Part shown: positions 1 to 64,000 of the stretch, piece by piece
How positions within the stretch are numbered: the stretch's first letter is position 1
How the letters are laid out: every line of letters starts with the position of its first letter
DNA from: a virus
Taxonomy: Duplodnaviria > Caudoviricetes
Virus record (IMG/VR): IMGVR_UViG_2880505610_000001
Span: 40,773-104,772 of that record
Length of the DNA: 64,000 bases
Reading direction: 5' to 3' (one strand)
Notes under the pieces: generated by a model
Told to the model about the DNA's origin: nothing
Databases searched by the model: none
Seen by the model: only the letters and a program-made list of their open reading frames with translations
Made by a program: the position numbers and the translations under genes

Positions 1-208
1 CGGAGTCGAGGCCGTACAGCTGCAGGAGCCCTTGGACGTCTTTGGCGGTGGGGCGGGTGGCGGCGTCCTCAATGCGGGATATTTTGCTCCTGCTCCAGGA
101 GAGTCGGCGTGCTACTTCGGCCTGTCCCAGGTCGCTCCGCTCTCGGAGTCGGCGGAGTTCGAGGGCGAGGCGACGCCCGCGCAGTGTCGGCGTTTTGACG
201 ACGGCCAT
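1..208 (-). CDS. XRE-family HTH regulator (WhiJ/Scr1-like), truncated by the window start
   Basis: Manual translation MAVVKTPTLRGRRLALELRRLRERSDLGQAEVARRLSWSRSKISRIE..., a typical actinomycete XRE N-terminus; divergent from an anti-sigma-like gene; absent from the ORF track. Confidence 0.85.
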   Translation of the reverse strand, partial: MAVVKTPTLRGRRLALELRRLRERSDLGQAEVARRLSWSRSKISRIEDAATRPTAKDVQGLLQLYGLDS

Positions 209-270
209 GTCTCGATCATCTCGTTCCGGCTGGCGCGTTGCGCAGTATGTCCGCTTACGGTCACGATTTG

Positions 271-303
271 CGTGCACGTCGCATTGCTATCGTGCACGTT
301 GCA
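271..303. promoter_or_regulatory. Direct repeat CGTGCACGTYGCA x2 (20-bp spacing) in a divergent promoter; candidate operator
   Basis: Copies at 271-283 and 291-303, each with a palindromic GTGCAC core. Confidence 0.45.
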
Positions 304-371
304 CGGCATTCTAATGGTGAGGATTTGATCAAGTACGTACGGTTAGTCGACGTGGATCGCAGGTGAGGTAG

Positions 372-743
372 TTGAACCTCCTCGGGCACCGTCTCGAACT
401 CTCCACACCGGAGACTGCACCCGACACGCGCAAGACCGTGCGGGCCCTGGCTGCTGGCATCGTGACCAACCCGGGCAGGCTCGACGACATCGAGCTCATG
501 ACCGGGGAGGGCATCGCGAACGCGCTGCTGCACGGTGAAGGACCGATCGACGTCTCGGTCAGCGTCAACGCGAACCAAGTCTGCGTAGAGATCACGAACC
601 ACGCCCGCTCGAACCGGCCGGCGAAGGGGCATCGTGGCGACCACGGCCGCGGGCTCAGCATCATCGACGCCCTCGCCACATCGTGGCGGCTCGAGCGCGC
701 CGGCGCCGACACGATGCTGAGGTTCGAAGTGGACGTGGACTAG
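372..743 (+). CDS. RsbW-like ATP-binding protein (HATPase_c_2)
   Basis: N box (ELMTGEGIANALLHG), G2 box (DHGRGLSIIDALA..W); typical partner of actinomycete XRE genes. Confidence 0.85.
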   Translation: MNLLGHRLELSTPETAPDTRKTVRALAAGIVTNPGRLDDIELMTGEGIANALLHGEGPIDVSVSVNANQVCVEITNHARSNRPAKGHRGDHGRGLSIIDALATSWRLERAGADTMLRFEVDVD

Positions 744-757
744 ACCGTCTAGACCTG

Positions 758-791
758 GGGTCGCGCCCCGCCCCGCTTCGGGGCGCGACCC
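758..791 (+). terminator. GC-rich stem-loop after the ATP-binding gene
   Basis: 13-bp inverted repeat GGGTCGCGCCCCG ... CGGGGCGCGACCC. Confidence 0.5.
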
Positions 792-1021
792 TGAGGGGGG
801 AGGTTGCGGGTCCGGGGTCGCCATACCGGTGTGCCTACCGCCCCGGGCCCGCAACCACATTGCTTGGGCGTGCCTCGAGAGGCGCGTCTGGGGGGCGGGT
901 TGACCCGCGTGGTTCCCGGCCCTGACCGAGTGGTTGTGCCAACGCCCTCGGCTGGGCCGGGACACCTGCCGCGGCAACCCTCGCTCAGCGGCATGTTGTT
1001 GCAGGTCATAGCATCATCGGC

Positions 1022-1216
1022 ATGGGTAAGCAGTGGGTCGGGCCGCGGGGATGGGACGTTGAGCTCATCCTGCTGGACGGCAGGCCGAAGCTGCGGGCAC
1101 GCCAGTACGGCGTCCTCAGCGACTACTGCTCGACCATCATCGAGCTGGAGCGGCTACTCCTCCGCGCGGGTCTCACGGTGGCCGACCTGGTGGAGGTCCT
1201 CCCCCGCTCTCGTTAG
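1022..1216 (+). CDS. Hypothetical protein, 64 aa
   Basis: ATG start, GC3-rich codons, globular-looking sequence. Confidence 0.7.
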   Translation: MGKQWVGPRGWDVELILLDGRPKLRARQYGVLSDYCSTIIELERLLLRAGLTVADLVEVLPRSR

Positions 1217-2148
1217 AGCTCCAGTGGCCGGACTCTGATCCCCTTTGACGCCCACGGCTCGAACTCTGGGTCCTCGGCCAGCCGCTCAAGCCAACGGATC
1301 TGATCCGCCAGATAGGTGTGCGACGGGGATCCCTCCCCGAACGTGATGATCGGGCCCTGGGTACCGCGTTTGCCGTGCCCGTAGATCATCACCCGGCACG
1401 CGTCGTCGATCTCCTCGATCGCGAACGAGCACGGGAAGTTGAACGTGAAGATCCGGAACGCCTCGTGCCGCCCGGCCGCACGATGCAGCGGCACGAGGAT
1501 CTCTCTCGTGTACCGTTCCGGGTCCTCCATCGTGGCCTCGGCCGGCTCGATCCGGTACCGGTCCCGCCGCGAGCAGCAGCCCGGGTCCATCACGTACACG
1601 TGCACCGGGACACCGGCCCCGGCACGTTCCTCCAGCAGCGGCAGCACCTCACCGCGGACGTAGTAGTTCCGGGAAAGGCCGAACAGGTTGATCCTGTGCC
1701 GTGCGCCGGCGAGGCGGTCCCGCAGGTCCTGCTCGGACTCCTGGCATGTGTAGGGGTAGGCGTCCACGATCCCCGCCCGCTGCAGGTTGGGAACCTCCGC
1801 GCCCGTGTGGTCCGTGCCGTACCCGAGCCGGTCCGGCCGGGTCCGGTACAGCCGGCACAGGTAGTCGATGCGCTCCTCCCCCGGCCTACGCTCACCGAGT
1901 TCCCACCGGCACAGCGTCGCCGAGTCGAGCCCGGGCGGCATGAGCCCGTCCGCCTCATACAGCATGTCGATCCGCCGGGACACCTCGGTCCTCGACCAGC
2001 CGTTGGCCAGCCGCCAAGCCTCGAGCGGAAACACATCCAGCTCTCGCATGATCCGGTCCGCGGTTTCCTCAACGGCCAGGCCGCGGCGGATCCCGTCATA
2101 TCGGATCTCGTTCGCCTGACGTTCGATTTCTGCGCGTTTACGCGCCAT
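1213..2148 (-). CDS. XRE HTH regulator fused to a DUF5919/PLD-like C-terminal domain
   Basis: LEAWRLANGWSRTEV...TLCRWELGERRPG HTH; C-terminal RINLFGLS...GVPVHVYVMDP pattern; start moved to ATG 2148 behind a GGGTGGAGGG RBS. Confidence 0.75.
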   Translation of the reverse strand: MARKRAEIERQANEIRYDGIRRGLAVEETADRIMRELDVFPLEAWRLANGWSRTEVSRRIDMLYEADGLMPPGLDSATLCRWELGERRPGEERIDYLCRLYRTRPDRLGYGTDHTGAEVPNLQRAGIVDAYPYTCQESEQDLRDRLAGARHRINLFGLSRNYYVRGEVLPLLEERAGAGVPVHVYVMDPGCCSRRDRYRIEPAEATMEDPERYTREILVPLHRAAGRHEAFRIFTFNFPCSFAIEEIDDACRVMIYGHGKRGTQGPIITFGEGSPSHTYLADQIRWLERLAEDPEFEPWASKGIRVRPLEL

Positions 2149-2177
2149 GTCCGCCACCCTCCACCCGATTGCCGCCG

Positions 2178-2198
2178 CACGGCAATCGCATTGCCGTG
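2178..2198. promoter_or_regulatory. Palindromic operator candidate CACGGCAAT-CGC-ATTGCCGTG
   Basis: Perfect 9-bp arms upstream of the HTH gene, with extra ATTGCC half-sites nearby. Confidence 0.5.
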
Positions 2199-2299
2199 AT
2201 CTGTCATTGCCCCCGTTGACGCTGTGCGACAACCTCGGAGCGGGTGAGAACAGTGACGCGGAAAGCAGGTAGCTGGGTGAACACTCGGGATAGTAGGCG

Positions 2300-2524
2300 A
2301 TGACTGCGGACGAATCACATCCCCCGCAAGGGCAGAACATCGACGAGATCAAAGCCCGGCTGTGTGAGGAGTTCGGCCCGAGCTGGTCGATCGTCTACAG
2401 CAGCAGAGGCCGATGGTGGGCGTTCCGCGGCCCTATGACGTCTGAGACGTTCAACGAGGTCAGCGATGTCGAGGCTGACTCTCCCGAGGACCTGCGCGCC
2501 AAGCTTCTCGAGGTCATGTCCTAG
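2300..2524 (+). CDS. Hypothetical protein, 74 aa
   Basis: WSIVYSSRGRWWAFR...VEADSPEDLRAKL resembles a small actinomycete protein type; good codon bias. Confidence 0.75.
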   Translation: MTADESHPPQGQNIDEIKARLCEEFGPSWSIVYSSRGRWWAFRGPMTSETFNEVSDVEADSPEDLRAKLLEVMS

Positions 2525-2602
2525 CCGCGGTGGCCCGGGCGGAGGCGCGCGGCCGGGGCTGCGATACCACTCCAGGGAGCGCGCCGAGAAGGAGAAGGCC
2601 CC

Positions 2603-3178
2603 ATGCTCAAGACCGCACGGCCCGCGCCTAGCGACGTCGGCCCCGTCGCCGCACGCATCCTCCACACCCTCAGGGACGACCCCGAGTACGGGCGGCTGGT
2701 TGACACCTGCGGCAGCTACAACGAGGACTGGACCTGCACGGCCGGCACACTCACCATCGACCAGTGGGACATCGCCGACGACGCCGAACCGCTCATCGAG
2801 GAGGCGCTGCGGGCTCTGGCGTTGAAGGCCGCCGTGTACGAGCTCACCGACGACGAGGAGGCCGCGGAGCTACCTATCGCCCGGCCGGTCGACGAGGTCC
2901 TGCACGCGGCCCTCGCCCAGCGCACCCTCACCGAGCGGATGGCGCAGCGCTGCCGGATCCAGATCGTCCACATGACCGACACCGAAACGGCCGGGCCAGC
3001 CTACGAGACGGGCGACTACACGACGGCGTGCTACGCCAAGGCGTGGGGGCAGGAACCACCGGCCCGGTACTGGATCGGCGCCGAAGAGCACGCCCGCCGC
3101 GTGAAGGTCCTGGACGCTCGCCTGCAGGAGATCGGGATCCGCGACCTCGGGCACCGGCACGCCATCACCTTCAACTAG
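2603..3178 (+). CDS. Hypothetical protein, possibly GRDP/DUF1399-like
   Basis: RBS AAGGAGAAGG; motif PVDEVLH...IVH...YTTACY..AWG.EPP.RYW. Confidence 0.7.
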   Translation: MLKTARPAPSDVGPVAARILHTLRDDPEYGRLVDTCGSYNEDWTCTAGTLTIDQWDIADDAEPLIEEALRALALKAAVYELTDDEEAAELPIARPVDEVLHAALAQRTLTERMAQRCRIQIVHMTDTETAGPAYETGDYTTACYAKAWGQEPPARYWIGAEEHARRVKVLDARLQEIGIRDLGHRHAITFN

Positions 3179-3669
3179 CCGCGGGCAGCGCGGCCGAGTT
3201 CCGTCGAGAGAACCCGGCGGAGCGCGTTCACGATCTCCTCGCCGGTGAACCGCTGCGCGGCGATGGCCTCCGCCTGCTCCAGGGCGGAGGCCATCGCATG
3301 ATGCGGGGCAGCGCGGAGCACCGCGATGACCCAGCCCTCCAGGTCGGCCACCGACTCGGGCAGCTCGAGCTGGTCCGCGGACGGGTAGAAGACGGCGGCG
3401 CCGGTAGCACCTACCGGCTGACGGTCGCTGGCGTACAGGCCCGGCTCGAGCCCGACCCGGAACGGGTGCACACACACTGGCGCCCCGGTGGCCTGGTCCA
3501 CCCGGCAGCCGGCAGCGCGGTCGAAGGTGTACCGGGGGGCGGGCCTGTCGACGACATCGAACTCACCCGGGCCCCGGCGCTGGGCAGGGCAGATAACGCA
3601 GCAGTCAGCAACCCACTCCGGTTTCGGTCCCACAGGTCGAGCATGCCAGGCGGCTTTGTTTCCAGGCAC
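3175..3669 (-). CDS. Hypothetical Cys-containing protein (start uncertain)
   Basis: 164-aa ORF convergent with 2603-3178, good GC3 bias in the 3' part. Confidence 0.6.
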   Translation of the reverse strand: MPGNKAAWHARPVGPKPEWVADCCVICPAQRRGPGEFDVVDRPAPRYTFDRAAGCRVDQATGAPVCVHPFRVGLEPGLYASDRQPVGATGAAVFYPSADQLELPESVADLEGWVIAVLRAAPHHAMASALEQAEAIAAQRFTGEEIVNALRRVLSTELGRAARG

Positions 3670-3670
3670 G

Positions 3671-3710
3671 ACGAAACGCCCCCGCCCACCCGAAGGTGAG
3701 CGAGGGCGTT
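3671..3710 (-). terminator. Intrinsic terminator ending the late/lysis operon
   Basis: Minus strand AACGCCCTCGCTCACC-TTCG-GGTGGGCGGGGGCGTT followed by TCGT, about 30 nt after the holin stop. Confidence 0.7.
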
Positions 3711-3740
3711 CAGGCGCCAGGGCCCGTTCAGGGCTCCAGG

Positions 3741-4097
3741 CTACGCCGGGGGCGGCGTCGCCCGCGTGCCGACGACCGGCGCCGGGCTGACGTTCTGTCG
3801 CAGCAGCAGCGCCAGCACGATGCTCAGCGCCGTCACTGTCGCACCGATCTGCTCCGTGCTCAGTTCCAGCCCGAACGCGGCCACGGCCGCGAGGACGGTG
3901 GCCGCCGCGCCCGTGATGGTCGACACCACCACCGGCCGGGTCATCGCCGCCGCGACGGCCGCCAGGATCGCCGTGTTGATGACGCTGACCGCGCTCACCT
4001 GGTCCTGGGACAGGTCCAGCCCGTAGGCCACCAGCAGCGCTACGGCCGCGTTCACCGCGTAGGCGATGACGGCCGGCTCGTAACCGAAGATCTTCAT
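3741..4097 (-). CDS. Putative holin (multi-TM membrane protein)
   Basis: MKIFGYEPAVI..., several hydrophobic helices, ends RQNVSP; GAGGAGG RBS; downstream of the endolysin. Confidence 0.75.
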   Translation of the reverse strand: MKIFGYEPAVIAYAVNAAVALLVAYGLDLSQDQVSAVSVINTAILAAVAAAMTRPVVVSTITGAAATVLAAVAAFGLELSTEQIGATVTALSIVLALLLRQNVSPAPVVGTRATPPPA

Positions 4098-4154
4098 GAG
4101 TGACCTCCTCGGGTCACGGGCCTTTCCCTGGTCCGGGAAAAGCCTGGTCAGGGG

Positions 4155-4227
4155 CAACGATCAACTCAGAGTTGATCGTTGGGTTCTGTCGACTTGCTCC
4201 AAGTTGCTCCAACCTCTTGGAGCAACT
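4155..4227. repeat. Two perfect inverted repeats between endolysin and holin
   Basis: CAACGATCAACTC-A-GAGTTGATCGTTG (4155-4181) and AGTTGCTCCAA-CCTC-TTGGAGCAACT (4202-4227). Confidence 0.8.
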
Positions 4228-4314
4228 GGGGCGTTGCTGCAGGTAGCGAGGCTGGTTTCGTCGCGGGTTACTCACGGCCCAGCAGGACGTGCGGCTTCCG
4301 CGCACGGGCATGGG

Positions 4315-4515
4315 TCAGCGGGACCCGCTCAGAGCCTCCACAGCGAGGTCTACTGCCTCACCCAGATGATCGATCGCCTTGTCCCGCTCGGGACCGGCGG
4401 GAAGAGTGATCAGCCAGTGCTCCGCCACTGCAAGGCCTACGCCTCGAACGTGACGGACCGGCTGCGCGTCATCCGCGAGCGCAGCGAACCTGCGGAGAAT
4501 GTCGTCGAGAGAGAT
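4315..4515 (-). pseudogene. Possible degenerate Acb2/Tad1-like helical-hairpin gene with no canonical start
   Basis: (I)SLDDILRRF...VRGVGLAVAEHWLITLPAGPERDKAIDHLGEAVDLAVEAL; ATC at the expected start position; weak GC3 bias. Confidence 0.35.
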
Positions 4516-4597
4516 TGGTGGCCTGCTTTCGGCCGAGGCCGACCAGCGGCCACGAAAACCGGGAGGTCCTCCAACGTACCCGCCCGCGCCGACACTC

Positions 4598-5647
4598 TCA
4601 GGAAGCGTCCCAGGCAACCGGCACAGCACCGTCGTCCTCGCGCTGAACCGACACCCCATCGGTCGTCGTCGGGTCACGGAACTTGAACCACGGCTTCGGC
4701 CGGGTCGAGTCCACCACGATGTGCTGGGCGTACCACCCCTTCGCGTCGTGGACCGCCACACGCAGCTTCGCCGGCGGCAGCTTCGCCAGGTCGTTGTCAC
4801 CAACGAAACCGATCGCGCCAACGTCGCCCGGGTGCAGCGAGATCGGGGTGATCGCGCTCGGCCCATCGGTGAGCTGTCCGTAGTACCGCACTTCCTCGTC
4901 CTCCTCAGGAACCTGTGGGGCCAGCGCGCGCTGCAGCAGCGCCGCGGTGGCCACGTCGTAAACGCCCGACGCTGTGAGCGAGCGGGAGCGCTGGAACGTC
5001 TTCACCGCAGTTTCGGTCTCGCCGCCGTAGTCGCCGTCGGCGCCGTAGACGGGGAGCGTCTGCCCGGCTCTCAGTAGGGCGTTCTGCAGGTCTCGGACCT
5101 TGTCCCCCACGTCACCGGGTCGCAGCGTCGCGGCCGGCGCCTTCCCGGACCATTTGTAGGGCGCGTCCGTGCCGCTGCCGCTGTAGTACGGCCGGCCGTA
5201 CCCGGCGATGGTCGACGCATCCCGGACACGCCGCTTGCAGGCGTCACCGGTGTTGCCCTCGATCGTCTGCACCCGGCCCCCGCCGAGGACCTTCTCGATG
5301 ATGCCGACGTGGTCGATGGCGCCGATCGAGTTGCTGGCCCCCCAGTCGAAGAACACGATGTCCCCGGGCTTAGCCCGGTCGACGTTCGCCGCCGTCCCGG
5401 TGTGCCAGCGACCCGCATTCTGGAAGTCCTGGGCGTGCCACACCGTGAACGCACGGTCGCCTCCGAGCAGGACCGCCGCGGCGTTCCCCGACCGGCGCGC
5501 CCAGTAGGTCACGGCCATGTCGCACCAGGGCGCGCGCAGGAACTCGTCGCCGTACCGGGAGGCGTAGTCGCGGGTGATGTAGTTCGGGCGCCCCGCCAGG
5601 CCCAGGGACTTGCGGGCCTCGGCGAGCATCCCATCAGCCGTTCCCAT
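4598..5647 (-). CDS. Endolysin: CHAP amidase plus peptidoglycan-binding domain
   Basis: APWCDM, KPGDIVFFDW, DHVGIIE, TIEGNT; PGBD LRPGDVGDKVRDLQNAL...DGDYGGETETAVKTFQ. Confidence 0.92.
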   Translation of the reverse strand: MGTADGMLAEARKSLGLAGRPNYITRDYASRYGDEFLRAPWCDMAVTYWARRSGNAAAVLLGGDRAFTVWHAQDFQNAGRWHTGTAANVDRAKPGDIVFFDWGASNSIGAIDHVGIIEKVLGGGRVQTIEGNTGDACKRRVRDASTIAGYGRPYYSGSGTDAPYKWSGKAPAATLRPGDVGDKVRDLQNALLRAGQTLPVYGADGDYGGETETAVKTFQRSRSLTASGVYDVATAALLQRALAPQVPEEDEEVRYYGQLTDGPSAITPISLHPGDVGAIGFVGDNDLAKLPPAKLRVAVHDAKGWYAQHIVVDSTRPKPWFKFRDPTTTDGVSVQREDDGAVPVAWDAS

Positions 5648-5813
5648 CGGCCCGCCCCCCGGTCACGAACAGCTCACCGGGAGCGCAGACCCCGTCCACC
5701 CACCACGTGCCGTCGCTTGCCTTGTGATCGCCGTCGTGGCCCCGCTCCAGGGAGCACGCCCAGGACTCGCCGCCCAGCTTCCACACCGGGCCGACGACCT
5801 TTCCGCAGTGCAT
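5634..5813 (-). CDS. Small Cys/His protein, 59 aa
   Basis: Manual translation MHCGKVVGPVWKLGGESWACSLERGHDGDH...; TGATG coupling with the upstream gene. Confidence 0.6.
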   Translation of the reverse strand: MHCGKVVGPVWKLGGESWACSLERGHDGDHKASDGTWWVDGVCAPGELFVTGGRADGNG

Positions 5814-5995
5814 CAGCCCTCACCTCGGAACACGCCGTCGTCGTCCGGCTCGCCGTACAGCTCGCGCAGCGCGGCCTCCTCATCGGGCACCGTCGCCTGG
5901 TGAGCGCCCGGGTGCCGGTCGACCTGGCCCATGTGCTCGAACTCCGAGCCGACGGGCCCTTCCTCGGAGGCCACGCCACCATGCGGCTCGTTCAC
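5813..5995 (-). CDS. Small acidic protein
   Basis: GTG start behind AAGGAGG, overlapping the upstream stop; LRELYGEPDDDGVFRGEG. Confidence 0.65.
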   Translation of the reverse strand: MNEPHGGVASEEGPVGSEFEHMGQVDRHPGAHQATVPDEEAALRELYGEPDDDGVFRGEG

Positions 5996-6645
5996 TGTTC
6001 CTCCTTGCTGACGCTGCAGCGCCATGCCTCCCCAGTCACCTGGCCAGGCGGATCGGGAGGCGTGCAGTAGATCGGATGCGTTGACAGGTACTCCTGGACG
6101 GCAGCGCGGATCTGCGCCTCAGTAGGCGGCGGGCCTGGCTCGCCATCGCGACCGGCGGCGCCGTCCTGCCCGTCCTTACCTGGTGCGCCGCTTGGACCGG
6201 CAGGACCCGATGGGCCGATGGGACCTGTGGGTCCGGCGGCTGGCGGGTGCTCCCGCAGGTACCCAGCCACCGCGGCAATGATCTCCGCCATCGTCGGTGC
6301 ACGGCCTTGCGGCGGCGGGTGGTCCCGCAGATACCGGGTGACGGCTGCGGCGATCTCTGCTTGTGTCGGTGCCCGCCCGGGGCGCCCCGAAGCCCCTGTG
6401 TCACCCGGCCGGCCCGATGAGCCGGTCCGCGGAGATCCGCCGGGCCGGGACGGAGAAGGCGCGGGTGAGACGAGCGGCACCCCGCCCAGATCTCGGACCT
6501 GACCGGCCAGCACATCGATCTCGTGCTGCTGCCGCCACTGAAGCCAGGCCACCAACCCGATAACCACCGCAATGACCACGGCAATCGCTAGTGGGGCCCC
6601 GTACACGCGTGGCTGACAGCCAGGATCCTCAGGGCTGGCCTTCAC
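5992..6645 (-). CDS. Membrane-anchored collagen-like protein in the lysis cassette
   Basis: N-terminal TM helix, G-X-Y runs, three PT.AEI.AAV..YL..HP repeats. Confidence 0.8.
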   Translation of the reverse strand: MKASPEDPGCQPRVYGAPLAIAVVIAVVIGLVAWLQWRQQHEIDVLAGQVRDLGGVPLVSPAPSPSRPGGSPRTGSSGRPGDTGASGRPGRAPTQAEIAAAVTRYLRDHPPPQGRAPTMAEIIAAVAGYLREHPPAAGPTGPIGPSGPAGPSGAPGKDGQDGAAGRDGEPGPPPTEAQIRAAVQEYLSTHPIYCTPPDPPGQVTGEAWRCSVSKEEQ

Positions 6646-6980
6646 GGCGCCGTCCCCTTGCCTCGCAAATAGAGCTGCAGTATCAGCAGCGTCAATGGCG
6701 CCAGAACCGACGTGAACAGGGCCAGCAAGATCATGCGCCGGTCTGCCGAACGCTGCCGCTGGTCGGCGTCGAGACGGGCCACCACATCGGTGATGTCCTT
6801 GGCCAGTTCGTCATGTTCGCGCCTGGCCGTCTCCACATGCGCTTGGTACAGCGGCAGTCCCACCATCTCTCTTGCCAGCGCGTCCAGGCGCTGGCTGAGT
6901 GCCGCGTGACGGTCTCGTAGGTCGTGGCGGAGGTCGGAGATGTTGCGCTGGAGCTCTCCTGGGGTGGGGTCATCGGCCAC
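6642..6980 (-). CDS. Membrane protein (coiled coil plus C-terminal TM), lysis-associated
   Basis: MADDPTPGELQR... with a hydrophobic C-terminus. Confidence 0.75.
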   Translation of the reverse strand: MADDPTPGELQRNISDLRHDLRDRHAALSQRLDALAREMVGLPLYQAHVETARREHDELAKDITDVVARLDADQRQRSADRRMILLALFTSVLAPLTLLILQLYLRGKGTAP

Positions 6981-7010
6981 GCGACCCCCTCATGGTCATC
7001 GTGGGCTCCG

Positions 7011-8186
7011 TCAGGCGACGCTCAGCGTCCAGTCATCGGCGGCGTACTTCGAAACGATTCCGCTGGACTGCTGTTGCAGGAGCCTGGTGCCCGCGTTCGG
7101 TGCCAGCGGGGCGGTCACCTTCACGTTGGTCACGCCCGTAGCGGCGTAGATGGCGGGCGTCCCCGGCGGGGTGTACCCCGTCTGGGCGGCGAAGCCGCTG
7201 AACTGGCAGCCGTCGAACAGCAGGTCGCCGGCGGACCCTCGGATGAAGACCTGCCCCCGGTCGACCGGGTTCCGGCCGGTGCTGGCCGGGCGGACGGCGT
7301 TGTTGAAGAACCACAGCTTGTCGAAGACCATCCCCTTGCCGCCGGTGATGAGGATCGCGGCGCCCTGGCACGCGCGGGTCTGGTCCCGGCCGGTGCAGTC
7401 CAGCAGCGTCCCGTTGAAGACCAGGCCGCCGTAGCTGCCGTCGATCCGGATGCCGGTCGCCTTCTCCGGCGTGATGTAGAGCGGGCCGAACTGCGACCGG
7501 CTCATGTGGGTGAGCCAGACGTAGAACTTGGTGGCGGCGAGCCTTGTCGAGGACAGAAACCCGCCGGACTGCCAGTAGAAGTTGTCGCTGCCGGCCAGCT
7601 TGAACTGGGTGTCGGTCCCCTCGTTCACGTACGTGCGGTCGATCCGGACCCGGAGGTGCCGGGCGTGCATGACCGTCGCGAACCCGACCCAGGCCGAGTC
7701 CACGAACGTTGCGTCCTCGATCACCGGCCCCCGCGCCATGTCGGTGACCGGAGTCTGGAAGTGCACGCTGCTCGATGCGGCGCGGAACTGGAGCCCGGAC
7801 ACCCACACGTTCCGGACCCCCGCGGCAGGGACCGAGAACAGCGCGCTGCCGCCCACGGTCGCCACGCACTGCGGCCCATCCGAGGCGAACTCCCGCTCGG
7901 TCGTACCGAGCGACCCGACCAGCCGTAACCCGTCGTAGAGCTCGTACGGGCCGCCGGTGAACGTGTGTGCCCGGCTGGCCAGAACGATCGCTGGTGGCCG
8001 GGTCTGCGCCGCGGCGTAACTCATCGCCGCCTTGAGCTTGGCGTCGTCGTCCGCGCCGGCGAAGGCGTCCAGGGGCGCACCGTAGGTGATCTCGTGAACC
8101 GAGAGGCGTTTCTCTATGCCGTCGATGGGTGCTTGGAGGGAGGCGCCCCAGCTCTTGGCGAGTGGCTGGTAGGGGTAGCCGGTCAC
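7011..8186 (-). CDS. Pectate-lyase-like beta-helix tail spike / depolymerase candidate
   Basis: FAGADDDAKLKAAM...GLRLVG entry motif followed by beta-helix-like strands; GTGA coupling at 8186. Confidence 0.65.
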   Translation of the reverse strand: MTGYPYQPLAKSWGASLQAPIDGIEKRLSVHEITYGAPLDAFAGADDDAKLKAAMSYAAAQTRPPAIVLASRAHTFTGGPYELYDGLRLVGSLGTTEREFASDGPQCVATVGGSALFSVPAAGVRNVWVSGLQFRAASSSVHFQTPVTDMARGPVIEDATFVDSAWVGFATVMHARHLRVRIDRTYVNEGTDTQFKLAGSDNFYWQSGGFLSSTRLAATKFYVWLTHMSRSQFGPLYITPEKATGIRIDGSYGGLVFNGTLLDCTGRDQTRACQGAAILITGGKGMVFDKLWFFNNAVRPASTGRNPVDRGQVFIRGSAGDLLFDGCQFSGFAAQTGYTPPGTPAIYAATGVTNVKVTAPLAPNAGTRLLQQQSSGIVSKYAADDWTLSVA

Positions 8187-8809
8187 CTGGGCCACACCTT
8201 CAGGCGGGCCTGCGCGCGCCACACATGCCCCGGGTAAGGCTTGTCGTAGCCGGGGACGAGGAACTGGCCCTGCTCGTTCATGTGGTGGAACTGGGCGATG
8301 TTCACCCGCAGGCACTCGGTGCTCTTGACCTCTTCGGCAGTGAAGTGGAACTGGACGTGCTTGGTGCACATGCGGTGCCCGGACGCGTCGGTGACGACGT
8401 TGCCGCTCTCGTCCCACAGCAGGTCGTCGTAGTGCAGCGGCGCGTAGCCCTCCTCGGAGAACAGCGTGCTGCGAGTGTTGAGGACCTCGTTGTCGGAGGT
8501 GCGCGCCTTGGTCAGCCACACCTGGTACTCGGTGCGCTGCGTCGGGGACGGCGCCCACAGGTCACGGACCCACAGGCTGACCGTCCCGTCCACCAGGGCA
8601 CCCGACGAGCCGATGTTGGGACCCCAGACGATGCTGATGCCGCCGGAGTCGGAGTGGTGCCCCTTCGGGTCCTCCAGGTCCTCATTGAAGTACACGAACA
8701 AGCCGTTCCCACCGACGTCCGGGTCGACCGACGGGATCGGCTGGATCGGGTCGCCGCCCGTGTTCTTGTAGCCGTAGCGGACGCGGACCGGCTGGAAGGG
8801 CAGGGGCAT
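8183..8809 (-). CDS. Minor tail / hypothetical structural protein
   Basis: ATG 8809 with AGGAG RBS directly after the baseplate gene. Confidence 0.7.
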   Translation of the reverse strand: MPLPFQPVRVRYGYKNTGGDPIQPIPSVDPDVGGNGLFVYFNEDLEDPKGHHSDSGGISIVWGPNIGSSGALVDGTVSLWVRDLWAPSPTQRTEYQVWLTKARTSDNEVLNTRSTLFSEEGYAPLHYDDLLWDESGNVVTDASGHRMCTKHVQFHFTAEEVKSTECLRVNIAQFHHMNEQGQFLVPGYDKPYPGHVWRAQARLKVWPR

Positions 8810-8817
8810 GGAGGCTC

Positions 8818-10203
8818 CTATCGTCGTTCGAGGTTCTTCAGCCGCCGGTTGACCTGAGCGGCGCGGCGCCGCGGGTCGGGCTTGGGCCCGCCGACGGTCA
8901 GCTCCAGCGCCTCTTCGCCGTTCTCTCCGATGGAGAACTGCATCTCGTACACCCTGAGCAGGTCGTTCACCTGCAGCCTGGGTGGAGATATGATCACGAC
9001 CTGGACCCAGTCGCCCAGCCAGATGTGGTCCGGCCCGTCCCACGCGTCCTGCACCAGCGTGAGAGTGTAGGTCGGTTGGACCACCTGCGATTCGGCGATC
9101 TGCCACAGCGCCCGGTCGTTCAGGGCGGGCTGCGTCGTGAGGCCGGCGTCGCCGAACACGGCGTCCCAGCGCCCTTCGGGGCGGTCGGCCAGGTCGGTGG
9201 CCTCGAGTTCTTGGGCGACGAGGGTCTCTTCGCCGGTCATCCGGATCGCGTTGGCGTAGTCGCCGACGTTGACCTCTCGGCGGGCGCCCGCGATCAGGCC
9301 GCCGTACTCGAGGACGACACCGCGGTTCACGCCGCGCTGCGGGTAGTACACGTTCACCTGCAGCGCCGAGGCCGAGTCGGCTTCGACGTCCCAGTCGAAC
9401 CCGCCGATGACCTCAGACAGTTCCTGGATCCGCTCGCCGACGGAGTCGCCGGCCTCGTATGTGCGGTCTCTCAGCACGCCTGTCGGTGTGGTGCCGGTCC
9501 AGCCCTTGGAGAGGCCCAGGCCGCCCGCGGTGTTGCCTTGGGTGGCGGAGATGAGCCCCCACACGATCTCGGCCTGGTCGGTGGCCGTGTAGGTGAGGGG
9601 GTTGGTGGAGTACAGGCGGCGCCGGTTCAGGACGGCCCGGTAGTCCAGGGCCGCCACGTCCATCTGGTGGGATGTGCTGTCAAGGGTGTCGCCAGTGTTG
9701 CCGTTCCGGCCGCGCATCACGATGCGGGTCTGTCCGGCGTCAGGCGTCCACAGCACGTGGGTGTCGGTGGTCAACTCGTCGATAGCGGCTGCCTGAGGAT
9801 GGCGGCCGTCGATGCTGTAACTGACCTCTGAGGGATCCGTCAGCCGAGCCGTGAATCTGCGTCCGCGGGCCTCGGTCAGCGCGAGCTCGTGGCCTCCTCC
9901 GGCGGGCCCGACCACGAACTGCCAGCGGATCCGCGGACGTGGAATGGACCCGATCCCGGACTGCTTGTCGCCGGTGCCGGACAGTTCTACGACACCGGTG
10001 ATGGTGGCTGTTCCGTAGGCGTTCTTTCTGCCTGTGCCGGTCAGGGTGACGGTGCCGGTGATGGTTCCCGAGCCAACGGCGTTCTTGGTTCCGGTGCCGG
10101 CCAGCATGGCTGTGCCGGTGATGACGCCCGTACCACCGGGTTGGGTCACTCGCGGCCGTGAGGTGATCGGCCGGTTCGGCTGTCCACGTCCGAGGCGGGC
10201 CAC
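8818..10203 (-). CDS. Minor tail protein (siphovirus Gp37-like hub) with Thr/Gly-rich N-terminal repeats
   Basis: Position in the tail module; GFDWDVE, LGDWVQV, RLKNLERR C-terminus. Confidence 0.8.
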   Translation of the reverse strand: MARLGRGQPNRPITSRPRVTQPGGTGVITGTAMLAGTGTKNAVGSGTITGTVTLTGTGRKNAYGTATITGVVELSGTGDKQSGIGSIPRPRIRWQFVVGPAGGGHELALTEARGRRFTARLTDPSEVSYSIDGRHPQAAAIDELTTDTHVLWTPDAGQTRIVMRGRNGNTGDTLDSTSHQMDVAALDYRAVLNRRRLYSTNPLTYTATDQAEIVWGLISATQGNTAGGLGLSKGWTGTTPTGVLRDRTYEAGDSVGERIQELSEVIGGFDWDVEADSASALQVNVYYPQRGVNRGVVLEYGGLIAGARREVNVGDYANAIRMTGEETLVAQELEATDLADRPEGRWDAVFGDAGLTTQPALNDRALWQIAESQVVQPTYTLTLVQDAWDGPDHIWLGDWVQVVIISPPRLQVNDLLRVYEMQFSIGENGEEALELTVGGPKPDPRRRAAQVNRRLKNLERR

Positions 10204-10206
10204 AGG

Positions 10207-10902
10207 TCACCACCTCGTTGCGCGGACGCCTGCGGTGCGGGGCTCGATCAGGGGCGCCGTGCGGCGGGTGATGGGGCCGGGCCAGCCGGTGTTGTTGACC
10301 TGCAGGCCGTCAAGCCAGCCTGTCCACGTCGCCGAGTTGAAGCTGCCGAACTGGACGGTGTCGCAGTTCACGCCAAGCCCGGCGGCGACAGTGCTGAGGT
10401 TTTCACTGGGGGTGGTCGAGTCCGGCGAGTTGTAGGTGCGCAACTCGACGACCGCGCCGGACGCGACGAACTGGATGTGCCACTCGATCCGGACCCACTG
10501 GCCGGTGGGGATGGCGGCGGCGGTCGCGATTTCGGCGGCGTTCCCGGCATCGCTGAGCGTCAGGACCCCGGTCGACTCGTACCGGAGCCGGGCAGCCTGG
10601 CTGCCGCCGGTCACCCAGCGGACGATGCCCGTGACACCGGAAGGCGCCGAGCTCGACCACAGGTAGAAGCGGCCCCAGGTCTCGGCCTGGGTGCCATGGC
10701 TGGCCGACGTCCACGCCACCTGCTGCGCACTCGCACCCGCGACCACCCTGTACGAGAGGGCGCCGAGCGCCTGGGTGTTGTCGAAGGTGATCGTGGGCGT
10801 GCCCACGGTGGAGTCGAAGGGGTTGCCGGAGGCGCCGCCGGAGTTGGCCGCGGACACGGTCGCGCCGTTGGTGCCGCCCTCAGCCGAGTTGTTCAGCTCC
10901 AC
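10207..10902 (-). CDS. Minor tail protein, lectin/beta-sandwich-like
   Basis: Tail module; GQWVRIEWH motif, aromatic and Ser/Thr-rich. Confidence 0.7.
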   Translation of the reverse strand: MELNNSAEGGTNGATVSAANSGGASGNPFDSTVGTPTITFDNTQALGALSYRVVAGASAQQVAWTSASHGTQAETWGRFYLWSSSAPSGVTGIVRWVTGGSQAARLRYESTGVLTLSDAGNAAEIATAAAIPTGQWVRIEWHIQFVASGAVVELRTYNSPDSTTPSENLSTVAAGLGVNCDTVQFGSFNSATWTGWLDGLQVNNTGWPGPITRRTAPLIEPRTAGVRATRW

Positions 10903-11382
10903 TCAGGCCCGTTCCCACACCAGCCCGGCGCGGACGTTCACGCCCGCCGGCGCGGTCACGCGGATCGCGAACCCCTCGGAGAACGCGCAGTCCGGGGTGT
11001 CGCCGAGCGGCCAGTCGTACACCACGATCCCGCCCGCGGGCGACACCAGCCACTCCTCCAGCGGCGTCAGCACCGTCGGTTCGCTGGTCCAGTTCTTCCC
11101 CGCGGTGACGCCGTGAGTCTGGGCGCGGCCGTACAGCTGAGCGACCGCCGAGGTGAGCGTGGTGTTGTTGGTGCCCATCGTGCCGTTGGTCGCCCACGTG
11201 CAGTAACACACCTCGACCAGCGCGGGCACGGCCGTGGCCGTCGTCCCGTCGAAGGACACGCGGACCTTCTTCAGGTCGAGCCCGAACGCGGCGTTGGCGC
11301 GGACGCCGAGGACGGTCTTGGCCGCGCCGCCGGTGAGAGCGACCGCGCCGCCGGTGGTGACGGTGTATCCGGCCTTGGCCAT
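10903..11382 (-). CDS. Tail-associated hypothetical protein
   Basis: MAKAGYTVTTGG..., beta-rich, coupled to its neighbours. Confidence 0.7.
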   Translation of the reverse strand: MAKAGYTVTTGGAVALTGGAAKTVLGVRANAAFGLDLKKVRVSFDGTTATAVPALVEVCYCTWATNGTMGTNNTTLTSAVAQLYGRAQTHGVTAGKNWTSEPTVLTPLEEWLVSPAGGIVVYDWPLGDTPDCAFSEGFAIRVTAPAGVNVRAGLVWERA

Positions 11383-11687
11383 CAGTCGCTCACCCGGACT
11401 CCGGCCAGGTCGTCCCAGGAAGAGTTGACCGTGAACTGGATGGCGTCGTCGGGGCTCTCGCCGGTGACCGCCGGGTTGGCCGCGACCGCCCATGTGAACC
11501 GGTCGACGAACATTGCCGAGCCGGTCAGGACGTCGTAGGCCAGGGCCTGCCTCTTGCCCGCAGTGGCATCGCTCATGCCGTCGGGGGCCTCGCCCATGAT
11601 GTCCTTGGCCGCGGTCACGATCGCCATGCGGACCCGGTTCCGGAACGCCGGGTCCTCGGCAAGGGCGGCCTGGTCAGCAAATGCCAC
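11382..11687 (-). CDS. Tail-associated hypothetical protein
   Basis: GTG start after AGGAG; MAFADQAALAEDPAFRNRV...QFTVNSSWDDLAGV. Confidence 0.7.
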   Translation of the reverse strand: MAFADQAALAEDPAFRNRVRMAIVTAAKDIMGEAPDGMSDATAGKRQALAYDVLTGSAMFVDRFTWAVAANPAVTGESPDDAIQFTVNSSWDDLAGVRVSD

Positions 11688-11698
11688 ATCGGCTCCTG

Positions 11699-12046
11699 TC
11701 AGGTGAGGGTCGCGGTGAGGTTGAGCGTGTAGGTGCCCTGCGCCCCGAAGGACTCGACGGTGGTGGTGCCGCCGCCGCGGAAGGTTCCGCCCGAGGCCCC
11801 GGTCCATGTCCCGCAGTGCGTGACGGTGGTGCCGGCGGGCACGTCGAACGTCACGCTCGCGGTGACGGTCTTGGATCCCGCCGAGGACGGGTTCCACGTG
11901 ATCGCCTTCCTGGCGTACGCGGGGGAACCGCCCGTCACCTCGTTAGCACCGGTCGTCCCAGGGTCGGCAGTGTGAAGGCTGGCGTGGGTCGCCAACGTGT
12001 CGAGGTCGTCGAGGAAGTCGTCACGGGTTGCTGCGGTGAACGGCAT
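11699..12046 (-). CDS. Small tail-fibre-associated protein
   Basis: SLHTADPGTTGANEVTGGSPAYARKAITW motif. Confidence 0.75.
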   Translation of the reverse strand: MPFTAATRDDFLDDLDTLATHASLHTADPGTTGANEVTGGSPAYARKAITWNPSSAGSKTVTASVTFDVPAGTTVTHCGTWTGASGGTFRGGGTTTVESFGAQGTYTLNLTATLT

Positions 12047-12047
12047 G

Positions 12048-13118
12048 TCAGGCCGCCTCGTAGGTGATCGTGATCGAGAGCTGGTCGTTGTTCGCCCAGG
12101 CGAACGGGCCGCTCGAGCCCCACAGGGTGTTCTCGGTGACGATCTCCACGGCCGTCCAGGAGGTCGCCGAGCGGATCCGGCAGATGCCGTCCCTCACGTT
12201 GTTCGCGCTGGCGTCGAAGGTCTCCGCGCTGCCGATGTGCTCGCCAACACTCAACGCCTTGGCGGCGACGGGCAGGGACACCATGTAGACGCCGGACCCG
12301 CCGGACGCCCCGCTAGTGCCGGCCTTGATGTTCGCCCGTACCGTGACCATGGGCCCGTACCGGATGTAGGCGCCCTCCCGCAGCGCGCCGGTACCGAGCG
12401 CAGGGGTGGAGGTCACCGCAGTCAGGGCGGGTGTGTACGTCGTCCACGCCGCGCCGCCACCGTTCCGCCGGGGGATCTCGAACCAGGACCCGCCGTTGGC
12501 CATCTCGTAGGTGGTGCGGTCGGTCCGGTAGATCAGCTCCGAGTCGTACCCTGCCGGCGGCCGGGTACTGTCCGATCCCACGAGCGGGTACTTCGAGCTG
12601 ATCAGCGCAGCGCTGAGCCGGGTGTCGGTGATATTGCCGTCCTGCACGCTCGACTGCCCCGCCGCCACGCTCACCGTCGCCAGCGAGATCGCCGACGCCG
12701 GGACGGCTGGCGTGCCGGAACCGCTGTCCTCCAGCACCTCCAACGTCCACTCGTAGGTCGACCACGAGCCGTTGTGAAGTTTGTCCTTCACCCGCGCCAC
12801 CACCCGGTGCGTCCGGGACCCGGTGCCCGGCGGTGACGGCACCGTCAGGTTCTCCACGGCGGTGGACTGGCACATGTAGTAGCCCTGGTTGGACACGTCG
12901 TCGCCGACGATCGCGCAGCGTCCGGGGGCGATGTCGACCGAGAAGTTCGCTCCAGCCGCCCGCTGAGTCACCTTCAGTGCGCCGTACACCACGTCCGGGG
13001 CGACGATGCCTTCCTGATGCATGAGGCCCGACAGCAGGTCACGGTTGTCCAGAGCGCTGTAGCTGAAGGTCGAGTCGCCCCCGCCAGCCTGCATGTAGAG
13101 CGGGCGCTTCAGAGTCAC
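12048..13118 (-). CDS. Minor tail / receptor-binding protein
   Basis: LKVTQRAAGANFSVDIAPG, PAVPASAISLATVSV, C-terminal fibre head WTTYTP...YIRYG.MV; GTG start after GGAGG. Confidence 0.8.
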   Translation of the reverse strand: MTLKRPLYMQAGGGDSTFSYSALDNRDLLSGLMHQEGIVAPDVVYGALKVTQRAAGANFSVDIAPGRCAIVGDDVSNQGYYMCQSTAVENLTVPSPPGTGSRTHRVVARVKDKLHNGSWSTYEWTLEVLEDSGSGTPAVPASAISLATVSVAAGQSSVQDGNITDTRLSAALISSKYPLVGSDSTRPPAGYDSELIYRTDRTTYEMANGGSWFEIPRRNGGGAAWTTYTPALTAVTSTPALGTGALREGAYIRYGPMVTVRANIKAGTSGASGGSGVYMVSLPVAAKALSVGEHIGSAETFDASANNVRDGICRIRSATSWTAVEIVTENTLWGSSGPFAWANNDQLSITITYEAA

Positions 13119-13149
13119 AGTCAGCCTCCAGAGCAGGGTGAAGGGAGAG

Positions 13150-14016
13150 TCACAGCCACGTGGAGCGGTACTCGATCGCGGCGACCGCACCACCAGCGGC
13201 AGATAGGGGCGCGTAGCGGATCAGCTGGTCACCCGGTTCGATCCGCCACCAGCTGGTGGTGGCGAAGTCCAGGTAGTTCAGCCGGGAGGCGGTACTCATT
13301 GACAGCAGGTACGCCGTCCGGTCGCGGGTGTCGATCTCGACGTACTCGCCGGCGCCAAGGGTCAGGGCCTCGGTAAACACGATCTGCTCGCCGGTGGTCT
13401 CGTTGATCAGCCGCGGCCCCGAGCAAGGTCCGTACAGGCGGGCGATGAAGTGTGACGGGACCGACCCGAGATTGCTCACCTCGCTCGCTCCCGTCGAGGT
13501 TGTCGCGTCCCAGGTGATCGGGAAGGTGATCGGGAACGTCAGCCCGACTGTGGTTGGAACGTCGGCGCTGATCTCAGGCAGGGTGGTCAGCTCTGCCGCC
13601 TCCCAGACGCCGTCCGGGGCACGCCATTGCAGTTGGACCTCGCGGGCCTGGGAAGCGACGTAGCCGGTGTAGGGCTCCGACCACTGGTCCACCCGCAGCC
13701 TGATGCGCCGTTCCTGCGCCCACCCGGTGTCCGTGACGTACAGGTAGGGGCGTGACCTCGGGTGCAGGAACGACTTCATCTGGTCGATGACCTGTTCGCA
13801 CTCGAAGATCTCGTCCTTGAGGACCACCACGTCCAGTGACACCGCGCGGCTCCCGAACAGCAGGGTGGTGTCGCGTTCACCGTCGTCGTCCACGCGGCTT
13901 TCGCTGACGTCGCGGATCGCCGGCGAGGACACCTGCAGCGATTGCGGGAGGATGTGCCGGGACGGGTGGAGGATCAGCTCTCTTGCCCCGTCGACCAGCC
14001 GGACTCCCGTCTTCAC
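13150..14016 (-). CDS. Distal tail protein (Dit)
   Basis: Follows the tape measure gene; GLTFPITFPITW, NLGSVPS, IDTRDRT, WWRIEPG. Confidence 0.85.
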   Translation of the reverse strand: MKTGVRLVDGARELILHPSRHILPQSLQVSSPAIRDVSESRVDDDGERDTTLLFGSRAVSLDVVVLKDEIFECEQVIDQMKSFLHPRSRPYLYVTDTGWAQERRIRLRVDQWSEPYTGYVASQAREVQLQWRAPDGVWEAAELTTLPEISADVPTTVGLTFPITFPITWDATTSTGASEVSNLGSVPSHFIARLYGPCSGPRLINETTGEQIVFTEALTLGAGEYVEIDTRDRTAYLLSMSTASRLNYLDFATTSWWRIEPGDQLIRYAPLSAAGGAVAAIEYRSTWL

Positions 14017-14029
14017 CCGCGGCCCCCCT

Positions 14030-17000
14030 TTACTCGCCGAAGGTGGACGCCCGGGCGGCGAAGTCCAGCCGCTGCGCCACCGAGTCGACGTCGACGGTGT
14101 CGTGGATGTGCTGGTGCTCGACGTTCATCAGCGTCCCGATCCGCGGGCCGTCGCCGCCCCGGGTGCTGCCGGAGAGCTTGGACCACTGCGCGTCGGTGAA
14201 GACGGGCTCGGGGGCGCCGGTGCCGTTGTAGACCAGGCTCGTGCCGGTCGGCAGCCAGCCTCCTGAGTCGAACGTCAGCGTCCCCTTCGCCAGCTCGCGG
14301 TACATGCTGGTCAGAGGGGCGGTCCGGTCGGCAGGGTCGAAGTTGCGCTGCCCGAACACCTTCGGGTCGATGACGCCGCCGAGCGCGAACCCCGGCCGCA
14401 GCACCGTCGCGGGGTTGGAGCGGGTGCCGCGCTTGACCCTGGGGCCTTCGTTACCTCCGATGGTGCGGTACGTCGACCCGCCGAGCGGCTTCTCGATCAG
14501 GTTGACGTGGCTGTTGGACCCATACGTTGCCAGGTCCCCAGGCCGGCCTGCGGAGGTGGAGATGTGCTTCATGCGGGCGTTGAACGTCGCCACCGCAGCG
14601 GTCGGGTAGCCGGGGTAGAACTTCCCGGCCTTGGCGTCCTTCACCGCCGTGGAAACGAACAACGCGCACCAGGGCGTACCCGCGGGCCACCCCCATTGGC
14701 GGGTGAACCGGTTGTTGTTGTCCATGCCGCGGTCGTCGCCGACACCGATGTACCGGCGGGCCGCAGCGACCACGCCCTTGGCGTCCCCGCCGATCTTCGC
14801 CTCGAGCGGACCGAAATAGGTCATGATCTTGCTGATGAGGGCGTGCGGGATCGCCGAGACCAGCTTCCCGAACGCGCCCATTCCGCCGGTGGTCTTGTCC
14901 GACAGCGCCAGCAGCGGCCCGAACACACGCTGCGCGGACTTCTTCAGCCCGTCAGCGAACAGGCCCTTGGCGGCGTTCTTGAACTTGTCGACCACGCCAC
15001 CAAGGAAGAAGTTGCCGCCGAACGCCCCGGTCATGAACCTGGCGGCGGCGCCGACTCCGCCGCGGCGTGCAGCAGCGTTGGCCGCGTCCACGAACCCGGG
15101 CCCGACCGCTCGTGTCCACTCCGGCCGCATGATGGCCTCGCCGCCGGATACCCCGATGAGGCCGATGTCGCGGCCAGGGGTGTAGCCCGGGTAGATGCCG
15201 CCGGTGTTGAACCCGCGGATCGGGTCGAGCCTCCCCACGCCCGGGACCAGCGCGGCCACAGCGTTCCAGACACCGACGATGCCCTTGTTGAACACGGTGT
15301 TGACCACGAACGAGACGGGTGCCTTGGCCGCGTCCTTCAGCTTGTCCCAGGCTTTACGGATCGCGTCGACGCCGACCTTGAACGCCCTGCCCAGCTTCCC
15401 CACCGCCGACTTGATCCCATCGAAGGTGGGGCGGATGAAGGTGTTCCACACGTACCGGATGGAGGATCCGATCGCGTTCCACACCGGCCGGATGATCGTG
15501 TTGTACAGCCACCTCACCGCCGGAGCGACGTAGGTGCGCATCACGGTCACGAACATGTTCAGCACAGGCCGGATGAACGTGTTGTAGGCCCATCGGATGA
15601 CCGTGGCGATGCCGCGGAACGCTGGCGCGATTACCGAGCTCCACAGCCACTTGACGATCCCAGCGACGATCTTGAACTGGAGGATCAGCGGCGCGATCAG
15701 CACCACAGCAATGAACGAATACAGCCACCGGGCAACGGTGGCGATGCCACGGAACGCCGGGGCGATCGCGTTGCTCCACAGCCACTGCGCCCACCGACCC
15801 ACCGTCTGAAGGGCAACCCAGATGCCGTGGAAGATCGGCTGGATGACGCTCGAGACCCATGTCACCACGGAAACCATCAGCCGGAACACGGGCAGGAGCA
15901 GCCCCACCACGACCTGCCAGTACCGCATCACGATGGTGATCGCCAACCGCAGCACCGGGACCAGGTAGCCGACAAGCACGGCAACGAGTTGCACGAGCGG
16001 CGGGATCACCGGAGCGATGGCCAGCACAAGCTGGGAGAACATCGGCAAGATCGGTGTCAGAGCCGGCAGCAGCGACGCCACCGCCAGCACGATCTGCTGC
16101 AGAGCCGGCAGTGAGGCCACCAGAGCGGACACCAGAGCGCCACCGATCTCGACCGCGGTCTGGGCGATCAAGTTGATGATCGGGGTCAGGATCGGCAGCA
16201 GACCTTGCGCCAGTTGCGCAATAGCCAGGCCCAGCGGAACCAGGATCGGTGTCAACGCCCCAACGACCCGGCCGAACGCGGCTACCAGGACGTTCACCAA
16301 CGGGATGAGCGCCATCACCACCGGATGGAGGCCCTGAAGAAGCTGCGCGACGATCCCACCGATGATGGGGAGGATCGGTGCTAGAGCCCGGCCGATCGCG
16401 CCGACCGCCTGGAAGAACGCGGTCATCGCCTGCTGCGCTGCCGCGGTCTTCAGGAATGCGTTGAGCTGGTTCAGCATCGGGCCCAGCACGCCGAAAAGAC
16501 CCGACCCTGCGGCGCGTGCAGCGGTGAAGATGCTGTTAATGACCCCGCCCAGATCGACCAGCAGCGCACCAACCTGCTGAACGACGGCAAGGCCCGCGTT
16601 AATGATCTGCGTGACGCGCCCGGAGGCGGCCAGATTCGACATCCACTGCCCGAACCTGGTGGCCACATCCGCTGCGCCGCCAGCGAGCCGCTCCATGGAC
16701 GAGGTACCTGCCGAGGCCATGTCCCGCAGTCCGCGAAGCACCGGATTGATCGCGGGCACCAGCGACCGCACCGAGGCGCGCAGCGCCCCAAAAACCGTGT
16801 TCAGCGCCCTGACGCTCTGCGACTCCCGAGCAAACACCAGGGCCTGACGGGCGGCAGCACCGTACTCGGTCGCCAGGCCACGAACCCCTGCTCGCAGGGG
16901 GCCGGTGAGCACCTGCGCGGTGCTGCGCAACTGGCCCGTCAGCTTTGCGAAGAACGCGTCCTGGGCGGCGTGGCGTATGCCCACCAGTTCCGGTCGGAGG

Positions 17001-17722
17001 GCCCGAAGTTCCCGTGCTGCCGCTTGAGCAGCTGGCGACAAACCCTCAAGAGACTTCTCGAACTTCTCAGCGTCCTCACCGAGAGCCGCCTTGAACGCGT
17101 CGCCAACCCCGGACAATGCCAGCTTGAGAGTCCCAACGGCGGCGACCGTGCCCCCGATCACGGCAGGGAGCGCGGCCGTCAGACCGATGACCGGGGCAAG
17201 GTTCGCGGCTAGCTGGATCAACCCTGCGCCGGCACCGATCGCTGCCGCAGCCAACGCCGGGAGCGGCAGCCCCAGGATGCCGCGGCGAAGCCCGCCGAGG
17301 CTGGAAGAGGCGCTGGTGGCGCTCCCACTCAGGCGCAGCAGGCTGGTGATACTGCGATCAGCGTCGGTGCGGACGTTGATCGTGATCGTGCGCTGATCCA
17401 GCCTTCGCAGTATCTGCTCGAGCGCGACCAGTTCAGCCGGGGTGTTGCCGAAATCGATGGTGACGCGGGCCTGGACGTGACGGCCGTCGATCTCCTCCAG
17501 GGCTTTCTTCAGCCTCGTCAACCGGGCCAGAGCCTGGCCCATGTCGACGCGGATGCGGACCGGCTTGATCTCCTTCTCGATGCCTTCCTGGATCCGCTTG
17601 CCAGCCTCCCTCCCGATCCTGGAGGCATCAGGGAGGATCTGCGCGCGCACCCTCGATGCAAAGTCACGCACCGATGGCACGACGTCGACCGAGACCGACC
17701 CGACACTGATGGAGGCCACCAC
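14030..17722 (-). CDS. Tape measure protein with C-terminal CHAP peptidoglycan hydrolase
   Basis: 1230 aa, Ala/Leu-rich with periodic Trp repeats; PWCALFV...PGDL...HVNLI...TIGGN; FDSGGWLPTG..YNGTGAPE. Confidence 0.93.
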   Translation of the reverse strand: MVASISVGSVSVDVVPSVRDFASRVRAQILPDASRIGREAGKRIQEGIEKEIKPVRIRVDMGQALARLTRLKKALEEIDGRHVQARVTIDFGNTPAELVALEQILRRLDQRTITINVRTDADRSITSLLRLSGSATSASSSLGGLRRGILGLPLPALAAAAIGAGAGLIQLAANLAPVIGLTAALPAVIGGTVAAVGTLKLALSGVGDAFKAALGEDAEKFEKSLEGLSPAAQAAARELRALRPELVGIRHAAQDAFFAKLTGQLRSTAQVLTGPLRAGVRGLATEYGAAARQALVFARESQSVRALNTVFGALRASVRSLVPAINPVLRGLRDMASAGTSSMERLAGGAADVATRFGQWMSNLAASGRVTQIINAGLAVVQQVGALLVDLGGVINSIFTAARAAGSGLFGVLGPMLNQLNAFLKTAAAQQAMTAFFQAVGAIGRALAPILPIIGGIVAQLLQGLHPVVMALIPLVNVLVAAFGRVVGALTPILVPLGLAIAQLAQGLLPILTPIINLIAQTAVEIGGALVSALVASLPALQQIVLAVASLLPALTPILPMFSQLVLAIAPVIPPLVQLVAVLVGYLVPVLRLAITIVMRYWQVVVGLLLPVFRLMVSVVTWVSSVIQPIFHGIWVALQTVGRWAQWLWSNAIAPAFRGIATVARWLYSFIAVVLIAPLILQFKIVAGIVKWLWSSVIAPAFRGIATVIRWAYNTFIRPVLNMFVTVMRTYVAPAVRWLYNTIIRPVWNAIGSSIRYVWNTFIRPTFDGIKSAVGKLGRAFKVGVDAIRKAWDKLKDAAKAPVSFVVNTVFNKGIVGVWNAVAALVPGVGRLDPIRGFNTGGIYPGYTPGRDIGLIGVSGGEAIMRPEWTRAVGPGFVDAANAAARRGGVGAAARFMTGAFGGNFFLGGVVDKFKNAAKGLFADGLKKSAQRVFGPLLALSDKTTGGMGAFGKLVSAIPHALISKIMTYFGPLEAKIGGDAKGVVAAARRYIGVGDDRGMDNNNRFTRQWGWPAGTPWCALFVSTAVKDAKAGKFYPGYPTAAVATFNARMKHISTSAGRPGDLATYGSNSHVNLIEKPLGGSTYRTIGGNEGPRVKRGTRSNPATVLRPGFALGGVIDPKVFGQRNFDPADRTAPLTSMYRELAKGTLTFDSGGWLPTGTSLVYNGTGAPEPVFTDAQWSKLSGSTRGGDGPRIGTLMNVEHQHIHDTVDVDSVAQRLDFAARASTFGE

Positions 17723-17743
17723 CGCACCTCCTCGGCTGGTCGA

Positions 17744-18537
17744 TCAGCTGGCGGGCGGTAGTGGTGGAGCGGCGCCATTCATGTGGGCGATGAGCCACTC
17801 GGCCGTCTCTGGCGGCATCACCGGGCGGGGGGGTTTACGGCCCACGCCAGGCCGCGGAGTCGGCTCAGGCTGTTTGGGTTTTTTATCGCCCTTGCCGAGC
17901 CGGGACACCGCAGCCTCCCAGCGGGCATAGCGGGTCTCGTCAAGCAGCATCGCGACCAGCAGTTCGAGCTGGGACCACTGCCCATCGGCCGGGTCAGCGT
18001 CGCTGTCGCTCACCTTGTCAGGGTGGTTGACGCGGAGCGCGGTCATCGTCGCGCTCTCCGGCGGAAGGAAACGGAGTAGGTTCCGCAGCCGCCGCCATGT
18101 CAACTGTGAACGGCCCCCGCCGGGGCGCCACAGGTCCCGCAGGTCAGTGGAGTAGTACCGCTGAAGGTCGGCCTCTACCTGCGCCGCCGCTTCTTCGAGG
18201 AGCGCGGTGAGGCCTGCGATTCCCCCGTCCGGATCCCGTAGTGCTTCTGCGCGCCCTCCACGATCGCGTTGAGCTTGCGGTTGGAGACCGTCTGCTCGCA
18301 GAACCGCTCGTAGTCCTCGTCACCGAGGAGCTCGCGGATGAACGCGCGCAGGCCGCCCGGTGAGTCGGTGTCGGCGGTGGCCTGCCAGTCCGCTTCATCC
18401 GGTGAGATCGCGGTGAACACCTCACCGCCGACGCGGAAGGTGAACGTGGCTTCGGTGGCCTCGTCCTCCATCGCGTCCAGGTCCAGGTGGACCACGGGTT
18501 CACCGTCCTCGGTGATGATCCTGGGTGCAGCGGTCAT
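17744..18537 (-). CDS. Tail assembly chaperone, long form (-1 programmed frameshift at GGGGGAA, 18226-18220)
   Basis: The -1 frame reads GIAGLTALLEEAAAQVEADLQRYYSTDLRDLW...LTWRRL and is in frame with ORF 17744-18103. Confidence 0.85.
18175..18537 (-). CDS. Tail assembly chaperone, short form
   Basis: Lies between tail tube and tape measure genes; ends ...GESQASPRSSKKRRRR. Confidence 0.85.
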   Translation of the reverse strand: MTAAPRIITEDGEPVVHLDLDAMEDEATEATFTFRVGGEVFTAISPDEADWQATADTDSPGGLRAFIRELLGDEDYERFCEQTVSNRKLNAIVEGAQKHYGIRTGESQASPRSSKKRRRR

Positions 18538-18614
18538 GGGCTCCCCTCAGTGGAGTGGGTTGATGGTCATGGAAGAGCAGCCGGTCGACTGTCGGCCGCC
18601 TGGGGGCGTGCCGG

Positions 18615-19211
18615 TCAGGACCCTCCGCCGGGCAGCGCCGACGGGTCGATCTTGGAGGTGTGGTACAGCAGGTTCCCGGCCGCGTCCGGGTACACGCTGA
18701 CGGTCACCTCGTAGCCGGTGACCTCGTCCCCCTTGTAGACCACGTCGCCGCGCTCGGAGATCTCCGCCTCCGGCGCGAACATCCGCAGCATCGACTCGCC
18801 GTCGTAGACGTCCCACACCCAGGCACGGCGGTCCGGTGCCGGCGTCGCCGACTCGGCGAACGAGGTGAGCCCGTCTGTATCCGGGGTGACGCCAGCGACC
18901 GGCAGCCGGTACATCAGGCTCTTGACCAGGGGACGCTGCGTCTCCCACAGCGTCATCTGGAACGTCCGAACCGACCCGGTGACGACCTTCCGGAACGGGG
19001 AGGTCTGCCCCCACGCCTTGAACTCCTCGGAGTCCTCGTCGATGGCGTAGGTCAGGCCGTCCTCGGAGATCATGCCCACCGGCATCCACGGCGAGGCCAG
19101 GCTGGTGAATCCGGTCGGCGCGGTCGGGGTCGCGGTACCCAGATCGACGGCCCATGCGCCGCCGTTGATACCGATCATCGCGAGGTCGTCGGACCGCTCA
19201 ATCGTGGGCAT
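18615..19211 (-). CDS. Major tail (tube) protein
   Basis: GMISEDGLT, EFKAWGQ, TFQMTLWET, EISERGDVVYK..EVTGYEVTV..YPD. Confidence 0.9.
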   Translation of the reverse strand: MPTIERSDDLAMIGINGGAWAVDLGTATPTAPTGFTSLASPWMPVGMISEDGLTYAIDEDSEEFKAWGQTSPFRKVVTGSVRTFQMTLWETQRPLVKSLMYRLPVAGVTPDTDGLTSFAESATPAPDRRAWVWDVYDGESMLRMFAPEAEISERGDVVYKGDEVTGYEVTVSVYPDAAGNLLYHTSKIDPSALPGGGS

Positions 19212-19274
19212 AGGGCCCTCCCATGCGAAAGACCCCACCGCCTGGTGGGGCCCTGGTTTCCGATTCGTCTCAGG

Positions 19275-19655
19275 TCAGGTGTGCGCGGACAGCCGGTAGG
19301 TGGCCAGGTAGCGGCACAGATTCGGGTTGGGGTCAGATAGCCAGTACGGGGCCACGTCCACCGACGCGGCGGTGACGACCCCCTCGGGGCGGCGCTGCCC
19401 GATCAGAGTCCACGTGGTGAGGTCCACGACCTGCTGGGCGATCTGCGAGCACAAGGCCCGCTGCGCCTTGAGCGTCCACACCGACACGTCCACCAGCGGG
19501 CGGTCCAGCCGGTATCCGGCGCCGCTGGGCACACGGGCGACCTGGATGACCGGGACGGCCTGCTCCAACGTCGCCGGCAGCTCGGTGGCCGCGCGGTAGC
19601 CGGTCTCGGCCCGGTAGAACGCGACCAGCAACTTCTCGATGTCGGGGTAGGCCAC
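19275..19655 (-). CDS. Tail terminator
   Basis: YPDIEKLLV...ATELPATL...PVIQVARV...DRPLVDVSVW...DPNPNLCRY; position before the tail tube. Confidence 0.8.
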   Translation of the reverse strand: MAYPDIEKLLVAFYRAETGYRAATELPATLEQAVPVIQVARVPSGAGYRLDRPLVDVSVWTLKAQRALCSQIAQQVVDLTTWTLIGQRRPEGVVTAASVDVAPYWLSDPNPNLCRYLATYRLSAHT

Positions 19656-19657
19656 GG

Positions 19658-19978
19658 TCAATCCCCAGCGGCCCGCAGCGCGTTCCGCAGGATGTGCCGC
19701 GCCGGCGTGGTGGAGGTGCCGTACTCGACGAACACCGCGTGCCCGGCAGTGTTGTTGACACGGCCGTAGGCGCGGTCCCGACGGACCCCGCCGCGGGCCC
19801 CAGACGACACCGTGAACGAGTTCTTGTACTCGCCGGACTCCACCGGCGCCGTGGCCTCCGCCACCCATTTGACTCTGTCGGCGCGGCGGCGCATCTCCGC
19901 CTGCATCCACGGGGAGCGGAGCATTACTCCGACGCCACGGTAGGACGCCCGGAACGTGGTCCCCCGCGTACTAGCCAT
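19658..19978 (-). CDS. HK97 gp10-like neck/tail-completion protein
   Basis: APVESGEYKNSF, HAVFVEYGT...HILRNAL. Confidence 0.85.
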   Translation of the reverse strand: MASTRGTTFRASYRGVGVMLRSPWMQAEMRRRADRVKWVAEATAPVESGEYKNSFTVSSGARGGVRRDRAYGRVNNTAGHAVFVEYGTSTTPARHILRNALRAAGD

Positions 19979-20183
19979 CGTCGCCTCCCGCCTGTACCGC
20001 GACCCCGGCGATTCCGCCGATCACCACGAAAGACACCGTCGGGAATGATCTGCGTAGCTGCGCGGTGAACGCCTGCACGTCCTCGGCGGGGATGTCCTCG
20101 GTGAGCGCGATCAGGACCCGATCCCCGGGGCGGAGGACCACCATCGGTGGCACTGAGGCGCCCTGCAGTTCAGGCATCGGCAT
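19971..20183 (-). CDS. Hypothetical protein, 70 aa
   Basis: Coupled ORF in the head-tail cluster (VLRPGDRVLI). Confidence 0.65.
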   Translation of the reverse strand: MPMPELQGASVPPMVVLRPGDRVLIALTEDIPAEDVQAFTAQLRRSFPTVSFVVIGGIAGVAVQAGGDDG

Positions 20184-20192
20184 CTCAGCACC

Positions 20193-20534
20193 TCACCCGG
20201 TGACGCGCGACAGTTCGATCTGCACGCCGCCCTCAGTCCCGGTCAGCGGAGACCGCCACTCCCCCGGGTCACCGTCCACCTCATACAGGACCCCGCGGAC
20301 CCGTGCCCGGTCATGCGGGCGGACATCGGTGCCATAGGGGGCCAGCACATTCAGGCCCTCCAGGACCTGCAGGCGGGCCTGCACGTCCTCCGACGACGTC
20401 CGCGGCCACACCGCGCACCCCGCCACCGCGACCTCCACGTCCGGGCCGGGCACGTCGTTTCCGTAGTCGTCCTGCGTCGGAGGGCCGGGGCGGATGATCG
20501 TGACCGTCTCCCCGAACGGGTAGGGCGGCGGCAC
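20193..20534 (-). CDS. Head-to-tail stopper
   Basis: GETVTIIR..DDYGN...GCAVWP...DRARVRGVLYEVDGDP.EW.SPLTG...RVTG. Confidence 0.85.
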   Translation of the reverse strand: MPPPYPFGETVTIIRPGPPTQDDYGNDVPGPDVEVAVAGCAVWPRTSSEDVQARLQVLEGLNVLAPYGTDVRPHDRARVRGVLYEVDGDPGEWRSPLTGTEGGVQIELSRVTG

Positions 20535-20538
20535 CCGG

Positions 20539-20955
20539 TCACCACCCCGCCTCAAGGTCGACCCAGCCGCCGCGCGGGTCGTCCCGGTCGGGATCCCACT
20601 CCTGCGGCCAGGTCACCTCCGGGTCGGCGTCTGCCGGTGTCGGGTCCACCGTAAACGCCCCACCCCGCCCAGCGAGGCGCTGCAAGGTCCGCCGCTCGTC
20701 CCGGGTCATGTACAGGCCCGCCTGCGGACGCTGCACGCTCACCGGCCCGACCGTCTCGTACGCCACGCCCTGCGGGTTGGCGTACGCCCGGCCGGCGACG
20801 GCCAGCACCACCGCCGACGCCGCCTCCGGAAGCGGGGTGACGATCGACTCTGCCAGCAGGATCGCCTGCTCGATCATCAACTCGGCGCGGGCACCGTCGA
20901 TCTCGGACAGCCCCAGATACAGGGCAAGGTCCTCTGCGGTGACGTCGACCGGCAC
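20539..20955 (-). CDS. Head-to-tail adaptor
   Basis: AVVLAVAGRAYANPQG..YETVGP...GLYMTRDE. Confidence 0.85.
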   Translation of the reverse strand: MPVDVTAEDLALYLGLSEIDGARAELMIEQAILLAESIVTPLPEAASAVVLAVAGRAYANPQGVAYETVGPVSVQRPQAGLYMTRDERRTLQRLAGRGGAFTVDPTPADADPEVTWPQEWDPDRDDPRGGWVDLEAGW

Positions 20956-20959
20956 GAGC

Positions 20960-22117
20960 TCACCCCTTCGACGTGACCGCCTCGACCGCCGTGCACCACT
21001 CCGCCAGGTCCGCGGCCGGGTCCAGTTCCTTCGCCCGGGCCAGGGACCGCTCGGACGCCGCGGCCCACTGCGCGGGGTCGGTGAGCGCCTGCACCGCCTC
21101 CACCCACGCGTCCACGTCACCGCGTTCGGCGAAGATCCCGGCCTCTCCCAGGCATTCGGCGAGACCGGTCGTGGGCGCGGCGACCACCGGGATCCCCGAC
21201 GCCATCGCCTCCACCGCCACCCGGCCCCACGACTCGCTCGCAGACGGGACCAGCAGGATCCGGGTGCGGGCATACACCTCGTCCCGCATCCGCTCGCCCG
21301 GCATGTGCTCGACGACCTCCACGTTCGGCAGACCGCCGCGGCGTTCGATCTGCTGCCCGTAGGCGCCCTTGACGCCCAGGAACCTCAGATCGGGGAGCCG
21401 TTCGGCGACCTGCCAGAACAGGGCCCCGCCCTTGTCGGCGTTGAGGTTGATCAACGTGACGTGGTCGCCCGGAGTGGTGCGGTAGTCGTCGCCCAGTACC
21501 GGCGGGCGAACCACGATCGACTGTTCCGGTCGCAGCGCCGGGGTGTACTCGCAGAAGAACGCCTCGGCCTCCGCCTGCATGTGCAGGCTGTTGTACACCG
21601 CCAGCGACACCGCGCCCCGCCCGATGTTCTTGAAGACCACCGGGGCGGTGTTGTGCGCCAGCGCCACGAACGGGCGTCCCATCCCCCGCGCCAACGCGCC
21701 GGCGGACGGGACGTTCTCATGGTGGGCGATGATCACATCGGCGCTCTTGGCCGCGGCACCGAAGTCCTGCCGGGCCGCGTACGGCACCACGTGCACGCCG
21801 TCGACCTGGTACGGGGCCCGGTCGGGCGAGTACCGCGACAGCCACACCGACACTTCGTGGCCGCGTGCCACCAGCGCCCGCAGCATCGAATGCAGCATCC
21901 ATTCCGACCCGGCGTTGTGCCGGGGCGGGTAGGCGTGGACGCGCGCCACGACGTTCAGCGGCGCCGTGGCCCGGCCGAGCCCCTCGAACACCGACACCGC
22001 CTGCGCCGCTGACGCATCCGGGGTGGCGGTCTTCTTCTTGGTGGTGCCCGGCCGGGAACGCCGCTGAGGCGACGCCCTACGCTGCCGCGGCGACGCGGGA
22101 ACGTCGGTGTCGGTCAC
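20960..22117 (-). CDS. Glycosyltransferase family 4 (GT-B) with basic N-terminal extension
   Basis: HAYPPRHNAGSE, LARGHEV, LINLNADKGG, LLVPSASESWGRVAVEAMASGIPVVA (E-x7-E motif). Confidence 0.92.
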   Translation of the reverse strand: MTDTDVPASPRQRRASPQRRSRPGTTKKKTATPDASAAQAVSVFEGLGRATAPLNVVARVHAYPPRHNAGSEWMLHSMLRALVARGHEVSVWLSRYSPDRAPYQVDGVHVVPYAARQDFGAAAKSADVIIAHHENVPSAGALARGMGRPFVALAHNTAPVVFKNIGRGAVSLAVYNSLHMQAEAEAFFCEYTPALRPEQSIVVRPPVLGDDYRTTPGDHVTLINLNADKGGALFWQVAERLPDLRFLGVKGAYGQQIERRGGLPNVEVVEHMPGERMRDEVYARTRILLVPSASESWGRVAVEAMASGIPVVAAPTTGLAECLGEAGIFAERGDVDAWVEAVQALTDPAQWAAASERSLARAKELDPAADLAEWCTAVEAVTSKG

Positions 22118-23070
22118 GAACCGACACCGTCGGCGGTGTAGGTCACGAACGCGTCGGCGTCGCCCATGACGAAGCCGTAGAACGCCTCCGCCAGCAGCAG
22201 CACCAGGTTCTCCTGGAACGCCGAGTGGACGCCGCCTTCCTCGTCCACGTAGGTCGCCTCGCTGGAGATGCGGACGGTGATGTCCATCCCGATGCCGTAG
22301 GCGGCCTGCGACCAGTCGCCGCCGACCGCGCGAAGCCCAGTGTCGGCGCTGGAGGACTGGCGGCGCTGCTTGCCCGACACCCCACGCGAGTACGCCAGCG
22401 GCTCTCCGATCAGGGTGCCGCCCATCGCCTGGTTCAGGCCCGGGGTGGTGGTGTCGACGAAGATCGGCCGGCCGTTGGCGTCGGTCGCCAGCATCAGCTT
22501 CGGCTTCAGCCGCGGGTCAGCGACGGTGCCGGTGTAGTCCCAGTCGTCGTCGACGACCATGGCCATGCCGTTGACCAGGTCCGCCCACAGGCCGCCGGAG
22601 GTCTGCGCCGCGGTGTCGAGTTCGACGGTGTTGGTGGTGGAGGCCAGGTAGTCGCCGAACGGGCCGGCCGCGCCCTTCATCGTCTTGCCGTGGATCGCGG
22701 CGTGGTCGAAGGCCCGCGCGAACGCGGTCGGCAGGTCCCGCTGCAGCTGCGTCCACAGGCCGGCGGCGTTGGTCCGCACGACCTCTTCCGACACCGGGAT
22801 CAGCACCGCGATCTTCTTCGGCGTCATCTGCTTGACGTCGATCCCGCCGCTGGACAACGGCTTGCGCGCCCCGGAGCCGACCCAGTCGGCGGTGGGCACG
22901 TCCAGTGGGATCGGAATGGAGGTGTTGGCGTCGATGGACAGCGGCGCGCGCTGCGCCAGCGACATGATCGCCGACTGCTCCACCGACTTCTCGAAGATGG
23001 GACCCGCCAGCGTCCGCGGCAGGAGGTTGCTGTCGATATCCGACAGCAGGATCGGGTCGGTGGTGGCCAC
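22114..23070 (-). CDS. Major capsid protein (HK97 fold)
   Basis: LLPRTLAGPIFE, ADWVG..KP, PKKIAVLIPVSEE, DANGRPIF, GDWSQ, SAFQENLVLLLAE. Confidence 0.95.
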   Translation of the reverse strand: MATTDPILLSDIDSNLLPRTLAGPIFEKSVEQSAIMSLAQRAPLSIDANTSIPIPLDVPTADWVGSGARKPLSSGGIDVKQMTPKKIAVLIPVSEEVVRTNAAGLWTQLQRDLPTAFARAFDHAAIHGKTMKGAAGPFGDYLASTTNTVELDTAAQTSGGLWADLVNGMAMVVDDDWDYTGTVADPRLKPKLMLATDANGRPIFVDTTTPGLNQAMGGTLIGEPLAYSRGVSGKQRRQSSSADTGLRAVGGDWSQAAYGIGMDITVRISSEATYVDEEGGVHSAFQENLVLLLAEAFYGFVMGDADAFVTYTADGVGS

Positions 23071-23084
23071 CGGTCACCCCTCTC

Positions 23085-23735
23085 TCAGCGGCCCTTGCTC
23101 TTCAGCAGCCGCGAATTGACGAACCCCGCGAACTCGTCCGCGGGGTCCTTGGCTCTGGTCTGGTTGGCGCCCGATGCCTGCGTCCGGTCCGGCGCCGGGC
23201 GGCGCCGCTCCGGTTCGGCAGGCTTGAGCTTGCCGAGATGCGGTTTGCGCTCGAGCAGGTCTGCGAGGTCGGCCTTGATCGCGTCCGCGTCGATGTCACC
23301 GACGTCGGTCACGTAGGCGTTCAGGTCCAGGTGCGCCTCGGGGTCGGTCGGGTCCGCGAACGCGGCAGCCGCCAGGGCTCGCACCTCGCTCTTGACCGCC
23401 CGCTTCCGCAGCGCGCCGATCTCCCTCTCCCGCTCGTCCAGCCGGGCCTGGAGCCGTTCGGCCTCCGTCTTCTGCGCGTCCTCGAGCTCCTTGGCTTTGG
23501 CCGCGAGCGGCTCGAGGTCCTTCAGGCGCTTGCGGAGGTTCGCGGCCTCCTGGTTGGCCTTGTGGATCTTCGCCTTGTACTGGGCCTCGTTGAACGGCTG
23601 CTCGGCCGGCGGGCCCTCCTGGGGCTTGGTGGCCGTGGTCTCATCGCCGTTGTCGGTGGCCTCGTCCTGCTTCTCCACCGCGCCCTCGTCGGCGCTGGTG
23701 GGCTCGGTGCTGTTCTCGGCAGCCTCATCGGGCAT
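23085..23735 (-). CDS. Capsid scaffolding protein
   Basis: Acidic N-terminus, coiled coil EAANLRKRLK...AQKTEAER, LLERKPHL; directly upstream of the capsid gene. Confidence 0.88.
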   Translation of the reverse strand: MPDEAAENSTEPTSADEGAVEKQDEATDNGDETTATKPQEGPPAEQPFNEAQYKAKIHKANQEAANLRKRLKDLEPLAAKAKELEDAQKTEAERLQARLDEREREIGALRKRAVKSEVRALAAAAFADPTDPEAHLDLNAYVTDVGDIDADAIKADLADLLERKPHLGKLKPAEPERRRPAPDRTQASGANQTRAKDPADEFAGFVNSRLLKSKGR

Positions 23736-23740
23736 TCGGG

Positions 23741-24199
23741 TTAACCCTCCAGGGGTTGGGACAGGGAAAGCTCCCGCTCCAGGCGGGAAGTCGAAGGCCG
23801 GTAGCGGTCCCACCACCGGTCGATCACAGGGCCCGTCCACGCAGGCCGGCCAGCATCGGCGGCCCGGGACTTGGCCTCATCCAGGGGAGTCGCCAGCACC
23901 ACCACCTCGGTGGCGCCGAGCGCCGCAGCGTGCCGGGTGCGACGTTCCGGCTCGGGCATCGTGCGGATCACCCACGCCGTGCCGGTCTGCATCCGGGACA
24001 CGAGGGTCTCCTCCGCTGCGCGGACACGACGCGCCCGGCCACGAATGTGTTCCGGGTGGTTGTGGGGGTCTGGGGACCCCAGCCGCCGGCAGATGGCGTC
24101 CAGGTCCACGACCCGGTCACCTGATGCGGCGTGCTCGGCGACCCACGTCGACTTCCCGGCAGCAGGCGGGCCGCACACCAACACGACCCTGCGGCTCAT
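23741..24199 (-). CDS. P-loop kinase/AAA_33-like protein
   Basis: VVLVCGPPAAGKSTWV Walker A, VVDLDAI. Confidence 0.8.
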   Translation of the reverse strand: MSRRVVLVCGPPAAGKSTWVAEHAASGDRVVDLDAICRRLGSPDPHNHPEHIRGRARRVRAAEETLVSRMQTGTAWVIRTMPEPERRTRHAAALGATEVVVLATPLDEAKSRAADAGRPAWTGPVIDRWWDRYRPSTSRLERELSLSQPLEG

Positions 24200-25098
24200 C
24201 CACCCGCCCGCAGGATCCGCGAGAGATTCGCGATCGTGTCACCACGCATCGCCCGGGCCCGCTCGTACTGGCGCTGCCACAACTTGATCTCCGGTTGCGG
24301 CTGCCATTCCTCGCCCTCGAAGTACGGGGCCGCCCAGCACCGGCAATGGTCGTGGTACTTGAACTCGCCAGCCCCCTGGAACCGGGCGTTGGTGCGGCGG
24401 CCCGCGGTCCGCTCGTCCTTGTACACCGGCCCGCGGATCGACATCACGCGGCAGAACGCGCACGCGTCCGCCGCGGCCATCCGCGCGACCCCGACCGCCT
24501 GCCGATCCTCGGCCACGGCGTCCACGATCGCGCCACGCCCCACGTCAGTGACCAGCCGGGACGCGATCCCGTCCACCTTCGTCCGCGTCACGCGGACCTG
24601 CCCGGCCACATCACCTCGCGCCGGCGCAGGCTCCGGATCGGAGAGGTCCTCCTCGACCCGGTCCTCGCCCACGCCGGCGAGGGCCTCCTCGTCCAGATTC
24701 GACAGGTCCGCGGACTCTTCCTCACGGGCGATCTCAGCGAGCAGCCGTTCCACCTCGGCAGCCGAATCCAGCAACTCCTGGTCCCAGAAGTTCCTCGTCG
24801 CCCACCGCAACGACTCCTCCACCTGCCCCGGGTCAGGTTCCCGCAGCAGCGGCGAAGGTCGCCTCCCCGGCACGCCCGCGGCGTCACGCTCAAGGTCGTA
24901 GTAGTCCAACGCCATCGCCCCGGACGCCTCCGCGTACCGTGCGATGACAGCCCGGACCGCTGCGGCCCACCGCGGCATCGTCCGCGCCAGCCGCCGCGAG
25001 TCCAGCAGCGTCCACGTCCCGGCCAGCTCACGCAGCATCAACACGATCAGGCCGCTTTGCGCGGCCTGCTGCTCACGCGACCTGGTCGGCGTCGCCAC
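24196..25098 (-). CDS. MuF-like minor capsid / capsid maturation protein
   Basis: ACAFCRVMSIRGPVY and YHDHCRCWAAP motifs; follows the portal gene. Confidence 0.85.
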   Translation of the reverse strand: MATPTRSREQQAAQSGLIVLMLRELAGTWTLLDSRRLARTMPRWAAAVRAVIARYAEASGAMALDYYDLERDAAGVPGRRPSPLLREPDPGQVEESLRWATRNFWDQELLDSAAEVERLLAEIAREEESADLSNLDEEALAGVGEDRVEEDLSDPEPAPARGDVAGQVRVTRTKVDGIASRLVTDVGRGAIVDAVAEDRQAVGVARMAAADACAFCRVMSIRGPVYKDERTAGRRTNARFQGAGEFKYHDHCRCWAAPYFEGEEWQPQPEIKLWQRQYERARAMRGDTIANLSRILRAGG

Positions 25099-26494
25099 CC
25101 GACACCTCTACGGCGCGCTGCCGGCCGAGCCGTTCCCCGATCCGGGCGAGCTGGGCACGGCCCTGCGCGCGCTGCCGGTCCGACCGGACCCGCTGACGCT
25201 GCGCCTCCGACAGCCCGACCATCTCCAGCGCCACCTCCGAGTCCGCAGGGATGATGCCGGCCTGCACGAGCTTCACCGCCGCGTCGGTCTGCGCCGCCAT
25301 CGTCGGCGTCGCCGGGTTCCGCCACACCGTCTCCAGCTTGCGGGCCCGGTCCGGCACCTCGCCCCGCCAGATCAGCAGCGCCAGCCGCAGCACCTGCGCC
25401 CACGGAGTGCTCAGCATCGCCTGCTTACGCTCAGCGCGTTTCACCAGCTGCGCCTCCGTCGAGCGGATCGCGTCGGCCGAGGCAGGGTTGTCAGTGGTGT
25501 AGCCCAGGTAATGCGGCGGCAGGCCAAGCTGCGTCGCCATGATCCGCGCGTACAGGTCAACGATCTTCGTATACGCCGACGGGTCATACGCGGCGAACGT
25601 ACCGACCTGCGGGATCTCCCCGTCCTCGTCCCGCTCCAGAGCCAGCACACGGCCGATGTAGGTCTCCCACGCCGACTTGGCGTTCCCCTCAGCGTCCTGA
25701 AACGCCGACTCGCTGGCGCCGAGGATGTACCGCTGAGGTGCGCCGTAGAACTCCCGGGCGACCTCCATGCCCAGCAGCGTCCGGCACGCCGCATCGGTGA
25801 TCCCCATCACCGCAGAGTTGATCTCCGACTTCCCGACCCGCTCCGCGGCCCGCGGCCGGTTAGCGAACCGCACCACCGGGACCATGCCCAGCTCGTGGGC
25901 GTCGCGGCTGATGACTTCCCACCCGCCAGTGTCCGACTGCACCACGTGGATCGTCTGATCCGGCAGGTACAGCACCGCCGCCTGAGCATCCTCGATCTTG
26001 TACAGCCGCAGCGCCGACCGCACCGCACGCAACCGGGCGTCGTAGTCCACGGTCATGTCCATCGGTGACTCGACCGAGATGACCGGCGGTGCCTCATCCT
26101 CCTCACCGGACCCGACCGCGGCGTAGGACCGGCCGTAGATGAACGAGTCCAGGTGCGCGAGCTGCGCCTCGGTGAGCAGGTCGTTGGCCTGCACCACCTC
26201 TTCCAGCTCGTCGGAGGCGTCCGGCTCACCCGCATACCGCCACGTCTCAATGTCCAGACGCTGCTCGAGCGCGTCCACACCGATCTGCGGCCACCCGATC
26301 ACCGTGTGAAGCCCCTGCAACTGCGGCGGAATGCTGATCTTCAAGTCACGGATGACCTGCTCGCCGTTGTAGTAGCAGTCCCGCAACTCCAGCGGGAACC
26401 GTGCGGTGACCAGGTCCTGGCGGAGTACGTCGATCAGCTGCGTCTCATCATCGGTGAGGTTCACCAGCGGCAGCTCCGGAATCACCGCGGTCAC
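25073..26494 (-). CDS. Portal protein (SPP1 gp6-like)
   Basis: YYNGEQ, VIGWPQIGVDAL, IYGRSY, VPVVRFANR, GKSEI, EFYGAPQRY, NPASADAI. Confidence 0.95.
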   Translation of the reverse strand: MTAVIPELPLVNLTDDETQLIDVLRQDLVTARFPLELRDCYYNGEQVIRDLKISIPPQLQGLHTVIGWPQIGVDALEQRLDIETWRYAGEPDASDELEEVVQANDLLTEAQLAHLDSFIYGRSYAAVGSGEEDEAPPVISVESPMDMTVDYDARLRAVRSALRLYKIEDAQAAVLYLPDQTIHVVQSDTGGWEVISRDAHELGMVPVVRFANRPRAAERVGKSEINSAVMGITDAACRTLLGMEVAREFYGAPQRYILGASESAFQDAEGNAKSAWETYIGRVLALERDEDGEIPQVGTFAAYDPSAYTKIVDLYARIMATQLGLPPHYLGYTTDNPASADAIRSTEAQLVKRAERKQAMLSTPWAQVLRLALLIWRGEVPDRARKLETVWRNPATPTMAAQTDAAVKLVQAGIIPADSEVALEMVGLSEAQRQRVRSDRQRAQGRAQLARIGERLGRQRAVEVSGGDADQVA

Positions 26495-28146
26495 GACAGC
26501 ACCACCGCCCGCCCTCTACCGCGCCGGCCCACGCCCTTCGCCACCGCATCCAGCCGGGCCTGCCACGCCAACGTCGCCGCGACCGCCGCGTCGATCTTCC
26601 GCCGCGAATCCGGGTGCTCCTTAGCGATCTGCAGCCCCGACCGGGACACCCGCCGCCGCGCGTTCAACACGTGCCGCGTCAACGCGTACGAGCCGTCGTG
26701 GGTGAGCTCACCGTTCACCACAGCCGCGTGGAACTGCTCCAGCGCACGCACGACCAACTGGGTTCGGTTCATCCACCACTCGATCGGATGCTGCTGCGAC
26801 GCCCTCACCCGCAACCGGCGCCCGTAGGTGTACTCCCATTCGGCGACGAACGAGCGCCAGTCCGCGGCCGGGTCAGCGTAGAACCCGACGACCTTGTACC
26901 TGGAGAACGCCTTCCGGACCGCGGCGTTGACCTCCATGACCGGCACCCACCAGTCCTTGCCCGCCAGGCCGTCCGGCTGCTCCCACACCGCGATCTCGAA
27001 CACGAACCCGTCCGACACCCGGCATCCGATCAGCGCAGTAGCGTCGGTCACCCCGCGGTTGCGGTGCCTCGAGCCGTCAAAGCCCAACGTGATCCGTTCC
27101 CCATCGGCAACGGCCTCACCGGGCGACGCGCACGACGCCCATTCCGGTTGAGACAGCCACGCATCCGAGGCGTGCGTGATCTGATTCAGGAAGTCCGCTC
27201 GAGCCGTCTGCGGATCGGTTCCCAGATCCCAGATGTCGGCGACGATACGGTCCAGCGGCGACCAGCCCGGCTGGCACGGCGGCTCATGCAGCACGCACCC
27301 GTCCGGGTGGTCGGCGGAGTCTCCGTAGGCGAGCCGGAGCCCTGCCATCAACGACTCGCGGTCATCCAGATCCGTCTCGGGAGGCGCCTCGCGATGGTCG
27401 TACAGCAGACCCCCGTCCTTCGCCTTCCCCTCCAGGATGTTCTTGTAGAACTCGGCGGACTGCTCCGCCACCGACTCCTCGCCCGGCGTGAACGCGTTCG
27501 GCGACTCGATAGTCGCGCCGCCCAGCTTCGCCGCGTTGATCCGCATCACCTCGGCCAGCCGGACCCCGCCGTTCGACGGAACCCACTCCTCCGTCTGGTC
27601 GAGAATCGCGAAGACCGCCTTGTTGCCCTTCACAGACCGGGCCGACGAGGTGACGGGCTCGATCCGCCCCCGCGGCAGGTTCACGAAGGTGTCCAGCGGC
27701 TCCAGCCGCGGGTACGCGTCGATCAGCGCATCCGAGTCCAGCATCTCCAGCAGCGGAGCCCACGAGTTCTTCGTCTGGGCCTCCGACACTGCGGCGACCT
27801 GAACAAACGGGGTCCGGATCTGCGACCACGGCTTCCCCACCGGCTGGCCATCGGCGTCCCAGCCATCCGGCACAACCGGCGCCAACGCCTCAGCAATCGC
27901 CAACGCGGCCAAGAACGGCGACTTACCCCACCCTCGCGGGCGGCTGATAACCCCGCGGCGGTGCTTGCGCCGGCCCGTGTGCGGATCGATCTCAAACCAG
28001 CGCAGGATGAACTGGGCCTGCTCCAGCGTCGGCACGAACGGCTCGAACTCGGCGCGGTCCGGCGCCGCCAGATACTCGATGATCCAGTCGAGGATCAGCG
28101 GACCCAGCGTCGGCCGCTCCCCTGGCCGGCTCGGACGCCACGGCAC
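26491..28146 (-). CDS. Terminase large subunit
   Basis: Walker A RPRGWGKS, ILDQTEEW, nuclease LGFDGS...DATAL, KIDAAVA. Confidence 0.95.
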   Translation of the reverse strand: MPWRPSRPGERPTLGPLILDWIIEYLAAPDRAEFEPFVPTLEQAQFILRWFEIDPHTGRRKHRRGVISRPRGWGKSPFLAALAIAEALAPVVPDGWDADGQPVGKPWSQIRTPFVQVAAVSEAQTKNSWAPLLEMLDSDALIDAYPRLEPLDTFVNLPRGRIEPVTSSARSVKGNKAVFAILDQTEEWVPSNGGVRLAEVMRINAAKLGGATIESPNAFTPGEESVAEQSAEFYKNILEGKAKDGGLLYDHREAPPETDLDDRESLMAGLRLAYGDSADHPDGCVLHEPPCQPGWSPLDRIVADIWDLGTDPQTARADFLNQITHASDAWLSQPEWASCASPGEAVADGERITLGFDGSRHRNRGVTDATALIGCRVSDGFVFEIAVWEQPDGLAGKDWWVPVMEVNAAVRKAFSRYKVVGFYADPAADWRSFVAEWEYTYGRRLRVRASQQHPIEWWMNRTQLVVRALEQFHAAVVNGELTHDGSYALTRHVLNARRRVSRSGLQIAKEHPDSRRKIDAAVAATLAWQARLDAVAKGVGRRGRGRAVVLS

Positions 28147-28149
28147 CGG

Positions 28150-28608
28150 CTACTCCTGGCCCGATGCGCGGCTCGACCGGTCCGGAAGCAGACGCAGATC
28201 GCCGTACCGCTGTACCGAGGCCGGCTGCTTCGCTGCCCGCTTCTCGTCCTTCTCATCGGCGTCCGCGAACACCATCCGCAGACGGGCCCGGTCCTCAGGA
28301 GTCGCACCGTACTTCGCGACCCGCAGCCGAACCTCCGCCGCCAGCGTCCACTGCCCCTTCGACCACATCGCGTGGTGCATCAGCGCCGTGTCCAACAGGA
28401 ACGCCCAGTCGGTCTCAGTGAACGTCTCAGCCTGAGCCGACCGGCCCCACATCGCCCACCACGCCTGCGTCCGCGGATGCCACTCCACGTCCTCGGGCAG
28501 CTCGGGCTGCTCTGCACGCACGAACCGCAGCACTGTCTGCGCGACCGGGTCCTTGTTCGCTCGGGCCCGCCGGTTCGGGTCCTTGGGAGCAGGCCCACGT
28601 CCAGCCAC
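28150..28608 (-). CDS. Terminase small subunit
   Basis: MAGRGPAPKD...WHPRTQAWW...TDWAFLLDTA...AEVRLRVAKYGATPEDRARLR. Confidence 0.92.
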   Translation of the reverse strand: MAGRGPAPKDPNRRARANKDPVAQTVLRFVRAEQPELPEDVEWHPRTQAWWAMWGRSAQAETFTETDWAFLLDTALMHHAMWSKGQWTLAAEVRLRVAKYGATPEDRARLRMVFADADEKDEKRAAKQPASVQRYGDLRLLPDRSSRASGQE

Positions 28609-28639
28609 GGAGAGTCACCACCTCTCCGCTCAGTCCTTG

Positions 28640-28740
28640 ATCATCCAAGCCCCAGACCCGTAGCCAGGGGGAGCCTCAATACGTGGCCGATTCCCTGACC
28701 ATGATCATCGGGGGTGGCCCCCACCCTTGGTGACGCTGTG
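28640..28740 (-). other. Probable cos/packaging-initiation region
   Basis: Non-coding gap between HNH and terS containing GGGTGGGGGCCACCCCC...TACGGGTCTGGG on the minus strand; position typical of HNH-associated cos phages. Confidence 0.45.
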
Positions 28741-29089
28741 TGACCGGCGGCCTGGGGTGGTTGATCATGGTTGGTGACGTCCACCCGGCCCTGCGAGGGG
28801 CGGTCACGGCGAGGTCACTCGGCTCAGCCACGTAGCGATCACGGCGCTGCTGAGAGGCTCGCGATCACCGTTGCGTGCGAGCAGATGGTCATCGGCGTTG
28901 GCTGGTGTGGCTGCTGCCCTGTGGCCGGTGCCCGCGTGTGGGTGGTGCCGTGCCGGCTGCTCTGCACCCTCACGCCTGTCGGGTGTCCCCCTGTGCGTGC
29001 ACCCCGAGCGTGTGGTGCTCACGGACCTGGCCGTTCGGGGTGGCCTGCTGCGGTGAGGGGTCAACCTTGGCTCGCTGCGTTCGCGGTCC

Positions 29090-29272
29090 TCAGCGTCGTG
29101 GTCGTCCTGCCTTGCGGGTCCCCTTGCGTACGGGGAGCCGGCGGTACCGGACCTTGCGGGGGCCCGGTGTCTCCCTAGCCTTGCGCCTTGCCCAGGGCTG
29201 CTTGGTGGCGAAGGCCCAGCGCCATTGCTTGCGGCTGACGAACCCCTTCTTCTGCCCGCCGCGCTTGGCCAT
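29090..29272 (-). CDS. Small very basic protein
   Basis: GFVSRKQWRWAFATKQPWAR; RBS GGAGGTGAAGG. Confidence 0.75.
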   Translation of the reverse strand: MAKRGGQKKGFVSRKQWRWAFATKQPWARRKARETPGPRKVRYRRLPVRKGTRKAGRPRR

Positions 29273-29278
29273 GTGCCT

Positions 29279-29590
29279 TCACCTCCGGAGGCCGGGGTGT
29301 GGTTCGGGTGGGCGGTGCCGCTTGGGCCGGCGGGCCTGTGCTGCCTTACCGCCCTCGCTGGAGGACTTGTAGACGTGGCAGCGTTGCACCGTGCGGCGTC
29401 CATGGATGGGGGCTAGCGCTTCGATCCGGTGGTCATCGCCAGCCACGATGTGGTCGATCTCGTCCGCGCCGGGCTGGCCGCACACGTGGCAGATGGTGCC
29501 GTGGATCCGGAACGCCTCGGTACGGCGGTCGGCCCAGTCTGCTGGCAGTCGGGCTGCGCGGTCCGAGCCAGCCCATTGTCCGTTCGGCAC
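29279..29590 (-). CDS. HNH endonuclease (terminase-associated)
   Basis: WAGSDR..RLPADW, CHVC, EIDHI, CH.YKSSSEG, PPEPHPGL. Confidence 0.9.
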   Translation of the reverse strand: MPNGQWAGSDRAARLPADWADRRTEAFRIHGTICHVCGQPGADEIDHIVAGDDHRIEALAPIHGRRTVQRCHVYKSSSEGGKAAQARRPKRHRPPEPHPGLRR

Positions 29591-29609
29591 CGCCCCTCCA
29601 AGATCTTTC

Positions 29610-30341
29610 TTATCCGCCGGTGGACGATCGTGAGCTGTCCCAGGTCAGCGCGTTGGCGTTCTCTGTGACGAGGACGCGCATAGCCGTCGGGTCGCCCTCT
29701 GCCTGGAGGTAGCGGTAGCAGCGCGCGGCATTCGCCTCGTACTGGTTACCCGTCTTCACTGCGGACTCGTGATGCAGCGCGTACACGCGGCCCTCATGGC
29801 GGACGGGTTCGGTGCCGAGGAGAGTCTTGTGCGCGGCGAGCCACGCGGCGTCCTCGAAGCCCCAGCCTCGGAAGTGTTCGTCTTGGCCACCGTGGACCCA
29901 CCAGGTGGCGGGGTTGAGGACGTAGATTCCGGAGCAGGCGCCGTCTACGACCAGGTGGTTGCAGTCCTCGAGCGGGGCGCCAGCGAGGAACTGGTCGGTG
30001 CCGTCGCGGCGGAGGGAGCGGTACTGGGTGTAGGGCAGGTGCACGTACCGGGACGTGGTGGCGTCCTGGACCGCCTGCTGCAGTGGCTCAGGCTCGGGCA
30101 GGGTGTCCGCGTCAGCGAGGACCACCACCTCGTAGCCGCCGGCCTCGGCCATGCGAACGGCCTTGTTCCGGCAGGCGGCGAGACAGAACGCTTCGTGCTC
30201 GGTGTCGACGTCCACTATGTGCGCCTCAGGGAGCAGCACCCGGTAGGTGTCCACCGTCAGGTCGTGGGCGTAGACGCGGTGTGGCTGTGGGCGCCACGGT
30301 ATGCCGACCAGCACGCGGCACGTGCGTTCAGCGAGGCCCAC
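29610..30341 (-). CDS. GT-A glycosyltransferase with a Glyco_transf_7C-like (galactosyltransferase-type) motif
   Basis: VGIPWR, CRNKAV, VLADAD (DxD), GGQDEHFRGWGFED, ALHH; GTG start at 30341 after GGAGGAGGGG. Confidence 0.88.
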   Translation of the reverse strand: MGLAERTCRVLVGIPWRPQPHRVYAHDLTVDTYRVLLPEAHIVDVDTEHEAFCLAACRNKAVRMAEAGGYEVVVLADADTLPEPEPLQQAVQDATTSRYVHLPYTQYRSLRRDGTDQFLAGAPLEDCNHLVVDGACSGIYVLNPATWWVHGGQDEHFRGWGFEDAAWLAAHKTLLGTEPVRHEGRVYALHHESAVKTGNQYEANAARCYRYLQAEGDPTAMRVLVTENANALTWDSSRSSTGG

Positions 30342-30762
30342 GCCCCTCCTCCGTGATCTTGTGCCACTGCTCGGTGGTCGGAACCGGCTCGGCACGCCCG
30401 GAGGTGTTGATCGCGTATGCAAGGCCGGACAGGTTTCCGACGATCGCGCCCAGCGTCTCGGTGAGGCGGTCCACGCGTTCGCGTTCGGCGTCGTAGTCGC
30501 GGCGGAGCGCCCGTGTGTCCTCAGCGCCGTTGTAGTGGCGCGCGAGTGCCTCCAGAAGTGCGTGGGCCTCGCTGTCTCTGAGCCGGAGCGTGGGGTCGAT
30601 GTTGGGGTCGGGATGGTCGGGCAGCTCTTCCCAGCCGAGGATGGTGTTGCTGCCGCCCTCAACGATCCGCAGGATGTGCCGGGTCCGCCCTTCCGATTCC
30701 TGGACCAGGGTGATCGCAAGGGTCATGCCTGCGATGTCTTCTCTGATGTAGGCGCGGATCAT
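30328..30762 (-). CDS. Hypothetical protein
   Basis: MIRAYIRED...ALRRDYDAERERVDRL; ATGA coupling. Confidence 0.75.
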   Translation of the reverse strand: MIRAYIREDIAGMTLAITLVQESEGRTRHILRIVEGGSNTILGWEELPDHPDPNIDPTLRLRDSEAHALLEALARHYNGAEDTRALRRDYDAERERVDRLTETLGAIVGNLSGLAYAINTSGRAEPVPTTEQWHKITEEGRGPR

Positions 30763-31025
30763 CGCTGCGCAGCCTTTTCCACGGTGCCCTGAACGTGCTC
30801 CACGACGCGGCGGAGGTCGCCCTCGTCCCACTCAGGCCTCAGGTGGATCCGGACTTCGCCGATCGACGGGGTGGTGTCGTCGAGGTCGGCTTGGACCTCA
30901 ACGTCCTCGATCAGTGAGGGGGCGGCGCTTTCGACGAGTTGGCCGGCCTCGTGGTCGCTGAAGCCTGCAGCGCAGAGTTCCTCGCGGTAGGCGGATAGTC
31001 TCTGCGCGGTCGTGAGGTTACTCAT
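30759..31025 (-). CDS. Hypothetical protein
   Basis: 88 aa, RBS GAAAGG, coupled to the next gene. Confidence 0.7.
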   Translation of the reverse strand: MSNLTTAQRLSAYREELCAAGFSDHEAGQLVESAAPSLIEDVEVQADLDDTTPSIGEVRIHLRPEWDEGDLRRVVEHVQGTVEKAAQR

Positions 31026-31260
31026 GGGAGAGCCTTTCGAGCGGAGTGGGTGAGGCCCGGCCTGTGTCCAGCGCCACCCACTCCAGAGGGAGCGGACACA
31101 GGCCGGGAGTATGTAACGATTGAATAACTCCCTGGAGCGGTTCGCGTCGGTTCACCAATGTTCAGGGAGTTTCAGGGCGTCTCCACACGTCTCAGGACGT
31201 CACATTTGAAGACTCCGCACCCGCAAATGACCAGCCAGTCATCATGCGATAGTCCAGGTC

Positions 31261-31740
31261 ATGCATGGATGGAACGAGCGCCTGGCAGCGGGCGCAGCGC
31301 ACGAGGAGCGAGTTGCCCAAGCCCTCATCGACCGCGGATGGGAAGTCGCTCCATGGGGCCAGGGCGTCTTGCCGCCGGGTATCCAAGAAGCCCTGAGTCG
31401 TAGCGCCTCGAAGTGGCGCCACTTCCCTGACCTTGTCGCCGCCCGTGAAGGCGAAATCATCACCGTGGACGCCAAAGACCGTATGTGGTCCACTCAGTCC
31501 GGCCGGTATGCAGTCAGCCGAGACTGCGTGAGTTTCGGCCTCCAGTTCATCGCCGCTTTCGGGGTGCCTGTTTTCTACGTGTTCGGCAACCTCAGGGTGC
31601 TATCGCCCGTCGAAGTTCAGGCCTACGGGTCCCTTGGCCCTCGCATCCGCGGGGGCGCCTACTTCCTTGTGCCGGAACGGCTCGGGCATCACTTCGACGA
31701 CGTGTTCGGGGTTGTCTACCATCACAATGAAGCCGCGTGA
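31261..31740 (+). CDS. PD-(D/E)xK nuclease-fold protein (moron on the opposite strand)
   Basis: G..HEERVA..L..RGW ... FPDLV ... VDAK; lower-GC upstream region. Confidence 0.65.
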   Translation: MHGWNERLAAGAAHEERVAQALIDRGWEVAPWGQGVLPPGIQEALSRSASKWRHFPDLVAAREGEIITVDAKDRMWSTQSGRYAVSRDCVSFGLQFIAAFGVPVFYVFGNLRVLSPVEVQAYGSLGPRIRGGAYFLVPERLGHHFDDVFGVVYHHNEAA

Positions 31741-32439
31741 TCAATAGCCCGAGCCGACTCGTGCGTCGCCGATGTGCTCGACGCGTGGAGGGTCGGTGCG
31801 CCGGCCCCAGTACGCGGCACGAGCGTGGGGGTTCTGGAAAAGGTGCCGGCCGAAGCGGGACTCGGACCAGTCGCCCTCTGGCCAGTCGTGCTCAAGGGTT
31901 CGGCGTGGGATCAGACACGGGTTGCCGGTGAACACGGCGCGGTGCTCGATCCACCACTGGCGGCCGTTCGTGCACTCAGTGAACCGCTGGCCCTGTGCCT
32001 CCAGAGCCTCGATTAGGCCGCCGTGCTCGACCTCATTCGTGAACCAGGGCTGCCTGAGCAGCGCCATCTGCATCAGGTCACGTCGGGCGTCCAGAACCTC
32101 GGCGAGCTCGTCGAGGTCCACGTCCTCAGTGAGGACGAAATCGTCCTCCCAGAACGCGAACGCGGGCTCGTCCCAGTGGCGGGCCAACGCCCACACTGCC
32201 TGCATCGCCCGCCAGTACCCGTGCGGGGCCGGAAGGTGGAGGACCTTGGTGTCCCAGGGACCGCCCACGTACTCGTCCTCGAGCCACTGGCCGTAGACGT
32301 CGTCGCCGGAGTCGTCCACGATCACCATGCTGCTCACGCCGGTCAGGTGGGCGATGGCGGACGGGATCGTCTTAGCGATGCAGTCGGGCCGGCCGTTGGT
32401 CAGGCAGATGATCGGGACGGGCATGGAGCTCCGATCCAT
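31741..32439 (-). CDS. Glycosyltransferase, GT-A/family 2-like
   Basis: TNGRPD, VIVDDSG, FWEDDF (xDD), VEHIG. Confidence 0.82.
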   Translation of the reverse strand: MDRSSMPVPIICLTNGRPDCIAKTIPSAIAHLTGVSSMVIVDDSGDDVYGQWLEDEYVGGPWDTKVLHLPAPHGYWRAMQAVWALARHWDEPAFAFWEDDFVLTEDVDLDELAEVLDARRDLMQMALLRQPWFTNEVEHGGLIEALEAQGQRFTECTNGRQWWIEHRAVFTGNPCLIPRRTLEHDWPEGDWSESRFGRHLFQNPHARAAYWGRRTDPPRVEHIGDARVGSGY

Positions 32440-32478
32440 CGGTCGTGGCCCGGGCGACGCGGGTGGAGCTGGGTGACG

Positions 32479-33165
32479 TCACATCAGGACGGGTCGTTCG
32501 TAGCCCCACTTGGTGATCCACGTCTTGTGGTCGCGGTCGGTCTGCTCAGACAGGACCGGGTCCGCGCGGGTTTGTACATCTGGGGCACGGTGTTCCACGC
32601 GGACGCCGGGCACGAGGAGCGACCCGCCGGCTTGACGGCTTTCCCAATCGATCGTGTCGTCGCCGAACCACCACACGAAGTCTTCGTCGGCGCGGATGCC
32701 CGCCTCACCGCGGAGCATGAAGCAGTACCCGCAGATCCGCTCCTGGACCAGTGTCGGCTGTGCCGCGGTGTGCAGCATTCGTTGGCCGACGCCGAACTGG
32801 TCCGGGTACGCGCACACCGCGGTCGTGGCGCGCATTGCGGCCGACAACGTGACCACCAGTTCGTCCGGTGCGACGATGTCGTCGTTGACGACGAGGACGT
32901 TCCAGGCGCCCCAGCCGTTGGTCTCGGCGGTTCGGGCGACTTCGTCGATGCCGAGGTTCCACAGGCGGGAAATGTTCGGTGGGTACTCGGCGTGCCGGAT
33001 GATCCGCAGGTCCGAGCTCAGGCCCGGGAACGCCGAGGTCGGCGGGTTCGAGCCGTTGTCGACGATGAGGATGCCGTGGACTTGTCCGTCCAGGGAGTTC
33101 ACGCAGTCGGCGAGGAACTCCGGCCGGTTCTTGGTCGGTATGACGGCGAGCGTCGGCGCAGTCAT
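32479..33165 (-). CDS. Glycosyltransferase family 2
   Basis: VIPTKNR, LIVDNGS, NISRLWNLG, VVNDD, GYCFMLR, DEDFVWWFGD. Confidence 0.9.
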   Translation of the reverse strand: MTAPTLAVIPTKNRPEFLADCVNSLDGQVHGILIVDNGSNPPTSAFPGLSSDLRIIRHAEYPPNISRLWNLGIDEVARTAETNGWGAWNVLVVNDDIVAPDELVVTLSAAMRATTAVCAYPDQFGVGQRMLHTAAQPTLVQERICGYCFMLRGEAGIRADEDFVWWFGDDTIDWESRQAGGSLLVPGVRVEHRAPDVQTRADPVLSEQTDRDHKTWITKWGYERPVLM

Positions 33166-33674
33166 GGCGTCTTCTTCGCCCATGCGTACAGGTCGCCGGG
33201 CGGGTAGGCGTACTCCAGCCCGAACGAGCGCGGGAACGTGTCGGCGAGCGCCGCGGCCAGTTCGGCAGGCTGGACGTTGCAGTAGTGCTCGCCCGGCTCA
33301 GGCCACGGGCCTCCGCTCATACCATGCGGCGGGCGCCGGTCCGAGGCGCACGTGACGATCAGCAGGCCGCCGGGCGCGAGTGCGCGTTCGGCGGTGGCGA
33401 TGATCGCCGGCCAGCCTTTCACGTGCTCGAACACCTCGGTGCACAGTACGAGGTCGTAGGTGCGGTCGGGGACCCAGGTGCGGGCGTCGGCGACCACGTC
33501 GACGCCATTCCCCGGGGTGGAGTCGACGGCCGTCCAGTCGTGGGTGGCGAACATGCCGCGGAGGCTGCCGTTGACGTTGCGGCCTCCCAGGTCGCACGCG
33601 GCAAGGGTGGCGTGGGTGAGGAGGCCGTGCGTGTCTGCGAGCCGCTTCACTGCGGCGCGGGCCTCATCATGCAT
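33162..33674 (-). CDS. Class I SAM-dependent methyltransferase (probably a sugar O-methyltransferase)
   Basis: DLGGRNVNGS, GNGVDVVAD, YDLVLCTEVFEH, LAPGGLLIVT; ATGA-coupled to the GT2 gene. Confidence 0.88.
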   Translation of the reverse strand: MHDEARAAVKRLADTHGLLTHATLAACDLGGRNVNGSLRGMFATHDWTAVDSTPGNGVDVVADARTWVPDRTYDLVLCTEVFEHVKGWPAIIATAERALAPGGLLIVTCASDRRPPHGMSGGPWPEPGEHYCNVQPAELAAALADTFPRSFGLEYAYPPGDLYAWAKKTP

Positions 33675-33874
33675 TGAGGGTCTCCTGGGAAGGAGCTGTG
33701 GGCCCGGCCATCCCACCCCCCGGGGGATAGCCGGACCCAGCAGCGGTGCGCAGGCCGCTGGGGAGCGATGCCTACGCGTGAGGGGGCACACCACGCGGAC
33801 GGGGTGTACGGCACACCCGAACCCCTGCACGTGAACAGTGCGTGAGCAGCAGGGGCCGGGTGCGCGTTCTTGGG

Positions 33875-34150
33875 TTAGGCGGCGGCGGAGCGCTCGGCTT
33901 CCCGGAGCGGGCAGCGGTGCGCGATCGCCGCGCGTTCTTCCGGGGTGGCGGGGACCTCGTGGCCGTGGCTGATTTCCCGTTCGATCACGCGAAGGTCTCG
34001 CATGTCGTAGTAGACGGCGCGTCCCCACCGGTTGAGCTGGACGGCGTTGTACCGCTTGGCCCACCAGCGGATCGTGGATGCGGCGCGCCTGTCCAGTCGC
34101 TTCCCGGCTTCGGCTGCGGTCACCGGCTCGGGTCGGTCTTCCAGGGGCAT
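33875..34150 (-). CDS. HTH DNA-binding protein (candidate late regulator)
   Basis: VTAAEAGKRLDRRAASTIRWWA...GRAVYYDMRDL. Confidence 0.7.
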   Translation of the reverse strand: MPLEDRPEPVTAAEAGKRLDRRAASTIRWWAKRYNAVQLNRWGRAVYYDMRDLRVIEREISHGHEVPATPEERAAIAHRCPLREAERSAAA

Positions 34151-34322
34151 AGCCACCCCCTGAACAGCAGAAATCCCCAGGCCCTTGGGGTTCCTGGGGA
34201 CATACGTGTGGTACTTCACGAAGTGTGGCAGAGCGCCGCCCGATTCGCAATTTGCAGGTCAGCGGCGTGTCCGGGCGACTTCGTGGCTGCGGCTTCGAGA
34301 GGGCACCCCGCCCGCCTGCAAT

Positions 34323-34338
34323 GCGAACGCATGTTCGA
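34323..34338. promoter_or_regulatory. Actinobacterial LexA (SOS) box
   Basis: GCGAAC-GCAT-GTTCGA, one mismatch from TCGAAC-N4-GTTCGA, immediately before a plus-strand ORF. Confidence 0.75.
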
Positions 34339-34340
34339 TG

Positions 34341-34622
34341 ATGGCTCTCATGGATGCAGGTCAGTCGCGTGATGCCGTGGAGATGCCGCTAGCCCCGCAC
34401 CGTGGCGATCACATCCCCGCCCGGCACCCCGCGTGCTGGATTCACCTGGCCGGTGGTTGGCGGCGAGGGTGGATCCAGCACTGGCTGGTCGGCACGTCGG
34501 GGTGGCTGGCGTGGGTGCAGTACGAGGACCCGGACGGGAGGCCGTGGCCGCGGTTCGGGATGTTCGCCTACGATGAGGAGGCGGTCCGTCCGCGTGAGGA
34601 GGGGCAGGGGCCGCCCGATTAG
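34341..34622 (+). CDS. Small Trp-rich protein, probably SOS-regulated (start 34338, 34341 or 34350)
   Basis: WIHLAGGWRRGWIQHW..GWLAWVQY; preceded by the LexA box. Confidence 0.6.
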   Translation: MALMDAGQSRDAVEMPLAPHRGDHIPARHPACWIHLAGGWRRGWIQHWLVGTSGWLAWVQYEDPDGRPWPRFGMFAYDEEAVRPREEGQGPPD

Positions 34623-35011
34623 GGCCGCCACTCCTCCAGGTAGTCGGGGTCGTTGGCGTACGGTTGGGCGAGCAGCCGCAGGATGCGCTCCAGCGTCTTC
34701 GAAAGCCCTTCGCCGACAGCCCGGACACTCGCTTCGTACTCGTCGACGATTCGCCGCTTGGACTCAATGTCCGCCAGCGTGAACGAGTCAGGAGCAGGAT
34801 CGCAGAATCGCTCGCTGAACTCGGCGTTCGACATGATGTGACCGCAGGGCTGAAACTCCGTGCGGTTGTCCCCCGACTGCATGCCAAAGGACTCGACCCT
34901 CTCGCCGCAGGTCGGGCAGATAACCTGGAACGGCTTGAACTTGAACTTGCCTCGTTCGACGCGTTCACTCTCGTTCAGCCGGGCGTGCAGGAACTTCACC
35001 AGGTCACTCAT
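34619..35011 (-). CDS. DUF6221-family protein
   Basis: SDLVKFLHARL ... LADIESKRRIV ... LRLLAQPYA..PDY.EEWRP. Confidence 0.85.
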   Translation of the reverse strand: MSDLVKFLHARLNESERVERGKFKFKPFQVICPTCGERVESFGMQSGDNRTEFQPCGHIMSNAEFSERFCDPAPDSFTLADIESKRRIVDEYEASVRAVGEGLSKTLERILRLLAQPYANDPDYLEEWRP

Positions 35012-35247
35012 CGCCGGGCCTCCTGGTCGGCCATCTCAGCCAGCGCGCGGGCGGACATGGACAGGATCTCGATCTGCTTGCGCGGCAGCTTGGCGATCTC
35101 TGCGTGGGCCTTGTCGAACTCGCCCTGGTAGGCCCAGCCCATCGCTCCTTGGGCGGTCAGGATGGGTCCGGCCCGCGCGAACGCGTCCGTGACTCCCTCC
35201 AGGGCTTCCTGTAGTTGCTTGGCCCAGTCGGGCGTCTCGTCTCTCAT
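35008..35247 (-). CDS. Hypothetical protein
   Basis: MRDETPDWAKQL...; GAGGTGG RBS. Confidence 0.7.
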   Translation of the reverse strand: MRDETPDWAKQLQEALEGVTDAFARAGPILTAQGAMGWAYQGEFDKAHAEIAKLPRKQIEILSMSARALAEMADQEARR

Positions 35248-35257
35248 GCCGGCCACC

Positions 35258-35365
35258 TCACGTGTAGTTGGTGACGATCCTGATGATCGCCCACACCACC
35301 AGTCCGAGCATTCCGATGCCCAGCAGGGCACAGAACGCGAACCAGACCTTGAATCCGCTGCTCAC
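35258..35365 (-). CDS. Single-TM micro-protein, 35 aa
   Basis: Manual translation MSSGFKVWFAFCALLGIGMLGLVVWAIIRIVTNYT after a GAGGGGG RBS; fills the intergenic gap. Confidence 0.6.
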   Translation of the reverse strand: MSSGFKVWFAFCALLGIGMLGLVVWAIIRIVTNYT

Positions 35366-35374
35366 CTATCCCCC

Positions 35375-36262
35375 TCATGCGCTGTGACGGAGTTTGTCGA
35401 GTTCGGCCTCGTAGACGGCGCGGAGCAGGTTGGTGTACTCGGCGCCGAAGTAGCGGGTGCCGCACGCGGAGCATTCGGCGTAGTCCTCGAGGCCCGCGGA
35501 CAGGTCGGGGCGGACGAGGACGTCCAGTTGGTCGCAGGAGAAGCACCTGCCGGCGATCTTCTCGTCTTTGCCGGTGTGGCCGAGGGTCCAGCGGCAGCGG
35601 GCGTTGAGGCGGAACATTTCCAGGGCCGCGTCGCCGCCGTCGAGTTCCAGGATGGCCTCGGCGGTGCCGGTCCAGTGGTTGCGGCGGACGGGTGTGCCTT
35701 CGGGGAGGTCGTCGGCGTCCACGGTCGTCATGGTCCGGGTCATGGGTTCGGCGGGCAGGGCGAGGAGCGCGTCCAGGCGTGCGGCGAGGGTTTCGCACAT
35801 CTCCTCGAAGGGCTGGTCTGGGTAGGCGGCGAAGGGGGCGCCGTACCGGGCGCGGTCTTCCAGGGACCGGTCGGTTTCGCGGCCGGCGAGTCCGGCGACG
35901 CGGTAGATGCGGCCGGCCCAGGAGGAGATGACGTTGACGAGTTCGACGCGGAGCGTGTCGAAGGTCAGGTTGATCGGGATCGGGGCGTTCTTGCTGCCGG
36001 AGACTTTGGGGCCGTGCCCGGTGCTGCTCTTGTCACCGATCCGCTCCCCCAGTTCCCGGTGGTAGGCGGGGAGCTGTTCGAGGCAGCGGAGCGTGAACTC
36101 GCGGTCGGCGTCACAGAGTGCGCGGTATCCGAGTGCTGGCTCGATGATCCGCTGTCCGCCCGTGAACGTCACGGTGGCGTTGATGCACCGGTCTCCCCGT
36201 GCGCAGGGCCGCTGGCCGCCATCGTCGCGGTCGGCCGGGATGCTGTGAATCGTGCTGGCCAT
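35375..36262 (-). CDS. Zn-finger protein of the type found before actinophage late regions (possible late activator)
   Basis: LCDA.R..L..LP, APIPINL, C-terminal CFSC...CSAC; position at the end of the early region. Confidence 0.65.
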   Translation of the reverse strand: MASTIHSIPADRDDGGQRPCARGDRCINATVTFTGGQRIIEPALGYRALCDADREFTLRCLEQLPAYHRELGERIGDKSSTGHGPKVSGSKNAPIPINLTFDTLRVELVNVISSWAGRIYRVAGLAGRETDRSLEDRARYGAPFAAYPDQPFEEMCETLAARLDALLALPAEPMTRTMTTVDADDLPEGTPVRRNHWTGTAEAILELDGGDAALEMFRLNARCRWTLGHTGKDEKIAGRCFSCDQLDVLVRPDLSAGLEDYAECSACGTRYFGAEYTNLLRAVYEAELDKLRHSA

Positions 36263-36285
36263 GGTTCCCCCCATTAGTGCCGGGC

Positions 36286-36462
36286 TCAGCCCGCCACCTC
36301 GATTCGCTTGATGCTCGACCGCCACGTCGCGGTCATCTTCACGGTGGTGTCGCCAGGGATCTCCTGCCTCATGGCTTCCTGGACGAACTGGGCAAGCTCG
36401 TCCAATGTCATTCCGTACTTGAGGTCGGCGGCTTCGGCGCGGACCGTCTTCTCAGTGATCAC
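36286..36462 (-). CDS. Hypothetical protein, 58 aa
   Basis: GMTLDELAQFVQEA; GTGA coupling. Confidence 0.65.
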   Translation of the reverse strand: MITEKTVRAEAADLKYGMTLDELAQFVQEAMRQEIPGDTTVKMTATWRSSIKRIEVAG

Positions 36463-37538
36463 GCGACATCCTCCGAGACAGTGATCGGGCGGTCTTCGCC
36501 GGAAGGGCGGAGGGTCTGCCAGATCTTCGGGGCGGGATCCTTGCCATCGAGCAGGAGGAACAACGACGCCTTGTGCTCGGACTTCACGGCGAGCGCGGCG
36601 TAGTCCTTCCGGGTCCAGCCGACGGGGAGCTGGTTCAGGATGCGCTTGTGTTCGGCCTCGGCCGCGGCGATCCGGCTGTGCAGCTCGACCCCGAGCCGGT
36701 CGTTGAGGTCTCTCACCCAGGCGTGGAATTCGTCGGGCAGCGGTTCGCAGATGTCGGCGACGGTCTGGCCGTCGCCAAGTGCTTCCCAGACAGCGCGGGC
36801 GTTGAGGCCGGTGACGATGCGGTGGAGCCGGACGTAGTCCTCCTGCTTGATCTTCACCATGGTGCCGGTGTCGACGAGCCGTACCACGACGCCCTCGGCG
36901 CCCGGGCGCGATGGCAGCGTGAGCGCCTCGCCGATGGTGCTGGCGGGGAAGGTCTCGGCTCGGGGGCCTTGCCAGTTCGGGACGTGGTCGGGGCCGAGGG
37001 GTGTGCCGGTGGCGGTGTGGACGGCGCCGAGCAGGATGAGGTCGTCGGTGTCGCCGTAGTCGCACACGATGCGGTTGGCGGGGTAGACAATCTCGACCAG
37101 GACGGTGACGCCGTCCGGTGGCCGGAAGCCGGCGTAGCGGTCGCGCAGGATGCGGGTGGCGTGCTCGGCCTGGGTGGAGGTGAACGAGCCGCGTGTGGCG
37201 ATCGCCCAGTCGTCGCCGTGCGGGTAGAGGGTGCCGAGACTCCCGTCGATCTTGTCGATGGTTTCGGCTTTGGCGTCGAGGTCGAGCGTGCCGCAGGCGG
37301 GTTCGCCGTAGTTGAAGAACTTGCGCCAGGGCCTGGCGATGATGTGGCCGTCGTGGTGGGTGATGAGGCCCCGGCAGTTGAGGGTGACGTTGGTCCAGGC
37401 GCGTTCGTACTGACAGCGCTCGGTGTAGTTCAGGATCCGGAGCGGCAGCGTCGGGTGCTGTTGTTCGCGGACGTGGCCTTCGGCGATTGCGGTGTTGAGT
37501 GCGGTGATGTCGAACAGGTCGCTGATGTGGGGGATCAC
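36459..37538 (-). CDS. RNA ligase, T4 Rnl1 family
   Basis: CRGLI, KFFN, motif I KIDGSLG, ATRGSF, EIVYPANRIV, EGVVV, KIKQEDY. Confidence 0.92.
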   Translation of the reverse strand: MIPHISDLFDITALNTAIAEGHVREQQHPTLPLRILNYTERCQYERAWTNVTLNCRGLITHHDGHIIARPWRKFFNYGEPACGTLDLDAKAETIDKIDGSLGTLYPHGDDWAIATRGSFTSTQAEHATRILRDRYAGFRPPDGVTVLVEIVYPANRIVCDYGDTDDLILLGAVHTATGTPLGPDHVPNWQGPRAETFPASTIGEALTLPSRPGAEGVVVRLVDTGTMVKIKQEDYVRLHRIVTGLNARAVWEALGDGQTVADICEPLPDEFHAWVRDLNDRLGVELHSRIAAAEAEHKRILNQLPVGWTRKDYAALAVKSEHKASLFLLLDGKDPAPKIWQTLRPSGEDRPITVSEDVA

Positions 37539-38299
37539 GGCGTCTCCTCGGTGGTCTGCGCGCCGCGTGCGACCGGACGGGCGTCGAGAGCGCTCAGGAT
37601 GTGGCAGGCGGGGCAGCCGCCGACCGGGCTGGGATGGGCGACGCGGTGGATCGTCTCCGCCTCCCGGACGCGCTCCAGGACGGCCGCGCCCTGGTCAACG
37701 GCCGCGCGGAACTCGCTGTCGTCGACCCGGATGGCCACGGTGACCTCGCCCGGCTCGTCGAGGGCGGCGAGGACGTCATCGGCTGGCACGGAGGCGGGCC
37801 AGGGTGCGCCGCCGAACTGGCGGGAGAGCGACCGGTCCTGGGGGTCCTTGGCAGCCTGAGCGAGCGCCCGCACCCGCTCGACGGTGGCCTCGGCTTGCTC
37901 GCCGCGCTTCTGCCAGCGGGCGCGTGCGGCTTCGGCGGCCTCGGCGCGTTCGCGCAGCGCGGTGTACGCCTGCTCGGCGTTGCGGAGCTGGTCCTCGGCC
38001 TGCTCGGCGCGCTTCTCTCTGGCCTCCGCCACCTCGTGCCAGTCCTGGGCGTTCTGCCGTGCGGACTTCGCATCGGCCTCGGCTTCCTCCAGGCGTGCGG
38101 CGAGGGTGTCGGCGCGCTCGGTGGCGTCGACCTGGGCGGCGAGGAGGGCTGGCTCGACGACGGCCATTGCGACGGTGGCCTGATGCGTGTGCCACTCGGT
38201 GGTGGCGGGATTCCACTCGCCGCATGAGCACTCGTTCCCGGTGTCGCCGACCGGGTAGTGGGCTTCGAGGCTGACGGTGATCCGGTTGTGCAGGCTCAT
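37535..38299 (-). CDS. Coiled-coil hypothetical protein
   Basis: Heptad Ala/Glu/Arg-rich, coupled ORF. Confidence 0.7.
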   Translation of the reverse strand: MSLHNRITVSLEAHYPVGDTGNECSCGEWNPATTEWHTHQATVAMAVVEPALLAAQVDATERADTLAARLEEAEADAKSARQNAQDWHEVAEAREKRAEQAEDQLRNAEQAYTALRERAEAAEAARARWQKRGEQAEATVERVRALAQAAKDPQDRSLSRQFGGAPWPASVPADDVLAALDEPGEVTVAIRVDDSEFRAAVDQGAAVLERVREAETIHRVAHPSPVGGCPACHILSALDARPVARGAQTTEETP

Positions 38300-38556
38300 G
38301 CCTCACCGTCCAGCAGCTTCTCCAGCTCCCGCACGGACGCCAGGGGCACGCTCCGCCCCAGGATCCGCGGGTCCTTCCCCGGCCTGGGGACGATGAGGAT
38401 GACCCGGCGCCGGTCGTCTCCGGGCGCCAAACCAAGCTCGACGACCTGGTTGTAGATCCGGGTGGCAACGGGCGCGGGGACGTTGTCGGTCAGCGTGGTC
38501 ATGCCGGCGCCATCTGGGGTGCAGATGTGAAGGGCTACGGTGCGGTCGCTGCTCAT
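38296..38556 (-). CDS. Hypothetical protein
   Basis: MSSDRTVALHI...; ATGA coupling. Confidence 0.65.
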   Translation of the reverse strand: MSSDRTVALHICTPDGAGMTTLTDNVPAPVATRIYNQVVELGLAPGDDRRRVILIVPRPGKDPRILGRSVPLASVRELEKLLDGEA

Positions 38557-38918
38557 CGGAGGTTCTCGCCTTCGCTGGGCCGGGGGCGCCACTGGCCGGA
38601 CGGTGCTTCTTCTCCCCTGGCCCAGAAGAACGCCGGGTCGTCGGCGATGGCGCGGGCAAGGTGCGGGTCGACTGCGGCTAGGTCGACGCCGGCGGCGTCC
38701 AGGTGCTGGAGGAGGCGGAGGGCGGTGCCGCGGGCCTGGTCGACCCACGAGGACCGGCCCGGCTGGGTGCCGGCCTCGCCGTGGCAGGGGCACACGCAGT
38801 ACTCCGGGCGGCCCGGGGCGGCGTATTTGCAGGAGTTCCTGCAGCTGGTGTGGAGGTCGGGGAGGCCGTCGTTCTGGGCGTGCCAGCAGGCCGTGGACAG
38901 GTACTCGTGGGCGCTCAT
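38553..38918 (-). CDS. Cys/His-rich hypothetical protein
   Basis: HEYLSTACWH...CRNSCKY...CVCPCH. Confidence 0.7.
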   Translation of the reverse strand: MSAHEYLSTACWHAQNDGLPDLHTSCRNSCKYAAPGRPEYCVCPCHGEAGTQPGRSSWVDQARGTALRLLQHLDAAGVDLAAVDPHLARAIADDPAFFWARGEEAPSGQWRPRPSEGENLR

Positions 38919-39343
38919 AGGAGACCTCCCGTGGGGACGTCCTCGACGTGCCGGACGTAGATCGGCGTGCACACGCAGACGTACTCGAGGCAGTCGGGGC
39001 AGAAGTCGTCGGTCTCGTCCGCGTTCACACGCTGGAGGAGTTCGTCGACGTGGCAGGGGTCGGTGAGTTTGCACCAGCAGCAGAGGTCGCGGCCGGCCAG
39101 GTCGCGCCGGGCCTGCTCGATCAGCTCCGGGTTCTCATCCAGGTCGGTGGCGTACAAGGCGAGGGACTCGCCCAGCGTGTGGACGGCGCCGCCGCACTGC
39201 TGACAGGGCTTGCCGACGCGGTGGCGGTTCCGGTACGGGCTCTGGGGCAAGCCCGGGGCGGCCCGGCCCACGTACACGGCGCCGTCGGGGACACGGCCGT
39301 GGAACAGGTCGCCTTCCACCTTCACCCGGCGGGCCTCAGACAT
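38915..39343 (-). CDS. DUF4326-domain protein
   Basis: PDGAVYVGR...SPYRN...LAGRDLCCWC...PCHVDELL. Confidence 0.85.
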   Translation of the reverse strand: MSEARRVKVEGDLFHGRVPDGAVYVGRAAPGLPQSPYRNRHRVGKPCQQCGGAVHTLGESLALYATDLDENPELIEQARRDLAGRDLCCWCKLTDPCHVDELLQRVNADETDDFCPDCLEYVCVCTPIYVRHVEDVPTGGLL

Positions 39344-39620
39344 GCCGGCCACCTCGCCAGGCCGTTCTCTTTCGCGCCACCTCCGGGCACTGGTTCATGT
39401 GCCCGTCGAGCGCCTTGATCTGTCGGCGGAGTTCCTTCTCCAGATCGTCCGACCGTTGTTGGGTGCGTGCGTGCTCGTCCTTCAGTTCCGCGACCTGCTG
39501 CTCGGCCCGTGCCTCGGCGGCGGCGATACGAGGGGCTGCGATCTCCCTGGCCCTGGCCTCGATGTAGTTGTCGAGGTTCGCGGTGATCTCCGCGAGCCGG
39601 GTAGTCATGTCGTCAGTCAT
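39336..39620 (-). CDS. Hypothetical coiled-coil protein
   Basis: Coupled ORF with good codon bias. Confidence 0.7.
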   Translation of the reverse strand: MTDDMTTRLAEITANLDNYIEARAREIAAPRIAAAEARAEQQVAELKDEHARTQQRSDDLEKELRRQIKALDGHMNQCPEVARKRTAWRGGRHV

Positions 39621-39921
39621 CGACGAGCACCGCCTCGGTCTCTTCGTGCGGACACGCCCGCTTGAGCATCAGCGGGTACACCTCGCGGGAGTACCGCTCG
39701 TGGGTCATCAGCTCCATGCGAAGCCCTTCACGCTGGACCCGGTCCCGCTCGCGCTTACGGGCGAAGAACTCCTTCCACGCGTCGTCCTCCGTGATGACCG
39801 GGTCCGGGCGGTCCGGGCTGGCGTAGGTCACCCCGCGGGGGCAGCCGCACGCCTCCCACAGCACGTACTGGCAGCCGGCCAGCGGAACGGTCTTGCCTTC
39901 GAGTTCGACCATGAGGTTCAT
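39613..39921 (-). CDS. Hypothetical protein
   Basis: AAGGAG RBS; EACGCPRGV. Confidence 0.7.
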   Translation of the reverse strand: MNLMVELEGKTVPLAGCQYVLWEACGCPRGVTYASPDRPDPVITEDDAWKEFFARKRERDRVQREGLRMELMTHERYSREVYPLMLKRACPHEETEAVLVDD

Positions 39922-40012
39922 CGGTTCTCCTTCTGGGGGGTTAGTGAGTCCTTGGAGCGCCTTGTGGAGCTATGCCGTGTGCGGATTGGCCAGCTCCCGG
40001 CGCGGCGGCCGG

Positions 40013-41692
40013 TCACGCGGCGGTAGCAAAGTCGGGTCCGCTGTCTTGACGGGTGTGGATGACGGCTCGCAGCCGGGCCCCGATCCACGCACCAACCTGC
40101 GGGGACACGGCGTTACCGAACCCGTCCACCTGGTTGCGGGCGGAGCCCCACACGACGAAAGTCCCGCTGTAACCAGGGAAGTCGACGTCGAAGCCACAAC
40201 CGCGGCCGATCTCGTGCTTGGCCATCATGCGGAAGTAGCAGTCCTCGAGCGACAGGCTCGCGAGCGTGGCCCGCCACTGAGCCATGACCTGCGCGTCGAC
40301 CCCACTGCGGTCGATCGACCCAGCGGCTGAGAGCAGCCCGGGGACCTGGTCCGAGGTGAACGTCGGCATCGCCTCGTGGTGCACCGCAGGAACCGTGTTC
40401 TTCCGATACGGGATGACCCCGGAGGACACCACAGCAAGCGTCTCCGAACCCACCTGAGTGGGCAACGGTTCGCCGACACCGCGCGGGCCGCCCTGATAGT
40501 TGTCCACCGCCAGGAGGAGCGCCTTCTCGTGGGTGCTCGTTGCCGTGTCCATCGGCAAGGCGATGTTCTTCCCGTCCCCGTTGTGGCGGTGCGCCGCGAA
40601 CACCGCACCGGTAGACAGGAGCGTGGTCTCCTGCTGGCTGGTCTGCGTCGCCAGCGGCTGCAGCGGATGACGCTCCGAGCCGTGCACGGCCTTCGCCGGC
40701 ATGAGCACCGCGGGGAAGTCCGCGAAACGCTGACGGCACCGCTCGGCGCGGGCCATGGTCCCCGGCTTTAGAGGCTTCGCCCGGTCGCCGATCCGGGTCC
40801 CGAGGTCGGTGAGGTCGAGCGCGGCCAGCGATGGCGTCATCGGCGGAACGACCGGACGGCGGCACGATGGGCAGCGGTACTCGTACTGCTTGCCGTACCG
40901 CACCGACCCGGTCGGCGGGATCCCGGTGCGCCACGTCCACACTGCTTCCACGTCCTTGTCGCAGTGGTGGCACCGCGACACCGGCCTGTGCTCCAGGTCG
41001 GGTTCGGGAAGGGACTTGTCCCAGAAAGCGATGTACAGCCGGTCTCGCGACTGCGGAACGCCGAAGAACATCGAGTTCAGGTACAGCACCTTGTACCGGT
41101 AGTTGAGCAGGTCGAATTGCTTGAGCCACCACCGGTAGGTGGAGCCGTCCCCGACCTTCGGGCGGCCGGGAATCGCCGGCCCCCACGAGGTGAGTTCGGT
41201 CGTGCATTCGACGAGGATCAGCCGCGGGTGGTGCTGGGCGACGTAGTGCAGGACGCAGGACGCGGTCGCCCGGTCCCGCTCGGACCTGGTGACCCGAGCC
41301 TCGAAGTCCGGGTCATCGAGCTCGAACAAGGTCAGGCCCTGCTCATAAGCCTTGACCGTGTTCGCCTGCGAGTGATTAACGCATGAAATTCCCGCGACCA
41401 GCAGGTCCCCCGCAGGGAGGTCTCGAGCGGAGTGGTAGTCCGCCGCCTCGGGGTCGACCAGGTCAGCGATCCAGTGCTCGGCGTGCGGGTGGTTCGCCTC
41501 GTGGACTTCGACCTTGTAGCTGTTGTGGTTCGCCGCCATGATCGTGGTGAACCCGGCTATCTCGATACCGCGGGTGAGGCCCCCGAAGCCGGAGAACAGG
41601 TCGACCGCAACGAGGTCGTCATGGCGGAATCGACGGCGCCTGGTGGCCGGTCGGTGCGTGGCAGTGCGGCTCTTCTTCGGCGCGTTAGCCAT
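40013..41692 (-). CDS. DNA (cytosine-5) methyltransferase
   Basis: DLFSGFGG (I), AANH, ISCVNHS (IV), LVECT (VI), GVPQSRDR (VIII), GNAVSP (X). Confidence 0.9.
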   Translation of the reverse strand: MANAPKKSRTATHRPATRRRRFRHDDLVAVDLFSGFGGLTRGIEIAGFTTIMAANHNSYKVEVHEANHPHAEHWIADLVDPEAADYHSARDLPAGDLLVAGISCVNHSQANTVKAYEQGLTLFELDDPDFEARVTRSERDRATASCVLHYVAQHHPRLILVECTTELTSWGPAIPGRPKVGDGSTYRWWLKQFDLLNYRYKVLYLNSMFFGVPQSRDRLYIAFWDKSLPEPDLEHRPVSRCHHCDKDVEAVWTWRTGIPPTGSVRYGKQYEYRCPSCRRPVVPPMTPSLAALDLTDLGTRIGDRAKPLKPGTMARAERCRQRFADFPAVLMPAKAVHGSERHPLQPLATQTSQQETTLLSTGAVFAAHRHNGDGKNIALPMDTATSTHEKALLLAVDNYQGGPRGVGEPLPTQVGSETLAVVSSGVIPYRKNTVPAVHHEAMPTFTSDQVPGLLSAAGSIDRSGVDAQVMAQWRATLASLSLEDCYFRMMAKHEIGRGCGFDVDFPGYSGTFVVWGSARNQVDGFGNAVSPQVGAWIGARLRAVIHTRQDSGPDFATAA

Positions 41693-41783
41693 CAGGCGAC
41701 TCCTTCATGGTTTCGAGGTGGGTGGTTGATGGCTCGCTGGAGGTGTTGGCCTGTGGCGTCTAGGACCTTCTCGATGCAGCGGC

Positions 41784-41999
41784 TCATGCCCGTGCCTCTT
41801 CCGCAGAGCGGGCCCACGCCCGCACGATCGCTCGGGCTTCCGCTCGAGCCGACCCGTTACCAGATGCGGCCCGGTCCAGCACGGCGGCCCGGCGGCGCCA
41901 CTCCCTCAGCTCGGGGCACCTGGGTCCGTGCTCGACCCGGATCAGCGCAGCCACCACGGCGAACCCGTCCTCCGGCGACTCGATCGTCGGGGCGTTCAC
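41784..41999 (-). CDS. Hypothetical protein
   Basis: MNAPTIESPEDG...; GTGA coupling. Confidence 0.55.
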   Translation of the reverse strand: MNAPTIESPEDGFAVVAALIRVEHGPRCPELREWRRRAAVLDRAASGNGSARAEARAIVRAWARSAEEARA

Positions 42000-42361
42000 G
42001 GCTGCTCCCGCTGCGGCTGCACGAGGTGCACGTACGGCTCGCACCGGTGGTCCTGCTGCCACCGCTTGGCGTCTTCGATGGTGAACGGGTCTTCCGCGTA
42101 GCCGTCCTCCTCGGAGGCGGCGCTGTCGCACGTTTCGCAGCGGGCGTCCCACTTCGGTTCGCTCTTCTCGCGGCCGGCGCACCACGGGCAGTACACCCGC
42201 GTGACCTGCTTGCCGCCGAGGGTGTTGCCTTCCCAGACCGTCCACCCGGCGGCGCGGGCGGCGTCAGCGCCGGGCAGGGTGTACCGGCCGCGCGGCTCTT
42301 CGAACGTGACCGGGCAGTTCTGGCAGCGGATGCTTGTGAGGGGAAGCGTGGCAGTGGTCAT
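41996..42361 (-). CDS. Zn-finger hypothetical protein
   Basis: CQNC, CPWC, CETC...H.C. Confidence 0.7.
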   Translation of the reverse strand: MTTATLPLTSIRCQNCPVTFEEPRGRYTLPGADAARAAGWTVWEGNTLGGKQVTRVYCPWCAGREKSEPKWDARCETCDSAASEEDGYAEDPFTIEDAKRWQQDHRCEPYVHLVQPQREQP

Positions 42362-42699
42362 GAGGGGTTCTCCTTGCTCGCGTTCTCGTGGCGAACAGCG
42401 GCCTTCATCCGGCGCCGCTCGCGGAAGTTCTCGGCTGCCTGCTGGTGCAGCGCAGCCGCGTCATGGTGCTGGCCGACCGCGGCCACGAGTGCGTGGTAGC
42501 GGTCCTCCTGCCGGTCCGGTTCCGCCTTGAGTTCGGTGAGACGCTCCTCGAGTTCCGTCACTTCTTCGGCGGTTGTCTTGCAGGTGCAGGGTGCTTCCCA
42601 GTCCTGGACGCGCTCCATGCAGCCCGGCACCAGAAGCCGGGTGTTCGGATCCTCCGAGGGGGCGATCCACGCGCAGCGGAGTTCACGCGGCCCGGTCAC
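42358..42699 (-). CDS. Hypothetical protein
   Basis: LRC.W...LVPGCM...CTC plus coiled coil. Confidence 0.7.
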   Translation of the reverse strand: MTGPRELRCAWIAPSEDPNTRLLVPGCMERVQDWEAPCTCKTTAEEVTELEERLTELKAEPDRQEDRYHALVAAVGQHHDAAALHQQAAENFRERRRMKAAVRHENASKENPS

Positions 42700-43082
42700 T
42701 GTGAAGCCTCCGTCCGGGAGGTTCCTGTGCGTCGGGCGTCCAGCGGCGTCACATCGGCTGCCAGGCCATCGGCCCAGTCAGCTGCGGCAAGCAGCGCCAT
42801 CGCCAGGCGGCGGGCATCGTCGGAGGTAAGGGCGTCGAAATCGGCTGCGGCCCCGCTCCGCCCGTGCTCAGGACAGGTCACGTACACGTGCCGAGGTTCG
42901 ACCAGGTCGTCGTCGATCGTTCGGACGGTCCAGTTCCTTACCGGATGCCACGCGGCGCCCGGGCTCGGCTCCGGGTGCTGGGTGACCACGGTGGGGCGGG
43001 GTTTGGCAGTGGTGTCGATCTGCGACAGCAGGCCGGCGATCTGCGCGCGGAGGGTGGCGATGGTCTGCTCGGTGGCGCTCAT
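42696..43082 (-). CDS. Hypothetical protein
   Basis: MSATEQTIA...ARRLAMALLAAADWAD. Confidence 0.65.
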   Translation of the reverse strand: MSATEQTIATLRAQIAGLLSQIDTTAKPRPTVVTQHPEPSPGAAWHPVRNWTVRTIDDDLVEPRHVYVTCPEHGRSGAAADFDALTSDDARRLAMALLAAADWADGLAADVTPLDARRTGTSRTEASQ

Positions 43083-43243
43083 TGGGCACCTGGCCTGTGG
43101 TCGTCGCAGCGCCACCCGCACGCGTACAGCAGGGCGTCCTTGCCGCACTTGCGGGAGGTGTCGGAACAGTCAGCGAGGGCGCCGCACCGGTACAGCTCGA
43201 TGCGAGGGCGGGGCGGGGGCGCCGGCATGTTCGAGGCGGTCAT
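43079..43243 (-). CDS. Small Zn-finger protein
   Basis: CGKDALLYACGWRCDDHRP. Confidence 0.6.
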   Translation of the reverse strand: MTASNMPAPPPRPRIELYRCGALADCSDTSRKCGKDALLYACGWRCDDHRPGAQ

Positions 43244-44454
43244 GCGATCTCCTCGAAGAGTGGGTCCTGTCCAGACGGAACAGGCGGGGGCTTCGGCACG
43301 CCCAGTGCCCGGGCCCGTTCGCCCGGGTCCGCGGTGCGCCACTGCGCGAGTCGGCAGTAGTCCGCGGACATGTCCACGCTGATGCCGTGACGGCCGTGGA
43401 CGTCGGCGACGAGGGCAGTGGTGCCGGTGCCGCCGAACGGGTCGAGTACGACGGCTGGGCGCGTGGGCGCGTCCGGGGTGGAGCAGGCGCAGGCGTAGCC
43501 GACGATGCGGTCTGGCTTGGCGATGCGCCGCTGCCACCGCTCCGTTCCGCCGTCCATGGTCGAGCGGGTACGTGATCCGTCGCGGCTGGCAGGATTGTTG
43601 TCTCCGCCGAGCAGGCCCGGCTTATCAACTACCGGCCGGCGGCCGTCGCCGCACGCGGTGCAGACACCGGACGGTGACCATCCGAGGATGATGCTGCGGA
43701 TCAGCGCCGGCGGGTATGCGGCGAAGTGCTCGACATCGAGGTGCTCTGGGACCCGCAGCGGTTGAGTCCCGACCTCCCACACCGACCCCGGCAAAGCGCC
43801 GAGCGGGTGCTGCCCGTCGTAGTGGCCCGTCCCGGTCCGGACGTGGTTGACGTTCCGTGCGTTGAACGCGCTTCGGCCAGCCACCCGCCGCGGCGCTGCG
43901 TGCGGCTTGCGGATCTCATCGACGGCCGAGAAGTAGTGCGGCTCCTTGGTCAGGTGCACCCAGTCTTCATGTGACCGTCGGACTCGGTCTGTCACCGACT
44001 CGGGCATCGCCGAGGGCTTGTCCCAGATGACGACCGCCCGGGCGATGAGCCCCAGCTTGTCCACCGCGCCGATGCGGTACCTCTCCGGCAGCAGCATCAG
44101 CGACTTCTCCGGCATGTCCTTCGGGCGCACGTACCGCGGGCTGGCCGCCCGCCAGGTGAAGCCGTCGGAGGACCCCCGCCAGGCGCCGCGGGTGCGGTTA
44201 ACGTACTTGTCACCGAGTAGGACGAAGATGGATCCGGAAGGCTTGAGGACCCGCGACCACTCGGCCGTGCAATCGAGCAGCGCAGTGATGTAGTCCTGCG
44301 GGTCAGGCTCGGCGCCGATTTGCCCCTCGTAGTGGCGTCCACCATCGGTGTAGGAGCGGAGCCCCCAGTAGGGCGGGCTGGTGACGATGAGATCCACGGA
44401 CTCGTCCGGGAGTGGGAGACGGCGCGCGTCGGCGCGGAGGATCACGGCGGTCAT
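43240..44454 (-). CDS. DNA amino-methyltransferase (N4-C/N6-A, beta class)
   Basis: IVTSPPYW near the N-terminus, VLKPSGS, HFAAYP, VLDPFGGTGTT near the C-terminus. Confidence 0.92.
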   Translation of the reverse strand: MTAVILRADARRLPLPDESVDLIVTSPPYWGLRSYTDGGRHYEGQIGAEPDPQDYITALLDCTAEWSRVLKPSGSIFVLLGDKYVNRTRGAWRGSSDGFTWRAASPRYVRPKDMPEKSLMLLPERYRIGAVDKLGLIARAVVIWDKPSAMPESVTDRVRRSHEDWVHLTKEPHYFSAVDEIRKPHAAPRRVAGRSAFNARNVNHVRTGTGHYDGQHPLGALPGSVWEVGTQPLRVPEHLDVEHFAAYPPALIRSIILGWSPSGVCTACGDGRRPVVDKPGLLGGDNNPASRDGSRTRSTMDGGTERWQRRIAKPDRIVGYACACSTPDAPTRPAVVLDPFGGTGTTALVADVHGRHGISVDMSADYCRLAQWRTADPGERARALGVPKPPPVPSGQDPLFEEIA

Positions 44455-44645
44455 GCGACGTCACCCGCCGACGAGGCGTCCTCTGGCAGCGCTGCGATGT
44501 TCCACCAGCACGGCCACACGTGGCCGCACTCCTGGCAGCGGTAGGCGCCCACCAGGCTCTCCCCGCGGATGTCCGTCTCGTACGGCTCGAACGGCCCGGC
44601 CAGGCACTCCGGGCAGCAGTCGGCGTACGCCCCCGTGCCGCTCAT
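44451..44645 (-). CDS. Small Zn-ribbon protein
   Basis: CPEC...YRCQECGHVW. Confidence 0.65.
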   Translation of the reverse strand: MSGTGAYADCCPECLAGPFEPYETDIRGESLVGAYRCQECGHVWPCWWNIAALPEDASSAGDVA

Positions 44646-45991
44646 GACAGGGCCCCGCTCGGTGACCACTCCTTGGCCATGTCCATCGCCCGGGAGTAGT
44701 GGCCCTGGAACACCACCACGATGGTGCCCGTCGCGCCGTTCCGGTTCTTCTCGACGAGCAGGTCCATCTCGCCGGCCCGCGGGGACTCCTTGTCGTAGGC
44801 GTCCTCGCGGTGCAGCAGGATCACGATGTCGGCGTCCTGCTCCACTGCACCGCTGTCCCTCAGCTCCGACATTGCCGGGCGCCGGTCCGTGCGTTTGGTC
44901 GACTCCCGGTTGAGCTGGGACAGGGCGACAATGGGGACCTCAAACTCCTTGGCGAGGAGCTTCAGCCCGCGGGACAGTTCGGCGACCTGGCGTTCCCGGC
45001 TGTCAGCCTTCGGGGCCTCCATCAGGCCCATGTAGTCCACGATCACGAGCCGGGCCGGGTCGGTTCGGGACATGCCGCGGAGCCGCGCGCGGATCCTGCC
45101 CAGGGAGCAGTGGGGGGTGTCGTCCACCACCAGCGGGGCCTGCAGGATCCGGTCGTGCTTGGCCGCGATCCGGTCCCAGTCGGCGTCGGTGAGGTTGTTG
45201 TCCCGGATCCGGTCCAGCGTCACCTGCGCTTCGGCGGCCAGGACACGGTCGGCAAGTTCCGCGGCCTGCATCTCCAGCGAGAAGAACAGGGTGCGGTACT
45301 TCAGCCGGATCGCGGCGTTCCGTGCGATGTCCATCCCGATGACGCTCTTACCGACGGACGGCCGCGCGCCGATGATGACGAGTTGGCCGGGTCGCAGACC
45401 GGCCAGCAGCATCTGAAGGTCGGTGTAGGGGGCCTCGACGAACTCGACCGGGGCCTGGTTCTCCAGGGCCTCCAACCTGGCCGTCACGGCGTCGCCGATG
45501 GTGCAGAGGTCGGTTCCTGTCACGCGGGCCGTGGCCTTGTCCAGGCGCTGCCGGATCATGTCCACGTCGCGGTCCAGGTCGAAGTTGCGGCTCGCGACGA
45601 GCTGGCCGATCAGCGGGCCGACCTCGGCGACGCCCCGGCGGATCGCGTCGTCACGGACGACCGTCGCGGCGTACTCCCAGGCGGCTGTGCCGGCCCGGGC
45701 CATCAGGTCCATCAAGGCTGGCCCGGCGCCGACCTTCGTGACCGTGCCCTGCCGGGTGAGCTCGGCCAACACTGACACCGGGTCCACGTCGGCGCCTCGG
45801 TCGATCAGGGAGACCACGGCCTCGAATACCAGCCGGTGCCGCGACTTGTAGAAGTCCGCGGGCTGTACGGTCTCGGCCACGGTCTCGGCGGCGATCCGGG
45901 ACTGGATGACCGATCCGATCAGCGCCTGCTCGGCAGCGATCACAGCATCCGTTGGGGCCCAGCCGGGGACGGTGATCTCGTCGATGGTCAC
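44642..45991 (-). CDS. dnaB: Replicative DNA helicase, DnaB family
   Basis: AEQALIG, GARPSVGKS, FSLEM, IVDYMGL, LSQLNRE, LRDSGAVEQDAD, KNRNG. Confidence 0.96.
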   Translation of the reverse strand: MTIDEITVPGWAPTDAVIAAEQALIGSVIQSRIAAETVAETVQPADFYKSRHRLVFEAVVSLIDRGADVDPVSVLAELTRQGTVTKVGAGPALMDLMARAGTAAWEYAATVVRDDAIRRGVAEVGPLIGQLVASRNFDLDRDVDMIRQRLDKATARVTGTDLCTIGDAVTARLEALENQAPVEFVEAPYTDLQMLLAGLRPGQLVIIGARPSVGKSVIGMDIARNAAIRLKYRTLFFSLEMQAAELADRVLAAEAQVTLDRIRDNNLTDADWDRIAAKHDRILQAPLVVDDTPHCSLGRIRARLRGMSRTDPARLVIVDYMGLMEAPKADSRERQVAELSRGLKLLAKEFEVPIVALSQLNRESTKRTDRRPAMSELRDSGAVEQDADIVILLHREDAYDKESPRAGEMDLLVEKNRNGATGTIVVVFQGHYSRAMDMAKEWSPSGALS

Positions 45992-46671
45992 GTCGCCCTC
46001 CTACGGTCTTCGCCCTTGATCGAGACCTGCTGGCACATCTCCACCAGCCGCGACGCGACCCGCTCCCCCATTTCGGCCCTGAGCTGCTTGGGGAGGGCGT
46101 TGGAGGTGAACAGCGTGGGTCGCGCCGCCTCGTACCGCCGGTTCACCAGCCGGGTGTTGACCTCTTCCACCCACTCGGAGTTCTTTGCCGCGGCCAGGTC
46201 GTCCACGGCCAGCAGCGGCGCATTCACCACTGCGGCGAACTCGGCCTCGGCGTCGACCTGGTGCCGTGGACGCAGCCGCGCGTACAGGTCGGCCGCGGAG
46301 ATCACCAGCCAGCGGGCGTGGAGGCCGAACAGGCCGATGACCCGCATGGCGCCGTAGGTCTCGTGTGTCTTGCCGACGCCGGTCGGGCCGAGCAGAAGCA
46401 GCGACGGCCCGCGCTGTACCGTCGCGATCTGCTGTCCGCGCGCCTGCGACTGGGTGACCGCGGAACGGATCACCTCGGCCGCCCATGCCTGTACCTCGGG
46501 AACGGTGGGCAGGGCGTGCTCGAACCGTGCCGGGACGTGTTCTGCGGCGTATTCCGCCGCCTTCTGCGCGCGCTCAGAGATCAGGCGCTCGTCGGCGCCC
46601 AGCGGCATGTCCAGGCTGTGCCGGGCTTTGAAGTCGGTCAGCCACTCGTCCGTTGAGGGGGGTGTGGTCAT
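45988..46671 (-). CDS. DnaC/IstB-like helicase loader ATPase
   Basis: GPTGVGKTH, LAVDDL, TLFTSN, ERVASRL, GEDRR. Confidence 0.9.
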   Translation of the reverse strand: MTTPPSTDEWLTDFKARHSLDMPLGADERLISERAQKAAEYAAEHVPARFEHALPTVPEVQAWAAEVIRSAVTQSQARGQQIATVQRGPSLLLLGPTGVGKTHETYGAMRVIGLFGLHARWLVISAADLYARLRPRHQVDAEAEFAAVVNAPLLAVDDLAAAKNSEWVEEVNTRLVNRRYEAARPTLFTSNALPKQLRAEMGERVASRLVEMCQQVSIKGEDRRRAT

Positions 46672-46672
46672 G

Positions 46673-47737
46673 TCAGAGGCTTTCGTCGTAGGCGGATTGG
46701 TCCGCGGGGTTCTGGTAGGGCCGGTGGCCGCCTGAGGTGCCGGTTGGCCTCAGGCCGCGGCGCTGACGCACGTCTGTGATCGCGAACGTGAGGGTGTTCT
46801 GGGTGACTGGTCTTCCGTCCTGGCCGAGGGTGTTGAGAGCGAACGCCAGGTCGTCGCGGTCGATCTCGTTTCTCAGCGCGGTCAGGATGATCTGCCGGAT
46901 CGCGATCCACGACTGGGCGGTCGTCTTGGAGTACCGCTCCCAGTAGCCATTGGTCAGGCCGTCAGCGACGTCGTCCTCAGGGGTCCGGTTCGGCTTTCGT
47001 TTGGAGCGGCGCTTCTTCGGTTTGGCCTGCGCACCGGAGATCAGGAACAGGTCGGGTGCGTCGCTTCCCGGCGTCGACGGTGATCCGGCGGAGGGCTCGG
47101 GCGGAGGGGGTTCCTCCTCCTTGCTGCCGTCGTCCGCCTCCGGCGATCGGTTGGGGGAAGGGCTCGGCTGAGGGTTGCTGGAAGGGTCAGCGGAACCCTT
47201 AGGCGGAGGGGTCCCCGATCCCTTGCCGAGGCTGCGTTCAAGGTCGGCGATGAACCCGTCCAGGATTGGCTTGACGTTGTGAGACTTGCTCTGGTGGACG
47301 GGGATGCGCCGGAGTTCCTCAAGCAGTTCGGCGAGGATCGTGGGCGACTCCACAAGGGTCGCCGCTTCCCTCGCAGCCTTCAGCACGTTGGGCATCGCCC
47401 AGATCCCATCGAGACGGATCAAGGAGCGGACGAACACCTCCTCGGTGTCCTCGTCCACCACGATCAGCGGCCGGCTCGGCTCCACCGGGTCACCATCGGC
47501 GGAAGAGCGCTGGAACGGTCGCGACAGAGCCTTAAGGTCCTCTTCGACCTGCGCGGCCGTGAGCCCCTCGGCGGAACGTGCCCAGCGCCGCATGCGCAGC
47601 GAGATCACTCCGCAGTAGCTGAGGTCCTTCTGCGACAGCAGGAAGAAGTACAGGCGCTGCTCGCGCGGAGTGAGGGCGAGGAAAACCTCGTCGTTCCAGA
47701 TGGAGGCGAAGATCCTCGCCTCTTTGCGACCGGCCAT
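46673..47737 (-). CDS. Phage replication initiator protein
   Basis: ARIFASIWND..F..L..QRLYFFLLSQ.DLSYCG; Pro/Ser linker; upstream of loader and helicase. Confidence 0.82.
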   Translation of the reverse strand: MAGRKEARIFASIWNDEVFLALTPREQRLYFFLLSQKDLSYCGVISLRMRRWARSAEGLTAAQVEEDLKALSRPFQRSSADGDPVEPSRPLIVVDEDTEEVFVRSLIRLDGIWAMPNVLKAAREAATLVESPTILAELLEELRRIPVHQSKSHNVKPILDGFIADLERSLGKGSGTPPPKGSADPSSNPQPSPSPNRSPEADDGSKEEEPPPPEPSAGSPSTPGSDAPDLFLISGAQAKPKKRRSKRKPNRTPEDDVADGLTNGYWERYSKTTAQSWIAIRQIILTALRNEIDRDDLAFALNTLGQDGRPVTQNTLTFAITDVRQRRGLRPTGTSGGHRPYQNPADQSAYDESL

Positions 47738-47875
47738 CAGGTGTTGTGCTCCCCCTGCTAGTTCGCGGATAGGTGGTTGGTGACGCCTGCGAACCTATGC
47801 CAACCGTACATGTGGCATTGGCCAATAGGCAACGTGGCATACTGGCCACATGCGCATGCGTGCGACCATGGAGAG

Positions 47876-48115
47876 GTGTCGGATCCGATGACCGCCGTCC
47901 TCGCCGCCCGCGAGCACTTCCAGCAGGCCCAGAAGGACGCCAAGCGCGCGGTAGACCGTGCTCGAGCCGCCTTCGGCAAGAGCATCAAGGAGGCCCGTGA
48001 ACCCGGCGGCGCCACCCAGGAGCGGATCAGGGCTGAGCTGAAGCTCACCCGTGAACAGGTCCGCCGGTACGAGCGGTTCTACGAACAGTGGCGCGAGAAG
48101 AACGGCGAGCCCTGA
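47876..48115 (+). CDS. Small HTH protein on the opposite strand
   Basis: GKSIKEAREPGGATQERIRAELKLTREQVRRYE; GGAGAGG RBS. Confidence 0.7.
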   Translation: MSDPMTAVLAAREHFQQAQKDAKRAVDRARAAFGKSIKEAREPGGATQERIRAELKLTREQVRRYERFYEQWREKNGEP

Positions 48116-48117
48116 CA

Positions 48118-48537
48118 TCACGCCGCTCCCCTCTCGGCCGGCGCCTCTGACGCCCCGGCCTTGAGTTCTGCTCGGCAGTGCTTGCATCGGGACCGGAGGC
48201 CGTCACGCTTGGACCTGTCCACGCCGAAGTCGCGGACCGACCGGACCTGCTGGCAGCCAGCGCACCACTTCTCCCCCGGTGCGATTACAAGCTGCCCGTA
48301 TGGGAGCTGGTCCTGGCCGTGGGTCCAGGCGATCAGTTCGGAGAACGTCGCGTCGTCCGGGACCAGGACGGCGAGGGCGATGATCAGCGCAGCGATGCGG
48401 TCACGGTGGCCGGCGTCCAAGAGCGGGCCCAGGACTGCGGCGACAGCGGAGGCATCGCGGTCCCGGACGGTCACGGCCAGTTGGGTCGCCGACGGCAGCG
48501 CGTCATCGATGAGGGCGTCGAGAGGGTGCGCGGTCAT
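48118..48537 (-). CDS. Hypothetical protein with C-terminal Zn finger
   Basis: KWCAGC...DGLRSRCKHC. Confidence 0.7.
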   Translation of the reverse strand: MTAHPLDALIDDALPSATQLAVTVRDRDASAVAAVLGPLLDAGHRDRIAALIIALAVLVPDDATFSELIAWTHGQDQLPYGQLVIAPGEKWCAGCQQVRSVRDFGVDRSKRDGLRSRCKHCRAELKAGASEAPAERGAA

Positions 48538-48845
48538 GCCGCCCTCCCCCGCTCACGCCGCATCCTCCGCTTGCGCTCAGCGGCCCGTTCGTCGGCATCC
48601 AGGCCGCCCCACACGCCATGCTGAGGGGCCTCTGCCAGCGCGGCGTCGAGGCACTTGGTCCGGACAGGGCAGCCGGAGCACACCAGCTTCGCGCGCTTCT
48701 CCCGGGCGACGCGGTCGTGGTTGCGTTCGCCCTCGGGCCCGAAGAACAGCTCGAGGTTCATTCCGGAGCAGTTGGCCTTGTCCTGCCACGTCCAGTCCGC
48801 GCCGACGGCCCGGCGCGGCTCCGCCAGCTCCGGCTTGTGGGTCAC
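48534..48845 (-). CDS. whiB: WhiB-family transcription factor
   Basis: WQDKANC, LFFG, AKLVCSGCPVRTKCL, GVWGGL. Confidence 0.95.
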   Translation of the reverse strand: MTHKPELAEPRRAVGADWTWQDKANCSGMNLELFFGPEGERNHDRVAREKRAKLVCSGCPVRTKCLDAALAEAPQHGVWGGLDADERAAERKRRMRRERGRAA

Positions 48846-49663
48846 TGGGTCACCGCCTTGAGCCGGGGGAACTCACGAACACGAAGCTCGGCCGGCCAGT
48901 ACTGCATGTCGCCGCCCTTCGGGTCTCCGTGCGCCGCAACCGTCTTCCCAGCCGTGAGCCAGTCGCTCGCCCAGACGCTGCCCATCTGCTTGACGAACAC
49001 GGGCACATCGACGTCCTGGCAGGTCTGGACGATGTCGATCGCCCACGCGAGATCCATCTCGCGGGCGCCAGGGCCGCTCTCACCGCCGACGATGGCCCAG
49101 GACACGGCAGTGAGATCGAGTGCGTGCAGCGGTCCGAGGAGCGGCTCAAGGGACAGGAACCGGACAGCGGCCGGCGTCGTGGCGAGATCCGCTACCCGGT
49201 GGAGCTGGGTAGCGTCCTCCACGGACACGCCCATCCACACGTTCGGTGGCCACTCCAGGTCGGCGGCCATGCGTCGAAGCCGCATCGACCGCTTCGTCAG
49301 CACCTGATACGTGTGCTGCGGCGTGTCCGCCATCACCTCGAACACCCGGCGGATGAAGTCCTTCGGGACGCGTGCGTGGAACAGGTCGCTCATCGAGTTC
49401 ACGAACACGGTCCGCGGCTTGCGCCACCGGTACGGGAGGTTGAGGGCGTCCTCATGGACGGACAGACCGAACCCGGGTCCAGACGTGCGGGGGTCGCCGT
49501 CGTTCTGATACTTGGCCTGGCCCATCGCCTTTAGGCGCTTTGCCATCGTGAGGGCGTAGCAGTTATCGCATCCTGCGGAGATCCGGTCACAACCGGTAGA
49601 TGGATTCCAGGTCTCACCTGCGAAGCCGTCGCGGTGGGTCCACTCAATGTTCGTTGCCGCCAT
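48842..49663 (-). CDS. DUF5131 (phage Gp37/Gp68) radical-SAM-like protein
   Basis: IEWT, TWNPSTGCDRISAGCDNCYA, FVNSMSDLFH, QVLTKR, SLEPLLG, VGGESG, FVKQMG. Confidence 0.92.
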   Translation of the reverse strand: MAATNIEWTHRDGFAGETWNPSTGCDRISAGCDNCYALTMAKRLKAMGQAKYQNDGDPRTSGPGFGLSVHEDALNLPYRWRKPRTVFVNSMSDLFHARVPKDFIRRVFEVMADTPQHTYQVLTKRSMRLRRMAADLEWPPNVWMGVSVEDATQLHRVADLATTPAAVRFLSLEPLLGPLHALDLTAVSWAIVGGESGPGAREMDLAWAIDIVQTCQDVDVPVFVKQMGSVWASDWLTAGKTVAAHGDPKGGDMQYWPAELRVREFPRLKAVTQ

Positions 49664-50154
49664 CAGGCAGCCCTCCGCTCTGCCTCGCGGGCGTGGTGGC
49701 ATGTGGTGCAGACGGGCTCGACGTCCTCGTGGTGCTCGGGGGCGTAGCCGAGGTGGTGGTCGTACTCGTGGCGTCGCTGCTCGGGCGTGTAGACGTGGCC
49801 GCAGTCCACGCAAGGCAGTTCGTTGGGGTCGGGGATGAGTCCCGCGTCGACCAGATAGTTCACTCGGCCGCGGGCCTGGCGCGCGTCGCCGTCACGGGCC
49901 GGAACGAACCTTCGCCCCTTCTCCGGACGCGGTCGCGGCTGATAGAGCTGCTGGGAGCGGCGTGAACGGTGGTTCCTGCACGCTGCGGTGAGTCCGTCGT
50001 AGCGGCTGCGGTCCACAGCGAATTCGCCCCGGTCATGCCAGGTCTTGCATCCGCCGCACCACTTCTCGCCGGCGTTTACTCGCTTGCGGTATTCGTCGAG
50101 CGTCAGGCCGATACGCGCGGCAGCGGCTTTCTCGACACCAGCAGCACTACCCAT
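49663..50154 (-). CDS. Zn-finger/HNH-like protein
   Basis: KWCGGC, PCVDCG, HEYDHHLGY, VCTTCH. Confidence 0.75.
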   Translation of the reverse strand: MGSAAGVEKAAAARIGLTLDEYRKRVNAGEKWCGGCKTWHDRGEFAVDRSRYDGLTAACRNHRSRRSQQLYQPRPRPEKGRRFVPARDGDARQARGRVNYLVDAGLIPDPNELPCVDCGHVYTPEQRRHEYDHHLGYAPEHHEDVEPVCTTCHHAREAERRAA

Positions 50155-50662
50155 GAGTGGTCTCCGTGGGGGTGTTGATCGAGCGAGCAACGAGCTGGGC
50201 GCGGACGGCCTCGTCCACCTCGGCCGGGAGTCGCCACAGGCCCAGGGCGCCCTTGCACGGCACTGGCTCGGCCAGGGGGCGGACGTTCGCCAGTTGCCAG
50301 TGCCACTGGCCGGCGACGGCCCATGGCGAGCAGAGGTTCGTGGCCCCGAGCCCGTACGGGATCACCTGGTCGTCGTAGCCGCCGCAGGGGACGTCGGGGT
50401 CTCCGTCCTCGTGGCAGCCGACGATCTCGGCGACGGCAACCACAGCGCCACGGACGTCCTGCTGGGCGGCCTGCCGGGGCGTCAGCCCGGTCATCTCGGC
50501 GATCCAGTCGAGCGTGGCCGGTGAGACGTCGTCGAACGCCTTGGAGGCGTGTACCGCGATGAGTCCGCGGTACCGGGTCGGGCGGGACCTGTTCTCAACG
50601 TCCTTGCCGTGGCAGATGGCCATGCTCCACGGCTGCTTCACCGAGAGGGCGCGGAGAGTCAT
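50147..50662 (-). CDS. ASCH-domain protein
   Basis: ALSVKQPW..AI.HGKDVENRS...RGLIAVHA...KGALGLW. Confidence 0.9.
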   Translation of the reverse strand: MTLRALSVKQPWSMAICHGKDVENRSRPTRYRGLIAVHASKAFDDVSPATLDWIAEMTGLTPRQAAQQDVRGAVVAVAEIVGCHEDGDPDVPCGGYDDQVIPYGLGATNLCSPWAVAGQWHWQLANVRPLAEPVPCKGALGLWRLPAEVDEAVRAQLVARSINTPTETTHG

Positions 50663-51045
50663 GACGCACCGGCCTTCCCGGTGACGTACACCCAGTCGTC
50701 GCCACCCCGCTGGCCCGCGGCTGCCTTGAACGCGGCGCGCACCGTGTCGTAGTGCGGGTAGCTAGCCTGAGCGCGCGCGACTTTGTCAGCGTCCGCCGCG
50801 GGCAGCGGCGGCTTCTCGATCCGCTCGTCTTCGTCCTCGTCCTTGTACGTCCAGCAGTCGCGGCAGACGATGCGGCCCTCGATGCGGATCCAGCCCTGGA
50901 CGTCTTCGCAGTCGTCCGCAGGGAAGAACTTGTCGACCTCTTCCTTGGTCCACAGGACGCGGCTGCCTTCGTAGTCGTCGTCCTCGAAGGGGCGGTTGCA
51001 GCGCGAGCAGTGGAGGATGACGCGGAGGGTGGGTTCGAGGATCAT
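50659..51045 (-). CDS. Zn-finger hypothetical protein
   Basis: CSRC...GW...CRDC. Confidence 0.65.
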   Translation of the reverse strand: MILEPTLRVILHCSRCNRPFEDDDYEGSRVLWTKEEVDKFFPADDCEDVQGWIRIEGRIVCRDCWTYKDEDEDERIEKPPLPAADADKVARAQASYPHYDTVRAAFKAAAGQRGGDDWVYVTGKAGAS

Positions 51046-51569
51046 GATGTCTTCGCCTCCTCGGCCTCGAGGGCGGCGTAGTACTCCGACAGCTTGATCC
51101 GCTGCCACACGGCCGGGTCGATCTTGTCGGCGTCGCTGACGGCCGGGTCGATCGACCAGGTCACGTACACCGCGTCGCCGTGCTTGGCGACTCCGGGATA
51201 GGCGAACCGGCGCATGTCGAAGCCGACCTCGGGCATCCCGCCGGGGAGGTCCTTGCGCGGGTCGGGCCGGGTCAACGTCGCGAGCCGAGCGTCGATCTTC
51301 CTGCCGGCGGAGGTGCGGAGTGCGGGCACGATCGCTTCCGGCAGGCTCCGGTCGCGGCGCCACCCTTCGGGGATGTCCTCGTCCTGGGGGTGCTCGACAC
51401 CGATGACACGCGTGCTGCCCTGGGTGGCGAAGCGGCGGCCGAGGAAACCCAGGTCCGCGATGGTCTCTTCGACCGTTTCGCGCCACTGGCGCTGCGCCGA
51501 AGTGCTGGCGGTGTTCTCCCAGTGGGCGAGCACGTCCGGATGGGCGCTCTTGTAGACAACTTCAGGCAT
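51042..51569 (-). CDS. Hypothetical protein
   Basis: PEGWRR ... WQRIKLSEYY. Confidence 0.75.
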   Translation of the reverse strand: MPEVVYKSAHPDVLAHWENTASTSAQRQWRETVEETIADLGFLGRRFATQGSTRVIGVEHPQDEDIPEGWRRDRSLPEAIVPALRTSAGRKIDARLATLTRPDPRKDLPGGMPEVGFDMRRFAYPGVAKHGDAVYVTWSIDPAVSDADKIDPAVWQRIKLSEYYAALEAEEAKTS

Positions 51570-51795
51570 GGAAGGTCTCCTGCTTGGGGGGTGTGTAGCG
51601 GCGGCAGCCGCAGGGGGTGGCCTCAGGCCCGGTGGAGGTCGAGCAGCCGGTGCGGGTCCGGCGGTCGCCGGCGAGGCCGTGGAACACGTCCAAGTGCTGG
51701 CACGCGTCGCACGGGATACCGGGCCGGGTGGTGGCCTCGCCTGCCGCAGGGGCGGCGCCTTCCGGCAGGCGAGGAGACTGGGGACGGCGGGTCAT
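51562..51795 (-). CDS. Small Cys/His protein
   Basis: CDACQH...H...C...CGCRRY. Confidence 0.6.
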   Translation of the reverse strand: MTRRPQSPRLPEGAAPAAGEATTRPGIPCDACQHLDVFHGLAGDRRTRTGCSTSTGPEATPCGCRRYTPPKQETFHA

Positions 51796-52109
51796 GACGC
51801 ATCCCGCCTCAAAAGCTGGCCCGCGGGCACCTGGAGGGACGCGACCGTCTCCTCCAGGGCGTAGATGCGGCACCAGGGGCATGCGAGGTTCTCGCCCGCG
51901 GCCCACCAGGGTTCGTGCTGGCCGGCGGGGCAGGTCTGCAGGCTGACGCGGGGACGGCCGTTGAACCCGTCGATCAGTGCGGTGCGGGCCTTCGCCAGCA
52001 CCAGGTGCGGGTCAGCCCCGCCGTTGTCGATGATGTGGAGTGCCACAGACGCGGCGCCCACGGCGCGGACCGCGTCCAGGTCCGGGTTGGGGGTCTGGTG
52101 GTCGTTCAC
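51792..52109 (-). CDS. Hypothetical protein
   Basis: CPAGQHEPWW...CPWCRI. Confidence 0.65.
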   Translation of the reverse strand: MNDHQTPNPDLDAVRAVGAASVALHIIDNGGADPHLVLAKARTALIDGFNGRPRVSLQTCPAGQHEPWWAAGENLACPWCRIYALEETVASLQVPAGQLLRRDAS

Positions 52110-52435
52110 CGGTCACCGTCCTCAGGGATGGTGATGATCTGCGCCGTCGTCGCGGACGCGTCGCCGCGCTCGACGTGCCGGAGCCGCTCGAGGAGGTAGC
52201 CGTTGACTCTGTGGAGTTCGGCGGACTCGGCGCGCAGCGCGTCGATCCGGCCGCGGCCTTGGGTGGCGCCGGTGAGGTAGGCGGCGGCCACCGACACGAC
52301 CAGAAGGGCGACGGAGGGCTGCCACACGAACAGCGCGGCCGAGACGCCCAGCGCCGCGGCGGCGAGGGTCAGCAGCGGCCGGCGCGTCACCGCGTCCACG
52401 GCCCGGTCGACGGTCTTGGGGATGCGGATGCTCAT
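52106..52435 (-). CDS. Membrane protein (2 TM)
   Basis: MSIRIPKTV... two hydrophobic helices then coiled coil. Confidence 0.65.
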   Translation of the reverse strand: MSIRIPKTVDRAVDAVTRRPLLTLAAAALGVSAALFVWQPSVALLVVSVAAAYLTGATQGRGRIDALRAESAELHRVNGYLLERLRHVERGDASATTAQIITIPEDGDR

Positions 52436-53034
52436 GCCGCCCTCCCCACCGGCGTGACCGCCCCGTCGTGGTCGAGTAGGACGAGGCCGAGCTTCCAGTG
52501 CAGGACCGGCGTAGTGGCAGGGTCCTGTCCGAACCGCAGCCAGTAGCCAGCCAGGTTGTCGGCGGAGGCGCGCTGCTCGACGCGGCCATGGCATCCCGTG
52601 ATTCCAGATCCTCCGAGCAGGAGCAGGTTCGCCGGCGAGTGGATCAGCGGATCCGTGGATCCGCCCATGCCCCGGGCCCGGCGGTGCTGGAGACTGTGCG
52701 GCTGCCCAGTCAGCGGGGCGCCGCAGCAGAAGCAGACGCAGCCGTCGCGTTCCATGACCAGCGTCCGGATCCTCCTGGGGATATCCGTGGACGGAGATGG
52801 GCCGCGCAGCGAGGTCAGGTGCCACCAGCCGTAGCCGCACTTGTAGGCCCGCTGGGGGCGCTTGTCCGCGTCGCTGAGCATGGCGATCCTGTTCAGCGCC
52901 GCCAGCGCCGCGGCCTCGGTGGCGTACGCCTTCTTGTCGCAGCACCGGCCCGGCTGCACCAGCCGGGTGCGGCGCCGCAGCGGCATCCTCGTGTTCAGTC
53001 GGGTGCGGCGGGACAAGCGGCTCGAGCGCTTCAC
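52432..53034 (-). CDS. HNH endonuclease-family protein
   Basis: RAYKC...WHLTS finger; ERDGCVCFCCG, QHRRARGMGG, PANLLLL, GCHGRVE. Confidence 0.8.
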   Translation of the reverse strand: MKRSSRLSRRTRLNTRMPLRRRTRLVQPGRCCDKKAYATEAAALAALNRIAMLSDADKRPQRAYKCGYGWWHLTSLRGPSPSTDIPRRIRTLVMERDGCVCFCCGAPLTGQPHSLQHRRARGMGGSTDPLIHSPANLLLLGGSGITGCHGRVEQRASADNLAGYWLRFGQDPATTPVLHWKLGLVLLDHDGAVTPVGRAA

Positions 53035-53378
53035 GGCGACCACCCCGACTGAGCCAGCGACGCCTCCGCACGCGCAGTGCTTGCCAAGGTCCGTCCGACG
53101 TCGATGCGGGCGTGAAGAGCGCGGATGTGCTCCTTCTGCAGCCGAACCAACGCGGCAGCCTTGCCCCAGATCCGCCACTCCTCGTCGCACTCGAAGATGG
53201 CGATCTGCTTGCGGTCCTCAACCGACCCAGCCGCTCCGCGGAAAATCTTGGAGTACTTGACGCGGAAGGCGCCCTCGGCCTCGATCGCCTCGTTCTCCAG
53301 GCGACCGAGGTCGTCCTTGGCCTTATCGAGGTCGACGCCGAGTTTGCCGAGCTGCTCAGCGATCGTGAACGGGTTCAC
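53031..53378 (-). CDS. Helical hypothetical protein in the recombination module
   Basis: GSVEDRK...RIDVGRTL. Confidence 0.7.
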   Translation of the reverse strand: MNPFTIAEQLGKLGVDLDKAKDDLGRLENEAIEAEGAFRVKYSKIFRGAAGSVEDRKQIAIFECDEEWRIWGKAAALVRLQKEHIRALHARIDVGRTLASTARAEASLAQSGWSP

Positions 53379-54403
53379 TGCTTCTCACCCCCGGCCTGCG
53401 GTAGAGCCCGCCAGCGGTCGCGGAGGAAGTCGGCGAGGTCTTCGAAGGTGTCGGGGCTGGTAGCGACCAGGTCTTCGCCCACTCGCTCGTCCTTGGCGAG
53501 ATCGACGAGAGCCTCGATCTCCTGCCTGGTACTGGCGGACTTCGCACGGTCGGCGATCTGTTGGGCAGTCAGTGGCGCCTCCCCTGTCTGCGGGAGCTGG
53601 CTAGGCGTGGGGTGGGGAGCCTGGACGCCGCTGGTGAGCTGCCGCTGCTGTCCGGCTGGTGGCGGCGGAAGCTGTGCCTGCAGTCCGCCGGCCTCCAGTT
53701 GGCCCGACGCGATCTGCCGGAACGTCGCCATGACCTCGAGCACCGGCACCGGGAACTTCTTGGTCCGTCCGCGGGCAACACGCTGCCGGTGCTCGATCCG
53801 CAAGACCGCGGGCAGGAACACGCCCTGGTCTCGGGCGGCCTGCATCAACGCCGCGGCATCACCGATCTCCACGGCCGCGTAGTAGGAGTGGGTGTCGAGG
53901 CGGAACACGCCCAGGCCGGGCAGGTCCGGAATCATCACCGAGATCCGGGTGATCGCCTTGCATGCCTGGGGCGGATTCAGTGCTGCGAGGCGGGCTCGTT
54001 CCTTCGCTGCCGCCTCGATCTGAGACAGGTCGTTCGGGTCATCGGCGTGCGGGCACTGGCAGGGGCCACCGCTGATCTGCTCGATCTGGGAGTCGCAGCG
54101 GCGGGAACAGCCGCCCTTACTCCACATTTCGTACCACTGCGACACGACCTGGTCGCGGGGCGGGACGGTCACGCCGATCGTGTCGCGGCCCGTGATGACT
54201 TCGAACTCGTTGTTCCAGTCCTTCACCGTCCCGCCGTACAGCTCGGCGATCGCGTCGGCGGCGACCCGGGACTGCGTGGTGAAGCGGAAGGTGTCCAGGC
54301 GGGCTGGCCGCATCTTGTTCGGGTCCTGCTTCGAGGGCACCTGCTGGCCGATCCGGAGGCGGCCGATCTGCTGACCGCGGCGCTGTATGTCGAGAAGGGG
54401 CAT
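53375..54403 (-). CDS. Gp3-like recombination directionality factor-like protein
   Basis: MPLLDIQRR..QIGRLRIG...RPARLDTFRFT...AELYGG, RRCD, GVFRLDTHSYYAA. Confidence 0.75.
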   Translation of the reverse strand: MPLLDIQRRGQQIGRLRIGQQVPSKQDPNKMRPARLDTFRFTTQSRVAADAIAELYGGTVKDWNNEFEVITGRDTIGVTVPPRDQVVSQWYEMWSKGGCSRRCDSQIEQISGGPCQCPHADDPNDLSQIEAAAKERARLAALNPPQACKAITRISVMIPDLPGLGVFRLDTHSYYAAVEIGDAAALMQAARDQGVFLPAVLRIEHRQRVARGRTKKFPVPVLEVMATFRQIASGQLEAGGLQAQLPPPPAGQQRQLTSGVQAPHPTPSQLPQTGEAPLTAQQIADRAKSASTRQEIEALVDLAKDERVGEDLVATSPDTFEDLADFLRDRWRALPQAGGEKQ

Positions 54404-54404
54404 G

Positions 54405-55547
54405 TCAGGCCACCTGTTCTTCGTGCTCGGGGGATTCGTCAGCGAGGTGGCGTCCGTGGTCGGCGAGCATCTGCCGGACGGTGTCGGCGGTCTTCTTGCC
54501 AATCCGGTTCACCGCCAGCAGCTCGGCGCTGGTCAGTGACGCGACCTCGTCCAGGTCCGTGAGACCGGCCTGCCGGAGGGGGCCGAGGACGCGGCCGTAG
54601 CCTTCGCCGTCCAGGTCACTGAGCAGCGGCGCGGGGACAGTGCCGTCGGCGCGGAGTGGGCGGGCGACCTTGCCGGGCTTGGCGCCCACCTGGGATCGGC
54701 CCTCGATCAGTTCCACGGCGCGGCGGAACCTGTTCCACGCGTGCGCGTCATCCCTCGGGGCGATCGGGATCAGCCGGTAGCCGTCGGCGTGTTCGGGCCG
54801 TAGGTGCAGTACTGCGCCCGCGTCGGTGGGGGGCAACGGGACGACCTGACCCATCGGCATCAGCGCCTCCCGCATCCGCCGGTAAGCGGCGAGCTGCTCG
54901 GGGATGGTGGCGTCGAGGTAGCGGCCAGTTTTGGTGTCGACGCACAGCCGCAGCATCTGCTCCGGCGCCGCAACCAGGCGCCCGGCCGGAGAGAGTGCGA
55001 CACCGCGCAGCCCGAGGATCGTGTCGAGGGTTCCGGCGACCTTCAGGAGCCGGTTGAACACGGTCATCTCGGCGGCCTCGAACACCGGGTCGAAGTCCGC
55101 GACGAACTGGATGAATCCGGCGACCATGAAGTCGATGACGTCCTCGATCGGCTCACCGTCGTACAGGGCGCCGTGCAGTTGGTCCGGGAGCGTCGGGAGA
55201 GGGATGTCGCTGCCAGCGCGGTCGGGTGATGCGCCCCAGAGAATGAGGGCTTCTTGGACGTCGTGGACGTGCGTGCCAGCGTCGGCCTTGATGTTGCGGA
55301 GCCGCTTCGCCTGGCCCTTCACAAGGTCGACCGCCGCACTGCGGCCTTCCACCACCGCTACCTGCATGACGTGCGTGAGGTTGTCGACGGCGTACTCTGC
55401 GGCGACGCTCCCGTGCCACTCGCGCAGGTGCGGTTTGCCGTCCGTCCTGGACAGGACGGTGGTCACCGAAATCAGCGGTTCCCCGGTCACTGGGTGCGAG
55501 TAGTAGCGACTGCCGTCGGCTTGGGTAACGGAACGGCCCCTGCTCAT
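54405..55547 (-). CDS. PD-(D/E)xK (Cas4/RecB-like) exonuclease with C-terminal HhH
   Basis: SVTTVL, GTHVH, AGTLD, DTKTG, EQLAAY; LLAVNRIGKKT. Confidence 0.85.
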   Translation of the reverse strand: MSRGRSVTQADGSRYYSHPVTGEPLISVTTVLSRTDGKPHLREWHGSVAAEYAVDNLTHVMQVAVVEGRSAAVDLVKGQAKRLRNIKADAGTHVHDVQEALILWGASPDRAGSDIPLPTLPDQLHGALYDGEPIEDVIDFMVAGFIQFVADFDPVFEAAEMTVFNRLLKVAGTLDTILGLRGVALSPAGRLVAAPEQMLRLCVDTKTGRYLDATIPEQLAAYRRMREALMPMGQVVPLPPTDAGAVLHLRPEHADGYRLIPIAPRDDAHAWNRFRRAVELIEGRSQVGAKPGKVARPLRADGTVPAPLLSDLDGEGYGRVLGPLRQAGLTDLDEVASLTSAELLAVNRIGKKTADTVRQMLADHGRHLADESPEHEEQVA

Positions 55548-56293
55548 GCCGCGTCTTCCTCGTCGTACTCGCGCTCTGGCAAGGAGGCGACACCCTGAGA
55601 GGCGGGCATCGCCTCGGGGTCGGCGTCCGGGTGCTCCCGTGCCCCGTCGTCGACCTGCTCGGCCTCGTCCACGTCGTCGGTGAGGGGCGCGAACTCCTGG
55701 GTCGCCAGGCAGCCCAGCGCCTCACGCTCGAGCGGCTGCCGCTCACGCACCGGCTGGGGCTGGGGCTCCAGCTGCACCTCGGACTCGGCGGTGGGCTCGG
55801 GGGTGACGTCCGCCCACACCGTCACCTGGATGCCGTAGAACACGCAGCTCGTCCGGGCCAGCGTCCGGTCGCCGTCCTGCTCCTCCACGACGGCGGCGCG
55901 CATCCTCGCCGCGTACTCCTCGACAACCCCGCGGGCCGTGTCCGCAGCCAGGGCCGTGTCCGCAGCCAGGGCCGTGTCCGCAGCCAGGGCCGGGTCGACC
56001 TGGGCGCTCGCGGCGTGGGCGGTGTACTGCCAGTCGAGCCTTGGAAGCCGCACCCGGTGGGAGGGGTCGAGACGGTCGGGGTCGAACATCATCCCGACAA
56101 CCACCCGGGCGTCAGCGACCGGGACAGGCAGATCCAGCGCAGTCGTGGCGGCCGGGGCGGTGTCCGGGGTCATCAGCCGCGGCGCCGGCGGGCACTCCTC
56201 GCGGCGGGCGAAGCCAAGCTGATGCCACAGCGGCGTATGGGCCGCATGCCGGCCACCCCTCCGAGGGCGACGCGTACGGGACAGCAGAGCCAT
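55544..56293 (-). CDS. Hypothetical protein with an internal tandem repeat
   Basis: 249 aa, (LAADTA)x3, acidic tail. Confidence 0.7.
   Translation of the reverse strand: MALLSRTRRPRRGGRHAAHTPLWHQLGFARREECPPAPRLMTPDTAPAATTALDLPVPVADARVVVGMMFDPDRLDPSHRVRLPRLDWQYTAHAASAQVDPALAADTALAADTALAADTARGVVEEYAARMRAAVVEEQDGDRTLARTSCVFYGIQVTVWADVTPEPTAESEVQLEPQPQPVRERQPLEREALGCLATQEFAPLTDDVDEAEQVDDGAREHPDADPEAMPASQGVASLPEREYDEEDAA
55933..55992. repeat. Perfect in-frame 18-bp tandem repeat x3.3
   Basis: GGGCCGTGTCCGCAGCCA at 55933, 55951 and 55969. Confidence 0.95.
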
Positions 56294-56294
56294 G

Positions 56295-56585
56295 TCAGGC
56301 CACCTCCAGGTGGGACTCGGGGGCGGGGGCGCCGTTGGCGGCGGCGATCAGAGCGCGGGAGCTGGCGAGGTAGGCGGCCTCGGCCGGGCGCCGGCCGAAG
56401 CCGGTGCCCTCCAGGGCGTCCAGGTAGGCGGCGAACGCGGCGCAGGCCTGCGGGGTGGCGGTGAGCTCCTCGAGCCGCTCGGCGACCAGAGCGGGCCCGA
56501 GACCCGCCCCGGCAGCGGAACCCCTCGCAAGGCGCCCTGCCGGGGCGGGCTCGTTCACCCCCTCGGGGGCCGGGGTGAACGTCAC
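56295..56585 (-). CDS. Hypothetical protein
   Basis: GTGA coupling, Ala-rich. Confidence 0.55.
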   Translation of the reverse strand: MTFTPAPEGVNEPAPAGRLARGSAAGAGLGPALVAERLEELTATPQACAAFAAYLDALEGTGFGRRPAEAAYLASSRALIAAANGAPAPESHLEVA

Positions 56586-56773
56586 GCGGCCCACCGGGAC
56601 CACTCGCTGTCCAGCGGGGGCGTGGAAGGGTCCCCGCCCTCCCACAGGTCGCTGTCCATCCGGGCCCGGCGGGACGCCCACGCCAGGTAGGTGAGCAGCA
56701 TCAGCGGGAAGCAGACGACGGCGATCACCGGGTACGCCCACATCGGAAGGTTGGTCATCAGGTACTCCTTCAC
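56582..56773 (-). CDS. Small single-TM protein
   Basis: WAYPVIAVVCFPLMLLTYLAW. Confidence 0.65.
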   Translation of the reverse strand: MKEYLMTNLPMWAYPVIAVVCFPLMLLTYLAWASRRARMDSDLWEGGDPSTPPLDSEWSRWAA

Positions 56774-57036
56774 CGGGCACCCCTGGTCTGCTCGGATTCG
56801 CGCGGGGTGTAAGTGACGGGGTAGTCGTCGACCACCCTGCGGATCGCGCTGGCGCCCGCACTCGCGTCCCCGTTCTCCAGGACGCTCTCCAGGACTCCGC
56901 GTATGAATGCCGCGCGGATGTGCAGCAGGTCGGCGCTGCGGTGGCGGTCGTCCCAGTTGGCGGCCTGCGGCACGTCCAGCGCCACCAGCACCGCGGCGCT
57001 GAGGGCGCGGGCGTCGTCGCTCAGCAGGGCGGTCAC
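56770..57036 (-). CDS. Hypothetical protein
   Basis: MTALLSDDARAL..VLVALDVP...YPVTY. Confidence 0.65.
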   Translation of the reverse strand: MTALLSDDARALSAAVLVALDVPQAANWDDRHRSADLLHIRAAFIRGVLESVLENGDASAGASAIRRVVDDYPVTYTPRESEQTRGAR

Positions 57037-57437
57037 CGGTCCGCCTCCAGCGCCACGCGAGCGTCCTCGGCGCTCAGCACCACCCAGTCCCCCGCTGGCA
57101 GCGGAAGCAGCTTCACCCGCGCCGCCAACTGGGCGCCGACGTCGAGTCGGCGGCGGGTCTGGGTCAGCACCGACTGGGCGTCGAACCGGTCCCGGCACGG
57201 CTCGGTCACGTGCCGGCCAGCCGTCCGGGAGAAGTAGAAGACGCCGAACTCGGTGGTCGTCTCGAGGGAGTTGAACAGGGTCACCATCTGCTCGAGAGCG
57301 CGGGTCAGGTCACCGAGAACATAGGCCAGGTGGGATGGAGCAACGGTGTGGTCGCGGAGCTTGGCGACCTCAGCCAGAGCCCTACGGGCCAGCGTGAGCG
57401 GCGCCGGTTCGGCAGGCTTGGTCAGCGTGACAGTCAC
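57033..57437 (-). CDS. Hypothetical protein
   Basis: Coupled 134-aa ORF. Confidence 0.65.
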   Translation of the reverse strand: MTVTLTKPAEPAPLTLARRALAEVAKLRDHTVAPSHLAYVLGDLTRALEQMVTLFNSLETTTEFGVFYFSRTAGRHVTEPCRDRFDAQSVLTQTRRRLDVGAQLAARVKLLPLPAGDWVVLSAEDARVALEADR

Positions 57438-58567
57438 CGCGGCACCTCCCCGCCGTCCACGGCGCCCAGGTCGAACTTCCCGTCAGCGCAGTCCCGGCAG
57501 TACTGGGCCTGCGCCTCGGAGGGGCGGGGGCTCGGGTCGACGTACAGATCGGTGGTCTCCGTGCCGCAGCCGGTGCACTCGTCGGAGTCCTTGCCGTCCT
57601 CCAGGGCGCGGGGCTGCTCGTCGGCGCGGTCCAGCTCGGCCTGAAGCCGGTCGCGGGCTGCCTTGGCGGTGAGGGCCTCGTTCTGCATCCGGCCGAGCGC
57701 GAGCTGGTATTCGACGATGGTCTTGCCGCGGTCCTCCAGGTCCTTGCCGAGTGCGACGGTCTGCGCGCGCAGCTCGGTGATCGTGGTCCACGCCTCGTCG
57801 CGCTGGGCCTCGGCCTTCTGGGCACGGGCGACCAGGGCGCGGATCTGCTTGTCGGCGTCCTCTTCGGCGGCGGCGTGCCGGGCGTCGTCGGCGTCGGCCG
57901 CCTTGGCGACGGCGCCACGCTGGGCGCGGGCCTCGTCCCGCTCCCGCTCGGCGCGCGTGAGCTTGAGCGTCAGGAGGCCGATCTGGTCCTCCTGTACGGC
58001 GATGCGGCCGTTCGCGGCGCGCAGGTCCTCGGAGGCTTCGAGGGCGGCGGCACGGAGCCGGTCGAGGGCGGCCTGGGCCTCGTCCCGCTGGGTGCGGACT
58101 TCGGCCATCTCGGCGCGGAGCTTGGTCACCTGCTCGGCGAGTTCGGCGATCGAGCCCTGCCCGTTCCACAGGGCCTCGCCGAGGTGCGCCTCCCAGTGCA
58201 TGTCCTTGACGCGCAGGTCCCGGAGCCGCTTCACCTCGGCCAGCAGTTCGGTGACGTCCCGGGCGAACGTGCGGTGCAGGTCGTCGAAGCATCCGTAGAT
58301 GTTGTCGAGCAGCGCCACATGCTCCCGGATCTTGGCGAGCCGCTCGTCGCTCATGCCCCCGGTCGCGGGCGGCTCCGTCTCGATGGTCCGCGCCGAGACG
58401 ATCTCCGCGTGCGGCACACGGTCCTCCGCTCCCATCGCCTGCTGGAGGGTGATGCCGTCCTCGCCGACGACGGCCAGGACGCCGGTGACGGTGCGGCCGT
58501 CTGGCCGGGTGACGGTGAGGAGGCTGCCGAGGTACCGGCTGCTGGGAGGCAGGGAGATCTCAGCCAT
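57434..58567 (-). CDS. Coiled-coil protein with Sm-like N-terminus and C-terminal Zn ribbon
   Basis: VTRPDGRTVTGVL; long heptads; CTGC...CRDC. Confidence 0.7.
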   Translation of the reverse strand: MAEISLPPSSRYLGSLLTVTRPDGRTVTGVLAVVGEDGITLQQAMGAEDRVPHAEIVSARTIETEPPATGGMSDERLAKIREHVALLDNIYGCFDDLHRTFARDVTELLAEVKRLRDLRVKDMHWEAHLGEALWNGQGSIAELAEQVTKLRAEMAEVRTQRDEAQAALDRLRAAALEASEDLRAANGRIAVQEDQIGLLTLKLTRAERERDEARAQRGAVAKAADADDARHAAAEEDADKQIRALVARAQKAEAQRDEAWTTITELRAQTVALGKDLEDRGKTIVEYQLALGRMQNEALTAKAARDRLQAELDRADEQPRALEDGKDSDECTGCGTETTDLYVDPSPRPSEAQAQYCRDCADGKFDLGAVDGGEVPR

Positions 58568-58973
58568 CGGTCCGGTCTCCGTTCTGGTCGCCGGGCCAGG
58601 CCACGGGCAGGCCGAGCTGCTGAGCGAGCTGCCGCCGTCCCTCGGCGTGCCCCTGCCACCGGTCGTAGTCGTGGGCGTTGTCGGGATGGCAGTTGACGAT
58701 CGCGGTGACGAACTGCGCCCGGTCGGCGACGAACGCCTCGACGATCGCCATACGCTCGCGGAGCCGCTTCACCTCCTCCAGCAGCGCAGGTACGTCGGCG
58801 CCGATCAGTTCCGCTAGGGCCTCAAGGTCATCGCGCCCCTGCAAGGTGACTTCGGTGATTCGCCCGTTCCGCCCGCTGCCTTCCTTGGGTGGGGCAGCGA
58901 AGGTCAGGAAGTCCACCTGCTTGATGTGCTTCCGGATCTCGGCGATCTGCTCGTCGCTCATCGGCTCAGCCAT
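58560..58973 (-). CDS. Hypothetical protein
   Basis: MSDEQIAEIR...DVPALLEEVKRLR. Confidence 0.7.
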   Translation of the reverse strand: MAEPMSDEQIAEIRKHIKQVDFLTFAAPPKEGSGRNGRITEVTLQGRDDLEALAELIGADVPALLEEVKRLRERMAIVEAFVADRAQFVTAIVNCHPDNAHDYDRWQGHAEGRRQLAQQLGLPVAWPGDQNGDRTDG

Positions 58974-59583
58974 GGCCGACCACCTCCCGTTCGGTGGTGG
59001 CCAGGACGCGGAGCGCGGCGTCGTACTGCTCGATGCCCCAGCGGATCGCGTGGCAGGCCCACAGGAACTGCCAGGTGAAGTCGCGGAAATCCCACTCGAA
59101 GGTGTCGGTGAAGCGGAAGCCTTCGTACTCGAAGTACTCCAGCTCGTCCCGGGCGCCGCCCTCCCAGGTGATGTCGCCCTGCTCGAACATGTGCCGGATC
59201 GCGCGGCTGATGCCCTTGGGCGCTTCGCGGTCACGGATCGCCTGGGCGACGTGCTCGGTGACCTGCTGCTTGAACAGGTCGATGTCGTATGCCGTGACGC
59301 TGTCGCGGCCGGCGGGCGTCTTCTCTGCCCAGTAGTTGGGGTTGATGCCGGGGTGGCGGAAGAACTGGAACATGTCCTCAACCCGGCTGAACATGAACCC
59401 GCCCATGTCGCCTCGGAAGGCGAGCGTCCAAGGCCAGGTGATCAGGTCGAACCAGGAGAAGCCGTGGCCGGGGGCCTTGAACCGCAGGTGCCGGTACAGG
59501 CCGTCGTCGTGCAGCACGGTCATCTCGTGGTCGGCGACGTCGGGCAGGAAGCGGTGGACGTCGTAGTCCGGGTATTCAGCCAT
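58966..59583 (-). CDS. Conserved phage hypothetical protein
   Basis: HEMTVLHDDGLYRHLRF...FDLITWP...DMFQFFR...YWAEK...FLWACHAI.WGI. Confidence 0.8.
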   Translation of the reverse strand: MAEYPDYDVHRFLPDVADHEMTVLHDDGLYRHLRFKAPGHGFSWFDLITWPWTLAFRGDMGGFMFSRVEDMFQFFRHPGINPNYWAEKTPAGRDSVTAYDIDLFKQQVTEHVAQAIRDREAPKGISRAIRHMFEQGDITWEGGARDELEYFEYEGFRFTDTFEWDFRDFTWQFLWACHAIRWGIEQYDAALRVLATTEREVVGHG

Positions 59584-59902
59584 CGGTCCGGCCTCCGCCC
59601 TTCTCATCGGCGTGCAGGTTCAGGCAGTAGGCGTCGAAGTACTTCGCCCAATCGCGGAACCGCGACAGGCGGCGCTGACCGGTCCCGCCGGTCTCGTCCA
59701 CGACCGCGAGCAGGATGCGGCGGGGCTCGACGGGGAGGAACCCGTCCGGGAGCGCGGAGATCAGCAACTCCTCGTTGATGACGTAGGTGTCGCGGGCGGT
59801 CCCGGGGCTCGGCGTGGCGTAGTCACTGAAGCTTCCGGGGATCTCGGTCTGGGCGCGGTTGGTGTGGACGCCGTAGTGCCGGTGCGCGAGGGTGATCTTC
59901 AC
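59576..59902 (-). CDS. Hypothetical protein
   Basis: GTGA coupling. Confidence 0.6.
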   Translation of the reverse strand: MKITLAHRHYGVHTNRAQTEIPGSFSDYATPSPGTARDTYVINEELLISALPDGFLPVEPRRILLAVVDETGGTGQRRLSRFRDWAKYFDAYCLNLHADEKGGGRTDG

Positions 59903-60165
59903 TGCTGGTCTCCGTCCTGGTCGTCCTCGCCGCTCCAGCTCGTGGCGACGCAGTCCGGGCAGTAGTCGCCGTGCGCGTCGCACTGCCAGCCCTCGTTCCG
60001 CAGGTGCTTGCGGGCCACCTCGAACCGCTCTGCCTTGGTGGAGGTCTCGACGACCAGGTAGTCGCGCGCATCGGTGCGCCCGCAGTCGTCGCAGTACACG
60101 GCGACCTGCACAGGCATCGCGCCGGAGTTCGGGTCGCGGATTGCCGCCGCGATCTGCTCAGCCAC
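59899..60165 (-). CDS. Zn-finger hypothetical protein
   Basis: CDDC...GW...DYCPDC. Confidence 0.7.
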   Translation of the reverse strand: MAEQIAAAIRDPNSGAMPVQVAVYCDDCGRTDARDYLVVETSTKAERFEVARKHLRNEGWQCDAHGDYCPDCVATSWSGEDDQDGDQQ

Positions 60166-60415
60166 GGCCTTCTCCCTCCACGATCGCGGCGGCGAGGGTC
60201 ATGGCCCCGGACACGTCGATGCAGGGCCACTCGCCGCCGCACACGCACTCGTCGGCCTCGGGGTGGTCGTGCGCCGGGTGGTGGCAGTCGCGGATGCCCT
60301 CCAGCAGCGCCACCGTCGCCGCGACCTCGGTGGTGTAGGGGCGGCGGCGTTCCAGGGCGCGGATGCCCGCGTTGATGTCGAGCGCCTGCGGGTAGCCGAT
60401 CGTGCGGTCAGCCAT
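60158..60415 (-). CDS. Hypothetical protein
   Basis: H.P...CVCGGEWPC. Confidence 0.65.
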   Translation of the reverse strand: MADRTIGYPQALDINAGIRALERRRPYTTEVAATVALLEGIRDCHHPAHDHPEADECVCGGEWPCIDVSGAMTLAAAIVEGEGRG

Positions 60416-60620
60416 CAGTGGGGCCTCCGTCCTGGTCGGTGCGGGTCTGCTGGGCGAGGTCGGTCAGGGCGCTCATGCCGTCCGGGCCCTGCGGCCTCGG
60501 TGCGGTGCGAGCGGGCCCCTGCGCCAGGCCCTGATCCGGGCCAGGAAAGGGCGCGGCCCCGGCGGGCGGGACGGGCGGGTCCTGGGAGGTGACCGTGGTG
60601 GCGGCGGACTCGGGGGTCAT
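60408..60620 (-). CDS. Low-complexity hypothetical protein
   Basis: ATGA-coupled, Pro-rich. Confidence 0.35.
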   Translation of the reverse strand: MTPESAATTVTSQDPPVPPAGAAPFPGPDQGLAQGPARTAPRPQGPDGMSALTDLAQQTRTDQDGGPTDG

Positions 60621-60754
60621 GACGCGCACCTCGGGCACGCCTCATTCGCGGCGAAGACATTGCCGTGGGTGGTGCAGACCCGCACCGTCCCCAGCTCGAT
60701 GTCGTTCGCCTTCACCACCAGAGCGGCGGCGAGCTTGGCGATACGCTGTCTCAT
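60617..60754 (-). CDS. Small Zn-ribbon protein, 45 aa
   Basis: Manual translation MRQRIAKLAAALVVKANDIELGTVRVCTTHGNVFAANEACPRCAS; GAGGAAGGAAG RBS. Confidence 0.6.
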   Translation of the reverse strand: MRQRIAKLAAALVVKANDIELGTVRVCTTHGNVFAANEACPRCAS

Positions 60755-60843
60755 GTCGTTCCGACTTCCTTCCTCTGCTTGTTCTGGAGTTGTCGGGGCG
60801 GCAAGGGCTCGGACCGGGGCGCTATCCCGGCCGGGCCCGCCCT

Positions 60844-61053
60844 TTAGGCAGCGGGCTTCTGCTCCTGCTCGGCGCGCATCTCGCGGATGCCTTCGCCGAT
60901 CGGAGCCAGCAGCGGCTTCAGGCGCAGCCAGGTATCGCTGCCCTGCTCGATCACGGGTGCCTCAGCAGCGGCGCGTTCAGCGGCCTCCCACATGCGGACC
61001 TCGGAGTCCGGCATGCCGGGCCGCCACCAGGCCGGCTTGGCGTCGGCGGTCAC
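60844..61053 (-). CDS. Hypothetical protein
   Basis: GTGA-coupled to the Cro-like gene. Confidence 0.65.
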   Translation of the reverse strand: MTADAKPAWWRPGMPDSEVRMWEAAERAAAEAPVIEQGSDTWLRLKPLLAPIGEGIREMRAEQEQKPAA

Positions 61054-61322
61054 GCCGACCGCCGCAGAGTGGCGTCCTCAACGCTGACGAACAGGTTCTT
61101 GACCTCGTCGGGGAACGCGAAGATCAGAGCACCGATGAAGTACTGGCCTGGCGCCTGGCCGCACTCAAGGACCCGGCTGATAGTCGCCTGGGAAACACCA
61201 AGCGCCAGTGCCTGCTCCTGCTGGGTTCCCCATCCCTCGGACGCCACGAGCTCGCGGTAGCGGTCTCGGTTGAGGTCAACGATGCGGCGGACTGCTGGCC
61301 GAGGCGGCTGATATTCAGTCAC
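61050..61322 (-). CDS. Cro-like HTH regulator
   Basis: QQEQALALGVSQATISRVLECGQAPGQYFIGAL; divergent from the repressor. Confidence 0.8.
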   Translation of the reverse strand: MTEYQPPRPAVRRIVDLNRDRYRELVASEGWGTQQEQALALGVSQATISRVLECGQAPGQYFIGALIFAFPDEVKNLFVSVEDATLRRSA

Positions 61323-61371
61323 GCATACGAAGGTACTCACATGCGCATATGATCGCAAGTGCCTTGGTCAC

Positions 61372-61505
61372 ATTCACCCATGAATCTGTGTGGCGGTCTC
61401 GCAGGTCACCACCCGCGGTCGCTCAGACGTTCGACACCACGAAGAGCTCACACGCCGACTACCAGTACGTATACGCGAAGAAACCGCTTCCATTCACGCG
61501 TGACT
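61372..61505. promoter_or_regulatory. Candidate immunity operators in the cro/cI intergenic region
   Basis: Imperfect palindromes ATTCACCCATGAAT (61372-61385) and ATTCACGCGTGACT (61492-61505). Confidence 0.55.
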
Positions 61506-61521
61506 GTTAAACTCCGCAGCC

Positions 61522-62052
61522 ATGAGCAGCGAGACTGCCCTCTCGCGGTGGCTCCAGAAGGAGATGCCACGCCAGGGCTACCCCCTCGTCGGCCACAAAG
61601 CCGGAGGCATCACCCGCCTTGCCGAGGCCGCCGGCATCCCCCAGGCCAGCATGAGTCGTCTCGTCAACGGCCGCGTTGAACCGTCGATCGACAACCTCCG
61701 CAAGATCGGCCGGGTCCTCGGCTACCAACTGTCCGACATGCTCGTGCACGCCGGCCTGGCCACCCGAGAAGAAGTCACCTCCACCGGCACCCCCGACCCG
61801 AATCCCGACATCCCCTCAGAGATCAGCGTCGAAGACCTCCCCGAGGGCGAGCGGCAGATCTGGGAGGTCCGCGGTCTCACGCGGGAGGAGCGGGCACTAG
61901 CGGCCCACATGGTCCGCATCGTCCGCAGCTACCGAAACGGCACCGAGCCCCCGCCCGGCATCGATGAGAGCATCGACGCGCTCACGGGGGTGCTCGGCGA
62001 GATGATGAAGCGGAACGTGACCAGGCCGTCGAGACTCCGGCGCGTCGAGTAG
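61522..62052 (+). CDS. Immunity repressor (XRE HTH, no S24 peptidase domain)
   Basis: RLAEAAGIPQASMSRLVNGRVEPSIDNLRKIGRVLG...MLVHAG. Confidence 0.88.
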   Translation: MSSETALSRWLQKEMPRQGYPLVGHKAGGITRLAEAAGIPQASMSRLVNGRVEPSIDNLRKIGRVLGYQLSDMLVHAGLATREEVTSTGTPDPNPDIPSEISVEDLPEGERQIWEVRGLTREERALAAHMVRIVRSYRNGTEPPPGIDESIDALTGVLGEMMKRNVTRPSRLRRVE

Positions 62053-62228
62053 TTTCCGTCGGACTGCTTGCCGAGGTGGTGATTTACCACATATCCGCAT
62101 GTAACGGATGAATAACGACAGGCGGATACGGTCACCAACAACCGCCCATAAGGCGTCTCATAGACACGAGGGCGTTGGCACACCCACAACAAGATCAAAT
62201 AGCGATCAACGTGTGAGGTAGTGCCTGC

Positions 62229-62633
62229 ATGTCCATCAACGGCGATGACTACGGCGCCCACCCCGACGACCCGCTCGACCGGCTCGCCCGCGCAGCCGTC
62301 GCCTCATACGTCCCACCCCAGGTCACCGAAGCCCTCCAGTCCCGGGCCTCGCACATCTCCCACCCGGCGACTGTCAGCGGCCGTACCGTCCACCTGGTCG
62401 TCTGCCCGGGGCAAGCACCCGTCACGCCCGCCCAGGCCGTCGACGTCTGGATGGAGATCCGTGCCGTCGCCGATGCCCTGGGCGCAGACCTCGACCAGCA
62501 GCCGGTCATCAACGTGGACCTGACAAACCGCGCCGGCCGTCGCGTCCGCGTGGCCGACTCCAGCGACGCGCCCCAAGAACAGCGGCGCAAGCACGCGAAC
62601 CGCCGGGCACGCGGCGTCTCTCCCCACCAGTAA
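62229..62633 (+). CDS. Hypothetical protein in the immunity cassette
   Basis: GAGGT RBS; between repressor and integrase. Confidence 0.65.
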   Translation: MSINGDDYGAHPDDPLDRLARAAVASYVPPQVTEALQSRASHISHPATVSGRTVHLVVCPGQAPVTPAQAVDVWMEIRAVADALGADLDQQPVINVDLTNRAGRRVRVADSSDAPQEQRRKHANRRARGVSPHQ

Positions 62634-62692
62634 ACGACACACGGTCCGCCCCTATCGGTGCCGCGGACTGGAACCGGCGGACCGCTGCCGTA

Positions 62693-64000
62693 TCAGGTCC
62701 CCCGCGGGAGCCGCCACTCCAGCCCGATCGACTCCCAGTCGAAGGCCGGCTCACCCGGCCGCCACCCCTTCGGCTTGCCCCGCTTAGCCGGATACACCAC
62801 CACCGTCACGAGTTCCTGCAGCACGGCACGCCGCCACGCCAGGCCAGCGGCATCGTCACGCTTCGTCTCCCAGACGGCCTCTATGTCCTCGATCCCGACC
62901 AGGTCCGCCAACACCGGCGAACGCACCGCGGCCACCATCTCGGCCTTGATGGACCTGATGCGGCTTAGCACCCCCTGCTCGGATTCGGCGAACGCGACCG
63001 CCGACACCTTCCCCTCCTTCGCAAGGCGCCGCCACGCCGCGAGCTCCTTCTCCTCAGTCTCCAGACGGGCCCGCATGCCAGCCAGGTCAGGTGGTGTTTC
63101 CTCCGTGATCAGACGGAGAAGATCCGGTCGCCGCAGCCTCGCGAAGAGGACCTTCTCCACGTAGGCGTCCAGGTTCTCCGCGTCACGAGACGTGTGCTTC
63201 CCAGACCGCCGGCACCGGTAGGAGTTCCTGTACTTGCCGGAACCGTCCCGTTTGAGGGCCCGAGAGCTACCGATGCTCAACGGCGCCCGGCACACCCCGC
63301 ACAGATACAGGCCACTGCCGAACCACTTGGGTGTCACCCCCAGCTGGGTGCGCCGATCCGGGTCGACCAAGATCCCGCTCGCGGCCTTCCAGAGTTCTTC
63401 GGAGACCAGCGGTTCCCATGCGGCCTTGCCGCCCTCAAGGGACGTCTCGAAGATTTCCCCTCGATGCACTCGCAGGCCGGCGTTGGAGGCCCGCAGCAGG
63501 ACCCGTCGCACGTTCGAAGGGATCCAGGGCCGGCCCGCCCGGTTCTTCAACCCGCGCCGGTTCCACTCGCGGGCGATGTGGCCGAGGGAGAACCCCTGAA
63601 GGACCGCGATGGTCCCCCACCTGACCGCCTCGGCCTCCTCCGGGTGAGGCCTGAGAACGCGCATGCCGTCGTCATCTGTCTCCAGCCGGTACCCGAACGG
63701 GACCTGACCACCCTTCCAGCGTCCCTCGCGTGCGAGTTCCTCCATGGCGGCGGTTACCCGGTCGATCAGGTGCTCGACCTCATAGGCGGCCTCATTCGCG
63801 TCCGCGCGGAGCCGTTTGCGGCCTGTCGGGGTCCACAGTTCATAGCCGCCTGAGCGAACGGTTTCCACGGGGTGCTGGCCGGCGGCGCAGATCGCGATGA
63901 AGTCCTCAACCTCTGCGGGGTTGCGGTGGAGGCGGTCGGCGTGCCATGCCAGGATCCCGAGCGGCGGCCCGCCACGTTCCGTGCGGAGGAGGTCGAGCAT
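62693..64000 (-). CDS. int: Large serine recombinase (integrase), N-terminus outside the window
   Basis: WHADRLHR, GGQVPFGY, recombinase domain SLGHIAREWN, Zn ribbon CGVC...YRC, coiled coil, LQELVTVVVYP. Confidence 0.93.
   Translation of the reverse strand: MLDLLRTERGGPPLGILAWHADRLHRNPAEVEDFIAICAAGQHPVETVRSGGYELWTPTGRKRLRADANEAAYEVEHLIDRVTAAMEELAREGRWKGGQVPFGYRLETDDDGMRVLRPHPEEAEAVRWGTIAVLQGFSLGHIAREWNRRGLKNRAGRPWIPSNVRRVLLRASNAGLRVHRGEIFETSLEGGKAAWEPLVSEELWKAASGILVDPDRRTQLGVTPKWFGSGLYLCGVCRAPLSIGSSRALKRDGSGKYRNSYRCRRSGKHTSRDAENLDAYVEKVLFARLRRPDLLRLITEETPPDLAGMRARLETEEKELAAWRRLAKEGKVSAVAFAESEQGVLSRIRSIKAEMVAAVRSPVLADLVGIEDIEAVWETKRDDAAGLAWRRAVLQELVTVVVYPAKRGKPKGWRPGEPAFDWESIGLEWRLPRGT

Follow-up and report, generated by a model that had tools for sequence, protein, structure and literature searches.

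A capsid-coupled GT4 glycosyltransferase suggests phage-encoded virion O-glycosylation in an actinomycete prophage

The 64,000-nt stretch of DNA analysed here (from IMGVR_UViG_2880505610_000001; hereafter the window) holds on its minus strand a complete temperate siphophage, a prophage of a soil actinomycete. Sequence comparisons indicate that this phage probably, at a likelihood of roughly 0.68, encodes a Che8/Corndog-like system for the O-glycosylation of its virion that is built on a different core enzyme. Because Ser is the last residue of its capsid and of its tail tube, as in the glycosylated mycobacteriophages, and because a glycosyltransferase (GT) gene is joined to its capsid gene, the prophage very probably sugar-coats its particle. 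To our knowledge, phage-encoded virion glycosylation has been demonstrated experimentally for only a few mycobacteriophages. The genes concerned are as follows, in minus-strand order.

33162-33674, minus strand: SAM-dependent methyltransferase (MTase), 170 aa (Methyltransf_23, 7e-12; phrog_32762, 1.6e-18)
32479-33165, minus strand: GT2a, a GT-A enzyme (GT2), 228 aa (PF00535, 3.6e-5; motifs IVDNGS and VVNDDI)
31741-32439, minus strand: GT2b, a GT-A enzyme, 232 aa (PF00535, 4.7e-6; phrog_3047 'galactosyl transferase', 5e-22; motifs VDDSGD and WEDDF)
29610-30341, minus strand: GT-A enzyme of the Che8 gp109/Corndog gp37 family, 243 aa (phrog_1721, 2.6e-25; motifs DAD and GWGFED)
28150-28608, minus strand: TerS
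26491-28146, minus strand: TerL
25073-26494, minus strand: portal
24196-25098, minus strand: VG15/MuF-like protein
23741-24199, minus strand: AAA_33 kinase-like protein
23085-23840, minus strand: scaffold
22114-23070, minus strand: major capsid protein, 318 aa, HK97 fold (PF05065, 7e-26), C-terminus TADGVGS
20960-22117, minus strand: GT4 (GT-B, retaining-type), 385 aa, GTG start (Glyco_trans_1_4, 9e-19; Glyco_transf_4 N-domain, 2.8e-8; phrog_26352, 1e-141)
20193-20555, minus strand: head closure protein, a head-tail connector (phrog_501, 1e-27)
19658-19978, minus strand: neck/tail completion protein, a head-tail connector (phrog_5, 2e-13)
18615-19238, minus strand: tail tube protein, 207 aa (PF25681, 3e-12; phrog_117, 1.7e-38), C-terminus ALPGGGS

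All four GT genes and the MTase gene share their strand with the structural genes, the location expected of a Che8/Corndog-type system. The MTase and the three GT-A genes lie 5' of the terminase, which belongs to a head and packaging module (23085 to 28608), and the GT4 gene overlaps the stop codon of the capsid gene, ahead of a connector block (19658 to 20555). The five enzymes had been named in a sequence-only reading of this DNA, and all proved to be genuine ORFs, each with domain support from Pfam and/or PHROG profile matches. Inspection by eye found no long hydrophobic stretch in any of them, in agreement with its view that they have no evident transmembrane segment. Both couplings that it described are present, ATGA being common to the MTase stop and the GT2a start, and GTGA to the capsid stop and the GT4 start. 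DxD-type motifs occur in all three GT-A proteins, and GT2a gave no PHROG or PDB sequence match. The label 'GT7C-like' given to the product of 29610-30341 holds as far as the GT-A family is concerned (phrog_1721), but it is only loosely right because the Pfam match is weak (Glyco_tranf_2_2, 1e-3). The prophage also encodes C5 and N6/N4 DNA methylases.

Judged by its conservation among relatives, GT4 is the core enzyme of the putative system, and it is the proposed priming enzyme. It begins with a basic N-terminal leader of ~45 aa and shows the two domains of its class, with matches to PF13439 and PF13579 at residues 70-160 and to PF13692 and PF00534 at residues 244-345; its EX7E motif reads ESWGRVAVE. 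The best PDB sequence match is 3c48 (1.3e-9), which we take to be corynebacterial MshA. That enzyme stands for the bacterial GT4s with which glycan or thiol pathways begin. The two enzymes have a GT-B fold and an EX7E motif in common, but GT4 is similar to 3c48 only in the C-terminal nucleotide-sugar domain, and the acceptor of the 3c48 enzyme is a small molecule rather than a protein terminus.

We examined the C-termini of the candidate acceptor proteins. Both read as originally claimed, with the capsid Ser318 codon at 22117-22119 and the tail-tube Ser207 codon at 18618-18620, and these two residues are the proposed glycan acceptors. An AF2 model of the capsid (pLDDT 89.8), for which the Bxb1 capsid is the best structural match, has its last strand at residues 308-312 followed by coil, leaving a six-residue unstructured tail that finishes in Ser318. 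Among the 36 listed ORF products, Ser is the last residue of five (the capsid, the tail tube, TerL, the product of a chaperone-region ORF and the lysin), whereas Gly-Ser is the ending of the first two only. The statement that other head, neck and tail proteins end differently is therefore correct for Gly-Ser but not for Ser, with which TerL also ends.

The endings GVGS and GGGS of the window phage resemble those of the characterized systems. Freeman et al. are said to have shown in 2023 that the Che8 virion is O-glycosylated, with the acceptor at the C-terminal Ser of the capsid and tail-tube subunits. The Che8 capsid gp6 ends in TGS and its tail protein gp11 in DGS, with no other Ser ending among the structural proteins listed, and in Corndog (cluster O) the capsid gp41 ends in VGS and the tail protein gp49 in GDS. 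Corndog gp35, presumably a methyltransferase, has a C-terminal motif in common with the MTase half of Che8 gp108, which is a GT-methyltransferase fusion. The methyltransferase is thus not an addition to the known systems, as had been suggested, because gp108 already contains such a domain; nor does a temperate phage extend them, since Che8-type phages are themselves temperate. Two citing papers deal with the Che8 system of gp108-gp110 (PMC11256854, PMC12363180), and one of them describes gp110, which shares phrog_854 with Corndog gp38, as essential (PMC12363180).

The enzyme at 29610-30341 falls in the same PHROG as Che8 gp109 (phrog_1721, 9e-114 for gp109) and is related to Corndog gp37 (BLASTP, 4e-8), so a gp109/gp37 homologue is present. 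No window GT matched phrog_854 at E<=1e-3, an absence that speaks against the proposed system; BLASTP against Che8 gp110 and Corndog gp38 returned nothing significant, and neither BLASTP nor PHROG profiles detected a window homologue of Che8 gp108. Che8 and the window phage are both temperate actinobacteriophages whose capsid and tail tube end in Gly-Ser, and both carry a soluble GT cluster with MTase activity just 5' of HNH/terminase. They differ in that the conserved enzyme of the window phage is a GT-B GT4 coupled to the capsid gene, of which Che8 has none, in that its capsid belongs to another HK97 lineage (Bxb1/D29-like), and in that its host is a Streptosporangiales-type actinomycete rather than a mycobacterium. 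Corndog likewise has an MTase and GTs (gp35-gp38) embedded in the head module, but it is lytic, has a prolate head and no GT4, and groups its GT genes between those for portal and protease, not behind the one for the capsid. A third comparison is offered by Streptomyces phage TurkishDelight, whose gp20 belongs to phrog_26352, is 38% identical to the window GT4 and has its gene located between those for the capsid and the major tail protein, each of which ends in Ser. TurkishDelight differs in its 94-kb genome, its unrelated 575-aa capsid and the tandem double domain of its 678-aa GT. This gp20 is annotated only as 'glycosyltransferase'.

The sequence-only reading had proposed checking whether GT-bearing relatives keep the terminal Gly-Ser and GT-less ones lose it. 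We carried out this survey with 44 genome loci whose capsids are 70-90% identical to that of the window. GT4 directly follows the capsid gene in all 44, the capsid C-terminus is S (39), T (4) or SA (1), and 40 of 41 tail tubes end in S, counts that are not independent because the GT4-bearing loci are largely one clade. The lone exception among the tail tubes has a G-run one base shorter just 5' of the conserved TCC TGA. Across 120 capsid clusters of roughly >=75% identity, the endings are S in 106, T in 6 and SA in 8. Only Thr replaces the terminal Ser, and the SA variant keeps Ser and adds Ala, which points to a function of the hydroxyl. More divergent GT4-bearing loci show the same tendency: capsids at 59% (P0123), 43% (P0128) and 26% identity (L088) end in GGGS, GQS and YGS, respectively, the P0123 tail tube ends in GPGS, the L059 capsid in GGGS, and the tail tubes of L076 (with a capsid, P0056, that belongs to the close clusters) and L077 in YTGS and GGGS.

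Capsids of relatives without GT4 end in A, K, V, A, A, P, A, I, V, A, G and I, and five more end in S; none of the six tail tubes examined from such relatives ends in Ser (all A or T). At least two loci with Ser-ending capsids (L061 and L066) have no glycosyltransferase nearby, and 21 of 90 distant capsid homologues, about a quarter, end in Ser, so the ending by itself is not specific. In Brevibacterium phage AGM3, which belongs to the Che8 capsid family (52% identical) and has no PF00535 match, capsid and tail tube both end in V. The residue before the tail-tube Ser may be G, L, N, S, T, A, M or V. What is conserved, then, is a terminal Ser, or in a few cases Thr, rather than an invariant Gly-Ser. 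GT4 accompanies Ser/Thr in ~50 related loci, but 'GS' is not kept and some GT4-less capsids end in Ser. This pairing and the Che8 and Corndog endings lend strong comparative support to the core proposal, by which phage-encoded enzymes would glycosylate a C-terminal Ser of capsid and tail tube as in Che8, whereas the Gly-Ser rule and the notion of a single five-enzyme set do not hold.

The enzymes indeed differ in distribution. GT4 is universal, and in Streptomyces relatives it is the sole GT within 10 kb either side. GT2b (71% identity to homologues from Actinomadura sp. CNU-125 and from two IMG/VR proviruses) and the GT-A enzyme at 29610-30341 (66-68% in the four closest relatives) were found only in Streptosporangiales-type relatives. 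Even the closest relatives, which keep these two and GT4, lack GT2a and have no MTase homologue at E<=1e-8. This pattern would fit a division of labour, which we regard as unlikely though worth weighing, in which GT4 acts on the virion while the upstream enzymes, all or in part and MTase-GT2 above all, modify something else: phage DNA (by hypermodification), a different residue of a protein, or a polymer of the host envelope. The substrate of MTase-GT2 is uncertain because, on the phage contig L090 of IMG/VR, the cassette runs MTase, 2OG-Fe(II) oxygenase (PF13640), GT2a (77% homologue) and N6_N4 DNA methylase, and the DNA methylases of the window prophage itself also speak for such a division. 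However, the MTase-GT2 cassette is translationally coupled and stands first in the minus-strand series of genes that includes the other GTs and the terminase, and the Che8 cluster has its own MTase domain in gp108, with the related motif in Corndog gp35. PF13640 is moreover of the prolyl-hydroxylase rather than the TET/JBP type, and no oxygenase or hydroxymethylase was seen beside MTase-GT2 in the window. Phage DNA glycosylation systems such as T4 a/b-GT and the TET-associated GTs rely on a base hydroxymethylase or TET/JBP dioxygenase for their acceptor and have their GT genes amid those for DNA metabolism; the 40-odd window ORFs scanned, which covered the small ORFs in part, included no such enzyme.

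It is considerably less likely still that all the GTs act away from the virion, on the host envelope (lysogenic conversion, superinfection exclusion or lysis aid), phage DNA or host defence molecules, with the terminal Ser kept for assembly. Modification of O-antigen or DNA by phage GTs is well established, GT4 also matches PF20706 ('GT4 in conflict systems', 1e-10), and Ser endings do occur on GT-less capsids. Yet the genes sit in the late structural operon, away from the repressor/integrase end, and their products, in contrast to Gtr-type converters, have no evident membrane segments. In all relatives the GT4 gene is tied to the stop codon of the capsid gene, Ser ends both proteins only where a GT is present, and the experimentally glycosylated Che8 and Corndog have the same endings. 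That the GT genes are morons with no function today, with Ser ends inherited within one prophage clade, is hardly credible: shared ancestry accounts for part of the pattern, most GT4 loci being related (70-90% capsid identity), but the catalytic motifs of GT4 and the three GT-As are intact, GT4 keeps an open frame and its usual position even where capsid identity falls to 26-43%, the terminal Ser persists although the residues that precede it vary freely, and the same pairing occurs in the unrelated TurkishDelight.

For virion O-glycosylation, the preferred reading, we infer the acceptor residue, the order of the enzymes, the sugars and the role of the accessory cassette as follows. Late in infection, the capsid and GT4 genes would be translated as a coupled pair, and the soluble, retaining GT-B enzyme would move a sugar from a host nucleotide-sugar to the terminal Ser hydroxyl of capsid and tail tube, each presented at the tip of a short flexible tail. 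In the window prophage and its Streptosporangiales-type relatives, GT2b and the GT-A enzyme at 29610-30341 would probably lengthen this sugar to an oligosaccharide, to which the MTase-GT2 pair (32479-33674), an accessory cassette specific to the window prophage, may attach one more sugar and methylate it. It is quite possible, if somewhat short of probable, that the capsid-coupled GT4 represents an unrecognised class of protein O-GT that recognises virion subunits by a tag, their free C-terminal Ser/Thr. Terminal Ser on both proteins together with a neighbouring GT would in that case serve as a portable code for predicting virion glycosylation, and would mark a very large uncultured family of Streptomyces/Streptosporangiales prophages, with the GT-A pair and MTase-GT2 as add-ons that set glycan length and capping.

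If the main reading is true, virion glycosylation would extend to a prophage family often met in Streptomyces and its antibiotic-producing relatives, where a GT4 instead of a gp110-type GT-A would be the core enzyme. Phage databases could then be searched for glycosylated virions by a simple rule, a terminal Ser/Thr on both capsid and tail tube plus a GT close by. A single GT4 with a short C-terminal tag would make an easy minimal test system and might find use in attaching glycans site-specifically to proteins or phage particles. A further question would then be what purpose a glycan coat serves in soil phages that never meet antibodies.

The window lies within the 8.99-Mb single-contig genome of a high-GC actinomycete, and a temperate siphophage encoded on the minus strand fills nearly all of the window. 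The nearest relatives of its capsid come from Actinomadura, Spirillospora and Streptosporangium. The late genes run in the order methyltransferase (MTase), GT2a, GT2b, GT-A, TerS, TerL, portal and VG15/MuF-like, followed by AAA_33 kinase-like, scaffold, capsid, GT4, connectors, tail tube, chaperones and tape measure. The features of the prophage are as follows.

From 62693, past 64000 (-): serine integrase
61522-62052 (-): Cro/CI-type repressor
40013-41692 and 43240-44454 (-): C5-cytosine and N6/N4 DNA methylases, among the early genes
Non-late genes of the prophage (-): Gp3-like recombination directionality factor, DnaB, Rnl1-type RNA ligase
33162-33674 (-): MTase
32479-33165 (-): GT2a
31741-32439 (-): GT2b
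29610-30341 (-): GT-A
22114-23070 (-): capsid
20960-22117 (-): GT4
18615-19238 (-): tail tube
14030-17722 (-): tape measure
End of the late genes (-): Dit-like protein, then CHAP/PG-binding lysin at 4598-5647

The AAA_33 P-loop kinase-like gene (23741-24199, minus strand; PF13671, 1.5e-12) sits in the head module between the VG15/MuF-like and scaffold genes. Its Spirillospora counterpart (L077, 8869-9987) encodes a 372-aa product with the same domain, and the gene might have a bearing on sugar or protein phosphorylation.

The sequence-only reading had proposed a virion glycosylation system of four glycosyltransferases (GTs) and a methyltransferase, with a capsid and a tail tube that both end in Gly-Ser. 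Each of these elements was found at the coordinates listed, with domain matches for the enzymes, and the two endings (capsid ...TADGVGS, tail tube ...ALPGGGS) read as claimed. Both proposed couplings were likewise borne out: the MTase stop and GT2a start have ATGA in common, and the capsid stop and GT4 start have GTGA. None of the three GT-A proteins had a match when searched by sequence against the PDB. The AlphaFold model of the capsid (pLDDT 89.8) has the HK97 fold and is closest to the Bxb1 capsid; its last strand stops at residue 312, and the six final residues are coil.

Scanning prokaryote genomes, one for each species, identified 44 loci with capsids 70-90% identical to that of the window, mostly in Streptomyces and also in Streptosporangium, Nonomuraea, Sphaerisporangium, Embleya and Actinomadura. 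At all 44, a GT4 homologue (53-77% identical) begins directly after the capsid gene. The capsid ends in Ser at 39 loci, in Thr at four and in Ser-Ala at one, and Ser closes the tail tube in 40 loci out of the 41 that extend as far as that gene. The penultimate tail-tube residue varies (G, L, N, S, T, A, M or V), which indicates that the constrained feature is Ser rather than Gly-Ser. The tail-tube exception, from Actinomadura sp. CNU-125 (L045, 14440-14520), reads through into 17 extra codons because the G-run that directly precedes the conserved TCC TGA has one base fewer than the window's; it is either a frameshift or an error of assembly, falling on the predicted acceptor codon. Among the best 120 capsid clusters from a collection of 5.8 billion proteins, the ending is S in 106, T in 6 and SA in 8. 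The INPHARED copy searched contained no isolated-phage capsid more than 37% identical to the window's, and this large prophage family therefore lacks a cultured representative there.

Capsid and tail-tube endings with GT4 adjacent to the capsid gene or without GT4 (P, capsid homologue proteins or clusters; L, loci or contigs)
GT4 adjacent, P0123: capsid 59% identical, ends GGGS; tail tube ends GPGS
GT4 adjacent, P0128: capsid 43% identical, ends GQS
GT4 adjacent, L059: capsid ends GGGS
GT4 adjacent, L088: capsid 26% identical, ends YGS
GT4 adjacent, L076: capsid 77% identical (P0056, among the 120 close clusters); tail tube ends YTGS
GT4 adjacent, L077: capsid 84% identical (P0016, among the 120 close clusters); tail tube ends GGGS
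No GT4, P0132, P0138, P0139, P0140: capsids 37-41% identical, end A, K, V, A; tail tubes end A, A, A, A
No GT4, L058, L062, L063, L064, L067, L069: capsids end A, P, A, I, V, A
No GT4, L061, L066, L068: capsids end S
No GT4, D29: capsid ~30% identical, ends GGGEG; tail tube ends GGGA
No GT4, Rothia phage Spartoi: capsid 37% identical, ends I; tail tube ends T

A candidate tail-tube-like ORF of L088 ends in Thr (PAAT); it is putative and was left out of the counts. The nine L entries lacking GT4 are from genomes without a GT4 orthologue at E<=1e-12, and no GT lies within 10 kb on either side of P0132, P0138, P0139 or P0140. P0134 and P0137, two more Ser-ending capsids, lie on short contigs and have no GT4 next to them. 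As distant controls we used 90 full-length capsid homologues of ~30-60% identity, representatives of clustering at 50%; 21 of these end in Ser and 69 otherwise. A sample of 401 Actinomycetes genomes gave 17 capsid-family matches, and an alignment intended for finding distant capsid loci in IMG/VR contained no segment sufficiently conserved to serve as a query. Three genomes flagged as unpublished (G025, G030 and G036) underlie none of the conclusions.

Where GT4 is present, the capsid ends in Ser or Thr in all loci read but one, and the tail tube in Ser in all read but one; where it is absent, the share of capsids ending in Ser is somewhere between a quarter and a third, and all six tail tubes read end otherwise, all of these being raw counts that ignore kinship, with termini and GT content tallied from single translations. 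The pattern is not simply inheritance in one clade, since Ser persists on a GT4-bearing capsid of 26% identity and is missing from GT4-less capsids of 37-41%. The expectation that GT carriers would keep a terminal Gly-Ser and non-carriers lose it holds in part: terminal Ser/Thr tracks GT4, but Gly is not constrained and some GT4-less capsids end in Ser.

Two further features of these relatives were observed. The capsid homologues of L063-L066 (G213:C29, G395:C163, G305:C60 and G417:C475; 403-456 aa) align to the family profile as two segments, ~1-248 and 231-311, which implies that a domain of some 80-130 residues is inserted in the capsid protein. L051, a relative that lacks GT4, encodes an 825-aa protein with Phage_min_cap2 and ADP-ribosyltransferase domains (PF01129, PF03496) two genes downstream of its capsid gene (3739-6216), a different enzyme in roughly the same head-module region.

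The principle of virion glycosylation is already known from mycobacteriophages. O-linked glycans are reportedly attached at the C-terminus of capsid and tail proteins (Freeman et al. 2023), and Myrna is the third glycosylated mycobacteriophage, beside Che8 and Corndog. These two are reported to be glycosylated in PMC11256854 and PMC12363180, each of which cites Freeman et al. 2023, and the authors of PMC13313380 infer virion glycosylation from GT and MTase genes in other actinobacteriophages. The Che8 capsid gp6 ends ...NKTGS and its major tail protein gp11 ...YSDGS, with no terminal Ser among the remaining Che8 structural proteins listed; in Corndog the endings are ...PLVGS for capsid gp41 and ...IKGDS for tail protein gp49. 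The window's endings are therefore those of proteins said to be C-terminally O-glycosylated.

The enzymes overlap in part. Che8 gp109 and the window's GT-A (29610-30341) fall in one PHROG (phrog_1721), and Corndog gp37 matches the same GT-A (BLASTP, 4e-8); BLASTP of the window enzymes against Che8 gp108 and gp110 and Corndog gp35, gp36 and gp38 gave nothing significant. Che8 gp108 is a GT-methyltransferase fusion, and Corndog gp35, presumably annotated as a methyltransferase, has a C-terminal motif in common with the MTase half of gp108. The known kit therefore already includes a methyltransferase, which is not the extension that had been suggested. Unlike Che8 and Corndog, the window has no detectable counterpart of the gp110/gp38 family (phrog_854), which is called essential in PMC12363180; the Che8 gp110 family numbers 726 phage records.

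Two other phages bear on the pattern. Brevibacterium phage AGM3, whose capsid is 52% identical within the Che8 capsid family, has no PF00535 match, and its genus was not found among the gp110-hit organisms listed; its capsid and tail protein end ...YTAV and ...VAGV, respectively. In Streptomyces phage TurkishDelight, a tandem double-domain GT4 belonging to the PHROG of the window's GT4 is encoded between the capsid and the major tail protein, and Ser ends both proteins (...GSTS, ...CVAS), although its 575-aa capsid is unrelated to that of the window. AGM3 and TurkishDelight are two independent replications of the relationship between GT and terminal Ser.

The enzyme set is modular. GT4 is universal across the prophage family, and in one Streptomyces member (L076) it is the only GT within 10 kb on either side of the capsid gene. 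GT2b (71% identity) and GT-A 29610 (66-68%) are present in Streptosporangiales-type loci and the closest relatives; neither MTase nor GT2a was detected in those closest relatives at E<=1e-8. From this distribution, universal for GT4 and patchy for the others, we take it that GT4 primes the glycan and that the two GT-A proteins extend it. The MTase-GT2a pair has the look of an accessory module gained recently, and it may plausibly act on the virion glycan. The sole close GT2a homologue in IMG/VR (77%) is on contig L090.

Several related arrangements were seen elsewhere. The L090 cassette (1714-5047) comprises a Methyltransf_23 MTase, a 2OG-Fe(II) oxygenase (PF13640), the GT2a homologue and an N6_N4 DNA methylase, and could be a hydroxylation-plus-glycosylation module for protein or DNA. 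At the edge of L076 (1-754), ~10 kb upstream of the capsid-GT4 pair and among small phage-like genes, an NAD-dependent epimerase/GDP-mannose-dehydratase-type gene may represent a phage-borne nucleotide-sugar supply. A GT4 homologue (37%; L087, 5803-8632) that has a hydrophobic segment at its N-terminus adjoins two more GT-like ORFs and an Hsp70-like gene on a 153-kb low-GC IMG/VR contig, which resembles a giant virus and not a phage.

Together, these observations suggest, with a probability of roughly two in three as judged from sequence, that the virion is O-glycosylated at the terminal Ser. Coupled translation would supply GT4 alongside capsid subunits, and GT4 would place the first sugar on the terminal-Ser hydroxyl in the flexible tails of capsid and tail-tube subunits; the GT-A enzymes would then elongate the glycan, and the MTase would possibly cap it. 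Fusions at the C-terminus of the T7 capsid protein (HK97-fold), and likewise of the lambda tail tube protein, are presented at the surface of the particle, which makes an exposed C-terminus plausible. A split function, in which the MTase-GT2a cassette acts on DNA or another substrate, is a less probable alternative; the patchy occurrence of that pair speaks for it, and the methyltransferase domain in the Che8 cluster against it. Glycosyltransferases without any virion role are improbable, as Ser/Thr on both proteins tracks GT4, although terminal Ser alone is no predictor of a GT: of the three Ser-ending capsids among the nine L entries lacking GT4, the two checked by Pfam (L061 and L066) have none close by. 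That the GT genes and Ser endings are a relic is very improbable; the EX7E signature is kept in GT4, as are DxD-type motifs in all three GT-A proteins.

Relative to the mycobacteriophage systems, what is new is the capsid-coupled GT4 as core enzyme, its setting in a very large, uncultured family in Streptomyces and Streptosporangiales, and the terminal Ser/Thr on both capsid and tail tube that, by comparison, appears to track the enzyme.
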